64,000 nucleotides of DNA from an uncultured Chloroflexia bacterium (lineage in GTDB: Bacteria; Chloroflexota; Anaerolineae; CG2-30-64-16): positions 512,001 to 576,000 of the forward strand of contig CAVZDU010000002.1 of NCBI GenBank assembly GCA_963774265.1, in the 5' to 3' direction. Shown piece after piece: positions 1 to 64,000 of the stretch. The position numbers were made by a program, and so were the translations under genes. The first letter of the stretch is position 1, and each line of letters opens with the position of its first letter. Under the pieces are notes generated by a model that saw nothing but the letters and a program-made list of their open reading frames with translations, searched no databases and was not told where the DNA came from.

Positions 1-1
1 T

Positions 2-3000
2 AACCGCTGGGCGAAACCGTCACTGATCGTGCCCGATAATGCCTGGACGCACCTGGTGGTCACCTATGACAAGGACGCCACCACGAGCGGCCTGGCCAGG
101 TTCTACCTCAACGGGGAGAACAAAGAACAACTGCCCCTCGCTGGGTTTGGGGGGGAGCAGTACCCGAAACCTGCGCCGTGGCTCAGGCATTTCTTCATCG
201 GCGCCAACAACGAGAACCACTATGCAGTGGATGCCTTCTGCGGGACCATCGACGAGGTGGAGATCTTCAACTATGTCCTGAGCGACGATGAGGTGAAGGA
301 GCTGACGAACCGCGCCGTGTCGCTGCGCCTGCGATTCGACGAGCCGCCCGGCGTGACGGCCTTCAACGATACCAGCGCCATGCAGCGCGCGGCTGCCTGC
401 AGCCCCCCGAACTGCCCCACGGCCGGTCTCCCCGGCCGCGACCACCGGTCAGCGGGTTTCAACGTGTCGCCCGGACACAACAGCGACACTCTGGTGCTCC
501 CCAACTCATCGATCAATGGCTTCACCGACCGGCTGACCGTGGCAGCCTGGGTCAGGCTGAGCGCCCTGTCGCCCTTCTACCAGTATATCGCCAGCACCGC
601 GACCAACATGACGCTGGACGGCTGGGGATTCCTTGCGTTCAAAAGCGAGCTCTGTTTCAACATGCTCGGCCGGAACAACTACTGCTCCAGCGGAGCCAAC
701 CTGCAAGCGGGCCGTTGGCACCACGTCGCGGCGGTCCTGGATGGCGGGGCCACCAAGACCCTGCAGTTCTACCTGGACGGCCAGCCGCTCGGCGCGGCGA
801 TCACGGGGATTTCTCCGTCGTATGGGGATACCGCGGACCGGTTCCTTATCGGCAGCGCAACCTCCAGGAGCACCGGGGAGATCACGGATTTGTGGCACGG
901 CCTGATCGACAACCTGACGATCTTCCATCTCGCGCTAACGCCGGCCCAAATCAACGAGACGTACCATCGGGCGCCTGCGCTGCACATGCGGTTCGACGAT
1001 GCCCGCGGCGCCACGGCATTCACCGACGACGCCAACCCGGCCGGATCGGGGACCTGCTCGGGTGCGGGCTGCCCGCTGGCCGGCGAGGGGATCAAGGGGC
1101 AAATGGGCCTGGCAGCCCAGTTCGATGGGCAGATGAACCTGATCACCGTGCCGGATCACGCGGATCTGCACCTTGACCGATTCACCGTCGGCGCCTGGGT
1201 CAAGCCCTCCGCCGCGCAGAGTTCGGTCCCTGGCGAGCTCCACTACGTGTTCCGCAAGACGGACACGGGCGCCGGAAAGCTCCTGGATCTGTACCTCACC
1301 AGTGATCTCAATGCGCACGTCTCCTGGGGCTGCCAGCCCGTCTATCGAGCGGATACGGCGACGTCATTGATCAAGGATCACTGGAACCACGTGATGGCGA
1401 CCTACGACGGAGAACGGCTGTCCATCTACCTCAACGGCGCCCTGAGTGGTTCAGCGCCGGCCAGCGGGACATGCCCCAATGACAGGCCGGTGACCATCGG
1501 CAACGATGGAGCCGCGCCCGGACCGGGCACCGCGCTTGGCGGCCACCTGGATGAGCTCACCGTCTACGGACACGCGCTTTCGGCCCCTGAGATACACGAC
1601 CTGTACACGTACCAGAACGGCTGGATCGAGGACCGCAAGAGCCGTAACCTGACCGTGGACGCGGACGCTCCCACAGCCAGGGTGGTCGTGGCGGATCCGC
1701 CCTACCAGGCCAACTGGCCGGCCCAGGTCCTGATCGAGGCCAGCGATGCAACGTCGGGCGTGGATAAAGTGTGGTTGTGCGTCGGGGGAGAAAACTGCAC
1801 CCTTGCGCCGCACTGCGTCGACCCGGGCAGCGACTCGGCCTGGTGCCCCACCTTCAGCCCGGCCGGGCAGGGCATCTACTCGCTCGACGCCCGCGCCAAC
1901 GACCGGGTGCTTTACAGCGTCATCTCACCTGCCAGGCAGGTTTACGTGGACGATAGTGCGCCGACGGTGAGCCTGGCCGGCCCGGACAACGGCTCCTGGT
2001 ACACGGCTAGGGAGTATTCGGGCAAATCCAACACCTGGACGGTGCACTTCTCGGGCGCTGTCTCCGATCCGGCGTTGAGCGGGAGTGTGGCCGGCAGCGG
2101 CGTGCCGGCCGACGGGGTCCAGGTGACGCTGTTCCGCCGCGGACGGCGGGCTGGTGGGGACCGGCCCGCAGGCGGCCGCGGTGAGCGGTGGAGCCTGGAC
2201 GCTCGACTACCTGTTCGGCGACGCAGATCCGAGCGGCTGCTACAAGGTGGTGATCGAGGCGGTCGACCGGGTGGCGCGGATTGCCGGGCTGCCCGATGCG
2301 CAGGTCGCGCGTCACACGACCGTCGTGGAGCAACAGATCAGCGTGGACGCCGACCCGGCGCACGCCAGCATGGACTGGACCAACCTGCCCGGCGGGCAAC
2401 TCGGCCCGGCGGCAACCCTGCTGGGCGGCGCCGCATCGGCCAGGCCGGTTCCGGTGGCGCTGGCTTTCACGGGCGGAAGCAGCAGCGCACAGACCGGTCT
2501 CGTGCTGTCGTGCCAGCACGGCAACGCGGGCGGTTGGTGGCAGCCATACAACACGAAGGGCGTGACGCTCGCGGCGGGCCAGGCCTACACCTGGGGCCAG
2601 GAAGGCAAGCCCACCATCCATCGGGGCAGCTCGTGCCAGGTCCAGTTGACCACCTCCGCGCCGGGCGACGATCTCAGCGGCAGCGTGACCGTGTGCGGCC
2701 AGGAGGTGCTGGCCTGGAGCGGCGGCTTCGCTGCGCCCGGCAAGACCCTCTCCTTCACGGCTGACTCGACGAACTGCGGCGGCGGCAACGGCTGCCCCGC
2801 GGGCGTGCCGAAGGGCACGGCGGGTGTGAAGGCGGTAGACGTCAGCTTCCTGCCGGTCACGCCCGGCTCGCCGTTCTATAACGAGACGCCGCCTGCCGGG
2901 GAGGCGCTGCACCTGACGATGGATGCCGGCCTGGATGGCGGGGGAAACCCGGTCTTCCCGGACGTGTCGGCCAACAGGCTGACAGGCGCGTGCAGCGGGA

Positions 3001-6000
3001 CAACCTGCCCCGTCGCCGGGCAGTACGGCCACAGCGGCCGCGCGGCGCTCTTCGACGGGGTGGATGACGCGGTGACGCTGCCGAACTTCGGCGCCTTCAC
3101 CCGCGTCACGGCTTCGGCGTGGATCAACCCCTCCCGCATCACGGCGAGCCCGGTGGCGGCCATCTCCTACAAGCATGCCCAGGGGTGCGGCTTCTGGTTG
3201 GGCCTGAGTTGCGACGGCGTGCAGTGCCTCCCGCGGTTCGAGATCCAGATACTGTCGCCTAAGGGCGGCGTTTTCAACACCCCAGTCACCGGCACCGCAT
3301 CGCCGGTGCCGGTGGACGCATGGACGCACCTGGCCGCGACCTACGACGGGGCTGTCATCCGCCTTTACCGGAACGGGCAAGTGGTGGCGGATTCGCAATG
3401 GGCGGGCAGCATGGTGCAGTGTGCGCCGGGAGGCGTGGCCGCGGCCGTGGGCAGCGACCAGTCGGGCAACAGGCGATTCCCCGGGCTGATCGACGATGTC
3501 CGGGTCCTCGACCGCGGCCTGGCCGGCTCGGAGGTGAAGACACTGCTCTACACCGGCTCCGGGCCGGCCTTGGTGCTGCCCTTCGAAAACCAGTGGGCCG
3601 CGGATGGCAGCGCGCTGGGAGACACTTCGGGCTGGCAGCGGGACGCCGTCCTTGCCACCGGCAGCGGAGACGCCGGTGGCAAGGCGGTGACCGGGCAGGT
3701 GGGCCGCTACGCGCTGCAGTTCGACGGTGCGGATGACTACGCGGTCGTGCCCGACGACGACACCATAGACTTCGACACCAACCATGACTTCGCGGTCGCG
3801 GCCTGGATCAGGCCGGCTCCCGTGCAGGTCTGGACCGCCACCGTGGACAACAACGTCATCGAGAAGTGGTCTGGCGCGGGCGGCTATCCCTATTCGATCC
3901 GTTACCTCAACCAGACCGCGGGCGCCAATGCCGGCAAGATCTCCGCAGGTCGTTGGGACGGCCAGAATGATCCCTGGCTTCAGTCGACCGCACGTATCGA
4001 CGATGGCCGCTTCCATCATGTGGCCTTCGTGAAGAGTGGCAGCACCCTGGCTTTCTACGTCGACGGGGCCAGGCAGGGAGAGGGGACCGATACGACAATC
4101 GGCGCCACGGCCAACACCTCGCCGCTGTATCTCGGGCGGCGCGGCGGCACGGCGCTCCAGGGCTACTTCACCGGCAGCGTGGACGACATCCGCATCTACC
4201 CGCGCAGCCTGTCGGCGCCCGAGATCCAGGCCCTCTTCCTGACCGGCTGGCAGCCGGCAACCGTAGCGCAGAGCGGGCCGAATGTCGACAGCACCAGTTG
4301 GCAGATCGGGACGCCCAAGTGGCTGGAAGGCTCCTACCGCATCGAAGCCCGCGGCTGGGACAGCGACGGTCACACGTCACCCCCGCGCAGTCCTGTGCAG
4401 ACCTGGAGCGGCGAGGCGGACACGCTGGCCCCACGGGTGGCGCTGGTGCGCAGCCCGAGCGGCAGCGGCTACCGCTACACCACGACGGCCGAAGACTACA
4501 ACCTGGCGGGGACCGGCTTCGTGACGCCGTGCCCGAGCGACACGGCGACGGTGGCAACAAACTTCCAGTCGCCCTGGTACGTTGCAGCCTACCCGGCCAG
4601 CCCGCGGCTCTACCGGCTGGTCCAGGATTGCACGCTGGCAGCCCAGGCCGCGAGCGAGACCGCGACGGCCTGCGACACCTTCGGCAATTGCGCGACGGCC
4701 AATGTCACGGTCGCCGCGGGCGCGGCGGAGGGCGGACACGCAGGTCCGCCCCAACAGGCAGGTCCGCCCCAACAGGAGCAGGAGGTGGCCGAGGCTGCGG
4801 ACAGGATGAGGCTGGATTCGGAACTCGAGGGCGCGGCGGGCAGGCCTGTACGGCCCGCGCTGGCCTTCGTGCCCACGGTGCTGACGACGACGCACCTGTA
4901 TCCCCCGGCCGTGGTGGACGTCACCGGGCTGGTCACCGGGACGCGCGTCATCGAGAGCTTGGAGGTGAGCGTGGACGGCGCCAGCGGGCCGGCCATTCTC
5001 GCGCCGCCGGTCAGCAGGGATGCCGTGACTACCACCTGGCGCTTCCCCTGGCCGCTCGGCCAGCGCGCCTTGCCCGACGGCATCCAGGTCACGGCAGTGG
5101 TCACCGCGACGCAGCCGGCAGGCGGGGGGCCGGTCACAGAGGCCTCGGCGCCAGGCTCCGGCCAGGCGGCGCCAGACTCCCGCCAGGCGGAGCCGATGGT
5201 GGACGCGGCCCTGGCAGGGCCGATCGTAGCGACCGCGCAGTTGACGGTGGACGTGGCGCCGCCGGGGCCGGTTGCGCTGGCCTTGCAGAGCGGCGGGACG
5301 CCGGTGGAAGCCGGCGATACGGTGAGCGCCACCGCACCGGAGCTGGTCTTGACCTGGCCTGCCGCCACCGACGGCAGCGGGGTGGCGGGATACGAGGTGC
5401 GCTGGAGCGCGGAGAGCGGCGGCGTCACGACGCAGTCCGCGCGCTCCATCGGGCCGGGCGGCCCGTTGGAGGATCGCTACACCGCGGGCGAGGCCCAGAG
5501 GCTGACGGTAGACCTGGCGAGCCGGGATCGCTACGGCAACACGGCCTGGCAGGAGCTGGGGCCGGTCTATGCGGACGGCCCGCTCACACCGGACTACATT
5601 GCCCTGGACGATCGCCCCTACGAAGGCTGGCAGGAGAGCGGTTGCAGCCTCTTGGGCGCAGACCGGCGCGTGGAGCGCCGATTGGACGGGCAGACGCAGC
5701 GGCTGTACGCCACCTGGGACCAGGGGGCGCTGCGGCTGGCCTGGACCGGGGCGAGCTGGAGCGGCGACGGCGACCTGTTCGTGTACCTGGACACCGGGGA
5801 GGGCGGCACGAACGACCTCCACAACCCGGGCGGGCCGGCAGAGGACAGCGGGGCGGTCCACATGTCGAACCAGGCCATGCAGGCCGACTACGTGGTGTGG
5901 GTGCAGGATGCCCGTACTGCGACGCTGCTGCGTTGGGACGGCAGCGGCTGGGTTCCGGCCGGTCCCGGCCTGAAGATGCACTTCGATGCGGGGCGGGAGG

Positions 6001-8375
6001 GCGGCCAGACCGATCTCTACCTGCCCTTCGACCTGATCGGCGCGAGCCCGGCCTCCCCGCTGGGGCTGCTGGCCGTGGCCGCCGAAGAGCCCGTACCAGG
6101 CCAGGAGCTGCGGTTGTGGGCGACCCTGCCGATGTTCAACCCGGTCAACAGCCCGCGGGTCAACCGGATGCTGGCCTTCCTGCCGGCCCTGTCAGAGCTG
6201 TCTCTCAGGCTGGCCTACCGCTGGCCCTCGCTGGGCGACGGCGACTGCCCAAACAGGGGGACCTTTGGCTATTTCGGCGACGTGGATCCGCAGCTCAGCA
6301 TCGAGTCCGACCCGTCGGGCATCGGGCTGAGCGGGCTGGGCCGCGGCCTGTTCTGGTTGACGGAGTCGCTCCTGGCCAACGCGGGGGTGGCGGATGCGCC
6401 GGCGCTGGAGTTCGTGCGGCCCGCGCATCAACCGGTGGATCTCGGGCAGACGATCCACTATACGGTGCGTTACCGCAACGCGGGCACGGAGACGCAGTAC
6501 GGCGTGCGGCTGGCGCTGAACAGCTACGGCGTGGCCCTGGCAAGCAACACGGTCGACCTGGGCGACGTGCCGCCCGGCGCCGAAGCGCAGGCAACGTTCG
6601 ACGGCCAGGTGACCGGGACCGGCCCCAGGGGCAGGTACGCGGCAGTCCATGGCCTGTTGTACGATGCGGCGCATTACGATGCGGCGCACGGGGAGGGGGA
6701 CGCGCTGGAGTGGCTGTGGGCCGCGCATCGCGTCGACCAGGGCGCGCCCGCAACGCTGGACATCAGCCGGCTCGGGCAGACAGTCGGCCCGCGCCTGGCG
6801 GCCCTGACCGGCTTCGCTTTCGATGAATCGGGCGTGCGCAGCATCGAGGTGGAGATCACGGGGCCGAACGGGACGAGGACGATCACGTGCCCGGTCGAGC
6901 GCCCGGCCGAAGGGCGCTGGGGGTGCACCTGGGATATAAGCGGAGGCGCACTGCCGGACGGGACACCGTTCACGCTGCGAGCCCGGGCGATCGACCTCCT
7001 GGGCCACGCGGGCGAGTGGAGCAGTCCGCACACCATGCTGCTGGACGCGCGGCCGCCCGAGCTGCAGGTGAGCTCGCGGCTGACCGAGACGATGGCGTTG
7101 GGCGGAGGGAGCCTGTTCGGGTTCGCGCTGGATGGCAGCGGCATCGCGGGCGTTCAGGCCTGCGTGGACGGCAAGTGCGAGCGAGTGAGCTTGCTGGCCG
7201 CGGATGCGGGCTCGGCGCGCTGGAAATACCGGCTGCCGGCCGGCTCATTCGACTACGACAGCAAGACCCTGACGCTTTATAGCACGGACAAGGTGGGCAA
7301 CCGGACCGAGGCGCTGCAGACCTCCCTGACACTGGACAATGTCCCGCCGCAGCTCCAGGCCACGCAGGTGCTGCTGCAGGAGGCGCTGGGCGAACGGCAT
7401 GTGGTGCTGGAGGGCACGGTGCTGGACGGCGGGCCGGACCCACGGGCATTCGTGCGGGTGCAGGCGCCCGACGGTGCGCAGTCGTGGCAGAACACGGCGC
7501 GCGATGGCGATCGGTGGACGTACGAGCTGGCGGGGGAGATGCCGGGTCGCTACCTGCTGTGGCTGCGTGCCACAGACCAGGCTGGCAACGAGCGAACGAT
7601 GGGACCGTACGCAGTCGATGTAACCTGCACGGATGCGGCATTGGTGACGACGCTGCAGGCGCAGGGAAGCGGGATCGGCAGCGACTACTCGCTGACCGCG
7701 GTGATCACAAACACCGGTCCGGCCGCATTGCCGGCCGGCGTACCGGTGGCGTTCTTTGCCGGCGAGACGCTCCTCGACGCGGGACAGCTCCTGCCGGTGC
7801 TGGAGGCCGGGCAGTCGGGCACGGTCAGCGCTCAATGGACCCGGCCCGGGGCGGACGGCTACGAGCTCAGCGCGGTCGTCAACGAGCCGCAAACCGAGGT
7901 ACTGTGCGCCACGCCGCCCATGGCCAAGGCGTGGGTCGGCACGGATGTGGATCTGCGCATCAGCAAGACGGTGCAGCCCGCGATAGCTGTGCCCGGCTCG
8001 GTGATCACCTACACGCTGGTTTACAGCAACGCAGGCGCGGACCTGGCCACCGGCGTCGTGATCTCCGACCCGCTGCCGCTCGAGATCCTGGCTCCGGCCT
8101 ACCAGTCTACGGGCGCGGAGATCACGCCGGTGGACGGCGCGCCGGACTTCGCCTGGTCGGTGGCGGATCTCGCGGGCGGGGAGGGTGGTCAGATCGTGAT
8201 CACGGGGACCGTCGATCCGGCGGTGACGCCGCCGATGACGCTCACGAACACCGTGACGATCACGGCGCCGTGGGATGCGCCGGACGGCAGCGTGGCCCGC
8301 GTCGAGCTGCGGGTTGTGGACGAAGTCGGACCGCTGGAGCCCAGGGTCTGGCTTCCCTGGGTCGTCCGCCAGTAA
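2..8375 (+). CDS. Giant secreted/surface protein (5' end outside window): repeated LamG/ConA-like jellyroll domains, Ig/FN3-like repeats, CARDB-like and DUF11 domains, C-terminal LPxVxR motif; one frameshift at ~2135
   Basis: ORFs 29..2764 and 2154..8375 join by removing one C in ttccgccgcggac. Repeated LamG signatures WxHxxxTYD...lYxNG...G.IDEv.I, several preceded by C-x3/4-CP-x-AG. DUF11 motif DLRISKTV...PGSVITYTLVYSNAG...ATGVVISDPLP. Ends PRVWLPWVVRQ. Confidence 0.85.
4740..4775 (+). repeat. 18-bp perfect tandem duplication (AGPPQQ x2) in a linker of the giant protein
   Basis: gcaggtccgccccaacag repeated twice. Confidence 0.9.
6660..6689 (+). repeat. 15-bp tandem duplication (YDAAH x2)
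   Basis: tacgatgcggcgcat tacgatgcggcgcac. Confidence 0.85.
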
Positions 8376-8387
8376 GGAACCCGGAGC

Positions 8388-8437
8388 CCAGTGGCTGCCG
8401 CCGGTCTGGCTATGCAAGTGCCGGCGGCAGCCACTGG
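8388..8437. terminator. Perfect 17-bp inverted repeat just after the giant gene (terminator or mRNA-stabilising hairpin)
   Basis: ccagtggctgccgccgg-16 nt-ccggcggcagccactgg; no U-tract. Confidence 0.5.
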
Positions 8438-8730
8438 CGACATCGGCGGCATGGCCTGGATCGTTCGCAACTGCGGCAGGCCGGGGCATGCCCGCGCCCT
8501 GTACTGATCGCTGCTGACCGGGGGAAGCCGCCTCACGCTACACGACTTGAGCGAAGCACACGGCTCAGGATTGAGACACAGTTGCAGTTGAGGCACCTGT
8601 CGGCTAAAATGGAGGTGCGATCGGGGTGATGCACGATCGCAACCCTCGCGTTTGATGTCATTTTTGGTTCTGCCAGCCGACCTATGCCCAGGCGCCGAAC
8701 CCTGGGTTGATCGCCAAGAGGAGAACGACA

Positions 8731-9703
8731 ATGATTGCCGAAGCTCAAATCAGAGATGCCAGGGGAGAATGGCAGCCCCCTTCATTGCCAGTTCCTGGCC
8801 CCCTCTTCTATGGCCCCTGGAAACCTTTGGTCATCCTTAAGCATTTGTGGAATGTGGTCTGGCCCTACAACCTGATCTACGCTGCCGTGGCTTTCGTAAG
8901 TTGGCTGTACCTTACGCCGAGTCTCGAAACCACAGCCCGGTTCGAATTTGGCTGGATCGTCCTGCTGTACTTGCGGAACGTTGCGCTCCTAACGCTCATC
9001 GCAGGCGGACTCCATGTCTGGCTGTATGTCAAGCGGGCGCAGGGCATTCGTTTCAAGTACTCCGACAAGTGGCTGGCGGCCAACGATCGCAAGTTCACGT
9101 TTGGCAACCAGACCCGCGATAATATCTTCTGGAGCCTGGTGAGCGGGTGCATTATCTGGACGGCCTACGAAGCCTTGACACTTTGGGCCTTCTCCAACCA
9201 CATCATTCCCTACCTGGACATGCGCCAACATCCGATCTATGCGGTCTTTCTGACACTCGCTGTCATCTACTTCCGCTACTTTCATTTCTACTTCATCCAC
9301 CGCTTGATTCACTGGAAGCCGCTGTACAAGACTCTGCCACTACCTGCATCACAGGAACATCAACGTGGGGCCGTGGTCCGGGCTCTCGATGCACCCCATC
9401 GAGCACATCTTTTATTTCTCGTGTGTCTTCTTCAACTGGATCGTTCCATCCAGCCCCTTCCATGCAATTTTCAACCTGATGCATGCGGGCGTCAGTCCCG
9501 CGATCGGGCACGTGGGCTTCCACGAGTTGGTGGTCAACGGCGACAAAGCGGTTCCTTCAGACAACTACTTCCACAATCTGCACCACCGGTTCTTTACCGT
9601 CAACTTCGGTGTGGAGGTCTTCCCGCTGGACTGGTGGTTCAAGACCCAGCACGATGGGTCACCGGAGAGCCTGGCGAGGATCAGAGGCAAGAAAATCGCA
9701 TAG
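8731..9703 (+). CDS. Sterol desaturase / fatty acid hydroxylase family protein (frameshift ~9335)
   Basis: His boxes HRLIH, HYLHH and HNLHH; PWSGLSMHPIEH motif; TM segments. Confidence 0.85.
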
Positions 9704-9748
9704 GTAATGGACTGATCTTCACCGGAAGCTAACCCAGTCGATTCTGAG

Positions 9749-10090
9749 TTAGAAAACCAGCCCGCCCCGGATGAAGTCGGTGAACCTCGGTATCGGGAAG
9801 CGGCCCACCAGGTGCGCCTGGGGCAAGGCATGGCTCGTTGCGAGCCGGCGTAGCTTCTGCAGGTCGATCGCCAAGGGGTGAATTTTGACCTCCAAGGCCG
9901 CAGTTGTGGGCACAGTCAGGCCCCCGAGGACAAAGTCAATCTCGTACTCGCTGCCCCGCGCCAGGTAGGAGAGCTCACCGTACGCGCGGAGCTGGTTGAA
10001 GACTGCGTACTCGAAGAGTGCGCCTTCGCCCAACCTGGCCAGCACGCCGGCGATGCCGTTATCATAGAAGTAGAGCTTGCGCCCCGGCGC
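9749..10090 (-). pseudogene. C-terminal fragment of an AAA+ ATPase/DUF4143 protein
   Basis: KLYFYDNGIA...GALFE.AVF..L...EIDFV...ALEVK; the N-terminal ATPase domain is absent. Confidence 0.7.
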
Positions 10091-10233
10091 CGCTACGCGA
10101 TCAGCTCTGTCGCTGCAGGCCGGCACCCGCCGGATAAGGCGTGGTCCTGCCAACCAGAGTCATTCGCACCTCTGCGCTATCAGCCAGTAGGAGCTGCTGG
10201 CACTCGGTTAGGACCTGACCAACAGTCACACAA

Positions 10234-10261
10234 TTGACAGCACGGTGAATTAGCGTATAAT
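10234..10261 (+). promoter_or_regulatory. Consensus sigma70 promoter of the TA operon, with overlapping/adjacent repeats as a candidate operator
   Basis: TTGACA (10234-39), 16 nt, TATAAT (10256-61); ATAAT-cgt-ATTAT inverted repeat and aatcgtat direct repeats. Confidence 0.75.
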
Positions 10262-10309
10262 CGTATTATCAATCGTATGCTGAATTGCTTTTTTCGATGG
10301 CCGAGGTGA

Positions 10310-10582
10310 ATGATGACCGTTGTAACAGCCAATGATCTCAAGACAAAGGGGATCTCCGACATCGAGCGCGCCCTCCAGGATGCCCAGGAGGTCGTGATCA
10401 GTGTCCGGGGCAAGCCGCGCTATGTGGTGATGGACATCACCCACTACGACTATCTGCGCGAGTGCGAGATCGCGGCCGCCTGGGCGCAGACCCGTGAGGA
10501 TATGGCGGCTGGCCGCTATCGGCGAGAGGGCGCCGACGCACACATGGCGCGCGTCAAGGACGAGCTCGCCAATGAGCTATAG
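10310..10582 (+). CDS. Type II antitoxin, Phd/YefM-like
   Basis: 90 aa, TANDLKTKG...VISVRGKPRYVVM; overlaps the toxin start. Confidence 0.8.
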   Translation: MMTVVTANDLKTKGISDIERALQDAQEVVISVRGKPRYVVMDITHYDYLRECEIAAAWAQTREDMAAGRYRREGADAHMARVKDELANEL

Positions 10583-10848
10583 CCTGATCTTCACCGAGAG
10601 CTACCAGAAGCTCGAGAAGCGCTTTCTCAAACGCCACCCGGATTTGCTCGATCGATACCACAAGACGTTGGCCATCCTGGAGCAGGACCCGTTCCACCCT
10701 TCCCTACGGTTGCACGCGCTCGGAAGGGCGTCTTGCCGGACTTCACGCCGTCTCCATCAACCTGCAATATCGCATCACTCTAGAGCTGGAACTGCGCGAG
10801 CAGGAGATCATCCTGGTCAGCGTGGGCAGTCATGGCGAGGTGTATTAG
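10572..10848 (+). CDS. Type II toxin, RelE/YafQ-like (frameshift ~10722)
   Basis: MSYSLIFTESY...DPFHPSLRLHAL / GLHAVSINLQYRI...VGSHGEVY*. Confidence 0.8.
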
Positions 10849-10878
10849 TTCAAAACCATCTTCCTGAAAGGCAGAATC

Positions 10879-10959
10879 GGTAAGGGCATAGGCGAGAAAG
10901 TAACCGCTGTCCTCACGGCCACAACCAGCCGCCGTCCGAATGGCCAGGCCAAAAGCGCT
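10879..10959 (+). repeat. ~81-bp direct repeat, copy A
   Basis: ggtaagggcataggcgagaaagtaaccgctgtcctcacggccacaacc...tggccaggccaaaagcgct; ~7 differences from copy B by eye. Confidence 0.9.
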
Positions 10960-11015
10960 AACCATGAGGACAGCGGTTGCCGGCAGCGCCTCGCTGCAGA
11001 TTGACCATCCGAGTA

Positions 11016-11096
11016 CGCATATGCTGCGACATGCAGGATAATGAGTAGTTAGCAACCAAACCCAGCGGCGCGCAGCTTATGCGCCGGACGTTAGCC
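11016..11096 (+). mobile_element. Degenerate integron attC-like site (right half well preserved)
   Basis: GCAGCTTATGCGCCGGAC-GTTAGCC (L'/R'-like); cgcatatgctgcg (11016-28) pairs 12/13 with cgcagcttatgcg (11071-83). Confidence 0.5.
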
Positions 11097-11137
11097 GGCC
11101 ATTCGCAATATAGGCAAAGAGCGGTAGAAGTCAAAAC

Positions 11138-11581
11138 GTGTATTCGATTCGACAGGCCCAAGAAAGTGATCTTGAATCGATTTGCGATCTTGATGCAGTA
11201 GCACAACAGGATCGTCATCGCCGCGACTTTATCGCACGTGCTATGACTAACGGTAACTGCTACTTGGCGATTGACACTCAGGTGCTTGGCTATGGTGTTC
11301 TCGAATACACCTTCTTCGAGAATGGCTTCGTGTCAATGTTGTATGTGCACCCGAACTACCGAAAGCGCAGCGTCGGCATCCGATTGATGCAGCATCTCGA
11401 AGCAATGTGTCGAACGTCGAAACTATTCACGTCCACCAATCTCTCGAACCTTCCCATGCAATCGCTGCTGGCGAAGTTGGGCTACAGGCTAAGTGGCGTC
11501 ATTCATAATCTGGATGAAGGTGATCCTGAATTGGTGTACGTCAAATACCTGACGCACGACTGGAAGAATGATGAATCGTGA
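11138..11581 (+). CDS. GNAT family N-acetyltransferase
   Basis: LYVHPNYRKRSVG acetyl-CoA motif; TSTNLSNLPMQSLLAKLGY. Confidence 0.88.
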   Translation: MYSIRQAQESDLESICDLDAVAQQDRHRRDFIARAMTNGNCYLAIDTQVLGYGVLEYTFFENGFVSMLYVHPNYRKRSVGIRLMQHLEAMCRTSKLFTSTNLSNLPMQSLLAKLGYRLSGVIHNLDEGDPELVYVKYLTHDWKNDES

Positions 11582-12125
11582 GTCCAAGTACTTCACACTG
11601 AGCATGGAGTCACTCAGGGTCATCGGAGGCTGGGCTGCGGATTGCGCCGAGAGGGCCCTGTCGGTGTATGAGAGGCAGGCTGCTTCAGATTCGCGCCCCC
11701 GTGCGGCGATTGAAGGCATCCGGGGGTTTGCCGATGGGGGAAAGCGCACGGCTCGGTTGCGCTCCCTTGCCTGCGAGGCGAACGCCGCTGCACGTGAGGT
11801 CGGCGATTCCGCTGCAGCTGCCGCGGCTCGCGCCGCTGGCCTTGCGGTAGCCAGCGCCTACACGCACCCCTTGGCGGATGTCCATCAGACCAAGCACGTT
11901 GTCGGTCCGGCGGCCTATGCCGCACTGGCACTTGAGCTCGACCATGGTGGCGATCCAAGTATCGGTGACGGTGAGGTCCGCTGGGCGATTCAGCACGCCC
12001 CCTCCGAAGTACGCGAGGTCTTGCTGCAGATGCCCGCTCGTCAACCGGGCAAGAGTCGGCTGGACACGATCCTCTATGAGCTGGATGCAGGCATCCGCGC
12101 TCGGGCCCTGCCGCGAGACGCCTAA
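11568..12125 (+). CDS. Imm5-like putative immunity protein
   Basis: WAADCAERAL..YE....D.RPRAAI...AAARAAG.A; stop codon lies inside GCCTAAC. Confidence 0.65.
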   Translation: MMNRESKYFTLSMESLRVIGGWAADCAERALSVYERQAASDSRPRAAIEGIRGFADGGKRTARLRSLACEANAAAREVGDSAAAAAARAAGLAVASAYTHPLADVHQTKHVVGPAAYAALALELDHGGDPSIGDGEVRWAIQHAPSEVREVLLQMPARQPGKSRLDTILYELDAGIRARALPRDA

Positions 12126-12152
12126 CAAGCGCTTCAACCTGACAAACCGGCC
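12120..12152 (+). mobile_element. Left half of an attC-like site (R''/L''), truncated
   Basis: GCCTAAC-AAGCGCTTCAACCTGAC-AAACCGGCC with the gene's TAA inside the RYYYAAC box; no complementary right half. Confidence 0.55.
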
Positions 12153-12353
12153 GTGTGAGGTATTCTCGGCTTGGGCAGACGGCAACAAATGGACAATCGC
12201 TAAGATCTTTTGGCTGGCATTCAATCTCGCGCTTTCGGAACGTATGCATCGCGAGCGCAGACGCGCGCAACGACGGGCTGATAGATAAGTGGACAACTCT
12301 GCGCTGCGCTACGAGTTGCCACTTACCACAGCTACTACGACGACGGGTGGTTC

Positions 12354-12895
12354 TAGGGCAATCGCATCTTAATGGCCTGGGAAGAGCACTTTGAGCAGGT
12401 ACGGCTCATCCAGCGGCTTTGAGGCGCTTGGCTTGATGCCGGCTTGACACTCTTTTCCTGTTTGAGCAGGTTGAGGCAATGTGCCGGAGAACAGCGAAGT
12501 TGGCCGGGGTTGTCCTTGCGCACCGCTGGTGATCTTCATCGAAGCGATGTCGAGCACCAGTGCAACCGTTTTCGATGCCGATGGCTGCGCACCGCTTTGA
12601 GCATGCGCCGGGCATCGCGTCAGACTGGAGATGAAGTAACGGGTCTCGATCGTCGTCTCGCCGGCATTCGGCGCTCGGCGACGACCTTGACGATCGTGTG
12701 GAGGTTGCGCCACCAGCCGGTTGCGCAAGTAGCTCACCAGACTGCCATCCGAGATGGTCCAACACTGACGGATTTCGAGGCGGCCATGCGCTTGTCCGTC
12801 GTCTTGTGGTAATCGTGCGGGACGTCTGGAAGTTCACTTCTTGAGCTCCGCAAACAGTGTGTGGATGTCTTCGTAGAGATGGCCTGGTTCTTTAG
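12354..12895 (-). mobile_element. Truncated, frameshifted ISAs1-family transposase with right end
   Basis: ETRYFISSL, IEN..H..LD..F.ED, NFAVLRHIA and IKAKRLKAAG.DEPYLLKVL pieces; terminal tagggcaatcgcatc; 5' part missing. Confidence 0.8.
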
Positions 12896-12899
12896 CATG

Positions 12900-12981
12900 G
12901 GTAAGGGCGTAGGCGAGAAAGTAACCGCCGTCCTCACGGCCACAACCAACCGACGGTCCGCATGGCCAGGCCAAAAACGCT
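12900..12981 (+). repeat. ~82-bp direct repeat, copy B
   Basis: ggtaagggcgtaggcgagaaagtaaccgccgtcctcacggccacaacc...tggccaggccaaaaacgct. Confidence 0.9.
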
Positions 12982-13018
12982 TGACGACACGGACGGTGGT
13001 TGATTAGTCCGGTGCATA

Positions 13019-13066
13019 GTTCACATCCGTGAGAGGGTCGTGGGTTCGAGTCCCTCCCCGCCCACC
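13019..13066 (+). tRNA. Degenerate 3' fragment of a tRNA, probably Val(CAC); likely att remnant, not functional
   Basis: TTCACAT anticodon-loop-like; GGGTC-GTGGG-TTCGAGT-CCCTC T-arm; CCCGCCC-ACC acceptor end; no proper D-arm. Confidence 0.55.
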
Positions 13067-13254
13067 TCGATCCGAAGGGCGGTTACGGCCAGCACGGACC
13101 GCCGTAAAGCCTATCGTCATGATCTTCGAACTTCGAAACACTGACTTGACTGCGGAACAGGTGTGCCCTAGACTTCCTATCAGCAGCGAGCACATGAAAT
13201 CAGGAAGTCCGATCACTAGTTGCCGGTGCTGGAAGCCTCTTCGGAGATAGACGA

Positions 13255-13961
13255 ATGCCGCCGAATCACATCTTGCTGGTGGACGATGACCCCTTGCTCC
13301 GCCGCAGCGTGGCTTTTAGCCTGGAACGTGCTGGCTACCGTGTGATTACTGCAGCCAATGCAGAGGAAGCGCTCGCTATCGCCGACCGCAATCCGCCAGA
13401 CCTGGTGCTTCTCGATATTGGGCTGCCCGGCATCGACGGCCTCGGACAGCGCTCCGACACTTCCGGGAGCTGGCCGTACGCCCCGCCTATTATCTTCCTC
13501 ACCACGTGCCGGCGCGAGCTGGAGCAGGTTCTGGGCCTCGAACTGGTCGCGACGATTACATCACCAAGCCATTCGATAAAGACGTGCTCTGGCGCACATC
13601 AAGGCAGTCCTTCGGCGTGTCCGGCAGCCATCGGCGCCGCCTCCCGAACCGCAAGCCTCTACATAGGCGACTGATCATTGAACCGCGCACGCACCAGGTT
13701 ACGGTTGGTGATCGAGTTGTGGAACTGACACGGCGCGAATTTGACCTCCTCTATGCGCTGGCCGAAGAGCCGGGGCGCATCCTGTCGGCCGACGACCTGC
13801 TGGCGCTGCGTGTGGGTGCGCCGAATTCCTGGGCGAGCGCCCAGGTGGTCTACGTGCACGTGCGCTGGCTGCGCGAGAAACTGGAGGAGGAACCTAGCCG
13901 GCCGCGGCGGATCATCACCGTGCGGGGGCTAGGCTACAAGCTGGAACGTCCGGAGGCCTGA
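13255..13961 (+). CDS. OmpR/PhoB-family response regulator (frameshifted)
   Basis: ILLVDDD, PDLVLLDIGLPG, DDYITKPF, LTRREFDLL, VHVRWLREKLE, ITVRGLGYKL. Confidence 0.9.
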
Positions 13962-15413
13962 TGTTCAGCACGCTGCGCCATCGCTTCATCTTCAGCCACC
14001 TGGTTCCTTTGCTCATTATCGTGCCGCTGATCGGAATTGCGCTGATCTATCTCCTGGAAGCTCAGGTGGTGCTACCCAGCCTTTCGAATGAGCTGGCGGG
14101 CCAGGCTGGTCTGGTGGCAGAGATGGCGCGTGATCAGCCGGACGTATGGAGCAACGCGATCACAGGCGCAGGCTTTCGTCAGCAGCGTGTCAGCCCCCGA
14201 CTTACTGCGCGACTGATGCTGCTGGACAGTGGCGGACGGCTGTTAGCTTCCAGCGATTCCAACGATGCCGGCCGGCTGGGGTTGCCCCTCGACCATCCCG
14301 GTCTCAGACAAGCGTTATCCGGTCAAGTCTTCGCTCAAGAGGCGCGCAGCCAAGGGTTGCGTGCCGAAGTAGCCGACGTCCTGACGCCCGCCCTGGGCGC
14401 CAATCGACAAGTCACCGGCGTTGTACGGCTGAGCTATCCGCTGACCAGTGTATACGAGCGTTTTCAGCTCCTGCGCTACCTGATTGCAGGCGTCCTGGTC
14501 GTCGGGCTGATCCTGGGGGCGATTGCCGGCACGGCGCTGGCATTGGACCTGGGCCGGCCAATCCAGGATACCCAGCGCGCTGCGGAGCAATTGGCCTTTG
14601 GGCAATCGCCCGCCCCGTTAGCAGAGCAGGGACCGGAGGAAATCCGCTCGCTGGCCCGCTCTTTCAATGTCCTGGCGGCGCGGCTGCATATGCTCGAAGA
14701 GTCCCGCCGCCAGCTGCTAGCCAACCTGGTGCACGAGTTGGGGCGGCCCTTAGGCGCATTACTGGCAGCAGTACAGGCGCTTGAAGGGGGCGCAGACCAG
14801 GAAGCAAGATTGCGTCAAGAGGCTCTCATGCGGGTATGGAGGCGCAAATCCGCCGCTTGCAGCGCCTGCTGGACGACCTGGCACAACTCCACGATCGGGT
14901 ACTGGGCAAGTCTTGAGCTGGACCGACAGCCCATCGCGCGCTGGCTGAGTGGCTCCCCGCGACCCTGTACTCCCTGGCATGAGGCGGCCATCCAAAAGGA
15001 GTTGGAATGGCGGAGCAGCATTTCCGCTACCCTGCCGGCCATCTCGGCAGACCCCGACCGGTTGGCGCAGGCCGTAGGCAACCTGGTCAGTAACGCCATC
15101 AAGTATACGCCGCCGCAGGGCAGCGTTATGGTGAGCGCCGGTTCCCAGGCAGGCGAGGTCTGGCTCCGCGGGTCAGCGACACCGGTCCGGGAATCGCAGC
15201 CGAGGAACAGGCACGCATCTTCGCACCGTTCTATCGCGGTCAGTCGTCCGGCCGCTTCCCACAAGGGATGGGGCTGGGTCTCAGCATCGCGCGCGCGACC
15301 TGGTCACGGCGCACGGTGGGCGGCTCACCGTCGAAAGCGCGCCCGGCGCAGGCAGCCATTTCACGATCTGGCTTCCCGTTCAAGCACCCTCTAACCACGC
15401 AGAATCCCGATAG
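13961..15413 (+). CDS. HAMP-domain sensor histidine kinase (frameshifted)
   Basis: 2 TM segments, HAMP, H-box LVHELGRPL, N-box NLVSNAIKY, G boxes split across frames. Confidence 0.88.
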
Positions 15414-15639
15414 CCTCTCCTCACTCCGCTTAAGCTCGACTTAACCTCCGATAAGCTCGGCGTAAGGACAAAAGCGTCCTTTGTATGCTACGCTTGGGCC
15501 AACTTGACGTTGTGCGGCGGCGCCCTTCCCTGAGCGACCAGCAACCGTAGCGACAGGACGTGCAGCACGAACAGAACACGTGCGCCGATCCGAAGCGGAT
15601 TCAGGGTGGGAATCTCTCGCCGCCAACAGAGGAGATGCT

Positions 15640-16116
15640 ATGTCACAGGAACAAATGAAGGAAGCCTTTCGAACGGTGATCGAAGCCGCATACGGCGCCG
15701 GCAAAGTGGATGCTCTCGATGATCTCTTCGCTGCCCGATTTCGTGGAACACCAGTCGGACATCACGCCCCCAACGTTGGAGGGTGTCAAACGATCTATCG
15801 CCAACCTGCGGAATGCCTTCCCTGATATGAGCGACACCATCGAGGAGATGCACACCGATGGGGACCGGCTATGGGCGCGCCTGCAGTGTCCGCGGCACGC
15901 AGCGGGGGCCCTTCGCCGGGTTCCCCCCCACCGGCAAGCCGATCGCTATCACAGGTTCTGGATGAGTGCCGCTTCAAGGATGGCAAGATCGTCGAGCACT
16001 GGGGCGTCGCTGATCGGCTCGCGGCGCTGGCGCAGATTGGCGCTTTGCCGGCGGCCGCCACAGGGCTAGACCCTGGCAAACAGAGCCAGCGATTGCGGCC
16101 CGGCGACCTGCCCTGA
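15640..16116 (+). CDS. SnoaL-like ester cyclase (frameshifted)
   Basis: AFPDMSDTIEEM..DGDR, PPTGK and RFKDGKIVEHWG across frames. Confidence 0.75.
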
Positions 16117-16166
16117 GCCGGCCGACCGGGTCACATCGCTGACCGTGACGCGATGAGGGATGCGGA

Positions 16167-16376
16167 ATGCTGCCCGTACACGGGGTGCCCTTGCTGATCG
16201 CTCTCCTGGTTGGCCTGCTGCTTGGCCTCATCGTAGCAAGCCTGCTGGGGAAAAGTGCTGGCGCGAATTCTGAGACCCCGGCGAGGGCGCAGGTCGACAT
16301 GTTGTCGGGGATGCTCGTGCTGGGTGCATTCGCCATGGGTGTCTTCGTGACTTACGTCCTGGCGGGGCCCCGGTGA
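16167..16376 (+). CDS. Small 2-TM hypothetical membrane protein
   Basis: 69-aa ORF with two hydrophobic stretches. Confidence 0.5.
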   Translation: MLPVHGVPLLIALLVGLLLGLIVASLLGKSAGANSETPARAQVDMLSGMLVLGAFAMGVFVTYVLAGPR

Positions 16377-16571
16377 ATGCAGGGAAACCGGGGGACTCTC
16401 ATGCCGCAGGACGCGGGAGCCCGACCTGCAAACCCTGAGATGAAGAAGATATGCGCTAGGGATGCCCAGGCGTCCAGTCCCTGAAGCGACGACAACCCAT
16501 ATTAAGGTTCAACGTGTGATGAAGCAGCATTTAGGCAGTTTGCGAGAGCAAAAAGCACTCCGTAGCAGGAT

Positions 16572-17159
16572 TTGGAAAGGACACAATCTGTGAATGTCAA
16601 GAATCAAAGCCGTGTTGCCGGCGTCGTGGGTATGGTATCTGCAGGACTTTGGCTGGTCGCGCTCATTGTTGAGTATCGCTTCGGTTTGCAGCCACCTGGC
16701 GATGGCAGTATGTTGTACTTTGCCAATCAGATCATGTTTCTTTATCGCCCTGCGGGTTATTTGATGATGCTCTTGGGACTGTGGAGGTCGAAAGCGGCAG
16801 GCGATGGCATGTTTGGGAAAGTCTCCCTGGGCATGTTTATTGCGGGGCTGGCTTCGCTACTCATCGCTCAGATTGCGCAATGGTTGACGAAAAACCCCGA
16901 TTTCTTCCTCTACCCTGTTGGAGGGCTACTGCAGCTTCTCGGTGGACTTCTGACAGGGATTGCTGTGATCACTGCCAAACGCTGGAATGGCTGGCAGAGA
17001 TTCGCTCCACTGTTGCAGGGATTGTACTACCTGATCGCGCTCTTTGTTCCCATCGCAATTTCGAATCAATCTCCAACTCAGCTCGGAGAGTCGATCTGGC
17101 AAGTAACATGGTTCATCACAAGCCTGGCGCTTTTTACGAAATCAAGCAACCAGTATTAG
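16572..17159 (+). CDS. Hypothetical multi-pass membrane protein (likely start GTG 16590)
   Basis: About 6 hydrophobic helices; visibly lower GC. Confidence 0.65.
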   Translation: MERTQSVNVKNQSRVAGVVGMVSAGLWLVALIVEYRFGLQPPGDGSMLYFANQIMFLYRPAGYLMMLLGLWRSKAAGDGMFGKVSLGMFIAGLASLLIAQIAQWLTKNPDFFLYPVGGLLQLLGGLLTGIAVITAKRWNGWQRFAPLLQGLYYLIALFVPIAISNQSPTQLGESIWQVTWFITSLALFTKSSNQY

Positions 17160-17237
17160 CCCGCCTAAAGCTATCAGATGCTCAAGGAAGTAGCTAGATG
17201 TTACAGGTTGCACATAGTGTTGTGATAGACAAGCCAA

Positions 17238-19968
17238 ATGAATGCTTTGATGCTGAAACGCACGCTGCCTGTTCCTCATACGGCGCCGGTCAGCCGGGGA
17301 ACTGCTAAGCCCTGGCATAGCCTCACGGTCGAGGCGGTCTTGAGCGAGTTGGACGTCCAGACCGGTGGGCTCACACGGCTGAGGCGGACACGAGACTTGA
17401 GCGGTTCGGCCGCAACGAGATCGCGCGGCGCAAGCCGATCTCGCCGCTGCGCCTATTCCTCAAGCAGTTCGCCAACTTCTTCGTGTTGGTGTTGCTGTTT
17501 GCGGCGGCTTGGCCTACGCAGTCAGCTTCCTGCCGGGTGAGACTGACCGGCGACTGACCGCTTTCTTCATCCTGGGTATCATCGCCATCAGCGTGCTGCT
17601 CGGTTTCTTCGAGGAGTTCCGGGCGCAGAAGTAGCTGGATGCGCTGGATAAGCTGCTGGTCTTCAAAGCCATGGTCCTGCGCGATGGCGTCGCGGCACCA
17701 GGTGGATGCCGCCGAGATCGTGCCCGGCGACATCCTGGTGCTGGCGCAAGGGCAGAAGGTACCGGCCGACGCGCGGGTGATCGAAGCCCACAGCTTGCGC
17801 GCCGATGAGTCGGCGCTGACCGGCGAGAGCGTCGCGGTCCGACAAGTCGCCGGCATCGGTCGCCCCCGACGCCGTTCTGGCCGAGCGCACGAGCATGATC
17901 TACGGCTCGACCTACATCACACACGGCACGGGCTGGCGGTCGCCGTGCAGACGGGCATGGCGACCGAGGTGGGCCAAAATCGCCGGCACGCTGCAGCAGA
18001 TGGCCGAGCGCCCCACGCCGTTCCAGGTGGAAGTGCGGAAAGATGGCGCGGCAGATGACCGATGATCGTCGGCGTCCTGGCCGTCGCTGGTCGCCGTTAT
18101 CCTGCTGCTTTCTGCTGCATGAGCCGCCGATGGATGTGGCGCTCAACACGCTCGAGCCTGGCGGTCGCGACCATGCCCGAAAGCCTGCCATCGTGCTGAC
18201 GTTCGCGCTGGCCCTCGGGCGCGCGTCAGATGGCTGCGCGGCAAGGCGGTGGTGCGGCGCCTGTCGGTGGTCGAATCGCTGGGCTCGGTGGACACCATCT
18301 GCACCGACAAGACCGGCACGCTGACGCAGAACGTCATGACGGTGCAAGGCTTATGCTCGCGGATGGCCAGGTCGTACCAGCGCCGCAGGGCCAGCTGTCG
18401 GATGAGCCGCTCGCCGACGTCGCTGCGGGCGGGCGTCTGTGCAACGAGGCGACGGTCGAGGACCGGCGGCACGCGCAAGATCATCGGCGACCCGGTGGAT
18501 ACGGCGCATGCTGCGCTGCGGCGCAGGCTGGCCGGGCTGGATGTCGCAGGCGATACGAGCAAGCTTGCCCGAAGGTGGACGAAATCCCATTCAGCTCCGA
18601 ACGGAAGATGATGACGACGATTCATCAGCACGATGGACGGCTGGCTCGCCTACACCAAGGGCGCACCCGAGGCGATACTGGCACGCTGCACATCGCTGTC
18701 AGCGGGATGGCCGCGAATGCGGATCCTGCATGACGCGCATTGCCGGCGCGCAGTCCGCCAGGTCGATAGGTCAACATGGAAAGCGCTGGTATGTACGTGC
18801 TGGCACTGGCCACAAAGAGATTGCCCGGGTCGGTGCGCCGGAGACATGTCGAACAGGGGCTGACCTTCCTGGGTCTGCAGGCGCTGATGGATCCGCCGCG
18901 ACCCGAGCCGCAGACGGCCATCGCCGCAGGCGCAGGACGCAGGCATCCGCGTGGTGATGATCACAGGCGACAACGCGCTCACGGCCAGCGCCGATCGGCC
19001 GGCCAGCCTGGGAATCGGCGAGCGACGCGGTCGAAGCGCACGAGACTGGACGGAACTGGCTCACGCGCGGCGCTCCAGGAACGAATGAAGACGATGGATA
19101 TCGTGGCGCGCGCCACACCGCAGATCAAGCAGCGGGTGCTGCAGGCCCTGCAGGACGACGGTCACTTTGTCGCATGACAGGCGACGGGGTGAACGACGCG
19201 ACCGCGCTGAAGCAATCCGACGTGGGCGTGGCGATGGGTCTACGCGGGCACGGACATCGCCAAGGAATCGGCAGCGATGGTGCTGCTGGACGACAACTTC
19301 TCCACGATCGTGGCGGCGGTCGAGGAAGGCCGGCGCATCTTCGACAACATCCGCAAGTTCACCAACTACCTGCTCAGCACCAGCCTCGGTGAAGTTGTCG
19401 TTGTGCTGGCGCTCTCGGTGGCGGGCTACTTCCCGCTCTCGGCGACGATGCTGCTGTGGGTCAACGTGGTGACGGACCTGATCCCGGCCAGCGCGCTGGC
19501 CGGCCGACCCGGCCGTGCCGCATGTGATGAAACGCCGGCCGCGGCATCACGACGAGCCGATGCTGAACAAGGCCATCTATGCCACGATCGCCGGAAGCAT
19601 GTTCCGCACGCTGATCGCCTACTGGCTGATCTTCTGGGCAGGCCTCCAGGCTGGGCGGCGTCGACCTATGCGCGCACCATGCTCTTCACCAGCATCGTGC
19701 TGCACGCGTTCACGCGCGTGATGGTGGTGCGGCAGATGGACACCCTGTCGATCTGGTCAAACTCGCGCGCTGCTCTGGAGCTATGCGGTCGCGGTCGGGC
19801 TGCAACTGCTCGCGCATCTACACACCTCTGGCGCGACCTGTTCGGCATCGTGCCGCTGGACTGGCGCGCGTGGGCGGTGATGGTGCCGGTGGTCGCAGGC
19901 TCGTCTCTGGCAGGGGCATCTACATGACGCGCTGGATCCTGAAGCTAGTGCCATTATGGGAGAGCTGA
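17238..19968 (+). CDS. Cation-transporting P-type ATPase (type IIA-like); many frameshifts and one in-frame TAG
   Basis: [61 protein letters not shown]. Confidence 0.85.
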
Positions 19969-20374
19969 TATGAACCTTCTGCTGAACCATGCTCCCGGTC
20001 CGGCTTCATATGAAAACATCTTAGCAGGTAACACATGGTTCGTGGCGCATTCAGTCGGCATTAGCCCAAGAGAGCGCCAAGGCGGGTGTCATGTCGTCAA
20101 AGGCGCGATCGACGGCATCCAGCAGGCATTGCAGCGAGCCGTACAAGCGATTGGCGGCGATCTGGCCCTTGAAGTCGTAACCAAATGTTCTCGACCGGAT
20201 TGAGATGTGAGCAGTACTTCGGCAAGTAGAACACCTGGAGCCGGGGGTGCTCGGCCAACCAGTCTTTGACCACGTCTATGGAAATCGATCACGCGCCAAA
20301 TCCACGTGCGCGCCGCGAGGACCGCCGTCGTCCACCCGGAACGCCGGCGGTCCCCGCGTCTGTTGACCCGGGTG

Positions 20375-22595
20375 CTACCCGACAGACACGGTCGCGGTAA
20401 GCGGCGTGTTGTCGCTGGAGTTGCCGACGTACACCCGGTAATCGCCGGGCTTCACGACGAAGCCGCGGGAGCAGTAGTCCCACACGGACAGCGGGTGGTT
20501 GGTCGCCGCCGGGTCGATGACGATGCTGACCCGCTGCGACTCACCCGGTTCAAGGCTGACCTTCTTGAAGCCGACGAGTCGCTTCGGCGGCTGGCCCTCG
20601 ACGGGGATTCCCAGGTAGACCTGCCCGACCTCGGCGCCCACGACCGACCCGGTGTTGGTCAACGTGAACTCCACCCGGATAGGCGCGATCGGCGCGACGG
20701 CGCCCTGCGCCGCTCCGTAAGTGGCGGTCGGGCTGACGGCGGCCATCTTTTGGACGGCGGCCGTCCGTTGGACGGCTAGGTCCGAAATCTCGAACGTGGT
20801 GTACGACAGTCCGAAGCCGAACGGGAACAGCGGCTTGATGCCCTGGGACTGGAACCAGCGGTAGCCGACCTGGCGGCCCTCCGTGTAGCGGATGACCGGG
20901 AAGCCGCCACCCTCGTCGGTGCCGGGGTAGCGAACCGGGTCGTTGTAGTAAAGTGTGTCCTTCTCGGATGCCGGGTAGGTGGTCGGGACCTTGCCCCCGG
21001 GGTTCACGATACCGAACAGCAGGTCAGCGACGACGTGGCCGTCCTCCGTGCCCTGGTTCCACGCCTCGAGGATGGCCGGCGCCTTGTCGATCCACGGCAT
21101 GAGCACCGGGGAGCTGTCCTTCAGCACGACCACGGTCCTGTCGTTGAGTCCGAGCAGCGCGTCGAGCATCCGGTTCTGGCCGTTGAACAGGTCCCCGCTC
21201 GGGCGGTCGACACCCTCGGTGGCGACGACGCCGGCCATGAGGATGACGGTATCAGCCGCCTTGACGGCGGCCTTGGCCGCGTCCAGGTTCGACAGGTCGT
21301 TGGCGACGGTGACCTTGCTGACGGTGGCGTCCGAGCAGAGGTCACGCAGCACGTCTTGCATGCCCTCGACCGGCGGGACCGTGTACAGCGGGGTGACCTT
21401 CGAGGAGCCGCCACCGCCCTGGCAGGCGTCGTCGACGTAGTCGGCCTGGCCGACGATGAGGACCTTGCCGGCCGTCCTGGGGTCCAGAGGCAGGAGCCCG
21501 CCCTCGTTCTTCAGCAGCACGGCGAGCTGCTCGCCGATCTTGCGGGAGATGGCGCCGTGGCCCCTGGCATCGATCACGCCCGGGTTGTACGGGTGCTCGA
21601 AATGGCCGAAGCGGAACATCTGCGTGAAGCGACGCACCAGCGCCCGGTTGACCGTCTGGATCTCCAGGCTCGTGTCCCGAAGGGCGGCCTTCACGGTGTC
21701 GTCGCTGCACCACTTGGCATCGGGCATCTCGTGGTCCATGCCAGCATTCAGCGACGCAGCGCACGAACGGCAGGACCAAAAGTCGGACTGCACGTACCCC
21801 TCGAAGCCCCACTCCTCGCGCAGGATGTTCGTCAGGGTGTAGCGGTTCTCGGTCGCATAGGTGCCGCGCACCCGGTTGTAGGCGCTCATCACCGCGGCAA
21901 GCCTGGCATCCTTGACCACCATCTCGAACGGCAGCAGGTAGATCTCGCGCAGCACGTCCTCGTCCACCTCGACACTGGTGCGGAAGCGCTCGTACTCCTG
22001 GTCATTGACCACGTAGTGCTTGGCCATGGCGATCACGTCATGGGACCTGGATCGCTTTGGTGACCTCGACGCCCATGACGCCCGACAGGTAGGGATCCTC
22101 GGAGAAGTACTCGAAATTGCGGCCGGCGATTGCGGTGCGCTCGATGCACACACCCGGGCCTTCGAGCACGTGCTGGCCCAGGGTCGCGGTCTCCGAGCCG
22201 ATCAGGTCGCCGTACGTGTAGGCCAGCTCCGGGTCGAAACCAGCGGCCAGTGCGATCGCCATCGGCAGGCTCGTCGCGGGCGGGCTGGGCGTCCCGTCGC
22301 CCATCCCGACGCCCACAGGGCCGTTAGTGATGCGGAAGCGCGGGATGCCGAGCTCCTCGATGGCCTTGACGTGACGCTCGATCCGGATCTGGGCCGCGAG
22401 CCGGTCCATCTCCTCCTTCGTCGTCGCCTGCGCGGACAAGCCGTAGATGTCGATCGTCTCCATGTTGCCATGCAGCTGCTGGATCTTTTGCTCCAGCGTC
22501 ATGGCGGCAACGAGCTTTTCGGCGCGCTCACGTGGGGACAGGGACTTGTCCATCCACGGGAACGAACCAGTGTCCTGGGTGGTTTCCGGGCTCAT
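20375..22595 (-). CDS. GH3 beta-glucosidase (frameshift ~22045)
   Basis: GRNFEYFSEDP, KHYVVN, GYVQSDFW (nucleophile Asp), PFGFGLSYT, C-terminal FN3-like domain. Confidence 0.9.
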
Positions 22596-22808
22596 AGTCG
22601 GATCTCCTCTGCGCGGCCAAGCGGATTGATGACAAGGCAATGGTACGTTCTGAACCTGACTGGGATCACACGTATCGGGGCTGCTGCGATGATCCTGTCC
22701 TGGATTGCATGTTACGCATATTGGCGGTGCGTGCCTATGATCTATGTCATGTGAAGAGCACCATTCAGCTCGCATAGGGAATGCAGTAGGACACGGTGGA
22801 TCTGTATT

Positions 22809-24377
22809 TCATCCTGCAGCAGGCATCCCTGGATCAGCATATGGCACAGCCTCCTCCCCTTCCTGCATCTCCTCCGATATCACAGGCGTCAGCCAGGTGC
22901 CGCCATCGGGGACAACCAAGGCGCCAGCCGCTTCCGGCCCCCATGTCCCGGCCGGGTAGTTGGGGAAGTCGATCTGCGGCACCGTATCCCACACATTGAG
23001 GATCGGTGTCACCAAGGACCACGCCGCGTCGATCTGGTCTGCGCGCATGAACAAGGTGGCGTCTCCGCGCATCACATCCAGCAGGAGCGTCTCATAGGCT
23101 TCGGGTGGATCTGCCCTAAACGTCTCGCGGTACGAGAAGTGCATCTGCACCGGGCTCAAGCGCAACGTGGGGCCGGGCTGCTTGGCCTGGAAGCGCTGCA
23201 TAATCCCCTCCTCGGGTTGAATGCGGATCAACAGGCGGTTCGGCTGCCAATCTGACACCGCTGATGGTGGAAATGATTGGTGCGGCACGGGCCGGAACTG
23301 GATGCTGATCTCCGACACCCGGGCCGGCAGACGCTTGCCCGTCCGCAGATAAAACGGCACGTCCTGCCAGCGCCAGTTATCCACATATAGCTTCAGCGCG
23401 GCGTAGGTCTCGGTGAACGAGTCGGGGGACACACCCGGCTCATCCCGGTAAGCCGGCACCTTCTGGCCATACAGCCAACCCGCGCCGTACTGGCCGCGCA
23501 CCGCGAACTCGCGCACCTGTTCCTCACGAATGGAACGGATGGCACGCAGGACATCTGCCTTCTTGTTGCGGACCTCGTCAGCGTCAAAAGAGACCACGGG
23601 TTCCATGGCCACGTAACACAGTAGTTGCAGCAGGTGATTCTGCACCATATCACGCAAGGCGCCGGCATGGTCGTAGTAGCCGCCGCGGTGCTCGACCCCA
23701 ACCTCTTCAGCTACGGTGATTTGCACATTATTGATGTAGCGCCGGTCCCAGATGGGCTCGTAAAGGGCATTGGCGAACCGGAAAGCCAGAATGTTCTGCA
23801 CCGTCTCCTTGCCCAGGTAATGGTCGATGCGATAGAGCTGTGACTCCTCGAAGACCTTTCTTAGCATTGTTGTGAGCGCATTGGCTGACGCCAGATCGTG
23901 CCCGTACGGCTTCTCGACCACGATGCGGGTACTCTCATGGTCCCTCGTTAGCCTGGCTCCACTTAGCCCATTGACAATGATCTCGATCACCATGGGAGGG
24001 ACCGCCAGGTAGAAGACGACATCTGCGTGCGTGTTCCATTCCTTCTCCTGGTCGGCCAGGCGTTTCGCCAGCTCTTTGTGCACGGCTGGACCGCCGAGAT
24101 CGCCGCAGATGTATGAGATGCAAGGCGCCATTGCATTCCATACCTGGTCTTCGGCCTTACCCCGCCGCGAGAACCGGTCCACGCCGTCGCGCAAGCGCTG
24201 GTGGAACTCGTCCTCGCGCAGTTCTTTTTGGTCTACGCCGATGACGGCAAACTGTTCCGGCAGCCACTTGTCCAGATATAGGTTGTAGAGCGCCGGCAGC
24301 AGCTTGCGCCAGGTCAGGTCGCCGGCCGCACCGAAAATGACCAACACGGTTGGCCCGGGGTGACTGTGCTCATCCAT
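22809..24377 (-). CDS. zwf: Glucose-6-phosphate 1-dehydrogenase
   Basis: [36 protein letters not shown]. Confidence 0.96.
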
Positions 24378-24483
24378 ACGTGCGCCTCCCGGCCGTCCCT
24401 TCACAGCAACTGCAGTGAGGGAGTGTTCATTGCTTAGCATAGACTACCTCTTTCTATCCGGCATTCCAGCACTAGAGTCTGAA

Positions 24484-25797
24484 TCATCCCTCGAGCAGCA
24501 GTGTCTCAGGATCCTCGATCAGTTCTTTCACACGCACCAGGAACTGGACCGCCTCCCGGCCGTCCACGATGCGGTGATCATAGCTGAGTGCGATGTACAT
24601 CATAGGGCGGATGACGACCTGCCCATCTGCAGCCACCGGCCGGTCCTCGATCTTGTGCAGGCCCAGGATGCCTACCTGGGGCGGGTTGAGGATCGGCGTG
24701 CTCAGCAAGGACCCGAAGACGCCGCCATTGGTGAGGGTAAAGGTGCCGCCGCGCAGGTCCTCGACTGAAAGCGTGCCTTCGCTGACCTTGCGAACGTAGT
24801 CCTTGATAGCCTGCTCGATCTCTGCAAAAGACATGCGGTCCGCGTCACGGAGAACAGGCACTACTAACCCCTCTTCGGCCCCGACCGCGATGCCGATATC
24901 GTAGTAGTGCTTGAGGACGATCTCGTCACCCTGGATCTCGGCGTTAAGGCGCGGGTAGCTCTTGAGCGCGCCGATGCTCGCCTTGACGAAGAAAGACATG
25001 AAGCCGAGGTTCACGCCGTGGCGTTCTTTGAAGGACTCCTTCCGCCGGCCGCGGATCGCGATCACGGCACCCATATCTATCTCGTTGAAGGTCGTTAGTA
25101 TGGCGGCGGTGTGCTGCGCCTCCAGAAGACGGCGAGCGACGGTCTGGCGGCGGCGCGACATGCGTACGCGCTCTTCGCGGCCACCTTGGGACGGCGAGGC
25201 GATGACGACCTGGGTTGAGGCCGGGGCTGCGGGCTGCGAGGCCGTCCGAGCCTGACCCAGCGGACCAGACACAGGGGGTGGCTGCGGGGCAGCAACTGTG
25301 GCTTGTCCAGGGGGGGTGTCGGTTGAGACTGCTTCCGGGGCCAGGGGACCAGGTTGTTCGAGGTAGTCTTCCACGTCCTGTTTCCTGACCCTGCCTTGCG
25401 GTCCACTGCCGTGCACCTGGGACAATTCCACGCCACGGTCCGCAGCGAGGCGCCGCGCGACGGGGGTGGCTTTCTCGTCACTTCCCCCATCAACCGGGAC
25501 CGCCACGGTTTCCGCCGCGGCCGGGGCCTTCGTTTCATCGCCGTGCCCGGCGGGCTCTCCGGATTCCTCGATCGTGCCCAGGACATCCCCGATGTGTACG
25601 TCGCTGCCGGCAGGTCGCTCGATGTGCGCTAAGACTCCGGCACGTTCGGCAGACACTTCCAGGTTCACCTTATCGGTCTCCAGGTTGACGAGCGGCTCGC
25701 CCGCCCGAACAGACTCGCCCTCCGTCTTCAGCCACTCGCCTACCGTTGCCTCCAACACTGATTCCCCCAATTCGGGCACGACGATCTTGATCAGCAT
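24484..25797 (-). CDS. sucB: 2-oxoglutarate dehydrogenase E2, dihydrolipoamide succinyltransferase
   Basis: Lipoyl ETDKV, E3-binding GSGPQGRV, catalytic SYDHRIVDG. Confidence 0.95.
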
Positions 25798-25810
25798 GGT
25801 CCCCTCCTCA

Positions 25811-28632
25811 TTACTCTCTCTTGAGCCAGGCCGAATCTTGTGGCGCGACATCTACCTTCGGGTCATAGACCTGTTGGACCAGTGCCGCCTGGTTGACGGC
25901 GTGCAGCGCGGATGAGCCCTCTGCCGGGCTCGAGCCCGGCGGGCGCCCAATGTAGCGGAGCGGGCAACGCCCGGCAACGAGCTCCTGCAGGTAAGGTCGC
26001 ACGTATGTCCATGCGCCCATGTTCTCAGGTTCTTCCTGAACCCAGATCACCTCTTCCAGGTGAGGATAGCCCTCGAGGACCTCACGCAAGGCGTCAATCG
26101 GGAAAAGGTAAAGCTGCTCGATCCGGGCAATCGCTACCTCAGGGCTCTCTTCCCGGCGCTGGCTGCTGATCAGGTCCACGTAGACCTTCCCGCTGCACAG
26201 GATCAGGCGACGCACGGTGTCGGGGCGCCGGCAAGCCACGTCGTCGTCGATCACCGGCTGCCACTGGCCCTCCGCGAGCTCGCGGAGCGACGACGCTGCG
26301 GCTCGGTGGCGCAGGAGGCTCTTGGGTGTCATCACCACCATAGGGAGAGGGTCGATCTCCAGGAGCGCTGCCTGTCGCCGAAGCAGATGGAAGTACTGGG
26401 CGGACGGTCGTCGGGAAGGCGATGCGCAGGTTGGTGTCGCCCGTCAATGCCAGGAAACGTTCGAGCCGCCCACCGGAATGATCGGGGCCCTGCCCTTCGT
26501 TGGCATGCGGGAGCAACAGAACGAGCGATGGGGTCTGTTCCCATTTGGCGCGACCGGACACGATGAATTCGTCCACCATCACCTGGGCGCCGTTGATGAA
26601 ATCGCCATACTGCGCTTCCCAGAGCACCAGGCGGCGGGGGGCGGCGACGTTGTAGCCATACTCGAAGCCCACCGCGGCGGCCTCCGACAGTGGGCTATTG
26701 TAGATGGCGAAGGCCGCGCGCGCCTGGGGGAGGGCCTGCAACGGTACGTAGGTGGTTCCCTTGTCAGCGTCGTGGTAGACCGCCAGACGTTGGCTGAAGC
26801 TCCCGCGCTCGACGTCCTGCCCCGTCAGCCGGATCGGAACGCCATCGGCCAGGATTGAGGCGAAGGCCAGTTCCTCGGCAGTGCCCCAATCAATCACGCG
26901 CTCGTTCTCGTCGTCCAGGGCCCGGCGCCGGCGCTGGAGGATGCGTTGAAGCCGGAGACCGAGGTTAAAGCCTTCGGGCAATCTCTCCAGGGAAGAGTTC
27001 ATCGCCCGCAACTGATCGGCGGGGACGGCAGTGCGAGCCCGACCTGCAACGCCGCGAGGCGGAGGCTGGAGCTGAGGCTCGATCAACACTTCCACGGGCA
27101 CCAACGCTTCCAGGACCTGCTGCAACTCATCGGTGCTCCGACTGACCAACTCCTCGGGCAGCGACGGAGGCACCAGGCTGCGGTCGACCAGGGTCTGGGC
27201 CCAGAGAGCACGGACCGACGGGTGCCCCGCGATCGTTGCGTACATCGCCGGCTGAGTGGAACTCGGATCGTCACCCTCGTTGTGCCCATGGCGTCGGTAC
27301 CCAATCAGGTCAATGAGGAAGTCCTTACGGAACTGCTGCCGATATGCGAAGGCCAGGCGCGTCGCCTCAAGGCACGCTTCAGGATCATCGGCGTTGACAT
27401 GAACGATAGGAATATCGAAGCCCTTGGCCAGGTCGCTGGCATACAGAGTACTGCGCTCCTGGGAAGGCGGGGTGGTGAAACCGAGCTGGTTGTTCGTGAT
27501 GAGATGGATCGTGCCGGAAGTGGTATACCCATGCGAGGCGAGATAAGTTGAGCGTCTCCGCAACCACACCCTGGCCCGAGAACGAAGCGTCGCCGTGAAG
27601 CAGGATCGGCAAGGATGCGCATTCGAGGAAGCGCGGCGCGCCGGGTTGGTCCATAGCAGTGGCAGCCGCCCTGGCCATCCCCTCCACGACGGGGTTCACC
27701 TGCTCCAGGTGGCTGGGGTTCGGGGGCATGGTCAGCACCAGGTTGACCGGCTCACCGCCCTTGACAGCACGCTGAGCTCCCTTGTGGTACTTGACATCGC
27801 CGGTCCAGCCGAGGTCGTCCCGAATGTCGAGATTTTGGCCACGCACCGGGTCCCTGAACTCAGCAAGAATCTCGGCATACGGCTTGTTGAGCAGATGCGC
27901 CAGGACATTCAGACGCCCGCGGTGGGCCATGCCGATGAAGATCTTGCAGATGTTGACGTCTGCCGACTCGCCGACCATGTCGTCGAGCATCGGCACCATC
28001 ATGTCCAGGCCCTCGACGGAAAAACGTGTCTTGCCAGGGAAAACACGATGCAGGAATTGTTCGAAGACCTCCACTCGGGTGAGACGTTCGAGCAGCGCCA
28101 CCGGATCGATGGGGCTCTGGGGAGGGCGGAACCGGCCCGACTCGGCCGCCTCGCGCAGCCATTCGCGCTCGTCGTAGAGATGGATATGGGCCCAATCGTA
28201 GCCGATGTGCGAAGAATAGACGGCGCGTAAGGCCCGGATCGCCTCCAGGGCGTTTGCAGCTCGCTGAGCGAGCGGCCCACCGACCAGCGCCGCCGGCAAT
28301 CCCCGCAGGTCATCTTCGGTCAAGTCATGGGCAGCGGGGTCCAGGGCAAGGTCGTCCGGAGGCGGACTCCCCAAGGGGTCGAGCCGGGCTGCAAAGTGGC
28401 CGTAGGAGCGGATGGCGCGAGCCAGGTTGATGGCCCCCGCAATCTTCTCTATCGGTAAACCTGGGGCGCTGACCGGCGCGCCAGCAGGGACTTCCGCCGC
28501 ACTAGGCGGCGTCCAGCGTTCGAAAAAAGCCCTTGTCGCGCTGTCTACAGAACCCGGGTCTCGCCGAAAACGGTCGTAGAGCTCGAGGACATAGCCAGCA
28601 TTCGGTCCGGGAAATTCGCTGTAAATATCCAT
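25811..28632 (-). CDS. sucA: 2-oxoglutarate dehydrogenase E1 (frameshifts ~27540, ~26400)
   Basis: [51 protein letters not shown]. Confidence 0.93.
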
Positions 28633-28683
28633 GACACCATCACAGGGAAATCAAGAAACACCTGCGGGCCCGCTCGCCACTCT

Positions 28684-30645
28684 TCAGAATAGCACCTGCC
28701 ACGCACGCAACAACTCTCCGACGCTCCACGCCTGGGCGAAGCAGCCACGCGGTTCAAAGGGTGGATCGCCGTCGAAGATCTCGCTGATGCTTCCCAGGCC
28801 ATTGTCCGCCAGATGCCGGACCAACGGCAGCAGGAAAGACCTGGCCAACTCGGGCTGCCGGTAGACGCGCAGATGGGCGCTGACAAACGGCCCGATCAGC
28901 CAGCTCCAGACTGTGCCCTGGTGATAGGCGGCATCGCGCTCGCGTTGATCGCCACCGTAATGGCCGATAAAGGCCGGATCCTCGCGCGCCAGGCTGCCAG
29001 CCCGTGGGACGTAAGCAACTGGCGGGCGCAGGCATCCACCACCTTCCGTTGTTGCTCTTCGTTCAATGGGCTGTGGGGCAACGCTACTGCCAACAACTGG
29101 TTGGGGCGCAGCGAAGCGTCAGCCCCGCCCGGCCCATCAATGACGTCATAGCAGGTGTCAGCCGCCTGATTCCAGAAGCGGGCGAAAGCGTGCCGCGCCC
29201 GGTTGGCCAGCTCCATGTATGGCTCCGGCGGTCGGCCAAGCCTGGCGGCAAAGACGGCCATCGTCCGCATGGCGTTGTACCAGAGAGCATTGATCTCCAC
29301 CGGTTTGCCGATCCGAGGCGTGACCACCCAGTCCCCCACTTTGGCATCCATCCAGGTCAACTGCACGCCGTTCTACGCCGGCGTATAGCAGCCCGTCCTC
29401 GGGATCCACGTGGATGTGATACCGTGTGCCGCGTTGGTGCCAGGCAACGATTTCCTCCAACACCGGGAACAACTCACGCAGCAAGCCGTCGTCGCCGGTG
29501 GCCGCATGGTAGGCGCGGATGGCCTCGAAGTACCAGAGCGTGGCATCGACCGTGTTGTATTCCGGCTGTTCGCCATGGTCGGGGAAGCGATTGGGCAGCA
29601 TGCCCTGGTCCACGAAGCGTGCGTAGGTGCGAACGATACGCGCTGCGATCTCCGGCCGGCCGGTAACCAGCGTCAGGCCCGGGCAAGCTGATCATCGTGT
29701 CACGGCCCCAATCAGCGAACCAGGGATAACCGGCGATGACACTCTGGCCCTCCGGCTCGCCGGCCAGCGGCCGGTGCACGATGAACTGATCGGCTGCCAG
29801 GACCAGCTGCCGATGCCAGGCCGGCGACGCGGTCGTGCGGCTGCGCACAATGAGCTGCTGCTCGTAGGCCTGTCGTTCTGCATAGGCGGCCGCGCCGTCC
29901 AGGTTCGAGCTCTGGTTCGGTGCTGATCACCAGTGTGACCGAGTCGCCTGGCTCCAACGTTGCGCTGAAACCGCCGGCACATAGGTTATCGTCCAACGGA
30001 TCCAGCCCTCGGTAGGCTTCGACGCTCAGGAAGATAGTTCCGGTACCATTCAGGCTGGGGCGTAATCTGGGCCCGGTCAGCCAACACATAGAATGGCGTT
30101 GCACCCGGAGAAGCAATGATCTGCAGACCCCGGGAAACCGGTCTGACGTCCATGCGCCAGTCGCCCGCGTGGGTGTTGCCATGATGGTCCCGGTAGTTGA
30201 CGATCGCTTTAGCCCGCAAGGCCAGCGCGGCGCTGGCCCGACGCAAAGTGTACTGCACGTAGGTGGTATTCGCGCCGGGCTGCATCCAGACCTGCTTTTC
30301 GAGCAAGGCATCGGCACAGGCAAAAGTCCAGACCGGCGTCGTGCCTTCCAGATGAAAGCGCTCGAGATAGTGGAAGCCCGTCGGTTCAACCACGCCGCCT
30401 TGCCAGCGATTGGCATACAAGGCGGTGTCGCTGCCACCATAACTAGCAGTCTCGTCGAGCCTGGTCACGAGCAGGGTGCGTCCCACCGGCGGCTGGAGCG
30501 CGGCGATCAGCAGACCGTGGTACCGACGAGTCAGCACCCCGGCAATCGTGCCTGAAGCATAGCCACCGATGCCGTTGGTGACCAGCCATTCTCGCCTGGC
30601 GGCCGCTGCCAGATCACCGCAAACGTCACGTCCGAAATCAAGCAC
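28684..30645 (-). CDS. Amylo-alpha-1,6-glucosidase / glycogen debranching enzyme with GDE N-terminal domain (frameshifted)
   Basis: [52 protein letters not shown]. Confidence 0.9.
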
Positions 30646-30657
30646 TGTCTGTTCCCT

Positions 30658-33414
30658 TCAGGGTTTGGATTCCCGGGTTGTCCGCTCCTCCCCTTGGTGC
30701 TGGATCAACTTGGCGACCAGCGCGGTCCACCCGGTCTGATGACTGGCACCGATGCCCGCTCCGTTATCACCGTGGAAGTATTCATAAAACAGGATGTAGT
30801 CGCGCCAATATGGATCGCGTTGGAAAGTGTCCTGCCCGCCAAAGACCGGCCGCTGCCCGTTCTTGTCCCGTAGGAAGATGCGGATGAGCCGGCTTGAAAG
30901 TTCATCGGCAATCTGCCCCAGCGTCAGGAGCTGCCCCGAGCCTGTTGGGCACTCGACCTTGAATTCGTCGCCATAGTAGTGATGGAACTGCTGCAGAGAC
31001 TCGATGATCAGGTAGTTGACCGGAAACCAGACCGGGCCGCGCCAGTTGGAGTTGCCACCAAACAACTCTCCTTGCGATTCGGCCGGCCAATACCGGACCA
31101 CATGGCGAACTCCACCCATTTCGAAAACATAAGGATGCTGGGCATAGACGCTAGAGAGCGCCCGCACACCATGGGGCGACAGAAACTCGCTGTCGTCCAG
31201 CATGCGGCGCAGCACGCCCTTCATACGGTGCCCACGCAGGATCGCCAGCAACCGTCGCTCGCCAACCCCCGGCTCATCCCAGCGCGAGACCAGTTTGGCC
31301 AGGTGTGGGCGGTGCTCGAGGAACCATTCCATGTGCCTCTTGAAGTCAGGTAGGGCATCCAGCACCGTCGGCTCGATGGTCATTACCGCGAAGAGTGGGA
31401 TCAATCCCACCATCGAGCGCAGCGTGATTTGCTGGCTGACCCCCTGTCCGCAATGTAACACATCATAGAAGAAGTCATCGTGATCGTCCCAAAGGGCGAT
31501 GCCCTCGCCGGCAACATGGTTCATGGCTGCCGCGATATACAGAAAGTGCTCGAAGAACTTGGTGGCCATATCCTCATAGGTGCGGTCGTGGACGGCCAGC
31601 TCCAGGGCGATGGTCAGCATGTTCAGGCAGAACATGCCCATCCAGGCCGTTCCATCGCTCTGTTCCAGGTGACCGCCGTCAGGAAGCGGCGCACCACGAT
31701 CGAACACCCCGATGTTGTCGAGTCCCAGGAAACCACCCTGGAAGATGTTCCGCCCTTCGAAGTCCTTGCGGTTGACCCACCACATGAAGTTCATCAGGAG
31801 CTTGTGGAACATCCGCTCCAGGAACTGGAGGTCGCGCACCCCGTGGCGCTTCTGCTGGATCTCGTAAACGCGCCAGGCAGCCCAGGCCTGAACCGGCGGG
31901 TTGACGTCTCCAAAGCTCCACTCGTACGCGGGCATCTGACCATTCGGATGCTGATACCACTCGCGGCCCATGAGCATGAGCTGGCTCTTGGCATATTCGG
32001 GATCGATGCTGGCCAGGGCGACGCAGTGGAAGGCAAGATCCCAGGCTGCGAGCCAGGGGAACTCCCACTTATCGGGCACGGAGATGATATCCGCCGAGTT
32101 GAAATGGACCCACTCATGATTGCGCCCGAGATCGCGCCCGAGAGGCGGCGCCGGCTGACCCGGATCGCCCCGCAGCCATTGGTCCACGTTATAGTGGTAG
32201 AATTGCTTGGACCACAACAGTCCGGCGAATGCTTGCCGTTGCACCCTGCGCTCATCTTCATTCAAAGCGGGCGGCTGGAGTGCGGCGTAATATTCGTCCG
32301 CCTCTCGCCGGCGACAGGCAAAGATCGAATCATAGTCGGCGAATGGATCGCGCAGCGAGACTTGAGGCGTCAGCACAGTCGATGTCTGAGCGCCGGTTGG
32401 ATGCCCGCTGTTCGCAGTTGATATGAGCCGCAGGCGAATGATGGCCGTCGCCCCGGCATCCTGAACGCACTCGTATTGGGCGGCGGCCTTTGTTCCCGCA
32501 CCTTCCGGATTCACCGACGCGCTATCCCCGCCAATTATATAGGCATGGAAGGCGTCCTTGACGTAAGGTGTTTCATTGCGCACGCCATCGAGACGCTGGA
32601 AATTGGTTTCGTTATCCGTGAAGAGGAGCTCACGCGCGCCCTGGCAAAAGAGGCGGTAATCGCCCAGAGAGGGATGGCTCGCTCGAACGACCAGGCATCC
32701 GGAACCGGCTTTTTCAGGCGTCCTCCCCACCTCGCCGGGTATCCCCTGATGCAGATCGGGGCGGACGCCCGTGCGGTCCCAAGACCAGGTGTTGCGAAAC
32801 CAGAGGGTGGGCAGCAGGTGCAAGGTTGCCTCCGCCGGCCCCCGATTGACGGCACTGATGCGGATGAGAATATCCTCCGGCGCAGCCTTGGCATATTCCA
32901 CGAAGACGTCGAAGTAGCGGTTCTCGGCAAACACGCCCGTGTCGAGCAGTTCGAACTCGGGCTCCTGCTTCGATCGGCGGTCGTTCTCGGTGACAAGCTG
33001 GCTGTAAGGATACGCCGCTTGTGGGTATTTGTAGAGGACCTGCATGTAGCTGTGGGTCGGCGTGTTGTCGAGATAAAAGTAGTATTCCTTGAGGTCCTCC
33101 CCGTGGTTGCCTTGCGCGTTGGTGAGACCGAACAGGCGTTCCTTGAGGATGGGGTCCTGGCCATTCCACAGGGCCAGGGCGAAGCAGAGCTGCTGCTGGC
33201 TGTCGGAGATCCCGGCCAGTCCGTCCTCGTTCCAACGGTAGGCCCGTGAGCGCGCGTGGTCGTGCGGAAGATACTCCCAGGCGGCGCCGTCGGCGCTGTA
33301 GTCTTCACGCACCGTGCCCCAGGCGCGCTCGCTCAGATAGGGCCCCCATTTCTTCCAATCAGCCCGGGCCGCCTGATGCTCGGCCAGGCGCTGTTCTTCG
33401 GCTATGTCGGCCAT
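30658..33414 (-). CDS. GH63 / MGH1-like glucosidase
   Basis: Intact 918-aa ORF: [46 protein letters not shown]. Confidence 0.9.
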
Positions 33415-33735
33415 TTTCGGGTCTCACCATGACGAATCCGGCCGATTGCTCGGCCCGTGTCGTCGGTATCTGAGTGATCCTGGTCTCCTCCGAGGATTGC
33501 CGGCCGGAGACCCGGTAGACGACCCCCAGTCGATAATACAACCATACACCCCGTTCCTGCACGGTTCAGGAACCTGACTCGCCGTGCCAGGCGGTCAAGA
33601 CACCGCCTGTAGATCTACCCGTCCGAACTCAGGTCCGGACCTCAGTTTTGCCGTTTGCGCTTTCCTTCTGCTGAGAGTAGGATATACCACAAATTCGCTC
33701 GTTAAGCACGGTGACGCCGCCACAAGGAGAAACAG

Positions 33736-34203
33736 ATGACCTTCTCTCCCACCGGTCCTGGGTTCTTCGGCACGACGGCCACCTTCCGCTCCGATGCCAC
33801 GCTTGTCTTGATGCTCTTCACAGCCATTTTGTTCACCATCGGGTGGCGCCTCGCCGCTAACAAGCGCTACGAAGCGCATCGTTGGGTGCAGACTGTCGCA
33901 GTGGCTCTGAACACCCTCGGCATCCTGGTCACGATGATCGGCTCGTTCCTGTCCAGCATTCTTCCCGGCATCCCGAACAAGCTGCTTGAAGGCTCCTACG
34001 GCATCACGACGGTGCATGCGCTCGTGGGGCTGACCGCCATGCTTCTGGGCGTGTTCGTTGTCTTGCGAGCAAACAACCTCGTGCCAAACAGCCTGCGCTT
34101 CAAGGATTACACGCGAGTCATGCGGATCTCCTACGCGCTTTACATGTTGGCGACGCTCGGCGGAATCGTCGTCTACGTCGTCGTGTTCGTTTTTCACATC
34201 TAG
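33736..34203 (+). CDS. DUF420-like 4-TM membrane protein
   Basis: 4 helices, with His in YEAHRWVQ and TVHALVG. Confidence 0.6.
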   Translation: MTFSPTGPGFFGTTATFRSDATLVLMLFTAILFTIGWRLAANKRYEAHRWVQTVAVALNTLGILVTMIGSFLSSILPGIPNKLLEGSYGITTVHALVGLTAMLLGVFVVLRANNLVPNSLRFKDYTRVMRISYALYMLATLGGIVVYVVVFVFHI

Positions 34204-34212
34204 GGATTCCCC

Positions 34213-35763
34213 ATGTTGCTACAAATCATCTTCGCAGGTTGTTCGTTGGTGTTGACCTTCCTCTTCTTCCTCTATGGCTTCAATCACTACTACTTGCTCG
34301 CAGCCGCGCGTAGATACAAGTCACCTGTCCTGACCGGCACCGCCGGTCGCAGGCCATCGGTTTCAATCCACTTGCCCGTCTACAACGAGAAGTACGTCAT
34401 TCGCCGGCTGGTGGCCGCGTGCGCACGCATGGCCGAGGCGTACGGTCGTGCCGAAGTGAACATCCTGATCATCGACGACTCGGACGATGACACGGTGGCG
34501 GAGATCGATGATGTGACGGCCGAATACCTGGCCAAGGGTTTCCGCATCGGGGTTCTGCGCCGCGAAAGCAGGCAAGGATTCAAGGCGGGCGGCCTGCAGA
34601 GGGCGCTCGAACAAACGGAGGACGAGTTCGTCGTCGTCTTCGATGCCGACTTCATCCCCTCAGCAGACTTCCTCATGTGCACCCTGCCATATTTTGTCCA
34701 GGATGAGCGGCTAGGCATCATCCAGACCCGCTGGGCCCATCTCAACCGGGATTACAACTTCCTGACCAGGTCGATCGCGGTTGGCATCGACGTCCACTTT
34801 TTTATCGAACAGGCCGGCCGGTTTGCTGCCGGGTGCTTCCAGAATTTCAACGGCAGCGGCGGCGTGCTCAGAACAAAGGCGTTGGTGGAGGCGGGCGGCT
34901 GGCAAGCAGACACACTGGCCGAGGACCTGGATGTGAGCTACCGGATTCAGCTAAAGGGGTATCAGTTTTTGTATCTGCGCGACCTGCCCAGTCCTGGCGA
35001 GATCCCACCCACGGTCCCGAGCTTCAAAAAACAGCAGGGCCGCTGGGCATGCGGCTCCCTGCGGACGGCGCGCAAGATCCTGCCGGCGCTCCTGGCAGAC
35101 CGCAGCCTCGGCTTCAAGAAGCGCCTGGAGGCGTTCATCCATCTCACTGGCTACCTGGTTCACCCCTTGATGTTCGGCTCCTTCGTGCTGGCTTGTTTGG
35201 GGACCCTGTTCCACATCTACACTTTTCGCATCGCACTCTCCGTCTCGCCCCTGTCGCCCGGTGTCAACGCGGAGACGACGCGAGCCACCGCCGCTCTCTT
35301 GTTCCAGAACCTGCCCTGGGTGTTGCTGGGCCTGATGATCGTTCTGTGCACGATTGCGGTCTGGATCACGCCAGTGGCAGCGCTGAGAACACAAGGCTTC
35401 TCGGCGTCACAAAACGCAGCGAACCTCGTGGTCCTGTTTTTGCTCGGCTGCGGCATAAGCCTGAACAACACGATCGAAGCCGGCAAGGCCCTGCTCACGA
35501 ACCGCGACTGGGCATTCCGGCGCACTCCGAAATACGCCATCCGCCACAGCCAGGAAGGGTGGCGCGAAAAGCGCTACCAGGTGCCGTTGGACTCTGTGTG
35601 CTTCCTCGAGTTGGCCTGTGTGGGCCTGGGAGCCTTCGCGATCGGCGATGCTGTCAGCGACGCCAACTACGGCGTACTGGTGATCCTGGTCCCCTATGTC
35701 GCCGCCTACCTCTTCGTCGCGCTGCTCACCATCCGTCAGAGTCGACGCGGCCAGGGCGCGTGA
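34213..35763 (+). CDS. Processive GT2 glycosyltransferase (cellulose synthase-like)
   Basis: DDS, KAG, FDAD, TLAEDLD, QQGRW, FRRTPKY; C-terminal TM helices. Confidence 0.92.
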   Translation: MLLQIIFAGCSLVLTFLFFLYGFNHYYLLAAARRYKSPVLTGTAGRRPSVSIHLPVYNEKYVIRRLVAACARMAEAYGRAEVNILIIDDSDDDTVAEIDDVTAEYLAKGFRIGVLRRESRQGFKAGGLQRALEQTEDEFVVVFDADFIPSADFLMCTLPYFVQDERLGIIQTRWAHLNRDYNFLTRSIAVGIDVHFFIEQAGRFAAGCFQNFNGSGGVLRTKALVEAGGWQADTLAEDLDVSYRIQLKGYQFLYLRDLPSPGEIPPTVPSFKKQQGRWACGSLRTARKILPALLADRSLGFKKRLEAFIHLTGYLVHPLMFGSFVLACLGTLFHIYTFRIALSVSPLSPGVNAETTRATAALLFQNLPWVLLGLMIVLCTIAVWITPVAALRTQGFSASQNAANLVVLFLLGCGISLNNTIEAGKALLTNRDWAFRRTPKYAIRHSQEGWREKRYQVPLDSVCFLELACVGLGAFAIGDAVSDANYGVLVILVPYVAAYLFVALLTIRQSRRGQGA

Positions 35764-35764
35764 T

Positions 35765-37063
35765 ATGGCGCGCCCGCTGAACCCTCCCGGGGGCGCCAGC
35801 GTCCGGGCTCTTACGAGGCAGAACCGGGCGATCCTGCTCCTGAGCATCGCACTCCAGCTTGTCCTGGGGCTGCTCTTCGGGCACAACTACGACATGCGAA
35901 TCTTCATGGCCACAGGCTATCTCGTCGACACCGGCCAGAACCCGTACGTCGCCCAGGACCTTACGGCCGTGTTTCACAACAGCTCTTTCCAGGGGATGAC
36001 CTCGGTAGGCTATCCGCCGCCCTGGCCTCTCGTGCTGGGGTTCCTCTACCGTCTCGTCTACGCCAACATCCCCCAACTTCTCGTCTACAATCTCGCGATC
36101 AAGCTCCCCGTGATCGCAGCCAACATCTGCCTGGCCTACCTGGTGTACCTGATCCTGAATCACATGGGCGCGTCCGCGGCCGTGTCTCGCCGGGCCTGGG
36201 TCTTCCTGCTACTCAATCCCTTTCTTCTGTTCTTCGCCAGCGCCTGGGGGCAGTTCGATTCGATCGTGGCTCTGCTGTCGCTGCTGAGCTTGATCCTTCT
36301 CCATGCAGGCAGGCCGGGCCGCTCCGCCGTCTTGCTCGCCCTGGCGATTTCCTTCAAGCCGACCGCGCTCCCCCTGGTCTTGGTAGCCCTCGTGGTCCTG
36401 CTGGGCCGGCCAGTCGGACCGCTGTTACGCTATTTGGCAGTGTTCCTCGCTGGCATGCTCGTGTTTTGCGTCGCTCCTTTCGTGATCTTCGGCTGGGATC
36501 CCACCCCGATCCTTACGCATTGGAATGCGCATTTCACCGTGGCCGGAGCCATGTCCTTCATGACCTTCTTCGAGCTTCTGCGCAACTCCTACCAATTGCC
36601 CGGGAATTGGTGGCTGCTGGGTCTGGCCTGGATTCCGGCCCTGGCGATCGGCGCCTTGGCACTCAGGCCCGGGTCAGCCGGGTTTGCGAACCTTCTCAAG
36701 AAGAGTCTCGCGCTGATCCTGGTGTTCTTTCTCACCCGGACCTGGTTGTCCGAGCCGAACGTCATCCTGATCCTGCCCTTGGTGCTGATCCTGACCTCGA
36801 TCGGCGAGCTGGACCGGCGTGCCCTCGCCGCCGTCTGGATCTTGCCCCTGCTGTTCACGATTCTCAATGCCTCGCCGCCCCAGCTGCTCTTTCCCAGTTT
36901 CCCCGAGGCCATGGTAAGAGTGCTGGCGGTTGGCGAGGAGTTTCGCACTGCCAGGCTGATCGCCAGGATCGTCTTGGTGATCCTATGGCAAGTGGCAGGG
37001 TGGTGGATTGTCATCACCTGCTTCAAGAGAGATCGGGCTGCATCGAGCGGGGTGCGGGCTTGA
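35765..37063 (+). CDS. GT-C-fold polytopic glycosyltransferase (GT87/PIG-M-like)
   Basis: YD after TM1, YPPPW, LLNP, WGQFDS, SFKP; more than 10 TM segments. Confidence 0.72.
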   Translation: MARPLNPPGGASVRALTRQNRAILLLSIALQLVLGLLFGHNYDMRIFMATGYLVDTGQNPYVAQDLTAVFHNSSFQGMTSVGYPPPWPLVLGFLYRLVYANIPQLLVYNLAIKLPVIAANICLAYLVYLILNHMGASAAVSRRAWVFLLLNPFLLFFASAWGQFDSIVALLSLLSLILLHAGRPGRSAVLLALAISFKPTALPLVLVALVVLLGRPVGPLLRYLAVFLAGMLVFCVAPFVIFGWDPTPILTHWNAHFTVAGAMSFMTFFELLRNSYQLPGNWWLLGLAWIPALAIGALALRPGSAGFANLLKKSLALILVFFLTRTWLSEPNVILILPLVLILTSIGELDRRALAAVWILPLLFTILNASPPQLLFPSFPEAMVRVLAVGEEFRTARLIARIVLVILWQVAGWWIVITCFKRDRAASSGVRA

Positions 37064-37096
37064 TCGAGATTCGCGCGAGCGAGGGAAGTTGCTCTC

Positions 37097-37934
37097 ATGG
37101 AGATTGACCTTCCGGTCTCGCCGGGGCTCGCGCTGAGGATCGACAAGACCGCCGGCAGCCAAGGCACCTATCCAACCTCGCGGCTGCAAAAGGGGTTGCT
37201 GCTGGTTCACAACGGCGAGGAGTTGGCCGAGGAGGCTGTCGGCTTTGGCGTGCCCGTGCTCAAGCGCGGGCTGCAGACCATTTTCCCGGGCGACGTCGAG
37301 CTGGCCCTGCGGCGCAGCGGGCCGGTTGCTGAGATCACTGCCATCTACGTCGCTCAACCTGGAGGAGAAAGTCGCCAGGCCGGGACGCGGAACGGTCAAC
37401 AACACCTCGCTCTACGCAATCAAGGACCGCCTCGCCGCACTCATCCGTGCGCTGTCCCTCCTGCGCGGCCCGCTGACGGCCGCATCGAGCGGCTTGCGCC
37501 GGCTGTTCGGCTGGGAGACGACCTACGAGGCAGCGGGGTTCTGCACGCAGTTGCAGGTGATCTACACCGTCGACGGGGCCACGGGCACGATCAACGTCCA
37601 GGTCGATACGACCGACCTGCTCCGGGAGGGCGTCACGGAAGTGGCGATGATGAACGAGCAAGGAGGTCACCACTTCGACGAGTACCGGGACTCTCTCGGC
37701 GACCTCCTTCGCGGGCACGAGATCGGCTGCTGGGACGAGGTAGACGCCGAAGAGGCCTCCTTCGTGAGCACTGCCCACGGCCTGGCCTTCACCCTCGGGC
37801 AGGTGCCAGGGGCGCGGCTGTTCCGGGGCCGAGAGTTGATCGGCTCCCGCCTGGCCTGGTCCGGTTTTGGCTATTCCTTCTCGCCGGCACTCGGGACGTT
37901 CAGCTATGATCTGAGCATCGGAAGGACGCCATGA
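37097..37934 (+). CDS. Hypothetical soluble protein (frameshift ~37350)
   Basis: ORFs 37097.. and 37245..37934 join; ATGA overlap with the next gene. Confidence 0.6.
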
Positions 37935-39308
37935 CCTCGGTATTGCTCATCTACCCCTATTTCAAACCCCGCCGCGATCGCTCCGTCTTTCGGTTTCCGC
38001 CACTCGGGATCAGTTACGTGGCCGCCAGCCTGCGCGAAGCGGGCCACGAGGTCGACCTGCTGGATTGCACCTTCTTGCAGACGCAATGACGCGCTGGAGC
38101 AGAGCCTGGCGGCACGGGCGGAGGTGGTCGGCATCTACTGCATGTCGACCATGCTCGAGGATGCTCTGTGGTTCGCCGCGGCCCTGCGTGACCACTGCCA
38201 GCTCCTCGTCGCCGGAGGCCCGCTGCCCACCTGCGACCCCGCGCCCTTCCTTGGACCATTTGACATCGTCGTGCGTGGCGAGGGGGAACAGACCATGGTC
38301 GAGCTTCTCCGCGCGTACGGCGGGAGATTCGACTTGGGCGCCGTGCCGGGCATCGTGTACCGCAAGGCGTTATCCGTGGGGACGAAGGGTGAAGAGGGGT
38401 TTGCGGCGACCGCGGACCGGCCGTTGGCGAAGGATCTGGACCGCATGCCTTTCCCCGCGCGCCAGTTGCTCCCCAACGACGCCTACATTCGGCACGGCAG
38501 GAAAAGATACGGCTACTCGATCACCACCGTCATGAGCACCCGCGGATGCCCTTTTCGCTGCGAGTTTTGCAGCAATGTGATCTTCGGCGGCTCTTACCGG
38601 GAGCGGTCGGCGCAGAATGTGGTCGATGAGATCGAAGCAGCGCTCCGGCTCGGGTACGATCGCATCTCGTTCGCCGACGATGTGTTCACCTGAACGCTCG
38701 CCGGGTGGTCGAGGTCTGCGACGAGATCAAGCGCCGCGGGCTCCGCTTCCAGTGGGAGTGCCTGGGCCGGGTGGATGCGCTGGATGCGCCGCTCGCCCGG
38801 GAGATGAAGGAGGCCGGCTGCGCCAGGGTGTTCTTCGGCATCGAGTCCGGGAACGATCAGATCCTGAAGCTCATGAACAAGAAGATCACCAGTGCGGCAG
38901 GCGCGCAGCGCGGTGGAGGCTGCCCATCGGGCGGGGCTGCAGGTCGGGGCGTTCTTCATCCTCTTCTACCCAGGGGAGACCGATGACACGGTGATCGAAA
39001 CCCTGCGCTTCGCCACATCGCTCCCCCTGGACTATCTCGGCCTGACGATGCCCTATCCTCTGCCGGGAACGGCTCTGCGCGAACGGGTCAAGGGCCGGGC
39101 GGCCCCTGCAACTCGGCGTCGTGCGACGAGTCTGCTCGAAGACCAGGTGCTCACCTACACCGCCGACTTCTCCGCAGCCAAGATGCAATTTGGGATTCTG
39201 AAAGGACATGCCCAGTTCCGCCTGAAGCGGCGGCTGGGAAGGCTCGCGCCGCTATTTCTGCCGCTCTTCGAAAAGTCCACGGATGCGCTGCTGAGGCTGC
39301 TGCGCTGA
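37931..39308 (+). CDS. B12-binding (class B) radical SAM protein 1 (frameshifted)
   Basis: PPLGISYVAASL, VAGGP, VRGEGE, RGCPFRCEFC, FGIESG, YPGET. Confidence 0.88.
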
Positions 39309-39316
39309 AGACGGGA

Positions 39317-40630
39317 TCAGCTTCTGCGCTCCTCAAACGCCCGCGTGGTTTGCTCGATGCGGCTCCGCAACCAGGCGGGATCAAACTCCGATTTGTACAC
39401 GAAGGTGACTTCGTTCTCGGTGCTCCAATCCGCGGCCTGGTCTGACCCCGCTCACGCGGTCGAACAGCTCTGAGCCCGGGAGCGGGAAGGGGACATTGAA
39501 GGAAATGTCGTCCAGGGGCAGCGTCAAAGCGAGCCGGAAGGTTTCCTCGATCGAGGCCACGGTTTCGCCCGGGTAGCCGACGATGAAGAAGGCGGCCACC
39601 TCGATGCCGGCCTCGCGGAACCGGTGCACGGCGTCAATTCCATCTTCCAGCCTGACCTTCTTGTTCATCAGGTCAAGCGTGGCCTGGCTGCCCGACTCCA
39701 GACCCAGGTAAACCCTGCTGGCAGCCGGCCTCCTTCATTTGGCGGGCCATCTCCCGGTCGATCCCGGTAGAGCGCGAGAGACAGCTCCAGGAGATCTTCC
39801 GCCCAGCCATGCGCCGGCAGAATTCCTCAAGATGGGTAAGGCTCAGGGTGAAGTTGTCGTCGGCAATCCACAGGCTGTCGTAACCCAACCTCCGGATTTG
39901 CTCGATCTCCTCAAAGACTGCGTCGAGGTTGCGCCGGCGGAAGACATTGCCGAAAACCGGTTTGGAACAGAAGTCGCAGCTGAACGGACAGCCCAGCGTC
40001 GTGATGATCGAAGTGGTCTTCGCCCCGGTCTTCTCGAAGCCAGACCTCCTGATAGGCGGCATGATCGAAGTCGCTCCTGTCCGGAAGAGGAAAACGACTG
40101 CGATCTCGCTCTTCCGAGTAGTGGACACCGGGATTGTCTACCTGCAGCGTATGATTTCGTATGAAAAGCCCTTCATAGGTATCGAGCGGCAGTTCGCCCA
40201 GCCTTTCGCCGGGAGCTCTTCTGATCGAAAAAGTCCCGGCAAAACCGGGGAAAGCTCAGGTCAGACTCCCCCCGGAACACGGCGTCGAAGGGCTGGCTGT
40301 AGCGTTCGGGGTAGAGGGTGGGCAATGGGCCGCCGGCGACGATCAGGCTGTCGGGCAGACGCGCCCGGACCATTTCGGCGATCCGAAAGGCGTTGCGGCT
40401 CAGGGTGATCATGGAGTAGATCCCCACGATATCCGGCCGGTAGGAGACGAGGGCTTCGTGGACCTGTCTTGATCCGTTCCGAACGTGCAATCGAAGATCC
40501 TGGTTTCTACCCCGAGCCGGCGCAGCTGACTCGCCAGGGCGGCAGCTCCCAGCGGGGAAAACAGCATCTCCGTGGGGGATCTGGTCCGGAAATACGGGAA
40601 GACCAGGGCGACCTTGGGCATTGTTTTCAT
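39317..40630 (-). CDS. B12-binding (class B) radical SAM protein 2 (frameshifted)
   Basis: SPLGAAALAS, VAGGP, FRGES, LGCPFSCDFC, DDNF, GYPGET, PLPGS. Confidence 0.86.
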
Positions 40631-40924
40631 ACTTTTCGGATTGTACACCAGCTCGAATGCAACAGCCAACAAAAATCCAAAAAAATCGCTATGAGTAGGA
40701 TTGGCGCAACTCGCTGCGCTGTTGATCTTCGTGCTGCTCACCTGGCCGTCTGTGCGACCGTCCATTGGTACAGATTACGAGATCAGCATTGTAGGTTCCA
40801 GAACTCAGCCAGCGGGCGGTCTTTACTGATACTGGACTGAGCGCCATCGGCAGCCAACTGCCGGCAGCCGGCTTTGACGGAATCGGTTAGGGCTCAGCGA
40901 CGCTGGGAACAAGGAGAGAAAACC

Positions 40925-42085
40925 ATGAGCGACATGACGTTGGCGCCCACGAGTCGTACGCAAGACAATCCTCTGTTGAGACTAGGACGATTGGGCCAGA
41001 GCATCTGGCTCGACTTCATCAGTCGCGGCATGCTCAACGGGGGGCAACTTCGGGATTTGATCGAGCAGGACGGGCTGAGCGGCGTCACCGCCAACCCCAC
41101 TATCTTTGAGAATGCCATTACCGGCAGCCATGACTATGACACCGCCGTCCGCTCCATGGTGCTGAAAAACATGGGGCCACAATCGATGTACGAGACGCTG
41201 GCTATCGAAGATGTGCAGGCCGCAGCGGACCTCTTGCGCCCCGTGTATGATCAGCGCGGCGGAGGCGACGGTTTCGTCAGTTTGGAGGTCTCGCCGCAGC
41301 TCGCTCACGATACCGACGGCACCCTGGCCGAGGCACGCCGCTTCTGGCGTGCGTTGGGCCGGCCGAATGTCATGATCAAGGTGCCTGGCACAAGGGAAGG
41401 ACTGCCCGCCATACGACAATTGACCGCTGAGGGTATCAACGTCAATGTCACCTTGCTGTTTGGCCTGTCGCGCTACCGCCAGGCAGCCGAGGCGTACATT
41501 GCCGGCCTGGAAGAGCGGGCAGCGGCCGGCCAGCCACTCGACACCATCCGCTCCGTCGCCAGCTTCTTCCTCAGCCGGATCGATGTCCTGGTGGACCCGA
41601 TGCTCGAGCAGCAGATGCGGGGGGGCGGCGCCGCCGCGGAGCTGGCAGCCGCGCTGCACGGCCAGACGGCAGTGGCCAGCGCCAAGCTGGCCTACCAGCT
41701 TTTCCGGGAGATCTTTCAAGGTGAGGGTTTCCGCGCCCTGGCCGCCAGTGGTGCGCACCCCCAGCGCGTGTTGTGGGCCAGCACCGGCACTAAGAATCCG
41801 GCCTATCCCGATCTGAAGTACGTCGAGCCGCTGATCGGGCCGGACACGGTGAACACGCTGCCGCTCGAGACGCTACTGGCCTATCGCGATCACGGCAAGG
41901 CGGAGTCCACCCTGGAAGCCGACGTGGCGGCGGCGGTCCAGGTGTTCCAACGGCTGCCCGAGGCAGGCATCGACATCGAGCGGGTGTCACAGCAGTTGGA
42001 GAATGAGGGTGTGCGGAAGTTTGTTGAGGCCCTGGATCGCTTGCTGAAGGCGCTGCAAGAACACGCTGATGGCACCACCCTATGA
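40925..42085 (+). CDS. tal: Transaldolase
   Basis: GQSIWLD, GVTANPTIF, VMIKVP (Schiff-base Lys), SFFLSRID, LWASTGTK. Confidence 0.93.
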   Translation: MSDMTLAPTSRTQDNPLLRLGRLGQSIWLDFISRGMLNGGQLRDLIEQDGLSGVTANPTIFENAITGSHDYDTAVRSMVLKNMGPQSMYETLAIEDVQAAADLLRPVYDQRGGGDGFVSLEVSPQLAHDTDGTLAEARRFWRALGRPNVMIKVPGTREGLPAIRQLTAEGINVNVTLLFGLSRYRQAAEAYIAGLEERAAAGQPLDTIRSVASFFLSRIDVLVDPMLEQQMRGGGAAAELAAALHGQTAVASAKLAYQLFREIFQGEGFRALAASGAHPQRVLWASTGTKNPAYPDLKYVEPLIGPDTVNTLPLETLLAYRDHGKAESTLEADVAAAVQVFQRLPEAGIDIERVSQQLENEGVRKFVEALDRLLKALQEHADGTTL

Positions 42086-43486
42086 AAGGACAAGAAGCGC
42101 AGTCTCCGTATTGAAACAGACTCTTTTGGCTCCATCGAGGTGCCAGCAGATAAATACTGGGGCGCACAGACGCAACGCTCCCTGGACAATTTCAAGATCG
42201 GCGATGAATGCCTTCCTCGGCCTTTGATCCGAGCATTGGGCATCGTCAAGCGGTGTGCTGCACTATCAAATATCGCGCTGGATAACATTGATGAGAAAAT
42301 CGGCTATGCCATTGCTGATGCGGCCCAGGATGTGATTGACGGCAAGATGGACGACAACTTTCCTCTTGTTGTCTGGCAAACTGGTTCCGGCACGCAGTCA
42401 AACATGAACGCCAACGAGGTGATTTCCAATCTCGCCATCGAGCGGCTTGGTGGTACGCTAGGTTCGAAGACACCTGTACATCCCAATGATCACTGCAACC
42501 GCAGCCAGTCTTCAAATGATACCTTCCCAACGGCGATGCATATCGCTACGGTCGAGCAGCTACATCACGCACTGATCCCGGCCCTGGAACACTTACACAG
42601 GGCACTTCTCGAAAAATCCCAGGCATGGAATGACATCATCAAAGTCGGACGAACTCATTTGCAGGATGCGACCCCGCTCACACTGGGTCAGGAGTTTTCC
42701 GGTTACACCACGCAAGTGAAACTGGGTATCGATCGGGTCAACGACAGCCTCAAACGACTATATCCCCTCGCACAGGGCGGCACTGCGGTAGGCACAGGCT
42801 TGAACACAAAACCGGGGTTTGATCAGCAGTTTGCTGAGGAAGTTGCGAAGTTTACGAAGCTTCCCTTCATCTCCGCCCCAATAAGTTCGAAGCGCTGGCA
42901 ACCCACGACGCTATGGTGGAGATATCCGGGGTATTGAATACCATCGCCGTGAGCCTCAACAAAATAGCGAATGATATTCGCCTCTTGAGCTTCAGGCCCG
43001 CGCTGCGGTCTCGGCGAACTCTCCCTGCCTGAAAATGAGCCCGGCTCTTCCATCATGCCCGGCAAAGTAAATCCGACCCAATGTGAAGCCATGACCATGG
43101 TTTGTGCCCAGGTTATGGGCAATCACACTACGGTCACGTTTGCCGGAGCGCAAGGACACCTGGAACTGAACGTTTTCAAACCTGTCATTGTCTACAATGT
43201 GCTGCAGTCCATCCGCCTCATCGCAGATGCAGTCATGAGCCTGACCGATCATTGTATTGTGGGAATTGAGCCGAATATCGAACGAATATCGGAGCTGATG
43301 GAAAAATCTCTCATGCTCGTTACCGCCCTGACCCCACATATCGGTTACGACAACGCTGCCAGAATTGCAAAATCAGCTTTGCAGAACCACAGCACACTAC
43401 GTGAAGAGGCCGTTGCAGGTGGTTTCGTGACTGAAGAGGAATTCGACAGCTGGGTCCGCCCGGAAGCGATGATCGTCCCCAGGTGA
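42082..43486 (+). CDS. fumC: Class II fumarate hydratase (frameshifted)
   Basis: [46 protein letters not shown]. Confidence 0.93.
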
Positions 43487-43530
43487 TCTCACGGCCGCAT
43501 GATCGGGACAGGCCTATCTCGCCGGCTACA

Positions 43531-44646
43531 TCACCTCCCGCTCAGCTCCAGGAATTCCGACCGGGTACGCGCGTCCTTGCGAAAGTTGCCGCGCATAGCG
43601 CTGGTGACGGTGGCGCTGTTTTGCTTCTCAACCCCGCGCATCATCATGCAGAAATGATTCGCCTCAATCACGACGCCCGCGCCGAAGGGGCTCAGAATCT
43701 CCATCATCGCGTCTGCGATTTCGTTGGTCAGCCGTTCCTGCACCTGCAGCCGCCTCGCGTACATGTCCACGAGCCGCGCCACCTTGCTGAGGCCCAAGAT
43801 CCGTTCGTTAGGGATATAGCCGACGGTGGCATGCCCGAAGAAGGGCAGCATGTGATGCTCGCACATAGAGTAGAACTCGATGTCCTTGACGATGACCATC
43901 TCTTCGCAGCACGTCTCGAAGATGGCTTCGTGAACTACGTCTTCGAGCCTGGTGCGGTAGCCGCTGGTCAGGAAATCCAGGGCCTTGGCCACGCGCAACG
44001 GCGTCTTCCTGAGGCCCTCCCGATCCGCATCTTCGCCATACCTCACCAGCAGTTGCTGGATCAGGGATTCGACGTGCGGGTCGTACACCTCATCGACGAC
44101 CGCGTCGATGTCCGTGGCGAAATGCGCATCGAGCGCAGGACGCGATCCAGTAGTGTCCATGATGCGATGAAGCTCCTTTCCGGTGGAGTGGCTGGCAGCC
44201 GCGATCTGGCGTAACGTCAGTCCCGATTGCGGATGAACCCAATCAGGGGCCACGTCGGCCAGGGGCACGGCCACGTACGGGTAGCGTGCGATTTCCGGGT
44301 CGGGTATGGGCACGCCATCCAGATCCAGGGCCTGCTGCCCATAGAACGCGATGTCGAGGTCGATCGGCCGCGGCGCGTATTTATCCACCCCTCGCACCCG
44401 GCCCAGCGCCTGCTCGATGCTGCGCAGCGCCGCCTTCAGGTCGGCGGGCGCCAGGCTCGTCTCGATCAGCAGTGCGGCGTTATGGTAGGGCGGCTGCGGC
44501 GCCGAGGTGCCCACGGCCGCAGACTCGTAAATCGGGCTGACCGCGACCACCCGCATGGACGGATGTCGGCGCAGCCGGCTTGAGGCCAGCGGCACGTTGA
44601 CCCCGGGGGCAATGTTGCTCCCCACCGCGATGAGGACGAGCGGCAT
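43531..44646 (-). CDS. folKE: Fused HPPK (FolK) - GTP cyclohydrolase I (FolE)
   Basis: One 371-aa ORF: N-terminal IAVGSN and PRPIDLDI; C-terminal [38 protein letters not shown]. Confidence 0.9.
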
Positions 44647-44649
44647 CGC

Positions 44650-45039
44650 CTATGTCCCCAAATCCTGCCGACGCCGGTAGATCGTTACGCCCACCGAACG
44701 GGCAAAACGAAGTGCGCCCGGCTTCTCAACCGATAACTCCACCGCCGCCACGCGTGCGTCTTGGGCGAAGCAGAGCGCCACCAGGTCGGCGGCCAGGCGC
44801 TCCACCAGGTGCGGCCGGGCGTTCTCGATGTGGTTGATCAATGCCTTTGCGACGGAGCGATAGTTGACGGCGTCGGCTACATCATCACTGGCGCCGGCCG
44901 CCCGGGTGTCAACATAAAGGGTGGCATTCACAACGACGTCTTGCCGGTTCTGGCGCTCCTCCGGGTTGATGCCGACGATGCCGCGCACCATCAGGTCACG
45001 GATCGCGATGCGGTCGAGCGGCAACGCATCGGACTCCAT
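44650..45039 (-). CDS. folB: Dihydroneopterin aldolase
   Basis: GIVGINPEER..RQ, SDDVADAVNY, LVERLA, VEKPGA. Confidence 0.9.
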   Translation of the reverse strand: MESDALPLDRIAIRDLMVRGIVGINPEERQNRQDVVVNATLYVDTRAAGASDDVADAVNYRSVAKALINHIENARPHLVERLAADLVALCFAQDARVAAVELSVEKPGALRFARSVGVTIYRRRQDLGT

Positions 45040-45150
45040 GGCCGCGCCGGCTTCCGAGATTGCGGCTGAGCGGTCGGACGACATTCTTTCACAACTCCTG
45101 TGCGACCTGCAGTATGCCTCTGTTGATCGAGGTTGATCACCTACTATCCG

Positions 45151-45180
45151 ATTATGCCACAAGATCACGGACACTGCCTA
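45151..45180 (-). promoter_or_regulatory. Candidate extended -10 promoter for folB-folKE
   Basis: Minus strand reads ...cttgTGgCATAAT about 110 nt upstream of folB. Confidence 0.4.
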
Positions 45181-45248
45181 AGGACGCGGAGCCGAGTCAG
45201 AGAATCGCGGCCCCTGGCATCCAGAACGCTTTTCATGCCCCTGACTTG

Positions 45249-45288
45249 AACGAAACAGAGCCCGCGGACCAAAATCCGTGGGCTCTGT
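45249..45288 (-). terminator. Rho-independent terminator after gcvH
   Basis: Minus strand: acagagcccacgga-ttttgg-tccgcgggctctgt followed by ttcgtt. Confidence 0.7.
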
Positions 45289-45325
45289 GCTATATAGAGA
45301 ATTCGCGGGTGGCGGCCTCGGCTGC

Positions 45326-45733
45326 TCAGTGCCCTCCCTGCTGTTCTTCCTCCAACACGAAGGCTTCGTACGCGGTCGCATCCATCAGTCCGGCCAACTC
45401 ATCCGGCCGAGCCGGCCGCAGTTTGGCCAGCCACGCCTGGCCATAGGGGTCCTGGTTGATGAGCTCGGGCCTGGCTCCGAGCGCCTGGTTCACCTCGACC
45501 ACTTCACCGCTGATCGGTGAGTACGCGTCGCCCGACGCCTTTACGGATTCGATCACTGCCATGGAGTCACCCGCAGCAATGGTGGCGCCAACCGCGGGCA
45601 GCTCCACCCACATCACATCAGAGAGCTGCTTCTGGGCATAATCCGACACCCCGACAACCGCCAGTGCGCCGTCAAGCCGCACCCACGCGTGTGTCGGTGA
45701 ATACTTCGCAACCACGTCATACTGATAGCCCAT
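45326..45733 (-). CDS. gcvH: Glycine cleavage H-protein (lipoyl carrier)
   Basis: HAWVR, GVSDYAQ, IESVKA (lipoyl Lys), SPISGEV, INQDPYG.AW. Confidence 0.92.
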   Translation of the reverse strand: MGYQYDVVAKYSPTHAWVRLDGALAVVGVSDYAQKQLSDVMWVELPAVGATIAAGDSMAVIESVKASGDAYSPISGEVVEVNQALGARPELINQDPYGQAWLAKLRPARPDELAGLMDATAYEAFVLEEEQQGGH

Positions 45734-45776
45734 CTTTCCTCCTATGAGCCTTTAAGTTTCGGCGGGATAGCATCCG

Positions 45777-46664
45777 TCACACCGCGCGGCCTGCAGCTCG
45801 CTGGCCGCGATAGTAATTCAGATAGCCCTTGCCTGCCGGATCGGAGCCTGTCAGAAAATCCAACCCGCGGGTGATCCACGGCAGAAGCGGCGTCCGGGGA
45901 TCGATCATCGCCACGTCCAGCCCCCACGAGACCGCGGCCGCGAAGAAGGCCAGGTCCAGGATGCGCGGCTGGGGCATGAGATGGCCGGCGTTGCTGATCC
46001 CCAACAGCGTCGGCACGCCCAGCTCCTCGTGTAAGGCTTTCAGCGTCTCCAGCGTGACGTGCATGCTGTCGGGCGCCACGCTGGTCGGCAGGCAGACCGC
46101 ATCGATGAGGACATCTTCACGCGGGATGCCGTGCGCCTCGGCCGCCTGCACGATCCGCCGGGCCACCATGAGACGCTCCTGCACAGTCTTCGGAACGCCG
46201 CCCTCGTACACCAGTCCCGTGCCGATAGCTGCGCCGTGCCGCGCGATAATGGGCAGCATCGTGCGCAGATTCTCACACTCGCCCGTCACCGAGTTGCAGA
46301 GCGCCTTATGCGGATACACAGCCAGCGCGCAATCCACCGTCTGAGGATCACGGGAGTCGACCGCGATGCACGCGCCGGTCGATGCGTACACAGCCTCGAC
46401 TAGCCGGGGCAACAACTTGCGTTCGAGAGGCGCGAGGTCAGGCGCCATCAACTGAACATTGAACACGGGTAGACCGAGCGCCACGCCATCATGTGCTAGC
46501 CGCACCAGGCTGTCGAAACGCCCTTCCTCTAGCTCCGCCCGTACCTCAGGGCGCTCGCACTCATAGCCGCACTGGTCGTTCACGCAGAGCGTCGCCGCGT
46601 CCGGACCGAAGGGAATCGCGCCTGCGGCGTTCGAGAGCTTGCCGGCCGAGGGATGGCTGGTCAT
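45777..46664 (-). CDS. Pterin-binding methyltransferase (methylcorrinoid:tetrahydrofolate MT2, AcsE/MetH-Fol-like)
   Basis: IAVDS...ALCNSVTGE, LIDAVCLP, LGISN; lacks FolP-type GxLNxTPDSFSD. Confidence 0.75.
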   Translation of the reverse strand: MTSHPSAGKLSNAAGAIPFGPDAATLCVNDQCGYECERPEVRAELEEGRFDSLVRLAHDGVALGLPVFNVQLMAPDLAPLERKLLPRLVEAVYASTGACIAVDSRDPQTVDCALAVYPHKALCNSVTGECENLRTMLPIIARHGAAIGTGLVYEGGVPKTVQERLMVARRIVQAAEAHGIPREDVLIDAVCLPTSVAPDSMHVTLETLKALHEELGVPTLLGISNAGHLMPQPRILDLAFFAAAVSWGLDVAMIDPRTPLLPWITRGLDFLTGSDPAGKGYLNYYRGQRAAGRAV

Positions 46665-46676
46665 GCGTTGTCCCGA

Positions 46677-47783
46677 TCAGATGCTGGCGTCTGCCAGGAG
46701 CGCCTGTGATTTGGCATCGAAGATGCGCAGCCCGGCCACGGGGAAGTCCATCCAGATTGGCGCACCGATCTCCATGCGCACCATCGCGCCGACAATCGCC
46801 TTCACATGAAGGTCGCCGCACATCAATGTCAGCAGCGTTTCCTTGCCGAGCACCTCGGAGATGTAGACCGTAGCGGCAATGGCGCCTGGCGTCCCCGCCG
46901 TCACGACCTGCACATCCTCAGGCCGGATGCCCAACACCACCTCAGCTCCCTCTGGCACGCTCGCAAGCTGCCCGCGCAGCACCTCCGGCACTGTGATCTC
47001 GAAGTGGGGCGAAGCGATCTTCCAATCCTGCTTGTCCAGCTTTCCCGGCAAGAAGTTCATTCCCGGATTGCCGATGAATCCACCCACGAAGGTGTTCTTC
47101 GGGTGAAGGTACACGTCCTCGGGATACCCGATTTGCAGAACCCGACCCCCGCTCATGACCACCAATTGATCTGCCAGCGTCATAGCCTCGGCCTGGTCGT
47201 GCGTCACGTACACTGTCGTCACGCCCAGATCACGCTGCAGCCGCTTCAGCTCCGCACGCATACTCACGCGCAACTTGGCGTCGAGGTTCGACAGCGGCTC
47301 ATCCATCAGGAACACTTCAGGCCGGCGGACAATGGCGCGGCCGATGGCGACACGCTGCATCTGACCGCCCGACAGCTGGCGAGGCAGCCGGTCCAGCAGC
47401 TCCCCGATGCCGAGGATCTCGGCAGTCTCATCCACCCGCCGCCGGATCTCCGGGCGCGGAGTGCGCCGCGCCTCGAGCGGAAACGCGATGTTCTTCCGGA
47501 CGGTCATGTGGGGATAGAGCGCGTAGCTCTGGAACACCATCGCGATGTTGCGATCCCAGGCGGGCACATGCGCCACCTCTTTGTCGCCGATGAAGATTTC
47601 ACCCGCGGTCGGCTCTTCCAGCCCTGCGAGCATCCTCAGCAAGGTTGTCTTGCCGCAGCCTGACGATCCAACCAGGACAGTCAGCTTCTTGTCCAGGAAC
47701 TCCAGGGTGATATCCTCTGCAGCCACCGTGTTGCCGAAGTGTTTCGAGATGTTGCGTACAAGGACTTTGGTCATCCAGGACAC
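46677..47783 (-). CDS. CUT1 sugar ABC transporter ATPase (MalK/UgpC-like)
   Basis: GSSGCGKT, MVFQSYALYPH, LSGGQ, DEPLSNLD, TOBE-like C-terminus. Confidence 0.95.
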   Translation of the reverse strand: MSWMTKVLVRNISKHFGNTVAAEDITLEFLDKKLTVLVGSSGCGKTTLLRMLAGLEEPTAGEIFIGDKEVAHVPAWDRNIAMVFQSYALYPHMTVRKNIAFPLEARRTPRPEIRRRVDETAEILGIGELLDRLPRQLSGGQMQRVAIGRAIVRRPEVFLMDEPLSNLDAKLRVSMRAELKRLQRDLGVTTVYVTHDQAEAMTLADQLVVMSGGRVLQIGYPEDVYLHPKNTFVGGFIGNPGMNFLPGKLDKQDWKIASPHFEITVPEVLRGQLASVPEGAEVVLGIRPEDVQVVTAGTPGAIAATVYISEVLGKETLLTLMCGDLHVKAIVGAMVRMEIGAPIWMDFPVAGLRIFDAKSQALLADASI

Positions 47784-47835
47784 CTTTCTGTCGTCACGTC
47801 AAGCCTCAGGCCAGCCAGGTGAACAAGCAATCGAT

Positions 47836-48687
47836 CTAGTACTTCACCGCGCCTGCGGTGAGGCCGCGGATTACCCAACGCTGGAAAATCAGAACGATCA
47901 CGACCACCGGCAACAGGGCCAGCACAACGCCTGCCGAGATCCAGGTCCATTGTTGGCGGAATGCGAACGAGAAGTTCTGGATCGCCACAGGAATGGTCTG
48001 CACATCTTCGATCCCCAAGGTCACGACGGAAGCAAGCATGAACTCACCGTAGGAACCGATGAACGCGAACATGCCGGCCGCGAACATGCCTGGGAGCGAC
48101 AGCGGAATGATGACGCGGAGAAAGATCTGAAACGGCTTATAACCGTCGACTTTGGCGGCGTCCTCCAGTTCCCAAGGCAGCTCAGCGTAATAGCTGGCCA
48201 GCAGCCACGTCGCCAGGGGCACGCAGTAGAACATGTTCGGTATCACCATGGCCGGCAATGACTTGAGCAGGCCAATCGACTTAAGCAGCACAAACGTGGG
48301 AGCGATCGTCACGACAGGTGGAATCATTGCGCCGAGTTGAAGCAGCACCAGCGACTCTACCTTGTAGCGGAAACGCAGCCGGGCGACCGCGTAGGCGGCA
48401 GTGGACGAGACCACGAGGCACAGCGCCGCAGTTGAGAGCGAAACGATGAAGCTGTTGCGCAACGGGATCAGGAAGCCCAGCTCCAGAATAACCTGCCGGT
48501 ACGCGTCCAGGGTCGGCTCTCGCGGCCAGAGACTGATAGGCTTCAGGTACTCAGTCCCCATGGGCTTTAGGGAGGTGCTGAAGACCCAAAAAAGCGGGAT
48601 CATGCAGAACAGGGTGATCACGATCGTGGCCAGAAGCGAAAGCCCACGGTCGATCGTCTTGTTGTGTCGCTGCAGCCAGTCTTTCAT
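47836..48687 (-). CDS. Sugar ABC transporter permease (MalG-like)
   Basis: ELEDAAKVDG EAA motif; 6 TM segments. Confidence 0.93.
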   Translation of the reverse strand: MKDWLQRHNKTIDRGLSLLATIVITLFCMIPLFWVFSTSLKPMGTEYLKPISLWPREPTLDAYRQVILELGFLIPLRNSFIVSLSTAALCLVVSSTAAYAVARLRFRYKVESLVLLQLGAMIPPVVTIAPTFVLLKSIGLLKSLPAMVIPNMFYCVPLATWLLASYYAELPWELEDAAKVDGYKPFQIFLRVIIPLSLPGMFAAGMFAFIGSYGEFMLASVVTLGIEDVQTIPVAIQNFSFAFRQQWTWISAGVVLALLPVVVIVLIFQRWVIRGLTAGAVKY

Positions 48688-49849
48688 GCGCCTTTAAACC
48701 TCAAGTTCTTGCGGATCCGGCTCACGTAGAAGAAACCGAGGATCAGCACGATCACGAACACCACCATGCCGTAGGCCGAGCCCTGCCCGAACTGAGCGCG
48801 GCTGAAGTAGAATTTGTAGGCGAACGAGCTGAGTGTCTCGGTCGTCACACCGGGACCGCCCTTGGTCAGGCCGTAGATCAGATCGAAGGTGCGAATCGCG
48901 TCCATCGAGCGGAACAGCAGCGCGACGGCGATGGTCGGGGCCAGCAGCGGCAGCGTCAGCCGGCGGAAGCGATAGAAGCCGCGGGCCCCATCCACCTTTG
49001 CCGCATCGTAAATGTCCTGCGGTATGACCGCGAGCCCGCCTATCATCAGGATGGCGATCATAGACGACATCTTCCAGACGTCAGCCAGGATCACGGAGAA
49101 CCTGGCAAGCAGCGGATCGACGAGAAAGAGCGGCACTGACTTGAGAAGGCCCCACTGAACGAGCAGGCTGCCCAGACCCACGTCGGCGTTATAAAACCAC
49201 TTCCAGATTGCCGCTGAAATGATCGGCGGAATGGCCCAGGGGATGATGATCATGGATCGCAAGAAACCGGTCCAGTGTTTCCCCACCCAGAACGTCGCCA
49301 TCGCCATCCCTAGCCCGATCCAAAACTCGAAGAACACGGCCACGACCGTGAAGAGAAACGTCCAGCTCAGCGCGGACAGGAAATTCTTGCTGCGAAACAC
49401 GCTGGCGTAGTTGGCTAATCCAATGAAGGTCTCGGAGGTCCATTTGGTCGTGTGATCCAGTTCGTGAAAGCTATAGATGATAGTCTGCGCAATTTGATAA
49501 TAGTAAAAGAGGATGATGCCGACGACCGCGGGCAGCACGAACAGAAGCGCCAGTTCGGGCTCAGTCAACGTGATTCGGCGGAAGCCTCCCAGCCCGAAGC
49601 CAAGCGCCAGGCTTCCAACGATCGCCACGACGGCAGGCACAATGGCAAGCGCCGGCTGCACCACGAACATCAATGCCGCGACTATATACATCGCGCCCAC
49701 CGCTACGATCGCAGATACCGCCAGATTCGACCGCGGCCGCTCACGAGCACCCTTGCGCGCGCGAGCATGACCATTCCGAGGAAAAGGAGGCCCACGATCA
49801 AGACGTAGAAAAGCAGTATGCGAGCTACCGCCGTGAATGTGTTGCTCAA
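48684..49849 (-). CDS. Sugar ABC transporter permease (MalF-like) with extra N-terminal TM segments (frameshift near 5' end)
   Basis: FIGLANY, IPWAIP, IYDAAKVDGA. Confidence 0.9.
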
Positions 49850-49887
49850 AGCATCGACCTTTCCGCTGTCTTAGCAAAAACGGCTCT

Positions 49888-49919
49888 GAGGGCGGAAGGC
49901 GCTCTGGCCTTCCGCCCTC
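49888..49919 (-). terminator. 13-bp stem-loop between the SBP and permease genes (partial terminator or stabiliser)
   Basis: gagggcggaaggc-gctctg-gccttccgccctc; minus strand continues agagccgttttt. Confidence 0.6.
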
Positions 49920-49931
49920 GAGCAGAGCTAC

Positions 49932-51353
49932 CTATTTGGCCAAGGCGTCGATCTGTTCGCAGGCATCATCCAGCGCAGTCTGAGCCGGCTTGAGGCCGGT
50001 CAGGGCGGCATGGATTTCCTCGGACAGAATCGATGTGATATCAGCGAACTTGGGAGACGGAATGGGCGGGATTGCCGTGTCCGCCACCTTCTGAATCAGC
50101 GGCATGTTCGGGTTGTTCTTGATGACGTCTGGGTCTGAGTAGACGTCCATGTGCGCCTGCACCGGGCCCTGCGACAGGTTGAATGCCTTCTGGACCGGGA
50201 AGTCGAACATCACCTCGAGCACCTTCGCGGCCGCTTCCGGGTTGTCCGAGAACTTGTTGATGGAGAAGCCCCAGCCCTCGAAGAAACCCGCGCCCTTGCC
50301 TGGCACGGTGGCCGGCATGGGGATGAAGCCCCACTTGTCGACGATCTTCGACTGCTTCGGGTCATTCAGCCAGAACATCATGTCCTGGCGTCCGGTGTGG
50401 AAGACCGCCTCGCCGCTGACGAAGCGCACCTGCGACTCCTCTTCCTTCCAGGTCAGGGCCTCTTTGGGGGTGATGCCCTTGTCAAACAGGCTCTTCATGA
50501 AGGTGAGCGCGGCCAGGCCCTTCTCGTCGTTCATCGCGCACTTGCCGTCTGCATCGAAGTACGTACCGCCGTAGCCGTTCAGGAACTCGACCCAGCGGTT
50601 GACGAGGACCTGATCCTTCAGCGCGGGCCAGGTCCAGCCGCTCATGCCCGGGTTTGCCTTCATGAGCGTCTTCGCGGCAGCGACCAGTTCGTCGTAGGTC
50701 TCGGGAGGCTTGATGCCGGCCGCTTCGAGCAGGTCTTTGCGATAGTACAGCCCGCCGATGCCGCCCCACCAGGGCCCCAGGGCCAGCAGCTTCCCATCGG
50801 CCGTGAAGGCTTCCAGGTAAGACGGGTTGAGCTTCGCAAGGATGTCTGGGTTGATCAGGTCGTTGAGCGGCATGAGCCAGCCGGCCTGCAGCGAACTCCG
50901 GCAGCCAGTAGAGGCCCATGCCGATCAGGTCGGTCGTGCCGTCCTCAGCCTGGAACCAGGCGAGGTAGTTGTCGCGCCAGGGACCCGCCTCGTACGGCAT
51001 GATGTTGAGCTGAACGTCGATGTTGGGGTACTTCTTGGCGACTTCTTCCCGGATGGCATCAATCGGGGGGCTGGCCGGCCCAAAGGTCTTCTCGAAGTAG
51101 CCGTTGTACGCGATCGTCACGATTTCCTTCTCCACAGGGACCTCGACGGTGACAACCTTCTCGACCTCCTTCACGACCTCTTTGGGAACCTCGACCGTCT
51201 GAATAACGGTCTTCTCGACTTGCTTCTGAACTCGACCACCTGGGTCACGACCTTCTCCACCACCTGGGGAGTCGGTGCGGCGCAAGAGGTCAGCAAGGGC
51301 AGGACGATCATCATCGCGACCAGGACTAGCCGGAAAGTGCTCTTCTTTGACAT
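49932..51353 (-). CDS. Lipoprotein extracellular sugar-binding protein (frameshifted)
   Basis: Lipobox LTSC; VEKVVT/VKEVEKVVTVE repeats; LYYRKDLL, PETYDEL, GWGFSIN. Confidence 0.88.
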
Positions 51354-51487
51354 GTTAGCTCCTCCCTGAAGCTGATCCTTGAAGGACTCAGACTGGCGTA
51401 ACAAGCTTCGGATCTGCCGGAATGCGATGTCTTGGCAGGGGTTCCCTCCTCTCTCTTACCCGGGCGATAGGGCGTGCGGCCTAACCC

Positions 51488-52462
51488 TCATTCCCAGAAA
51501 TTGTGCGGCCAGGCATGCGCCTCCAGCGCAGCCAGGTCGCTGTCGGGCAGCGGCCCCCGGTCGGAGGCGGCTACGTTCTCGCGCGCATGATGTGGTTTGC
51601 GCATGCCAGTAACCACCGTCGTGACGGCCGGGTGGCTCAGGCAGAACCGCAGTGCGGCCTGGGCGAGCGTGTCGCCCTCCTCGCGGAGCAGGAATTTGAG
51701 CCGCTCTGCCCGCTCCGCCACCTCGCGCCGGCGATCGCCGGAGAAGTAGAAATCCAGGAAGCTTCCCTCGGGGAACGTCGTTTCGGGCGTGATCTTGCCG
51801 GTCAACGCGCCTTCGTCGAGCGGGGATTTGACGATGATGCCGACTTGTCTCTTCAAGCGCCAGCGGGAACAGCCCCTGCTCCGGTGCTTGCTCCCAGATG
51901 TTGTACGTGACCTCACAGGCGTCGATCAAGCCGGTGGCGATGGCCTCGTGCGCCATAGTCGGGCTCCAGCGGATAGTTCAGCGACAGGCCGAACGCGGCC
52001 ACTTTCCCTTGCTGCTTCAGTTGCAGAAAGGCCTCTTTCCATTCATCCTGGCCGGCCCATTCGTCCAGCCAGACGTGCAGCAGCTGCAGGTCCAGGCACT
52101 CGACGCCGAGCCGCTTGAGGCTCTTCTCGGTGGACTCGATGATCCAGGATTTCGGAAACACCTCGGCAAGCGGTGTGCCAGGCGCGGCCGGCCACTTGAA
52201 GTTCATCGGATTGACCTTGGTGGAAACGTAGATGCGCCCAGGCCAGCGAGCCACGGCCTGCCCCACGAGCTCTTCGCTCAGGCCATCGCCATAGTTGGGC
52301 GCAGTGTCAACGAAATTGACGCCCAGACTCGAAGGCCGCCCGCATGGACGCCAGCGACTCCTCATTATCGGCCCCGGCCCACCAGGCCCCACCGATGCCC
52401 CAGGCTCCGAACCCAATCTCAGAAACCTGAAAGCCCGTCTTGCCAAGCTGTCGATAACGCAT
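51488..52462 (-). CDS. Aldo/keto reductase (frameshifted)
   Basis: MRYRQLGKTG..VSEIGFGAWG, DTAPNYG.G.SE, SLKRL...DL.LLH. Confidence 0.88.
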
Positions 52463-52514
52463 AGGTTATGCTCCTTATTGCAGTGAAGGATTGTCTGGAA
52501 CGATGCCAGTCTGA

Positions 52515-53970
52515 TCAGCCCGACGTGCGCTGCGCAAAATAGTCGCGCGCTTCGTCGAGAATACGGTCCAGGTCCGCATCTTGAGCCGGCAGTCGTGAAT
52601 GCAGTGCTCCGGCGCCGCCAAGATCTCGGCCAGCTTCGTGCGAGCATGGTCGAGCGCGGTCTTTTTGCCGCCCTCCAACCATTCGGGATAAGAAAGTGAA
52701 TCGGCCGTTGCCGGGATGAACTGCTCTTTGCGCCACCATTTCCGCGTGTGCGGCCGGCTCAGATAGTGACCTGGAATCGGACCGACGGCCTGGATCAGCT
52801 CCACGGCAAGAGCATCCTGGCTCATTTCCTCGCCCGATGCGAAGCGGCCAACCATGCCCGCGATATCGTCATCAAGAATGGCCTGCACAGGGTGGGCCGA
52901 CAGCTCACTCGAGACGCCCAGGTGGAGCAGCATCGAGTTCACACCGGAGAGTGCCGACAAGATTGCGGCGATCCCCTTTTCATAGCCCGCCTGGAACTCG
53001 ATGCCCTTGGCGCTGACATAGCCCGGGCTGCCGTTGCTGAGCGGGAGGCCGTAATGGCTCCACAACTGGTTGAAGATGGCATTGCTGAGCGATGCGCCGA
53101 TCTGGCCGAAGGCCGGCGAACCGGTCCGCATGTTGAGCGGCGCGGAGAAGTGGCCGATCAGCATGCGGTGTCCCGCATGCAAGCACTGGACCAGCACCAC
53201 CATTGCCAGATGCTCCGCGCGTGCTCACGATCACGGAACCGGGCACGGTCGCCGGACCGGTGCCGCCCATCATCGCGCCATCCACCGTGGTCAGCGCGTA
53301 GCCGGCTTCGACAATGCGCCTTGCCGAGGTGATGGCCCCGCTGCCCCAGGTCAGCGGCGGAGAAGAGCCGATGGTCCCGACGATCTCGTGCCCGAGCGCC
53401 TGCGCCATCTGAAAGGTGAAGAGCTCCGCGTCATTGGAGCAGGCGGTCATCTGGTGCTTATCGGAATATTGCATGTGCAGGGCGACGCCCGCAGGGATGG
53501 CCAGGACGTCCGGCATGTCGTCAAAGCCGAAGTAAGGATAGCATCCCAAGTGATCGAGGTGCGGCAAGGCCTGCAGCACCCGAATGCAGTCGATGTACTC
53601 ACGCCGGGTGGGACGGCGCGGCTCCAACGTGTCGAGGTCAATGGTCTGCATGCCGGAACTGTGCGAGAAGTAGAACCGGTCGCCCCCGAGGACCAGGTCG
53701 TTCGCCGGGTTCGGCGCGGCCACGGAGAAAGTCCGGGGCGCCTGCGACAGGCATTCTTCGACCAGCTCGCGAGGAAACCGAACCCGGTCCGCGGCCTCAT
53801 CGACCGCGCAGCCCTGCCGAGCGAGGAAGGCCAGCGCCCAGGGGTCCTCAAACCGGACGCCTGTTTCCCAGAGCACTTGAAGCGTGCCCTCGTGCAGCGC
53901 CTTGATTTGCTCTTCCCCCAACATCTGCAACGATGTCCGCGCGCGTGAAGCCCTGACGAGCCATGCCCAT
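52515..53970 (-). CDS. MttB-superfamily (non-pyrrolysine) corrinoid methyltransferase MT1 (frameshifted)
   Basis: LHEGTLQVL.ETGVRF, VRFPRELVE, MGGTGPATV.G, QAGYEK, VGPIPGHYL..PHT; no in-frame amber codon seen. Confidence 0.85.
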
Positions 53971-53978
53971 CCTTCCTG

Positions 53979-54626
53979 TCAAACCCCCAGCAGCGTGTGC
54001 GCCAGTTTTACGGCGCCCGGCGCTGTCGGGTCATAGCCATCTGCGCCGATCGAACCGGCGAACTCCCGCGTGATCCCTCCGCCGCCCACGATCACCTTGA
54101 CGCGATCGCGCAGGCCTGCCCCCTTCAGCAGCTCGATCACCTTCTTCTGTTCGGCCGCGGTGGTGGAGAGCAGCGCGGACAGCGCCAACAGCCTGGCGTC
54201 GTACCGGTTCACGGCGTCCACGAACTCCTCGGCCTTGATGTTGATCCCCAGGTCATGGACCGAGAAGCCGGCCGCGCGTAACAACGTGGCCACCATGTTC
54301 TTGCCGATGTCGTGGATGTCACCCAATACAGTGCCGATGACGACGACGCCCAGTCCCTCGTGGCGCACCCCGCGGCGGGCGATCTCGGCCTCGAGGATGG
54401 TCGTGCCCGCAGACATCGCCTCTGCGGCCGCGATGAGGTCAGGAAGCCACAGATCACCGCAGGCAAAGCCGTCGCCCACGGCACGAATCGCATCGGTGAG
54501 CGCAGCAAGTGCGACCAACGGGTCGACCTGCTCTTCCACTGCCTGCCTGGCCCAGTCTGCAGCGGCTTCAGGATCGCAATCGGTGACGGCCTGACCCAGG
54601 CCTTGCAGTATCTCGGGTGCTTCCAT
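53979..54626 (-). CDS. Corrinoid (cobalamin-binding) protein of a methyltransferase system
   Basis: Cap domain plus GTVLGDIHDIGKN (DxHxxG), SALL.TT, IVGGG. Confidence 0.93.
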   Translation of the reverse strand: MEAPEILQGLGQAVTDCDPEAAADWARQAVEEQVDPLVALAALTDAIRAVGDGFACGDLWLPDLIAAAEAMSAGTTILEAEIARRGVRHEGLGVVVIGTVLGDIHDIGKNMVATLLRAAGFSVHDLGINIKAEEFVDAVNRYDARLLALSALLSTTAAEQKKVIELLKGAGLRDRVKVIVGGGGITREFAGSIGADGYDPTAPGAVKLAHTLLGV

Positions 54627-54666
54627 GCTTTTCCCCTGCGCTCATCACGGATCCGCGTTAAGCTCG

Positions 54667-55542
54667 TTACTTCATCAATTCCCGCAGGAAATACTTGTGC
54701 TTGCCGAACTGGCCGCCGAAGTTCATGGCCGTCAACGCCAGCACCCCCGGCACCTGCGCGGCTGCAGTCAGCGACAGGCCCATTGCCCTGGCCATGACAC
54801 CGGCACTCGCGCCGAACATCAGCAGGTTCAGCACGGACCCCACGCCTTCCGGAATCTTGGTGTCCTCGATCTGGTCGCGCAGCGATGGGATGTAGTCGAA
54901 TTCGCGGAACACTTGCTCCAGCCCATAGCCCATCGGCGCCACACCGTCCACCGCGGCGATGGCCTCCTTGGCGGCCAGGATCGCGGCCACGGCCGACGCT
55001 GCGTTCACGGCGAAGCAGACGAAGTGGCCATCGGTGCCCTCGACGCTGATCTGGATGGTCTTCTCGTAGGCGAACTCGCCGGTAGTCGTGGGCACCACGC
55101 ACATGACATGGCCGGCCTCGGTGCGCTCCGTATCCTTTTCAGACCACCGCTCCTTGGACATCTCGAACTTGTCATGGAGGTTGACGCGTCACGGTCTGCA
55201 CGCCAGGGATCGCAGCGTCGTAGATCGTCACCGTCGGCACCAGGGAGGCCAGGGCCACGCGCAGCTCGAGCTCCTTCAGCAGATCTTCCCGGCTGGCCGG
55301 GACGTGCGCCATTGAGACAAAGACGCCGGGGCGATGGTCCGGGGTCTCGTGCGGGAAAGGCGGCGCGCTCGATCCCGGCAGTTGAACCTGGAGCCGATCA
55401 TGCTTGACCCGCCTGCGCCGGCAAACTGATTGGCCGCGCCCAGGGCCAGCTCCGCAGTCATGGCGGTGATCAGGACACGGGATACTTCCAGCGTCCAGGC
55501 TTCTGCAAAGGTGTCGTAGACTTCAACCGCATTACCGTTCAT
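54667..55542 (-). CDS. Divergent formylmethanofuran:H4MPT formyltransferase (Ftr)-like protein (frameshifted)
   Basis: N-terminal VEVYDTFAEA...RVLITA and AGIER; C-terminal PGVLALTAMNFGGQFGKHKYFLREL, resembling the Ftr end GV.KISAGNYGGKLG...L.DL. Confidence 0.78.
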
Positions 55543-55561
55543 CAGAATCTCCTTGCGTGAT

Positions 55562-56580
55562 TTATGCGTCGTGAACGACCTGAACCTTCAGGCCCTCTTG
55601 CCGGCGCGCGATCTCAAAACCATCCTGCACCTGTTCCAGCGCGAAGCGATGCGAGATCAAAGGCTTGACCTGCACGACGCCGGCGCGGATCAGGGCCAGC
55701 GCATCCTCGAATTGCGCGATCGTCGAGTCATAGCTGCCGACGAGTCGCAGCTCTTTGTAGTGGATCAGGTCGAGGTCCAGGGTCACCTCAGGCACCAGGG
55801 TCGCGGCAAAGTAGAGCACATGGCCGCGCCGTGCGGCGAGGTCGATGGACTGCTTGAGCACAGCGACGCTGCCCGCGGCGTTGACGACCACGTCCGCGCC
55901 GCGGCCGTCCGAGCACCTCACGCACCGCGGCGAGGACGTCCTGTTTCTGCGAATTGAGCACCAGGTTGACGCCCAGACTGCCCGGCGACAGCCAGCCGGT
56001 GGTCCAGCAGGCCAATCATGACGGTGTACGCGCCGCGATGGCGAAGCATCTGCGCGTGCATCAGGCCGATCGGCCCGTCGCCGATGACCACGGCGACCGC
56101 GCCCGGCGCGACATCAACCTTGGACTGGCCGTTCACGACGCAGGCCAGGGGCTCCGCGAAGGCGGCTTCCTCTAGGGAGACGCCGGCGGGCACCTTCACC
56201 AGGTTGGCGAAGGGATAGGCCGCATACTGGGCCAGGCCGCCCGAGAAATAGCCTGCGTTCTGGCAAGCGCTCCACATGCCGCGGCGGCAGTAGTAGCAGT
56301 AGCCGCAGGGCAGCCGGCCATCGGCCACCACAGCGTCGCCCGCCTTGACGGTGGGCACCTCCGCGCCGGCCTCTACCACCGTCCCAGACAGCTCGTGGCC
56401 CATGCGGAACGGATAGGTGATCGTCCAGCCGCGGGGCTGCTTGCCGACATAGGCATCCACATCGGTGCCGCACACGCCGCAGTAGGCGACCTTCAGGAGA
56501 ACCTCTCGCGGGCCGATCTGGGGCATCGGCATCTCATCGACCTGCATGACCAGCGGCCCGTGAAGCCGTGCGACTTTCAT
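55562..56580 (-). CDS. Zn-dependent (MDR) polyol/alcohol dehydrogenase (frameshift ~55960)
   Basis: CGTD, GHE, CGYCYYC, EPLAC, GDGPIG. Confidence 0.9.
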
Positions 56581-56589
56581 AGCAACTCC

Positions 56590-57977
56590 TTATAGCGCAT
56601 TGAAGTAGGCGGGAAGCTCGATCCCGGCCTCCGTAAAGCGGGCCTGTGCGTATGCAACCGCCTCGCCGACCCACGCTTCTTCGTCAAGGGTTCGTATCCG
56701 ACGATCTTCCATCACGATCTGCCCGTCGCAGATCACGGTGGTCACGTCATGGCTCGAGGCGCAGTAGACCAGGCTGTTCTCGATGCGATTGATGGGCCGC
56801 ATGTGCGTGCCGGTCAGATCGACCAGGATCAGATCGGCCTTCTTCCCGCTGACCAGCGAGCCGATCTCCCGATCCATGCCCAGGGCCTCGGCGCCGCCCA
56901 GGGTCGCCATACGCAGTGTGACGGCCGCGGGCAACACGCGCGGATCCATGGTGGTCACTTTCTGCAGGAACGCTGCAGTCCGCATCGCCTCGAACATGTC
57001 CATGTTGTCGTTGACCGCACAGCTATCGGTGCCCAGCGAAACGACAACCCCGGCATCCAGGAATTTGCGGATCGGCGCGACCCCATCGGCGATCTTCATG
57101 TTGCACTCAGGGTTATGCGCCACCTTCGTGCCGGTCCTGGCGAAGAGCTCGATATCCTCGTCCGAGAGCCAGATGCAGTGCGCGCCGAGCACGTCGGGTC
57201 CCAGCAGGCCGAGGTTGTGCAGGTGCTGGGTGGGGGTGGCACCGAACAGTGACTGGATGTTGTGCCATTCGTACTCGGTCTCGGCGATGTGGATGTGGAC
57301 CGCGACGCCCTCACGGTCCGCGCGGCGGCGCACCTCGCGAATCAGATCGACGCTGCATGAGTTCGGGCAGGCCAGCCCATAGCGGAATGTGACGTCGGCC
57401 GCCAGCCGAGCCGGCGCACCGTTCTCGCAGCGCATCGGCCAGCTTGTACAGGGTCGCATGGGGCAGCAGCACGTCGGGCGAGATCCACTGGTCCGTCATG
57501 GTGAGCGTGTGGACCACCCGGATGCCCGCCTGCTCGAACACATCAACCACGCAAGGATCAGTCGCCCACTCCATATTCAGGATCGTCGTGATCCCGGCCC
57601 GGATGGCGTCGACGCAGCCGAGCCGCGACGAGTGCAATTGCGCAGCATGCGTCCCGCTCAGGTAGTCCTGCACCGCGACCTTGATCCTCGGCACCGACAC
57701 CTGGTCGATCCAGTCCAGCAGGGACAGGTCGTCACGCGTGCCCTTGTGGAAGTTCTGCAGGAAGTGGTGATGGGTGTCGATCAGGCCCGGCATGACTGCC
57801 TGCCTGCGCCGTCGATCACCTTGCGGGCCGGTAAGCGCGGCTCGACCTCGGCGCGCGGGCCGACGGCCACGATGCGCCCCGCGATCGATTGCGACTGCGC
57901 CGTGTTCGATCAGCGGCTGCGCTGTCGTCCAGGGTGACAACCAGCCGGCCCAGGACCAGCAGATCGATCTCAGTCAA
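56590..57977 (-). CDS. Metal-dependent amidohydrolase (MTA/SAH-deaminase/AtzA-like) (frameshifted)
   Basis: MPGLIDTHHH, HIHIAET, AHC, HNPECN, LGTD, GKKADL. Confidence 0.88.
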
Positions 57978-57978
57978 T

Positions 57979-59141
57979 CTACAGCGCCTCGTTCAGCAGG
58001 TCGACGATGTCGGTCACGGTCAGATTCAAGCCGGCCTTGGCCACCGATCGCTTCAGGTTGACGACGCATGTGGGGCAGGAGGAAACCACTTGCGTCTGCG
58101 CCGGCCGCGGCCGCCTGTTGGAGCCGTTCGACCGCCGACATCGCCCGCAAGATCGGTGAACGCGCTGAGCACGCCACCGCCCGCGCCGCAGCACAGGGCG
58201 TGCTCCCGGTTCGAGTACATCTCGACCAGCTCGACGCCCGGCACCGAGCTGATCAGCTCGCGCGGCTCATCGTAGATGCCCATGTGGCGGCCCATGATGC
58301 ACGGATCGTGGTAGGTCACCTTGCGGTTGATCGCATGGAGCTTGCCGGCGGCCAGGCTCGGGAAGAATTCGTGGGTGTGCTGGAAGTTCAAGCCCCGAAT
58401 GAATGCCCAAATCCTCCGGATAGACTCCCGTGAAGGCCCGGTAGCAGCCGGCGCAGGTCGTCAGCACGACGTCCGGCTGGTAGGCCTTGATGCGTTGGCC
58501 AGCGTGTATTCGGCTGCCTGCCTCATGGCGTCCATCTGGCCGATATCGAAGAGCGGATAGCCGCAGCACGCGTCCTCTTCCAGCACCGCGTAGTTCACGC
58601 CCAGCTTGTCGAGCAGTTCCGTCGGTCGACTTGCCGATGCTCTTGATCTTGCGCACGGTCTGGCAGCCCGGGAAGTACAGCACGTCGACCTTGTGCGGGC
58701 GTGACCGCCACCTGTGATGGGACGCGCCGCGCGGGGCCGAAGATGCTGTGATGCTGCACGGTGTTGTCTGCCACCGCGGCCTGGTTCTCCGTCATGATGC
58801 CGGCATCCACCAGGTCCGCACGCAGGGCGGTCCAGATCTCGAAGCAGCGGCATGCCCACCGGGCAATGCTCCCCACAGCTTCCACACAGGGAGCACTGGG
58901 CCAGGTGCTCCAGGAAGGTCTCATCGATATCCACTTCCCCCTCGAGGAGCTGCTGCGCCATATTCACACGCCCGCGGGCGTACTGGGTATCAAACGCCTC
59001 GGTGTAGGGATAGGTCGGGCAAACCCAGTCAACGCCTTTCCAATTCCACACGCGGCAGAAACCGCAGCGGCTGCAATCAAATACTTCCTTGCGCAATGCC
59101 TCGAGGCGGGAGGCAGGGATTCTGCTTGTCGCCATCTTCAT
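57979..59141 (-). CDS. Fe-S/CCG-domain oxidoreductase subunit (GlcF/HdrD-like) (frameshifted)
   Basis: CSRCGFC..CP, CSLCGSC..HCP, YFPGC, CCG, YHDPC..GR, CCGAGGG. Confidence 0.88.
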
Positions 59142-59177
59142 CTCCTTATATCGACGTTATTGCTGCGGCAGTAAGCG

Positions 59178-60531
59178 CTATAACCCGATGACACCCGGGT
59201 TCATGATGTTGTTCGGGTCGAGCATGGCCTTGATGGCCTTCTGGAGCCGCCAGTAGCCGGTGTTCCTGCATGTGCTTCTGCAGATAGGGTCCCCACTGCC
59301 GGCCCTTGGAGTAGGGCGCTCCGCCCAGTTCCAGCGCCCGATCCATCATCTCCTGCATGGCATTCCAGACCTTGGCACGCTCGGCCATGTCGTCCGGGTG
59401 GTGGAACATCAGGCTGACATGCTCGGAACCGTGCGGCTCCGGGAACATCTGCTGAACATAGACCTTGATGTCATGGCGGTCCATGATCCGCTTCATTTCG
59501 TAGGTTGCATCGACCAGCTTATCGAAGGGCAGGAAGTAGTTCACCGCACCTGCGATGCCCTCTTTGAACTCCTCGCCGGTCAGGAACCAGCGGTTGTTCC
59601 AGAACTTCTGCACCCCTTCGGTGCCCAGGCACTCCATGTCCGGGATGCCTGGCGATCAGGCCGCGGATCTTCTTGACCCGCATTTCCACGTCGTCCTCGT
59701 CCCCTTCGACGTTATAGTGGAAGATGATCAGCTCGCCCGGCTTGATGACGGGCACCGAGATGTAGCAGACCAGGTTGTTGATTGCCAGATCGCGGAACAA
59801 GGCTGACGGCCGAAGCCAGGTCCGCGGTCTTGTAGACTTCCAGGAAGAATTTCTCAGGGAAGGGGAAGATGCGCAGCGTACACTCGGTCATGATGCCGAA
59901 CGCGCCTTCAGCGCCGATGAACAGCCCCGTCAGGTCGGCCCCGAGCCCGTAACGGAAGAACACGTCGGAGTTGGATTGGCGGCCGAGCCGGTGCAGACGA
60001 TGTCACCGTTCGGCAGCACCATCTTGAGGCCCAGCGCCTGATCGCCGGAGCTGATGTACTTGATGTTGCCCCAACCGACGCCGGGCCGTGAGATGTGGGC
60101 GCCCGGCGTGCCGGCCATGGCGCCCGAAGGCGCAATGCCGATCTTCCAGCCGCGCTGCTCCAGCGTGTTCATCAGGCTGACGTAGGTGATGCCGGACTGG
60201 CAGGTTACGGTCCCATTGGTCTCATCGATCTCGAGGATCTCGTTCATGCGCAGCATCTCGATCGTGATGCCGCCGCCTGCCGGGGGTGTGGAGCCGGCTT
60301 CCTGGGCCGAGCCGCCCCCGCGTGGCACGATCGGCACCTTGTACTCGTTGGCGATCTTGACGATCTCAGACAACTTCTTCCGTGGTCTTCGGGCCGCACG
60401 ACCAGGTTCGGCATGCTCGGTGGCATGGTGCCGAAATCCCTGGAGTACGCCTTGAGCACAAACGGCTTGTCTGAGACATATTGCGGACCGACGACGTCGG
60501 CCAGGCGCTTGAGGATTGCCCCGTAATCCAT
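59178..60531 (-). CDS. FAD-linked oxidoreductase (GlcD/D-2-hydroxyacid dehydrogenase-like) (frameshifted)
   Basis: PIVPRGGGS, VLPNGDIV, DLTGLFIGAEGAFGIMTE, IKAMLDPNNIMNPG. Confidence 0.88.
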
Positions 60532-60563
60532 TAGTTCATCACTCCTCGTGTTGCGGCTGCAGC

Positions 60564-61333
60564 TCAGTCGCTGAGCCGCCTGGTGGAAAAGACGACTTCG
60601 TGCAGCCCTCGTACGACGCTTTCGGGATCGCTGGCTTGCCAGACGCGGCGGCCGAATGCCACACCCGCCGCGCCTGCGGCGAATCGCATCCCGCGCCACG
60701 TCCAGCGTGTTATCAGCGCCGCCCTCGCTCGGCCCGCCCGCCACGATGATGGGCACGCTGGTCGACGCGACGACCTGCTCGAATGCTGGCCAGAGTTGCC
60801 GCAGTAGTTCGTCTTGACGATGTCGGCGCCGAAGTTCCATGCCGATCCGCGCCGCGTGCGCGATCTGCTCCGGCGCGTAGAATTGATCCGGCGGCGGCAT
60901 CATTTCGGCCAGCACCGGCATGCCCAGCCCGCCGCACTGCTCGATCAGTTCGCCGAGCCACTGCATGAGGTAGGGCTCGCCACCTCGACCAAAGAAGATC
61001 GATACGGCCACCGCGTCAGCATCCAGGCGCAGCGCGGTGGTTGCTGTGACGGCAGGGATCTCCTGCCGGGCTTCAGCACTCAGGCCTGCGCTGACACTGA
61101 CCCGCAGAACAATCCCGACATCAAGTGGAATCAGATCCGACACCTGGCGAAGAAAACCCGGCGTGAGCAATAGGGCCGTGGCGCCTCCGGCGATGGCACT
61201 GGCGACGATCTGGCGTGGGCGATCGATCCCGGCAGACGGGTCCCAGCCAGGGACCATGATCCAGTGGAACCATGAGGCATCGCTTCTCCGGACCAGCCAG
61301 GAGTCTCCGCAATCGTCTTTGCTTTCCGGTCAT
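60564..61333 (-). CDS. Class I (DhnA/LsrF/FbaB-type) aldolase (frameshifted)
   Basis: VPLDHG, ADAVAV, ADIVKTNY (Schiff-base Lys), PIIVAGG, FGRRVWQ. Confidence 0.85.
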
Positions 61334-61369
61334 GTGCCATCCTCCTCGAAGCGTGTATTGGGGTGTAAC

Positions 61370-61492
61370 CGCCGGACGTAACGTCCGGGCTACGGCAACG
61401 CCCCGTGAACGGGGCTGACGATGCGTTAGCCGGCTCGGTTAGCCCGCTTCAGCGGGCGCTGCTAGGTAGCCCGGCGACTTTAGCGCCGGGCG
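61370..61492. repeat. BIME/REPIN-like element: two inverted GTAG-foot REP hairpins with internal palindromes
   Basis: Reverse-complement GTAGCCCGGACGTTACGTCCGGC and forward GTAGCCCGGCGACTTTAGCGCCGGG; internal gccccgtgaacggggc and gcccgcttcagcgggc. Confidence 0.7.
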
Positions 61493-63011
61493 GTCTGCCG
61501 TCCGCGGTCATCTCCGGCGGCGCAACCAGCTTCGCCGCAAACTCGCTGAAATGGCGATAGGTGACGTAGCCGGCGTCGTACGTCGACGCCGAGATCGGGC
61601 TGATGCCTGACCCAGTCGGGAGGCTCGAAGGTGCTCTCGAGCGCAGCAGCCATGTCCGCTCCGTCCAGTGCCTGCTGGTACAGCGCAAACAGGACGCGTG
61701 TGACGGTCTCTTCTTCGGTATAGATGGTCGCATCGCGGCCGCAGACATCGGCAATGATCTGCGTCAGGCCAGGGGTTTTGGTCCCCCCGCCCGCCAGCGC
61801 CAGCTCCTCGATGGGCAGGCCCATCTCGCCGTAGATATCGAGTAGATGGCGCAGGCTGTAGGCGATGCCCTCCATCGCTGCCCGCAGCATGTGCCGGCGA
61901 TCATGGGCCAGGCGCAAGCCATAGAACCCCGCGCGGATCTCATCCGACCAATAGGGGCTGCGTTCGCCGGCCAGGTAGGGAAGAAACACCAGTCCATCTG
62001 AGCCAGGCGCCACTTCGAGGGCCGTGTCGGGTCGCCTCCTCGAAGGTGAGCTCAGCCGACTGGCCCCGAAGAACCTGCTGCTAGCATCCAGACCAACGAT
62101 GCGCCCGTGGTCGAGGATACGCCGCCCGCCAGCCGATAGGGCGGCAGGAATGGGTAGACGTACAGGCGATCTCTGGGGATCGTCCGCCTGCTGCTCCGGC
62201 GCCAAGCGCCATGAAGATCATCGATGAACTGCCCAGCGAGCAGACGACACGCCCGGGGCGTGGCGGGGCTCCGCCGATCAGCGCCGCCACATCGCCCACA
62301 CCGTTGATGATGGCCGGGCCTGGGATTGAGGCCGAGTTCGCCGGCGACGTCGGGCCGCGGCAGTACCGACAACTGCGCATCGGCCGGCAGAATGGGCGGC
62401 AGAGACGCTCGGCGTCCAGACCGGTCAGCGCAAGCCGGTCCAACGCCCAGGTCTTGGTGCGACCAATCCAGCAACGCTGCTCCGCCACACTCGGTCAAAT
62501 CCGTGCCCACCAGCCCGGAAAGCCGGAAGCGCAGATAATCCTTTGGCCACAGGATGGTGCGCACACCTGCGCCAGAATTTCGGGACGATGACGGCTCAGC
62601 CAGAGCAGCTTGGGGAGGGTGTACGTGCTGTTGAGCTGATAGGGCGGCAGTCCCAGGCGCTTCTGCAGCTCCTCTGTCTCCCCGGCTGCTCTGCGATCGA
62701 GCCACAGAATCGTCGGCGGCACCACCCGCTGCGCGGCGTCGAGCAGCACGGCGGAATGCATCTGACCGGTGAATGCGACCGCATCGACCTGATCCAGGCC
62801 CAAGCCACCCTGCTGCAAGTTCTCGCGTCGCTTCCCAGAACGCGGTCCACCACGCCTCAGGGTCGCCCTCGGCCCACCCCGGCTGAGGCGTCGTGTACGA
62901 ATAGCGTCGCACTGCGACCTTGAGCACTTGCCCCGCGTGGTCGTACAGGACCGCCTTGAGCGAGGATGTGCCGACATCGGCCGCCAGCAAAGCAGGGGTG
63001 TGCGGGGCCAT
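61449..63011 (-). CDS. FGGY-family carbohydrate kinase (xylulokinase-like) (frameshifted)
   Basis: DVGTSSLKA, TGQMHS, ILWLDRR, PKLLWL, LPYLAGERSP, EGIAY, GGG. Confidence 0.88.
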
Positions 63012-64000
63012 CAGACAGCCTCGCCGCCGACCTCGACCATGACCTTCATGCCTTCCGCGATTCAGCACGAGCTCGAAGCCTTCATGCAGGCGCTCGAGCG
63101 GCAACAGGTGGGATATCAGCGGTTCCACCAACACCTGGCCCGACTCGATGTAGCGAAGCGCCTCGTGCATGTCCTCAGGCGTCGAGTCAGCCGATCCGGT
63201 CAGGATCAGCTCCTTGTAGTGGATCAGGTTGGGGTCGATGTTCAGCGGCGCAACGGGATACATGCCGGCGAAGATATTCAGCCGCCCGCCCGCGGCCAGA
63301 CACTCGGCCGCCTCGAGCACGAGCGGGGAGGACTCCCACGGCCACCACGGCTGCGTCGACGCCTGCACCGCCGGTGGCCGCCATGACTGCTTCCCGCAGG
63401 TTGGCTGCCTGGCTGTTGATCACCACATCCGCGCCCAGCTTGCTGGCCAGGCTCAGCCGATCGTCGATCAAATCGGCAACGATCACCCGCGCGCCATAGC
63501 GTCTGGCCACCTGCATGTGCATCACGCCGATCGGGCCGGCGCCGATCACCAGCTCGGTCTCGACCGGCGCCAGGTGCAGCAGTCTCTGACCGCGCACGAC
63601 GCAGGCCAGCGGTTCAGTGAACGCGGCGGCCCGGTAGGAGGTGGTGTCTTCGCGGATCGGGAAGATGTTGCGCTGCGGGAGGACCGCATACTCTTCATAG
63701 GCGCCGTTCGGAAAGCGGGGGTGCTGGCAGCGGTTCGAGCGGCCGGTGCGGCAGGGGTCACAGGCGCCGCATTTGACGATGAAATCCGCCATGACTCGCT
63801 GGCCCGGCTTGAGATGCTTGACCTCACTGCCCACTTCCACGATACGGCCAGCTGCCTCATGGCCCATCACTCGGGGCAGCGGAACGTTCTTCTTACCCGC
63901 ATAAACCCGCACGTCCCAGGGGCAGATGCCCACGTAGGCAATCTGCACCAGGACCTCATCCGGCCCGACAGCCGGGCCGGGGTATCTCGCGCTGCTCGAA
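63011..64000 (-). CDS. Zn-dependent polyol dehydrogenase (5' end outside window, frameshifted)
   Basis: GICPWD, GHE, CGACDPC, EPLAC, GAGPIG; ATGA overlap with the kinase. Confidence 0.88.

Follow-up and report, generated by a model that had tools for sequence, protein, structure and literature searches.

Corrinoid-dependent demethylation coupled to a kinase has been described in Eubacterium limosum, in which genes for an MttB-superfamily methyltransferase, a corrinoid protein, and a cobalamin:tetrahydrofolate methyltransferase (MthB, MthC, and MthA) are grouped with that of MthK, a kinase related to serine kinases that is reported to prepare the substrate ahead of MthB in a choline-to-tetrahydrofolate route (PMC12155760). 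Similarly, the non-pyrrolysine MtmB homologue of the MtqB/MtqC pair is reported to act on tetramethylammonium and choline (PMC13044021), and small quaternary amines are, as presented in these two sources, the known substrates of MttB proteins and non-pyrrolysine MtmB homologues (PMC12155760, PMC13044021). In the glycine betaine enzyme MtgB, the substrate is reported to be bound by Y97, R312, H348, and F356 (PMC13080624). Purine degradation by the reductive uric-acid/2,8-dioxopurine pathway has been attributed to the families XdhD-YgfM, YgfK/UacX, SsnA, HyuA, YgeW/UacY, YgeY, YgeX, and YqeA (PMC12507026; see also bioRxiv 10.1101/2025.04.24.650524).

The operon described here, on the minus strand of the window (the whole stretch of DNA analyzed, 64,000 nucleotides), resembles each of these systems in part. 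As in E. limosum, methyl-transfer genes are grouped with a kinase gene in an anaerobic host; however, the kinase is a xylulokinase-like FGGY protein rather than an MthK, about ten more enzymes are encoded (among them an aldolase, GlcD/GlcF, an amidohydrolase, two Zn-dependent dehydrogenases, an aldo/keto reductase [AKR], and an Ftr-like protein), and the system includes a further methyltransferase, which is an MtmB homologue. Like MtqB as described, the latter is a non-pyrrolysine protein paired with a corrinoid protein, but it is bacterial and encoded either in the operon or inside a purine-degradation-like operon. Neighboring genes fall into the families of the reductive uric-acid pathway: they encode xanthine dehydrogenase (XDH) along with its FAD and 2Fe-2S subunits, a reductase of the DHO_dh type, an SsnA-like amidohydrolase, dihydropyrimidinase/HyuA, a hydrolase of the YgeY family, and a carbamoyltransferase. 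Here, however, genes for a corrinoid protein and MtmB stand between them, and the published clusters, as set out in the cited portions of those sources, have no counterpart of the 17-gene operon. Literature searches found no described pathway matching this combination of sugar and corrinoid/C1 modules, in line with the preliminary description of the locus, and a route feeding the one-carbon groups of such a methylated compound to folate appears not yet to have been described.

Gene content and boundaries of the operon

Pfam assignments bore out the proposed order of the 17 genes, all on the minus strand, with 26 of 33 translated frame pieces matching the expected families and the other 7, without a match, being fragments of FGGY, GlcD, GlcF, and the solute-binding protein. 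The operon starts beyond the window, as Zn-dependent dehydrogenase 1 (63012..64000; ADH_N 1.2e-30, ADH_zinc_N 3.5e-16; frame break near 63190-63420) has its 5' end past the window end; its best NCBIfam matches, scyllo-inosose 3-dehydrogenase and L-threonine 3-dehydrogenase, were both under cut-off. It is followed by the FGGY carbohydrate kinase (61480..63011, at least four frame pieces; FGGY_N, FGGY_C), the intact orthologue of which (L015:14624-16150) scored 313.8 bits against XylB (TIGR01312, cut-off 380), and by a DhnA-type class I aldolase from the DeoC/LacD family (60560..61333, 3' end approximate; DeoC, PF01791, 1.9e-20), the orthologue of which most resembles the ADH-synthase subfamily (224 bits against a cut-off of 241), LsrF, and class I FBA of archaea. 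An FGGY kinase adjoining a DhnA-type PF01791 protein recalls the LsrK/LsrF pair of autoinducer-2 processing, but scores against the autoinducer-2 kinase (92.9 bits) and LsrF thiolase (150.8 bits) fell far under the cut-offs (528 and 297), and the operon has neither LsrG nor an Lsr transporter.

Next are a GlcD-like FAD-linked 2-hydroxyacid dehydrogenase (59146..60531, four frame pieces; FAD_binding_4 6.9e-27), whose orthologue also carries FAD-oxidase_C and scored far under the GlcD equivalog cut-off (145 against 568), and a GlcF/HdrD-like Fe-S protein with CCG domains (57982..59141, four frame pieces; Fer4_8, CCG). The TRZ/ATZ-type, deaminase-like amidohydrolase (56590..57973, one frame break; Amidohydro_1 1.6e-48) has an orthologue closest to 5'-deoxyadenosine/MTA deaminases of archaeal type (392 and 363 bits, under cut-offs), with the MTA/SAH deaminase 4f0r as best solved structure (1.5e-60). 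Zn-dependent dehydrogenase 2 (55562..56580, one frame break; ADH_N 1.8e-27, ADH_zinc_N; orthologue nearest to L-threonine 3-dehydrogenase and IolM, under cut-offs) precedes the Ftr-like gene (54667..55542, two frame breaks; FTR, FTR_C). The corrinoid methyl-transfer set named in the preliminary description is present, comprising an intact corrinoid protein (53979..54626; B12-binding 7.3e-25, B12-binding_2) with a DIHDIG (DxHxxG) motif read off its translation, a non-pyrrolysine MttB-superfamily methyltransferase (52475..53924; its two pieces each match MTTB, at 2.9e-31 and 8.8e-35), and, further downstream, a MeTr-like methyl-corrinoid:tetrahydrofolate methyltransferase (MT2; 45777..46664; Pterin_bind 2.4e-13), the orthologue of which matches NF005719, the methyl-THF:corrinoid methyltransferase domain (5.3e-48). 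Between MttB and MT2 lie the AKR gene (51488..52365, frame breaks, approximate start; Aldo_ket_red on two pieces) and a CUT1 transport system: a family-1 sugar-type solute-binding protein (49932..51353, one frame break; SBP_bac_1 1.4e-28), ABC permease 1 (48684..49691, start uncertain, possibly up to 49877; BPD_transp_1 2.4e-15), ABC permease 2 (47836..48687; BPD_transp_1 1.6e-17), and a MalK-type ATPase (46677..47774; ABC_tran 6.9e-34, OB_MalK, TOBE_2). The last gene encodes an additional GcvH paralogue, in which the lipoyl-lysine motif ESVKA is conserved (45326..45733; GCV_H 3.3e-40); the housekeeping GcvH adjoins GcvP elsewhere (C2:265030-266765), and more GcvH copies exist.

Most gene pairs are separated by 4-60 nt, with wider gaps of ~110-146 nt at FGGY/aldolase, MttB/AKR, and AKR/solute-binding protein. 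Tight spacing thus holds, while of the several ATGA overlaps initially claimed one was verified, where the start of permease 2 overlaps the stop of permease 1 (48684-48687), the rest being obscured by frame breaks. A terminator had been placed after gcvH, and a terminator-like hairpin followed by UUUCGUU was found there on the minus strand (~45250..45290; dG -26.9 kcal/mol, z -5.07); none of 200 shuffles folded equally well, and the hairpin was absent from the list of a simple terminator scan. The operon is probably controlled by a GntR/UTRA regulator, as the gene for one directly precedes it on the same strand (L019:109-858).

Frame breaks and the Ftr-like protein

Frame breaks occur in Zn-dependent dehydrogenases 1 and 2, FGGY, GlcD, GlcF, the amidohydrolase, Ftr, MttB, AKR, and the solute-binding protein, and more than a dozen within the window could be taken as decay of the cluster into pseudogenes. 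However, the extra bases at break sites are missing from short-read contigs that are 95-98% alike. Deleting one such base at 53221 extended the open MttB frame from 332 to 500 codons, and removing 7 bases that a short-read contig lacks extended GlcF from 231 to 391 codons, so that the frameshift correction proposed earlier recovered both in full. Because deletion of bases lacking from near-identical contigs restores these frames, the breaks are, on sequence comparison, almost certainly assembly insertions. Flanking genes of the same assembly are broken too, and no broken frame was seen among the orthologues inspected in L022, which has a partial cluster, and in L027; pseudogene decay is largely refuted by the short-read contigs and these orthologues. 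No internal stop codons were found in MttB or MtmB orthologues.

The Ftr-like protein is homologous to Ftr/FhcD (1ftr, 1m5h, 1m5s, 6s6y) over its full length and both lobes (E 3.5e-42 to 1e-48; 3.5e-42 for the orthologue against Archaeoglobus fulgidus Ftr, 1m5h) and keeps the DTFAEA and ETPDGRPG motifs. In Ftr and FhcD, a Glu (245 and 252, respectively) is reported to stabilize the oxyanion (PMC6926001), whereas this residue is Asn in 56/56 Ftr-like sequences, which also lack a loop of about 15 residues and have a new invariant His172 and, in at least 90% of sequences, Cys175. Unlike the genes of Ftr/FhcD, that of the Ftr-like protein invariably lies within this catabolic cluster. By these sequence features, the protein is a member of a narrow, separate subfamily. 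Relatives are publicly annotated as formylmethanofuran--tetrahydromethanopterin N-formyltransferase, which would fit a methanopterin-dependent C1 oxidation pathway, but neither Mch nor MfnB was found in five host genomes (the window's and four others). With the substituted Glu, this largely refutes such a pathway, and we regard the two possibilities together, gene decay or methanopterin-dependent oxidation, as very improbable. Since the catalytic Glu and, in the five hosts, Mch and MfnB are lacking, formyl transfer by the Ftr-like protein is something we infer and not a family assignment.

Conservation across hosts

The same Ftr-like gene was found in 19 loci, of which 16 are in Chloroflexota, two in Spirochaetota, and one in Ca. 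Formimonas warabiya (Bacillota), the phyla being taken from record titles. These loci encode AKR (18/19), the amidohydrolase and Zn-dependent dehydrogenase 2 (17/19 each), MttB (16/19), FGGY (15/19, the other four ending at contig borders), and MtmB (8/19); aldolase, GlcD, and GlcF occur together in 12/19, and the contig of a 13th locus (L039) has part of GlcF at its start. In a class sample of 401 genomes, 7 had the Ftr-like gene (E<=1e-60), 6 of these also with the MttB orthologue (E<=1e-100), which was present in nine genomes overall. The co-occurrence of sugar and C1 modules proposed initially therefore holds both as synteny across three phyla and at the genome level in the class sample, and the 17 genes appear, from their sequences, to form a real, conserved catabolic operon common to anaerobes of these phyla.

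Such patchiness (7/401), along with a modular gene order in which transporter type, MtmB position, and presence of aldolase and GlcD/GlcF depend on the host, could also be expected of independent modules for pentitol/pentulose, methylamine-type C1, and purine metabolism parked in an accessory island and sharing no common compound. We consider this improbable, as the block of amidohydrolase, Zn-dependent dehydrogenase 2, Ftr-like protein, and AKR is kept together with FGGY across three phyla, adjoins an orthologous MttB (51-88% identity, compared with about 30% for paralogues) in 16/19 loci, and is tightly spaced with a single regulator gene upstream.

Purine-pathway neighbors and transporters

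The order of gene products in a divergent upstream operon of the window's genome is YgfM-like FAD subunit, 2Fe-2S subunit, XDH Mo subunit, corrinoid protein, MtmB, UacX/PreA-like protein, AFOR, carbamoyltransferase, YgeY-family hydrolase, and SsnA-like amidohydrolase; a same-genus relative (L020) shares this set. Purine-pathway homologues thus enclose the MtmB and corrinoid genes in this genus, while in some other hosts the MtmB orthologue, with 70-72% identity from host to host, is located in the main operon. Purine-pathway homologues also lie inside 6/19 loci (L023, L024, L029, L030, L031, and L032), and an XDH-family gene is found just past L035. In L023 and L024, Ftr is followed by an inserted Bmp/PnrA-type binding protein, nearest to the solved structures 3s99 and 6pi5 (AtzT protein), and in L035 an ECF module takes the place of the ABC system.

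Candidate substrate and pathway

The best explanation for these associations is that the operon forms part of a wider gene island in which the operon's substrate would be catabolized. The preliminary description held that the substrate could not be read from the sequence, which was too pessimistic: the flanking reductive-purine homologues, the Bmp protein in some operons, and the ECF importer in one host indicate a methylated purine-type compound. Most likely, judging from gene content, it is an N-methylated nitrogen heterocycle bearing a sugar or polyol, such as a methylated purine nucleoside or close analogue. We tentatively propose, with somewhat less than even confidence, that operon and island catabolize an N-methylated purine-type glycoside, passing methyl groups to tetrahydrofolate via corrinoid proteins and splitting the sugar chain by dehydrogenase, kinase, and aldolase. 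The compound would be imported by the CUT1 ABC system, or elsewhere by the Bmp/purine-type ABC or ECF importer found in the same place; the non-pyrrolysine MttB and MtmB homologues, the latter from the operon or its neighbor, would transfer N-methyl groups to corrinoid Co(I), and MT2 would pass them on to tetrahydrofolate. The amidohydrolase may deaminate or hydrolytically open the ring at an amidine carbon, and the Ftr-like protein may handle the resulting formamide-type group, possibly by transferring formyl to tetrahydrofolate. AKR and a Zn-dependent dehydrogenase would convert the sugar or polyol to a ketose, to be phosphorylated by the FGGY kinase and cleaved by the aldolase to DHAP and a short aldehyde; the latter could be oxidized by the neighboring AFOR or XDH-type enzyme, and the resulting 2-hydroxyacid by GlcD/GlcF. 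The purine ring would enter the adjacent reductive uric-acid/2,8-dioxopurine pathway homologues. The proposal is in keeping with small residues in the MttB pocket at the substrate-binding positions of MtgB, which fit a bulkier substrate, and has a precedent for a kinase working ahead of an MttB-type enzyme in MthK and MthB of E. limosum (PMC12155760).

Several observations count against a purine glycoside. Ribose alone does not require an AKR, two Zn-dependent dehydrogenases, an FGGY kinase, and an aldolase, and the two spirochaete loci lack aldolase and GlcD/GlcF. Genes for nucleoside hydrolases or phosphorylases are absent from the cluster and its vicinity, so a nucleoside substrate would rely on housekeeping enzymes (among five host genomes, IU_nuc_hydro occurs in one and PNP_UDP_1 in all, always far from the cluster). 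Except for HyuA in L029, the purine-pathway homologues are under NCBIfam cut-offs, and neither YgeX nor carbamate kinase was seen in the stretches examined. A search for riboswitches and other elements that might report the ligand gave no match, the Ftr-like protein lacks the catalytic Glu, and a heteroaromatic N-methyl donor for MttB/MtmB is unprecedented.

A substrate without a purine ring, namely an amino sugar or aminopolyol that is N-methylated and/or N-formylated, its C1 groups passed to a pterin carrier and its chain split by the same dehydrogenase, kinase, and aldolase, would suit the sugar-type CUT1 binding protein, the orthologue of which is nearest to the solved MalE3 (6dtq, 1.5e-43), trehalose/maltose binding protein (1eu8), and SmoF. 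The xylulokinase-like kinase, class I aldolase, AKR, and two polyol-type Zn-dependent dehydrogenases, as well as the corrinoid set and full-length Ftr homologue, fit such a compound too. Nonetheless, we find it unlikely, as it leaves unexplained the TRZ/ATZ deaminase-type hydrolases, the Bmp protein and ECF importer, the repeated flanking by reductive-purine homologues, and the location of MtmB and its corrinoid protein inside a purine-type operon. Sugar amines are usually removed by PLP enzymes or deacetylases, both absent here. Of the earlier interpretation, module co-occurrence and novelty stand, whereas formyl transfer by family assignment does not, and nothing specific points to an N-formylated sugar.

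The MthK/MthB precedent of a kinase acting before an MttB-type enzyme (PMC12155760) and the reported activity of a non-pyrrolysine MtmB homologue on tetramethylammonium and choline (PMC13044021) would also suit a quaternary amine with hydroxyl groups, such as a polyol betaine resembling choline, carnitine, or glycerophosphocholine, which would be phosphorylated before demethylation and have its chain degraded by the remaining operon. The binding protein has a faint UgpB-like match (E 3e-4), and among solved structures the MttB orthologue is best matched by MtgB (9yce/2qne; PMC13080624; E 1.4e-52, full length), which likewise lacks pyrrolysine. We nevertheless judge a polyol betaine quite doubtful, given that the FGGY kinase is unrelated to MthK and that the amidohydrolase, Ftr-like protein, and purine-pathway neighbors would go unexplained. 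Moreover, in the operon MttB the positions of MtgB residues Y97, R312, H348, and F356 are taken by S, S, L, and L, the quaternary-amine-holding aromatics (Y97, F356) being replaced by Ser and Leu; with all four binding residues replaced, this MttB is, by alignment, not a glycine betaine enzyme, and the smaller residues fit a pocket compatible with a bulkier substrate.

Conservation and co-occurrence of the cluster

The operon belongs to a real, conserved and undescribed catabolic system made of known enzyme families. Scanning one genome per species (GTDB) with an alignment of the operon's FTR-family (Ftr-like) protein gave 87 pattern-matched stretches. Nineteen loci were confirmed among them (five had also been obtained from relatives), and by record title 16 are from Chloroflexota, two from Spirochaetota and one from Candidatus Formimonas warabiya DCMF (hereafter DCMF). 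The closest related loci were labelled Anaerolineae, "Chloroflexia" or Caldilineales. An aldo/keto reductase (AKR) was present at 18 of the 19 loci, a TRZ/ATZ amidohydrolase and the second Zn-dependent dehydrogenase (Zn-DH2) at 17 each, an orthologous MttB at 16, an FGGY kinase at 15 (the remaining four being cut by contig ends), and a non-pyrrolysine homologue of the methyltransferase MtmB at eight. The aldolase, GlcD and GlcF genes occurred together at 12 of the 19 loci, while at a 13th (L039) just a piece of GlcF is retained where the contig begins, and all three were absent from both spirochaete loci.

In 401 genomes sampled evenly across the class, the Ftr-like gene was detected in seven (E ≤ 1e-60), the MttB orthologue in nine (E ≤ 1e-100) and both in six, a joint presence that, given kinship, amounts to fewer than six independent events because the Ftr-like gene occurs in only five genera. 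The co-occurrence of sugar and C1 modules in other genomes, on which the preliminary description depended, thus holds both at the 19 loci and in the six class genomes carrying Ftr-like and MttB genes together.

Gene content and organization

The window lies in a 5.5-Mb genome of 10 contigs (84% complete). On the minus strand between 64000 and 45326, 33 frame pieces were translated; 26 matched their expected Pfam families, and the seven Pfam-negative pieces were frame fragments of the FGGY kinase, GlcD, GlcF and the binding protein (SBP). The families and their order agree with the gene order first read from the sequence: a Zn-dependent dehydrogenase (Zn-DH1), FGGY kinase, DeoC/LacD-family class I aldolase, GlcD-like FAD protein, GlcF/CCG Fe-S protein and Amidohydro_1 protein; then Zn-DH2, the FTR+FTR_C protein, a B12-binding corrinoid protein, MTTB and the aldo/keto reductase; and lastly a family-1 binding protein, two permeases, a MalK-type ATPase, a Pterin_bind methyltransferase and GcvH. 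Tight spacing was likewise confirmed, and one of the several ATGA-type overlaps described earlier was verified (between permeases 1 and 2). The terminator proposed after gcvH corresponds to a hairpin and U-tract (dG -26.9, z -5.07, fold), a hairpin missed by a simple terminator scan. At the other end, Zn-DH1 runs past the end of the window, so that the operon's 5' start lies outside it, and a GntR/UTRA regulator gene is located just upstream on the same strand. No Rfam match at gathering thresholds was found in the window, in the stretch just upstream of the operon (L019), or in the related loci L034, L035 (DCMF) and L036, and hence no riboswitch there names the ligand.

Several genes could be placed only at the family level. 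An intact orthologue of the FGGY kinase scored 313.8 bits against the cut-off of 380.25 for xylulokinase (TIGR01312), and the kinase is classed here as an FGGY family member not assignable as xylulokinase. The GlcDEF equivalog cut-offs were not reached either (GlcD 145 bits versus 568, GlcF 71 versus 333), no GlcE subunit was found alongside the two genes, and a more fitting description of the pair is a GlcD-like FAD protein and a partner Fe-S protein of the HdrD/CCG type. The operon's GcvH has a GCV_H domain and the lipoyl-lysine motif ESVKA, and it is an extra paralogue, since the copy beside GcvP is a separate gene (C2:265030-266765). In DCMF, a second GlcD/GlcF pair adjoins a GcvH, which hints at a link between the lipoyl protein and the CCG protein.

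Ten of the 17 genes are split into frame pieces. These breaks are absent from orthologues in L027 (full cluster) and L022 (amidohydrolase to gcvH), and genes outside the operon in the same assembly, encoding an XDH large subunit, a carbamoyltransferase and YgeY, are broken as well. Window-like sequence was found in two soil-metagenome DNA runs, in small shares, and in no RNA run among those listed; contigs from both, 95-98% alike, lack one base at 53221, the exact MttB frame junction, as well as seven bases across GlcF. Frameshift correction, advised in the preliminary description and carried out in silico by deleting those bases, extended the longest open frame of MttB from 332 codons to 500 and that of GlcF from 231 to 391. 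Simple homopolymer errors were rejected as the cause, with a run of at least four in only 1 of 11 junction stretches. Because the orthologues are unbroken, the contigs lack the extra bases, deletion restores the frames and outside genes are also affected, we are highly confident that the breaks would prove an assembly artefact and that the operon is intact in the organism.

A predicted corrinoid-dependent methyl-transfer set

After removal of the extra base, the MTTB domain is full length with no in-frame stop, and its gene adjoins those for the corrinoid protein, in which the motif DIHDIG (DxHxxG) is present, and for the methyl-corrinoid:tetrahydrofolate methyltransferase (MT2), which is MeTr-like. 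The MttB and MtmB orthologues lack an internal stop and are therefore non-pyrrolysine forms; judged by sequence, the set is a non-pyrrolysine MttB-superfamily corrinoid methyltransferase system.

To our knowledge, all characterised MttB superfamily members, and the one characterised non-pyrrolysine MtmB, act on small quaternary amines. Among these, the MtmB-type MtqB demethylates tetramethylammonium and choline (PMC13044021), and in a choline pathway the kinase MthK prepares the substrate for MthB (PMC12155760). The nearest solved relative of the MttB studied here is MtgB (E 1.4e-52), whose glycine betaine-binding residues are Y97, R312, H348 and F356 (PMC13080624). All four differ in the orthologue at L022:3855-5294, being Ser, Ser, Leu and Leu, respectively, which argues that this MttB is not a glycine betaine enzyme; its pocket is probably larger than that of MtgB. 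A URO-D/MtaA-CmuA-like methyltransferase gene was also observed beside the cluster in four hosts (L009:11352-12509, L034:6290-7282, L035:19810-20799 and L036:11958-12956), and it could be a methyltransferase of a third kind, serving O- or S-methyl groups, for instance.

A divergent subfamily of Ftr-like proteins

Both the window pieces and an intact orthologue have the full-length, two-lobe FTR + FTR_C architecture (Pfam), and the protein aligns over its full length with archaeal Ftr (1m5h, 1m5s and 1ftr; E 3.5e-42 to 8e-48). Among 1.84 billion representatives, 503 matched at E ≤ 1e-3, only two of them closely (E-150 and E-115, the next being E-61). Among 90% clusters, 225 proteins matched at E ≤ 1e-40; the best 120 of these 225 are 56-94% identical, and the named ones among these 120 are called formylmethanofuran--tetrahydromethanopterin N-formyltransferase or "hypothetical protein". 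These matches place the Ftr-like protein in a narrow putative subfamily.

The oxyanion-stabilising glutamate of FhcD, Glu252, has been described as "conserved and protonated" (PMC6926001), and its column is that of Glu245 of M. kandleri Ftr, counted in the 1ftr alignment. The residue in this column is Asn (Asn238) for the window protein and every one of the 56 subfamily sequences, and Glu for 10 of the 12 aligned homologues from outside the subfamily. The subfamily lacks a loop of some 15 residues (GGIxxSGSKVGS...), and in place of the Gly-Asn of canonical Ftr it has an invariant His172 and a Cys175 conserved to at least 90%. The window's genome has a single FTR gene. Mch (PF02289) was found neither in that genome (84% complete) nor in host genomes G042, G043 and G044, and MfnB (PF04476) was found in none of these four genomes nor in G001. 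Mch is present in two hosts, DCMF (G041) and G045, and DCMF carries, besides its Ftr-like gene, a canonical Ftr in a separate FhcA-Ftr-FhcC-Mch-MfnB island. Assignment to the Ftr family proper was rejected on the Glu-to-Asn change, the missing loop, and the absence of Mch from four hosts and of MfnB from five. A formyl- or acyl-transfer role is a reasonable inference only, and the database name formylmethanofuran--tetrahydromethanopterin N-formyltransferase is probably wrong for this subfamily. Such misnaming could lead to methanopterin-dependent C1 metabolism being overcounted in Chloroflexota. In the subfamily, the reuse of an archaeal C1 enzyme scaffold by bacteria without visible methanopterin genes becomes open to testing.

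The canonical island of DCMF (Bacillota), at L043 (G041:C1:866000-878000), comprises FhcA-like, Ftr, FhcC-like, Mch, ATP-grasp, CitG-like and 4-HFC-P synthase (MfnB) genes, that is, methanofuran- and methanopterin-type C1 genes.

Homologues of purine-pathway genes next to the operon

A reductive uric-acid/2,8-dioxopurine pathway was recently described (PMC12507026; bioRxiv 10.1101/2025.04.24.650524), with a co-located set reported as XdhD/YgfM, YgfK or UacX, SsnA, HyuA, YgeW or UacY, YgeY, YgeX and YqeA (PMC12507026). Homologues from six of the family types are present next to the operon studied here. A divergent, purine-degradation-like operon lies upstream on the plus strand (L019:1054-13777, corresponding to G000:C2:577054-589777), encoding a YgfM-like FAD subunit, a 2Fe-2S subunit, an XDH Mo subunit, a corrinoid protein, MtmB, a UacX/PreA-like reductase, AFOR, a carbamoyltransferase, a YgeY-family hydrolase and an SsnA-like amidohydrolase, followed by Pst genes. 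The corrinoid protein and non-pyrrolysine MtmB are thus inserted between the XDH subunits and the UacX-like reductase; several genes are frame-broken as in the window. The same set, with HyuA and a Bmp ABC system, was found in a same-genus relative. Elsewhere, AFOR, HyuA and/or SsnA-like and UacX genes lie downstream of AKR (related loci L029, L030 and L031), as do YgfM, 2Fe-2S and XDH genes in L032, and in DCMF an XDH-family gene converges on the cluster. Most of these homologues fall below curated cut-offs (SsnA-like, 238 bits versus 444); HyuA in L029 is above its cut-off (465 bits versus 393), and neither YgeX nor carbamate kinase turned up in the stretches examined.

Some hosts carry the MtmB orthologue (70-72% identical) within the main operon; in the window's genus it is part of the purine operon. 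Two different gene orders share the same neighbours, which is the main reason for proposing a methylated purine-type substrate. Among the weak points of a purine-nucleoside reading, plain ribose would not call for so many enzymes; no nucleosidase or phosphorylase genes were found near the cluster in the five host genomes searched. Methanopterin or flavin side-chain catabolism, mycosporine-like amino acids, O-methyl inositols, MTA/5'-deoxyadenosine sugars and 2'-O-methylribose were also considered and set aside.

Transport and aldehyde handling vary among hosts. One place in the cluster is occupied by three transporter types: CUT1, Bmp/PnrA-type and ECF. The window has a CUT1 sugar-type system, whose binding protein is nearest among solved structures to MalE3, trehalose/maltose binding protein and SmoF. 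A Bmp/PnrA-type system, its protein nearest to 3s99 and the atrazine/purine-type AtzT, is inserted immediately behind Ftr in L023 and L024; in L036 it is found close to the cluster. DCMF has an ECF module with a private S-component, for which neither a Pfam or NCBIfam family nor a meaningful PDB match was found; in a protein atlas it was placed as "ECF S component" (0.97), with a faint QueT lead (0.89). The aldehyde-handling enzymes are AFOR, an XDH-type enzyme, Fe-ADH, or SDR with a second AKR, depending on the host, which fits an aldolase yielding a short aldehyde.

Proposed substrate class and significance

We know of no genes for anaerobic N-demethylation of methylpurines. The cluster pairs MttB and MtmB families, known for small quaternary amines, with sugar-type and purine-type catabolic genes, and so indicates a new substrate class. 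As a tentative and, on balance, rather doubtful proposal, the island would encode an anaerobic pathway, the first of its kind, that degrades methylated nucleobases or nucleosides in a corrinoid-dependent manner and puts an Ftr scaffold to a new use. Candidate substrates would include 7-methylguanosine, 1-methyladenosine and methylxanthines, from whose cationic heteroaromatic nitrogens the MttB- and MtmB-family enzymes would strip methyl groups onto tetrahydrofolate; a formyl group derived from the ring would be recovered by the Ftr scaffold, in which Asn replaces Glu and an invariant His and Cys are new, and the purine, once demethylated, would pass into the reductive 2,8-dioxopurine route. 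If this is true, Anaerolineae, spirochaetes and acetogens can draw both C1 units and energy from modified nucleic-acid debris.

In a literature search with subscription journals mostly outside its coverage, we found no paper joining MttB or MtmB with FGGY, aldolase, amidohydrolase or Ftr, and none on corrinoid-dependent demethylation of methylated purines. The preliminary interpretation is partly supported and sharpened: within that coverage the claim that no described pathway has this combination stands, as does the co-occurrence, and the broad substrate view is narrowed to a proposed methylated purine-type compound. For anaerobic caffeine demethylation in anoxic sediment, organisms and pathways are described as largely unknown in a 2026 preprint, which also reports an Anaerolineae genome enriched 8.7-fold with caffeine (10.64898/2026.01.06.697959). 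The hosts of the cluster are abundant yet uncultured soil and sediment Anaerolineae, together with the enrichment-culture organism Ca. Formimonas warabiya, in which it occupies NZ_CP017634.1:3227694-3248554. The cluster's terms are absent from the main text of the DCMF metaproteomics paper, and the supplement matches listed all fall in other organisms' bins (PMC9768040).

Other features around the operon

Directly downstream of the terminator, at 43531-45177 (minus strand), are genes for dihydroneopterin aldolase (FolB) and a fused HPPK-GTP cyclohydrolase I (FolK-FolE), folate/pterin synthesis genes that adjoin the folate-dependent C1 operon and are absent from this position in the same-genus relative examined. 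Just past them, at 40874-42937 (plus strand), lie a transaldolase/FSA-family gene and a Lyase_1 (fumarase/aspartase-type) fragment. In DCMF, genes for a sensor histidine kinase with B12-binding and PocR domains and a response regulator (L042:1-2777) are located just upstream of the cluster's AraC and GntR regulators. Soil-metagenome contig depth rises about 100-fold at 47172-47795 of the window (152 and 289 versus roughly 0-13 in every other bin), an effect of the conserved ABC ATPase core drawing contigs of many organisms and not a copy-number signal. The stretch at 2000-8400 has 70-72% G+C versus about 60-65% elsewhere and contains a 2073-codon open frame at 2154-8375 (plus strand).

What the first reader, a model, noticed from the sequence alone, without database searches (positions are those of the whole stretch)
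54667..55542. Orphan Ftr-like protein lacking the canonical active-site loop and Glu
Seen: both termini are Ftr-like. In the unbroken C-terminal ORF (54667..55161), the segment corresponding to canonical PFPGGIV.S.SK.GS..Y..L.ASTN is replaced by the much shorter PMGYGLEQVFREFD. Canonical V.EIVI.G reads VLNLLMFG, and GGNF reads DGHF. Known, from my recollection of the M. kandleri Ftr ternary structure: the loop Ser (~209) and the Glu (~245) contact the formyl group. No fwd/mch/mtd genes are in the window. Inference: a neofunctionalised Ftr paralog, e.g. a formyl/formimino transferase between the pathway substrate and folate, or a non-catalytic pterin-binding protein.
Basis: partly seen in the sequence, partly recalled or inferred. 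Interest (0 to 1): 0.75.

Follow-up and report, generated by a model that had tools for sequence, protein, structure and literature searches.

The report
Remodelled Ftr-like enzyme, catabolic operon
This is a real gene for a conserved, uncharacterised branch of the methanogen-type formyltransferase family that has lost the known catalytic residues and sits in a sugar/amine breakdown operon of bacteria that lack the usual cofactor pathway; its apparent breaks are most likely sequencing errors.

Summary
On the minus strand at 54667..55542 lies an Ftr/FhcD-family gene. The catalytic Glu (Glu245 of M. kandleri Ftr) is Asn, the loop carrying Ser209 is 14 residues shorter, and GGGNF reads GTDGHF.

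The deletion is not an artefact: 120 of 120 clade members share it. The three frame breaks most likely are. They are single-base insertions absent from congeners and from soil contigs. The assembly also splits rpoB and rpoC.

The protein is not a one-off. It belongs to a clade found in Chloroflexota, Bacillota and one 'Thermotogae'-labelled MAG, set apart from all other Ftr-like proteins by a long, fully supported branch and under purifying selection (dN/dS 0.11-0.19). It follows a Tdh-like Zn-dehydrogenase in 21 of 21 assessable loci. The conserved operon also holds an FGGY kinase, a DhnA-type aldolase, GlcD/F-like proteins, a TRZ/ATZ amidohydrolase, an aldo-keto reductase and often MttB/MtmB-like methyltransferases with a corrinoid protein.

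Four of five carrier genomes lack Mch and beta-RFAP synthase.

Verdict: a neofunctionalised, H4MPT-independent Ftr-fold protein. Its reaction is unknown. N-formyl/acyl transfer or hydrolysis is my best guess.

The parts
54667..55542 (-). FtrL gene, an Ftr/FhcD-superfamily variant. In this assembly it is read in three frame pieces (55542..~55382, ~55350..55189, 55161..54667). The stop codon is at 54667-54669.
   Evidence: intact 289-290 aa orthologs in G001, G003 and a 290-303 aa frame in G025
55380..55381 (-). First extra base relative to congeners (a T in the gene's sense); it shifts the frame.
   Evidence: soil contigs lack one base at 55381
55351..55352 (-). Second extra base; it shifts the frame again.
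   Evidence: soil contigs lack one base at 55352
55186..55188 (-). Third extra base; it restores the original frame. Net +3, 876 nt against 873 and 870 nt in congeners.
   Evidence: soil contigs lack one base at 55186
54907..54948 (-). Short loop PMGYGLEQVFREFD, replacing the canonical 28-residue PFPGGIV.SGSK...ASTN loop that carries Ser209.
54808..54831 (-). VLNLLMFG strand. Asn stands at the position of the catalytic Glu245 (Ftr) / Glu252 (FhcD).
55562..56580 (-). Zn-dependent Tdh-like alcohol dehydrogenase directly upstream of FtrL. It is split by two single-base insertions here.
   Evidence: upstream neighbour of FtrL in 21 of 21 assessable loci
56590..57940 (-). TRZ/ATZ-type amidohydrolase (deaminase/deiminase-like), split here.
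58134..59141 (-). GlcF-like Fe-S/CCG protein.
59181..60576 (-). GlcD-like FAD oxidase, read in several frames here.
60570..61354 (-). DhnA/LsrF/ADH-synthase-like class I aldolase.
61588..63011 (-). FGGY (xylulokinase-like) sugar kinase, split here.
63060..63981 (-). Second Zn-dependent dehydrogenase, read in several frames here.
53979..54626 (-). Corrinoid (B12-binding) protein of the MtgC/MtbC type.
52527..53948 (-). MttB-superfamily methyltransferase without pyrrolysine, split here.
51494..52462 (-). Aldo-keto reductase (YdjG-like), with three extra bases here.
46683..51419 (-). ABC transporter: substrate-binding protein (49935..51419), two permeases (48687..49766 and 47839..48729) and an ATPase (46683..47792).
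45801..46643 (-). Pterin_bind methyl-THF:corrinoid methyltransferase-like protein; 69% identical to the homolog in locus L019.

Best explanation
The feature is a real gene for a member of a distinct, conserved and so far uncharacterised clade of the Ftr/FhcD superfamily, called FtrL here.

Shown:
1. The window copy differs from intact congener genes by three single-base insertions. These are most likely errors of an indel-prone assembly.
2. FtrL keeps the two-lobe Ftr fold, but the formyl-transfer site is rebuilt. The oxyanion-stabilising Glu is an invariant Asn, the loop with Ser209 is 14 residues shorter, and GGGNF has become G-T-D-G-H-F.
3. The rebuilt motifs are invariant, and the gene is under purifying selection.
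4. FtrL always follows a Tdh-like Zn-dehydrogenase in a conserved operon. The operon also holds an FGGY kinase, a DhnA-type aldolase, GlcD/GlcF-like proteins, a TRZ/ATZ amidohydrolase, an aldo-keto reductase, a variable importer, and in 16 of 26 loci an MttB- or MtmB-like methyltransferase, usually with a corrinoid protein.
5. Most carriers have no H4MPT genes.

Inferred:
- FtrL is an H4MPT- and methanofuran-independent enzyme of this pathway, which degrades a polar, sugar- or polyol-like compound carrying amine or methylammonium groups.
- The chemistry I think most likely is transfer or hydrolysis of an N-formyl or N-acyl group on a pathway amine. Asn238 would serve as a permanent oxyanion hydrogen-bond donor, and the new invariant Asp170/His172/Glu208 as acid/base groups.
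- The amidohydrolase could generate such an amide from an amidine, as HutF does.
For: Gene and family: Pfam FTR and FTR_C hits; AF2 model with pLDDT 93.7; Foldseek TM 0.88 to 1m5s, 1ftr and 1m5h and 0.83 to 6s6y_D.

The breaks are artefacts:
- Three 1-base insertions are absent in G001 and G003 and in soil contigs of run X1.
- Across 8 operon genes compared with G003, I count 14 single-base insertions against 2 single-base deletions.
- rpoB and rpoC are each read in two frames in this assembly.
- GC3-phase changes run at 1.07 per kb genome-wide, against 0.44-0.61 per kb in two loci from many-contig assemblies.
- The genome is in 10 contigs but only 84% complete.
- dN/dS of the window's C-terminal ORF is 0.14-0.16, against 0.11 between the two intact congeners.

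Rebuilt site: 120 of 120 clade rows have the short loop, Asn and His. Glu245 aligns to Asn238, and Ser209 lies in the missing stretch. The conserved, protonated Glu252 of FhcD 'presumably' stabilises the oxyanion (passages of PMC6926001).

Distinct clade:
- A 100* branch of length 0.95 separates it from the other rows.
- The Formimonas ortholog scores below both NCBIfam cut-offs: 174.6 < 297 and 143.7 < 292.6.

Context:
- 26 loci were recovered.
- The ADH lies directly upstream in 21 of 21 assessable loci.
- Neighbour families per 26 loci: ADH 23, amidohydrolase 20, AKR 20, kinase 20, aldolase 17, GlcF-like 16, GlcD-like 15, corrinoid 13, MttB 12, MtmB-like 8.

No H4MPT pathway:
- Mch and beta-RFAP synthase are absent from G000, G001, G003 and G025 (the last 98% complete).
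- Ca. Formimonas warabiya has a canonical Ftr elsewhere in addition to FtrL.
Against: - No assay, ligand or expression datum exists, so the chemistry is inference only.
- Loss of the Glu and of the loop could equally mean loss of catalysis.
- I could not read the model's coordinates, so I have not shown that Asp170, His172, Glu208 and Asn238 lie close together.
- The operon's 16-kb block has 33 frame-phase changes against a genome mean of 17 (top 1.5% of 339 blocks). The region is therefore more disrupted than average, and real decay in this strain is not excluded.
- No reads of the strain itself were available. Run X1 holds only relatives (share 0.06).
- One carrier, Formimonas, does have H4MPT-type genes.
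- The genomes without Mch, other than G025, are 75-84% complete.
Confidence: 0.55

Rival explanations
1. FtrL is non-catalytic. It would be a ligand-binding, chaperoning or scaffolding subunit, for example for the adjacent dehydrogenase, that kept the Ftr fold but lost the active site.
For: The catalytic Glu and the Ser209 loop are gone. Adjacency to the Zn-dehydrogenase is strict, 21 of 21 loci, with gaps mostly of 3-50 bp.
Against: The replaced positions are themselves invariant polar residues (Asp170, His172, Glu208, Gln209, Arg212, Asn238). That fits a new active site better than a dead one. No fused ADH-FtrL form was found among longer proteins, which is weak evidence.
Confidence: 0.2
2. 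The window copy is a true pseudogene. The three insertions are real mutations, and the whole operon is decaying in this strain.
For: The operon block is in the top 1.5% of 16-kb blocks for frame-phase changes (33 against a mean of 17). Nearly every operon gene is split, whereas four transporter-side genes at 45792..49766 showed no frame change in tblastn.
Against: The indel spectrum is almost purely +1 insertions, 14 against 2. Mutational decay would be expected to give mixed or deletion-biased indels; that expectation is established knowledge and was not tested here. rpoB and rpoC are also frame-split. dN/dS of the window ORF is as low as in intact congeners. There are no in-frame stops or larger lesions in FtrL.
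Confidence: 0.12
3. FtrL is an ordinary formylmethanofuran:H4MPT formyltransferase, or an FhcD, with tolerated substitutions.
For: Automatic source names call many members Ftr. Pfam FTR and FTR_C score above their gathering cut-offs. One carrier, Formimonas, has Mch and beta-RFAP synthase.
Against: The Glu is Asn and the loop is deleted in 120 of 120 rows. FtrL scores below the NCBIfam equivalog cut-offs. No Mch or beta-RFAP synthase was found in 4 of 5 carriers. Formimonas carries a separate canonical Ftr beside its Mch. No fhcA/B/C genes flank FtrL, unlike the canonical fhcD of relatives.
Confidence: 0.03
4. FtrL is the pterin-binding partner of the methyl-transfer system, that is, a methylcorrinoid:tetrahydropterin methyltransferase or a methyl-acceptor binding protein.
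For: MttB and a corrinoid protein lie directly downstream in the window. The Ftr fold binds a tetrahydropterin in canonical enzymes (PMC6926001 passages).
Against: A dedicated Pterin_bind methyl-THF:corrinoid methyltransferase homolog is already in the operon. 10 of 26 loci have no MttB- or MtmB-like gene within 10 kb, yet keep ADH-FtrL.
Confidence: 0.03

Closest known systems
Formylmethanofuran:tetrahydromethanopterin formyltransferase (Ftr; PDB 1FTR/2FHJ/2FHK of M. kandleri, 1M5H of A. fulgidus, 1M5S of M. barkeri)
   Same: Same length class (about 290-297 aa) and the same two-lobe fold: TM 0.88, 30-35% identity. The N-terminal motifs DTFAEA, ETPDGRPG and the C-terminal NFGG.FG are kept.
   Different: Glu245 is Asn. 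The loop carrying Ser209 is 14 residues shorter. GGGNF is GTDGHF. Only the second half of Pfam FTR_C is matched. There is no H4MPT/MFR gene context.
FhcD of the bacterial formyltransferase/hydrolase complex FhcABCD (PDB 6S6Y, Methylorubrum extorquens)
   Same: Same superfamily (E 2.2e-21, TM 0.83). Canonical fhcD genes exist in relatives of the same class (G011, G019, G032, G036).
   Different: FhcD keeps the conserved Glu252 (PMC6926001 passages) and lies with fhcA/B/C. FtrL has Asn and lies behind a Zn-dehydrogenase. The two coexist as separate genes in G011 and in Ca. Formimonas warabiya.
Uncharacterised divergent Ftr-family representatives P0125 and P0126 (40% and 36% identity)
   Same: They are the rows in the tree with the highest identity to FtrL (40% and 36%) and already carry a D-G-H/L motif in place of GGN.
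   Different: They keep a long loop. P0125 keeps the Glu. They match the full FTR_C profile and fall on the canonical side of the 100* branch.
Formiminotransferase domain of FTCD / glutamate formimidoyltransferase (recalled; a functional analogy only)
   Same: It transfers a one-carbon amide/amidine unit from an amine to a tetrahydropterin (THF) downstream of an amidohydrolase-type step in histidine breakdown. That logic would fit the amidohydrolase-FtrL pairing.
   Different: No sequence match was seen: Pfam gave only FTR and FTR_C for P0001. Relatedness was not tested structurally here.
MtgB/MtgC/MtgA-type quaternary-amine:THF methyl-transfer systems (context, not FtrL itself)
   Same: The window operon holds an MttB-family protein, a cognate corrinoid protein (MtgC-like, 183.6 bits, below its cut-off) and a Pterin_bind methyltransferase.
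   Different: No NCBIfam equivalog cut-off is reached, so the substrate is unknown. No described system that I know of (recalled) includes an Ftr-like protein.

Membership tests
Ftr/FhcD formyltransferase (EC 2.3.1.101) | Two-lobe alpha/beta Ftr fold | tested here: met
   AF2 model of the intact ortholog has pLDDT 93.7 and pTM 0.91. Foldseek gives TM 0.88 to 1m5s, 1ftr and 1m5h.
Ftr/FhcD formyltransferase (EC 2.3.1.101) | Pfam FTR (PF01913) and FTR_C (PF02741) above the gathering score | tested here: met
   P0001 scores FTR 89.7 bits and FTR_C 63.9 bits, but FTR_C covers only profile positions 76-149. Canonical proteins score about 180-200 bits over the full length.
Ftr/FhcD formyltransferase (EC 2.3.1.101) | NCBIfam naming cut-offs (NF002554, TIGR03119 one_C_fhcD) | tested here: not met
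   The Formimonas ortholog scores 174.6 < 297 and 143.7 < 292.6.
Ftr/FhcD formyltransferase (EC 2.3.1.101) | Conserved Glu that stabilises the tetrahedral oxyanion (Glu245 in Ftr, Glu252 in FhcD) | tested here: not met
   Asn in 120 of 120 clade rows. The alignment to 1ftr puts E245 opposite N238. The role of the Glu is taken from PMC6926001 passages.
   Replaced by the 14-residue-shorter PMG[YF]GLEQ..RE.DY in 120 of 120 rows.
Ftr/FhcD formyltransferase (EC 2.3.1.101) | Occurs with the H4MPT/methanofuran pathway (mch, fae, fwd/fhc, H4MPT biosynthesis) | tested here: not met
   No Mch or beta-RFAP synthase in G000 (84% complete), G001 (75%), G003 (76%) or G025 (98%). Both are present in Ca. Formimonas warabiya. 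No Fae in G000.
Ftr/FhcD formyltransferase (EC 2.3.1.101) | Formyl transfer between formyl-MFR and H4MPT | not testable with these tools
   Needs an enzyme assay.
FtrL clade (defined here) | GTDGH[FI], PMG[YF]GLEQ[VI][FY]RE, S[IV]LNLLMFG and MNFGG.FG motifs; about 288-296 aa; gene directly downstream of a Tdh-like Zn-dehydrogenase | tested here: met
   The window translation carries all four motifs. ADH at 55562..56580 lies 19 bases upstream. The window copy is 85% identical to intact congeners.
Glutamate/glycine formimidoyltransferase (FTCD_N) | Sequence or fold match to the formiminotransferase domain | tested here: not met
   Pfam lists only FTR and FTR_C for P0001 at E <= 0.001. No FTCD chain appears among the rows listed by Foldseek.

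The most novel reading that the evidence does not exclude
FtrL would be the first Ftr-fold enzyme working outside methanofuran/H4MPT one-carbon metabolism. In this reading it is a formyl (or related C1/acyl) transferase or deformylase. It would take the N-formyl group produced by the neighbouring TRZ/ATZ deiminase-type amidohydrolase from an amino-sugar- or ring-opened-heterocycle-like intermediate and pass it to tetrahydrofolate or water. That step would belong to a new catabolic pathway for a methylated, sugar-linked nitrogen compound, whose N-methyl groups go to THF through the MttB/MtmB-corrinoid system. Side associations with Bmp-type binding proteins, xanthine-dehydrogenase-like genes (named from the sequence starts printed, from recall, no family scan) and dihydropyrimidine-dehydrogenase-like genes in some loci hint at a modified nucleoside or pterin/flavin-like substrate.
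Probability: 0.2. Interest if true: 0.8.

Novelty: new variant of a known kind. Interest (0 to 1): 0.55.

Why it matters
Ftr/FhcD is treated as a marker of methanofuran/H4MPT one-carbon metabolism, and many sources name these proteins 'formylmethanofuran--tetrahydromethanopterin N-formyltransferase'. This clade shows that the name is probably wrong for some Chloroflexota and Bacillota, so metabolic reconstructions that infer H4MPT chemistry from it would be misled. It also marks a conserved, uncharacterised operon of ten or more genes that links sugar-type catabolism with non-pyrrolysine MttB/MtmB methyltransferases. One cultured carrier, Ca. Formimonas warabiya DCMF, makes the function directly testable.

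Tried and rejected
- Complex prediction of the adjacent Zn-dehydrogenase with FtrL gave no verdict (score 0.00). It says nothing either way.
- Test of whether the insertions sit at recurrent motifs that are genome-wide error hot-spots. Three context pairs recur among the 14 insertions. However, those motifs lie near GC3-phase changes no more often than control motifs (0.26-0.29 against 0.24-0.28). The method is crude, so I make no claim.
- ESM Atlas returned only generic Ftr clusters.
- The search for longer, fused forms found only a canonical FhcA-FhcD fusion.
- Rfam and tRNA scans of the window found nothing.
- The look-up of sequencing runs gave one soil run with a 0.06 share of words. Its contigs are relatives, not the strain, so true reads of the strain could not be checked.
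- NCBIfam gave no equivalog for MttB, the MtmB-like protein, the binding proteins or the ECF S component, so the substrate stays unknown.
- Literature: searches found no paper on an Ftr-like protein of this kind. The term searches inside PMC9768040 (Formimonas metaproteomics) and PMC10418091 found no mention. Supplements were closed; the protein tables of PMC9768040 may show whether the Formimonas operon is expressed.
- The Acharya 2006 Ftr-coenzyme paper was not found by the search for its PDB codes and Glu245; no look-up by identifier was made.
- The hypothesis that FtrL is the methyl-acceptor methyltransferase was dropped once a Pterin_bind homolog was found in the operon.
Full report
**What is at the coordinates**

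The minus strand of 54667..55542 carries an Ftr-like gene. In this assembly it is read in three pieces:
- an 88-aa ORF at 55276..55542, whose first ~52 residues match Pfam FTR positions 1-51;
- a middle piece in another frame, ending at a stop at 55172, which matches FTR positions 62-109 (23.6 bits, below the cut-off);
- an unbroken 164-aa ORF at 54667..55161, which matches only the second half of FTR_C (profile 76-149, 66.8 bits).

**Are the breaks real?**

A DNA alignment with the orthologs of two genomes of the same genus (G001 and G003) shows a colinear gene with exactly three extra single bases in the window, near 55381, 55351 and 55187. The gene is 876 nt here against 870 and 873 nt in the congeners. 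In those genomes the frame is open over 289-290 codons. Contigs of a soil metagenome run, which are relatives at 85% likeness or more and not the strain itself, also lack one base at 55186, 55352 and 55381.

The neighbouring genes are broken in the same way. Across eight operon genes compared with G003, I count 14 single-base insertions, plus insertions of 7, 6 and 2 bases. Against these stand two single-base deletions and one 15-base deletion.

The problem is genome-wide:
- rpoB and rpoC are each read in two different frames.
- GC3-phase changes run at 1.07 per kb, against 0.44 and 0.61 per kb in two loci from many-contig assemblies.
- The genome has 10 contigs but only 84% marker completeness.
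- dN/dS of the window's C-terminal ORF against congeners is 0.14-0.16, close to the 0.11 between the two intact genes.

I therefore read the breaks as assembly errors, at about 85%.

One caveat remains. The operon's 16-kb block has 33 phase changes against a genome mean of 17. Only 1.5% of 339 blocks reach that number. Real decay in this strain is not excluded, and no reads of the strain were available.

**Is the short loop real?**

Yes. A search of the 5.8-billion-protein collection with the intact G003 ortholog (P0001) gave 1011 hits at E <= 1e-5. The best 120 have 56-94% identity and are 243-312 aa long. Sources call them Ftr or 'hypothetical protein', and the organism labels are Chloroflexi or Anaerolineae.

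The motif table covers 164 proteins of 270-335 aa plus four canonical FhcD from relatives. In it, 120 of 120 rows of this clade have:
- the 20-residue segment V.PMG.GLEQ..RE.DY.P where canonical proteins have about 34 residues (PFPGGI..SGSK...ASTN);
- Asn in S[IV]LNLLMFG where canonical proteins have E in EIVI.G;
- His in GTDGH[FI] where canonical proteins have GGGNF.

The Asp of GTDGH is present in 119 of 120.

Counting along the printed alignment to 1ftr puts Glu245 opposite Asn238, and puts Ser209 inside the part that the variant lacks. [quoted passage not shown] The role of Ser209 I could not check in a paper.

**Fold and place in the family**

An AF2 model of P0001, built on a 62-row alignment, has pLDDT 93.7 and pTM 0.91. 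Foldseek finds the three archaeal Ftr structures at TM 0.88 and FhcD (6s6y_D) at TM 0.83. Nothing else is credible.

Against 1.84 billion cluster representatives, 362 proteins match at E <= 1e-3. The clade is represented by P0030 (69%) and P0123 (51%). Next come P0125 (40%) and P0126 (36%), which keep a long loop. The remaining full-length rows are mostly 26-38% identical, and the shorter fragments score higher.

A quick maximum-likelihood tree of 65 rows puts all 41 other Ftr-like rows in one clade behind a branch with SH-aLRT 100 and length 0.95. The 23 rows I labelled as variant, plus L040, lie on the other side. L040 is a broken copy from another MAG and has a very long branch. One variant row (L036) attaches at the weakly supported base (support 6).

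NCBIfam scores the Formimonas ortholog below both Ftr cut-offs: 174.6 < 297 and 143.7 < 292.6.

**Context**

A scan of one genome per species found 26 loci. By their record titles, 20 are Chloroflexota MAGs (labelled Anaerolineae, Anaerolineales, Caldilineales, Caldilineaceae, Chloroflexia or Chloroflexi). Four are Bacillota or Clostridia MAGs, one is a MAG labelled Thermotogae, and one is the complete genome of Ca. Formimonas warabiya DCMF.

I clustered the neighbouring ORFs. A Tdh-like Zn-dehydrogenase lies directly upstream of FtrL in 21 of 21 loci where FtrL was called and has upstream sequence; the gaps are mostly 3-50 bp. Counts per 26 loci are:

| Neighbour family | Loci (of 26) |
|---|---|
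| Zn-dehydrogenase | 23 |
| TRZ/ATZ amidohydrolase | 20 |
| Aldo-keto reductase | 20 |
| FGGY kinase | 20 |
| DhnA-type aldolase | 17 |
| GlcF-like | 16 |
| GlcD-like | 15 |
| Corrinoid protein | 13 |
| MttB | 12 |
| GntR regulator | 11 |
| MtmB-like | 8 |
| Aldehyde:ferredoxin oxidoreductase | 7 |

By my reading of the listing, 16 of 26 loci hold an MttB- or MtmB-like gene.

The importer varies. It is an ECF system in Bacillota, a Bmp-type ABC system in some loci, and another ABC system in the window's lineage.

NCBIfam gives only sub-threshold names:
- kinase: xylulokinase-like;
- aldolase: ADH-synthase/LsrF-like;
- amidohydrolase: N-ethylammeline chlorohydrolase / 5'-deoxyadenosine deaminase / HutF-like;
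- reductase: YdjG-like.

The window holds the whole operon on the minus strand from about 63981 down to 45801. It includes a Pterin_bind methyl-THF:corrinoid methyltransferase homolog at 45801..46643.

**Cofactor pathway**

Mch and beta-RFAP synthase were not found in the window's genome (84% complete), in G001 (75%), in G003 (76%) or in G025 (98%). Fae and a second Ftr are also missing from the window's genome.

Ca. Formimonas warabiya has two Mch genes, a beta-RFAP synthase and a canonical Ftr at about 0.86-0.87 Mb. Its FtrL sits at 3.24 Mb. FtrL is therefore a separate paralog there. In 4 of 5 carriers examined there is no sign of H4MPT.

**How it most likely works**

Shown: the fold, the rebuilt motifs, the purifying selection, the fixed gene context and the lack of H4MPT genes.

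Inferred: FtrL is an enzyme of this operon that acts without H4MPT or methanofuran. Canonical Ftr moves a formyl group between two amines through an oxyanion. FtrL carries an amide side chain (Asn238) at the oxyanion position. It also has new invariant Asp170, His172, Glu208, Gln209 and Arg212, and it is usually preceded by a deaminase/deiminase-type amidohydrolase and a dehydrogenase of amino-alcohol type.

I therefore favour N-formyl or N-acyl transfer, to THF or to water, on a pathway amine, at about 30-35%. A non-catalytic binding role is the main rival, at about 20%. The substrate of the operon is unknown. The gene set points to a polar sugar- or polyol-like compound with amine or methylammonium groups.

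**Novelty**

My six literature searches and two in-paper term searches found no description of such a protein. Supplements were closed. I file it as a new variant of a known kind: an Ftr-superfamily clade that fails the family's catalytic and context criteria.

Noticed in passing
G000 contig C7:822-8551 (outside the window): rpoB and rpoC are each read in two different frames in this assembly. The rpoB N-terminus lies at the end of another contig (C8:2-577). This is a sign of genome-wide indel errors.
   Followed up: partly
window 48000-64000: The operon block has 33 GC3-phase changes per 16 kb against a genome mean of 17 (top 1.5% of 339 blocks). The transporter genes at 45792..49766 show no frame change in tblastn. 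The reason for the local excess is unexplained.
   Followed up: partly
window 51493-57754: Indels relative to the G003 orthologs are almost all +1 insertions, and three sequence contexts recur in pairs. A crude genome-wide motif test did not confirm hot-spots.
   Followed up: partly
G041 (Ca. Formimonas warabiya) C1:861894-873562: A Bacillota genome carries a beta-RFAP synthase, a canonical Ftr and an Mch within about 12 kb, plus a second Mch at 262723. These are H4MPT-type genes in a dichloromethane fermenter.
   Followed up: no
G011 (same family): C143:35155-45837, C51, C115, C457, C330: This genome has both an FtrL (73% identical, C330) and a canonical fhcD with fhc neighbours. It gave eight Mch matches, several of them split pieces.
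   Followed up: no
G000 C2 about 576-588 kb (just beyond the window's end): A GntR regulator, an MtmB-like non-pyrrolysine methyltransferase (70% identical to the operon-linked one of L033), a second corrinoid protein, an aldehyde:ferredoxin oxidoreductase and a DHO-dehydrogenase/Fer4 protein continue the cluster.
   Followed up: partly
P0125, P0126; P0131, P0139, P0160, P0204: These are further non-canonical Ftr-family lineages, with a D-G motif in place of GGN and altered loops. P0131/P0139/P0160/P0204 form their own starred clade. Their functions are unknown.
   Followed up: no
L022:12062-15716; also L017 and L019 upstream: Genes that look like the FAD, 2Fe-2S and large subunits of a xanthine-dehydrogenase-type enzyme lie beside the operon in three loci (named from their sequence starts, from recall; no family scan was run). 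Dihydropyrimidine-dehydrogenase-like and second amidohydrolase genes occur in three others. This hints at an N-heterocyclic substrate.
   Followed up: no
L028:11026-14509 and L029: In two Anaerolineales loci FtrL is followed by three genes that, judged from their sequence starts and from recall (no family scan was run), look like a family-4 glycosidase, a PfkB-type kinase and a URO-D-like protein. These loci lack the TRZ/ATZ amidohydrolase and MttB within 10 kb.
   Followed up: no
G008:C9:90885-91374 and L040: The FtrL copies of two other genomes are also broken: stop codons inside the match in G008 (20 contigs, 65% complete) and a very long tree branch for L040. This is the same pattern as in the window.
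   Followed up: no
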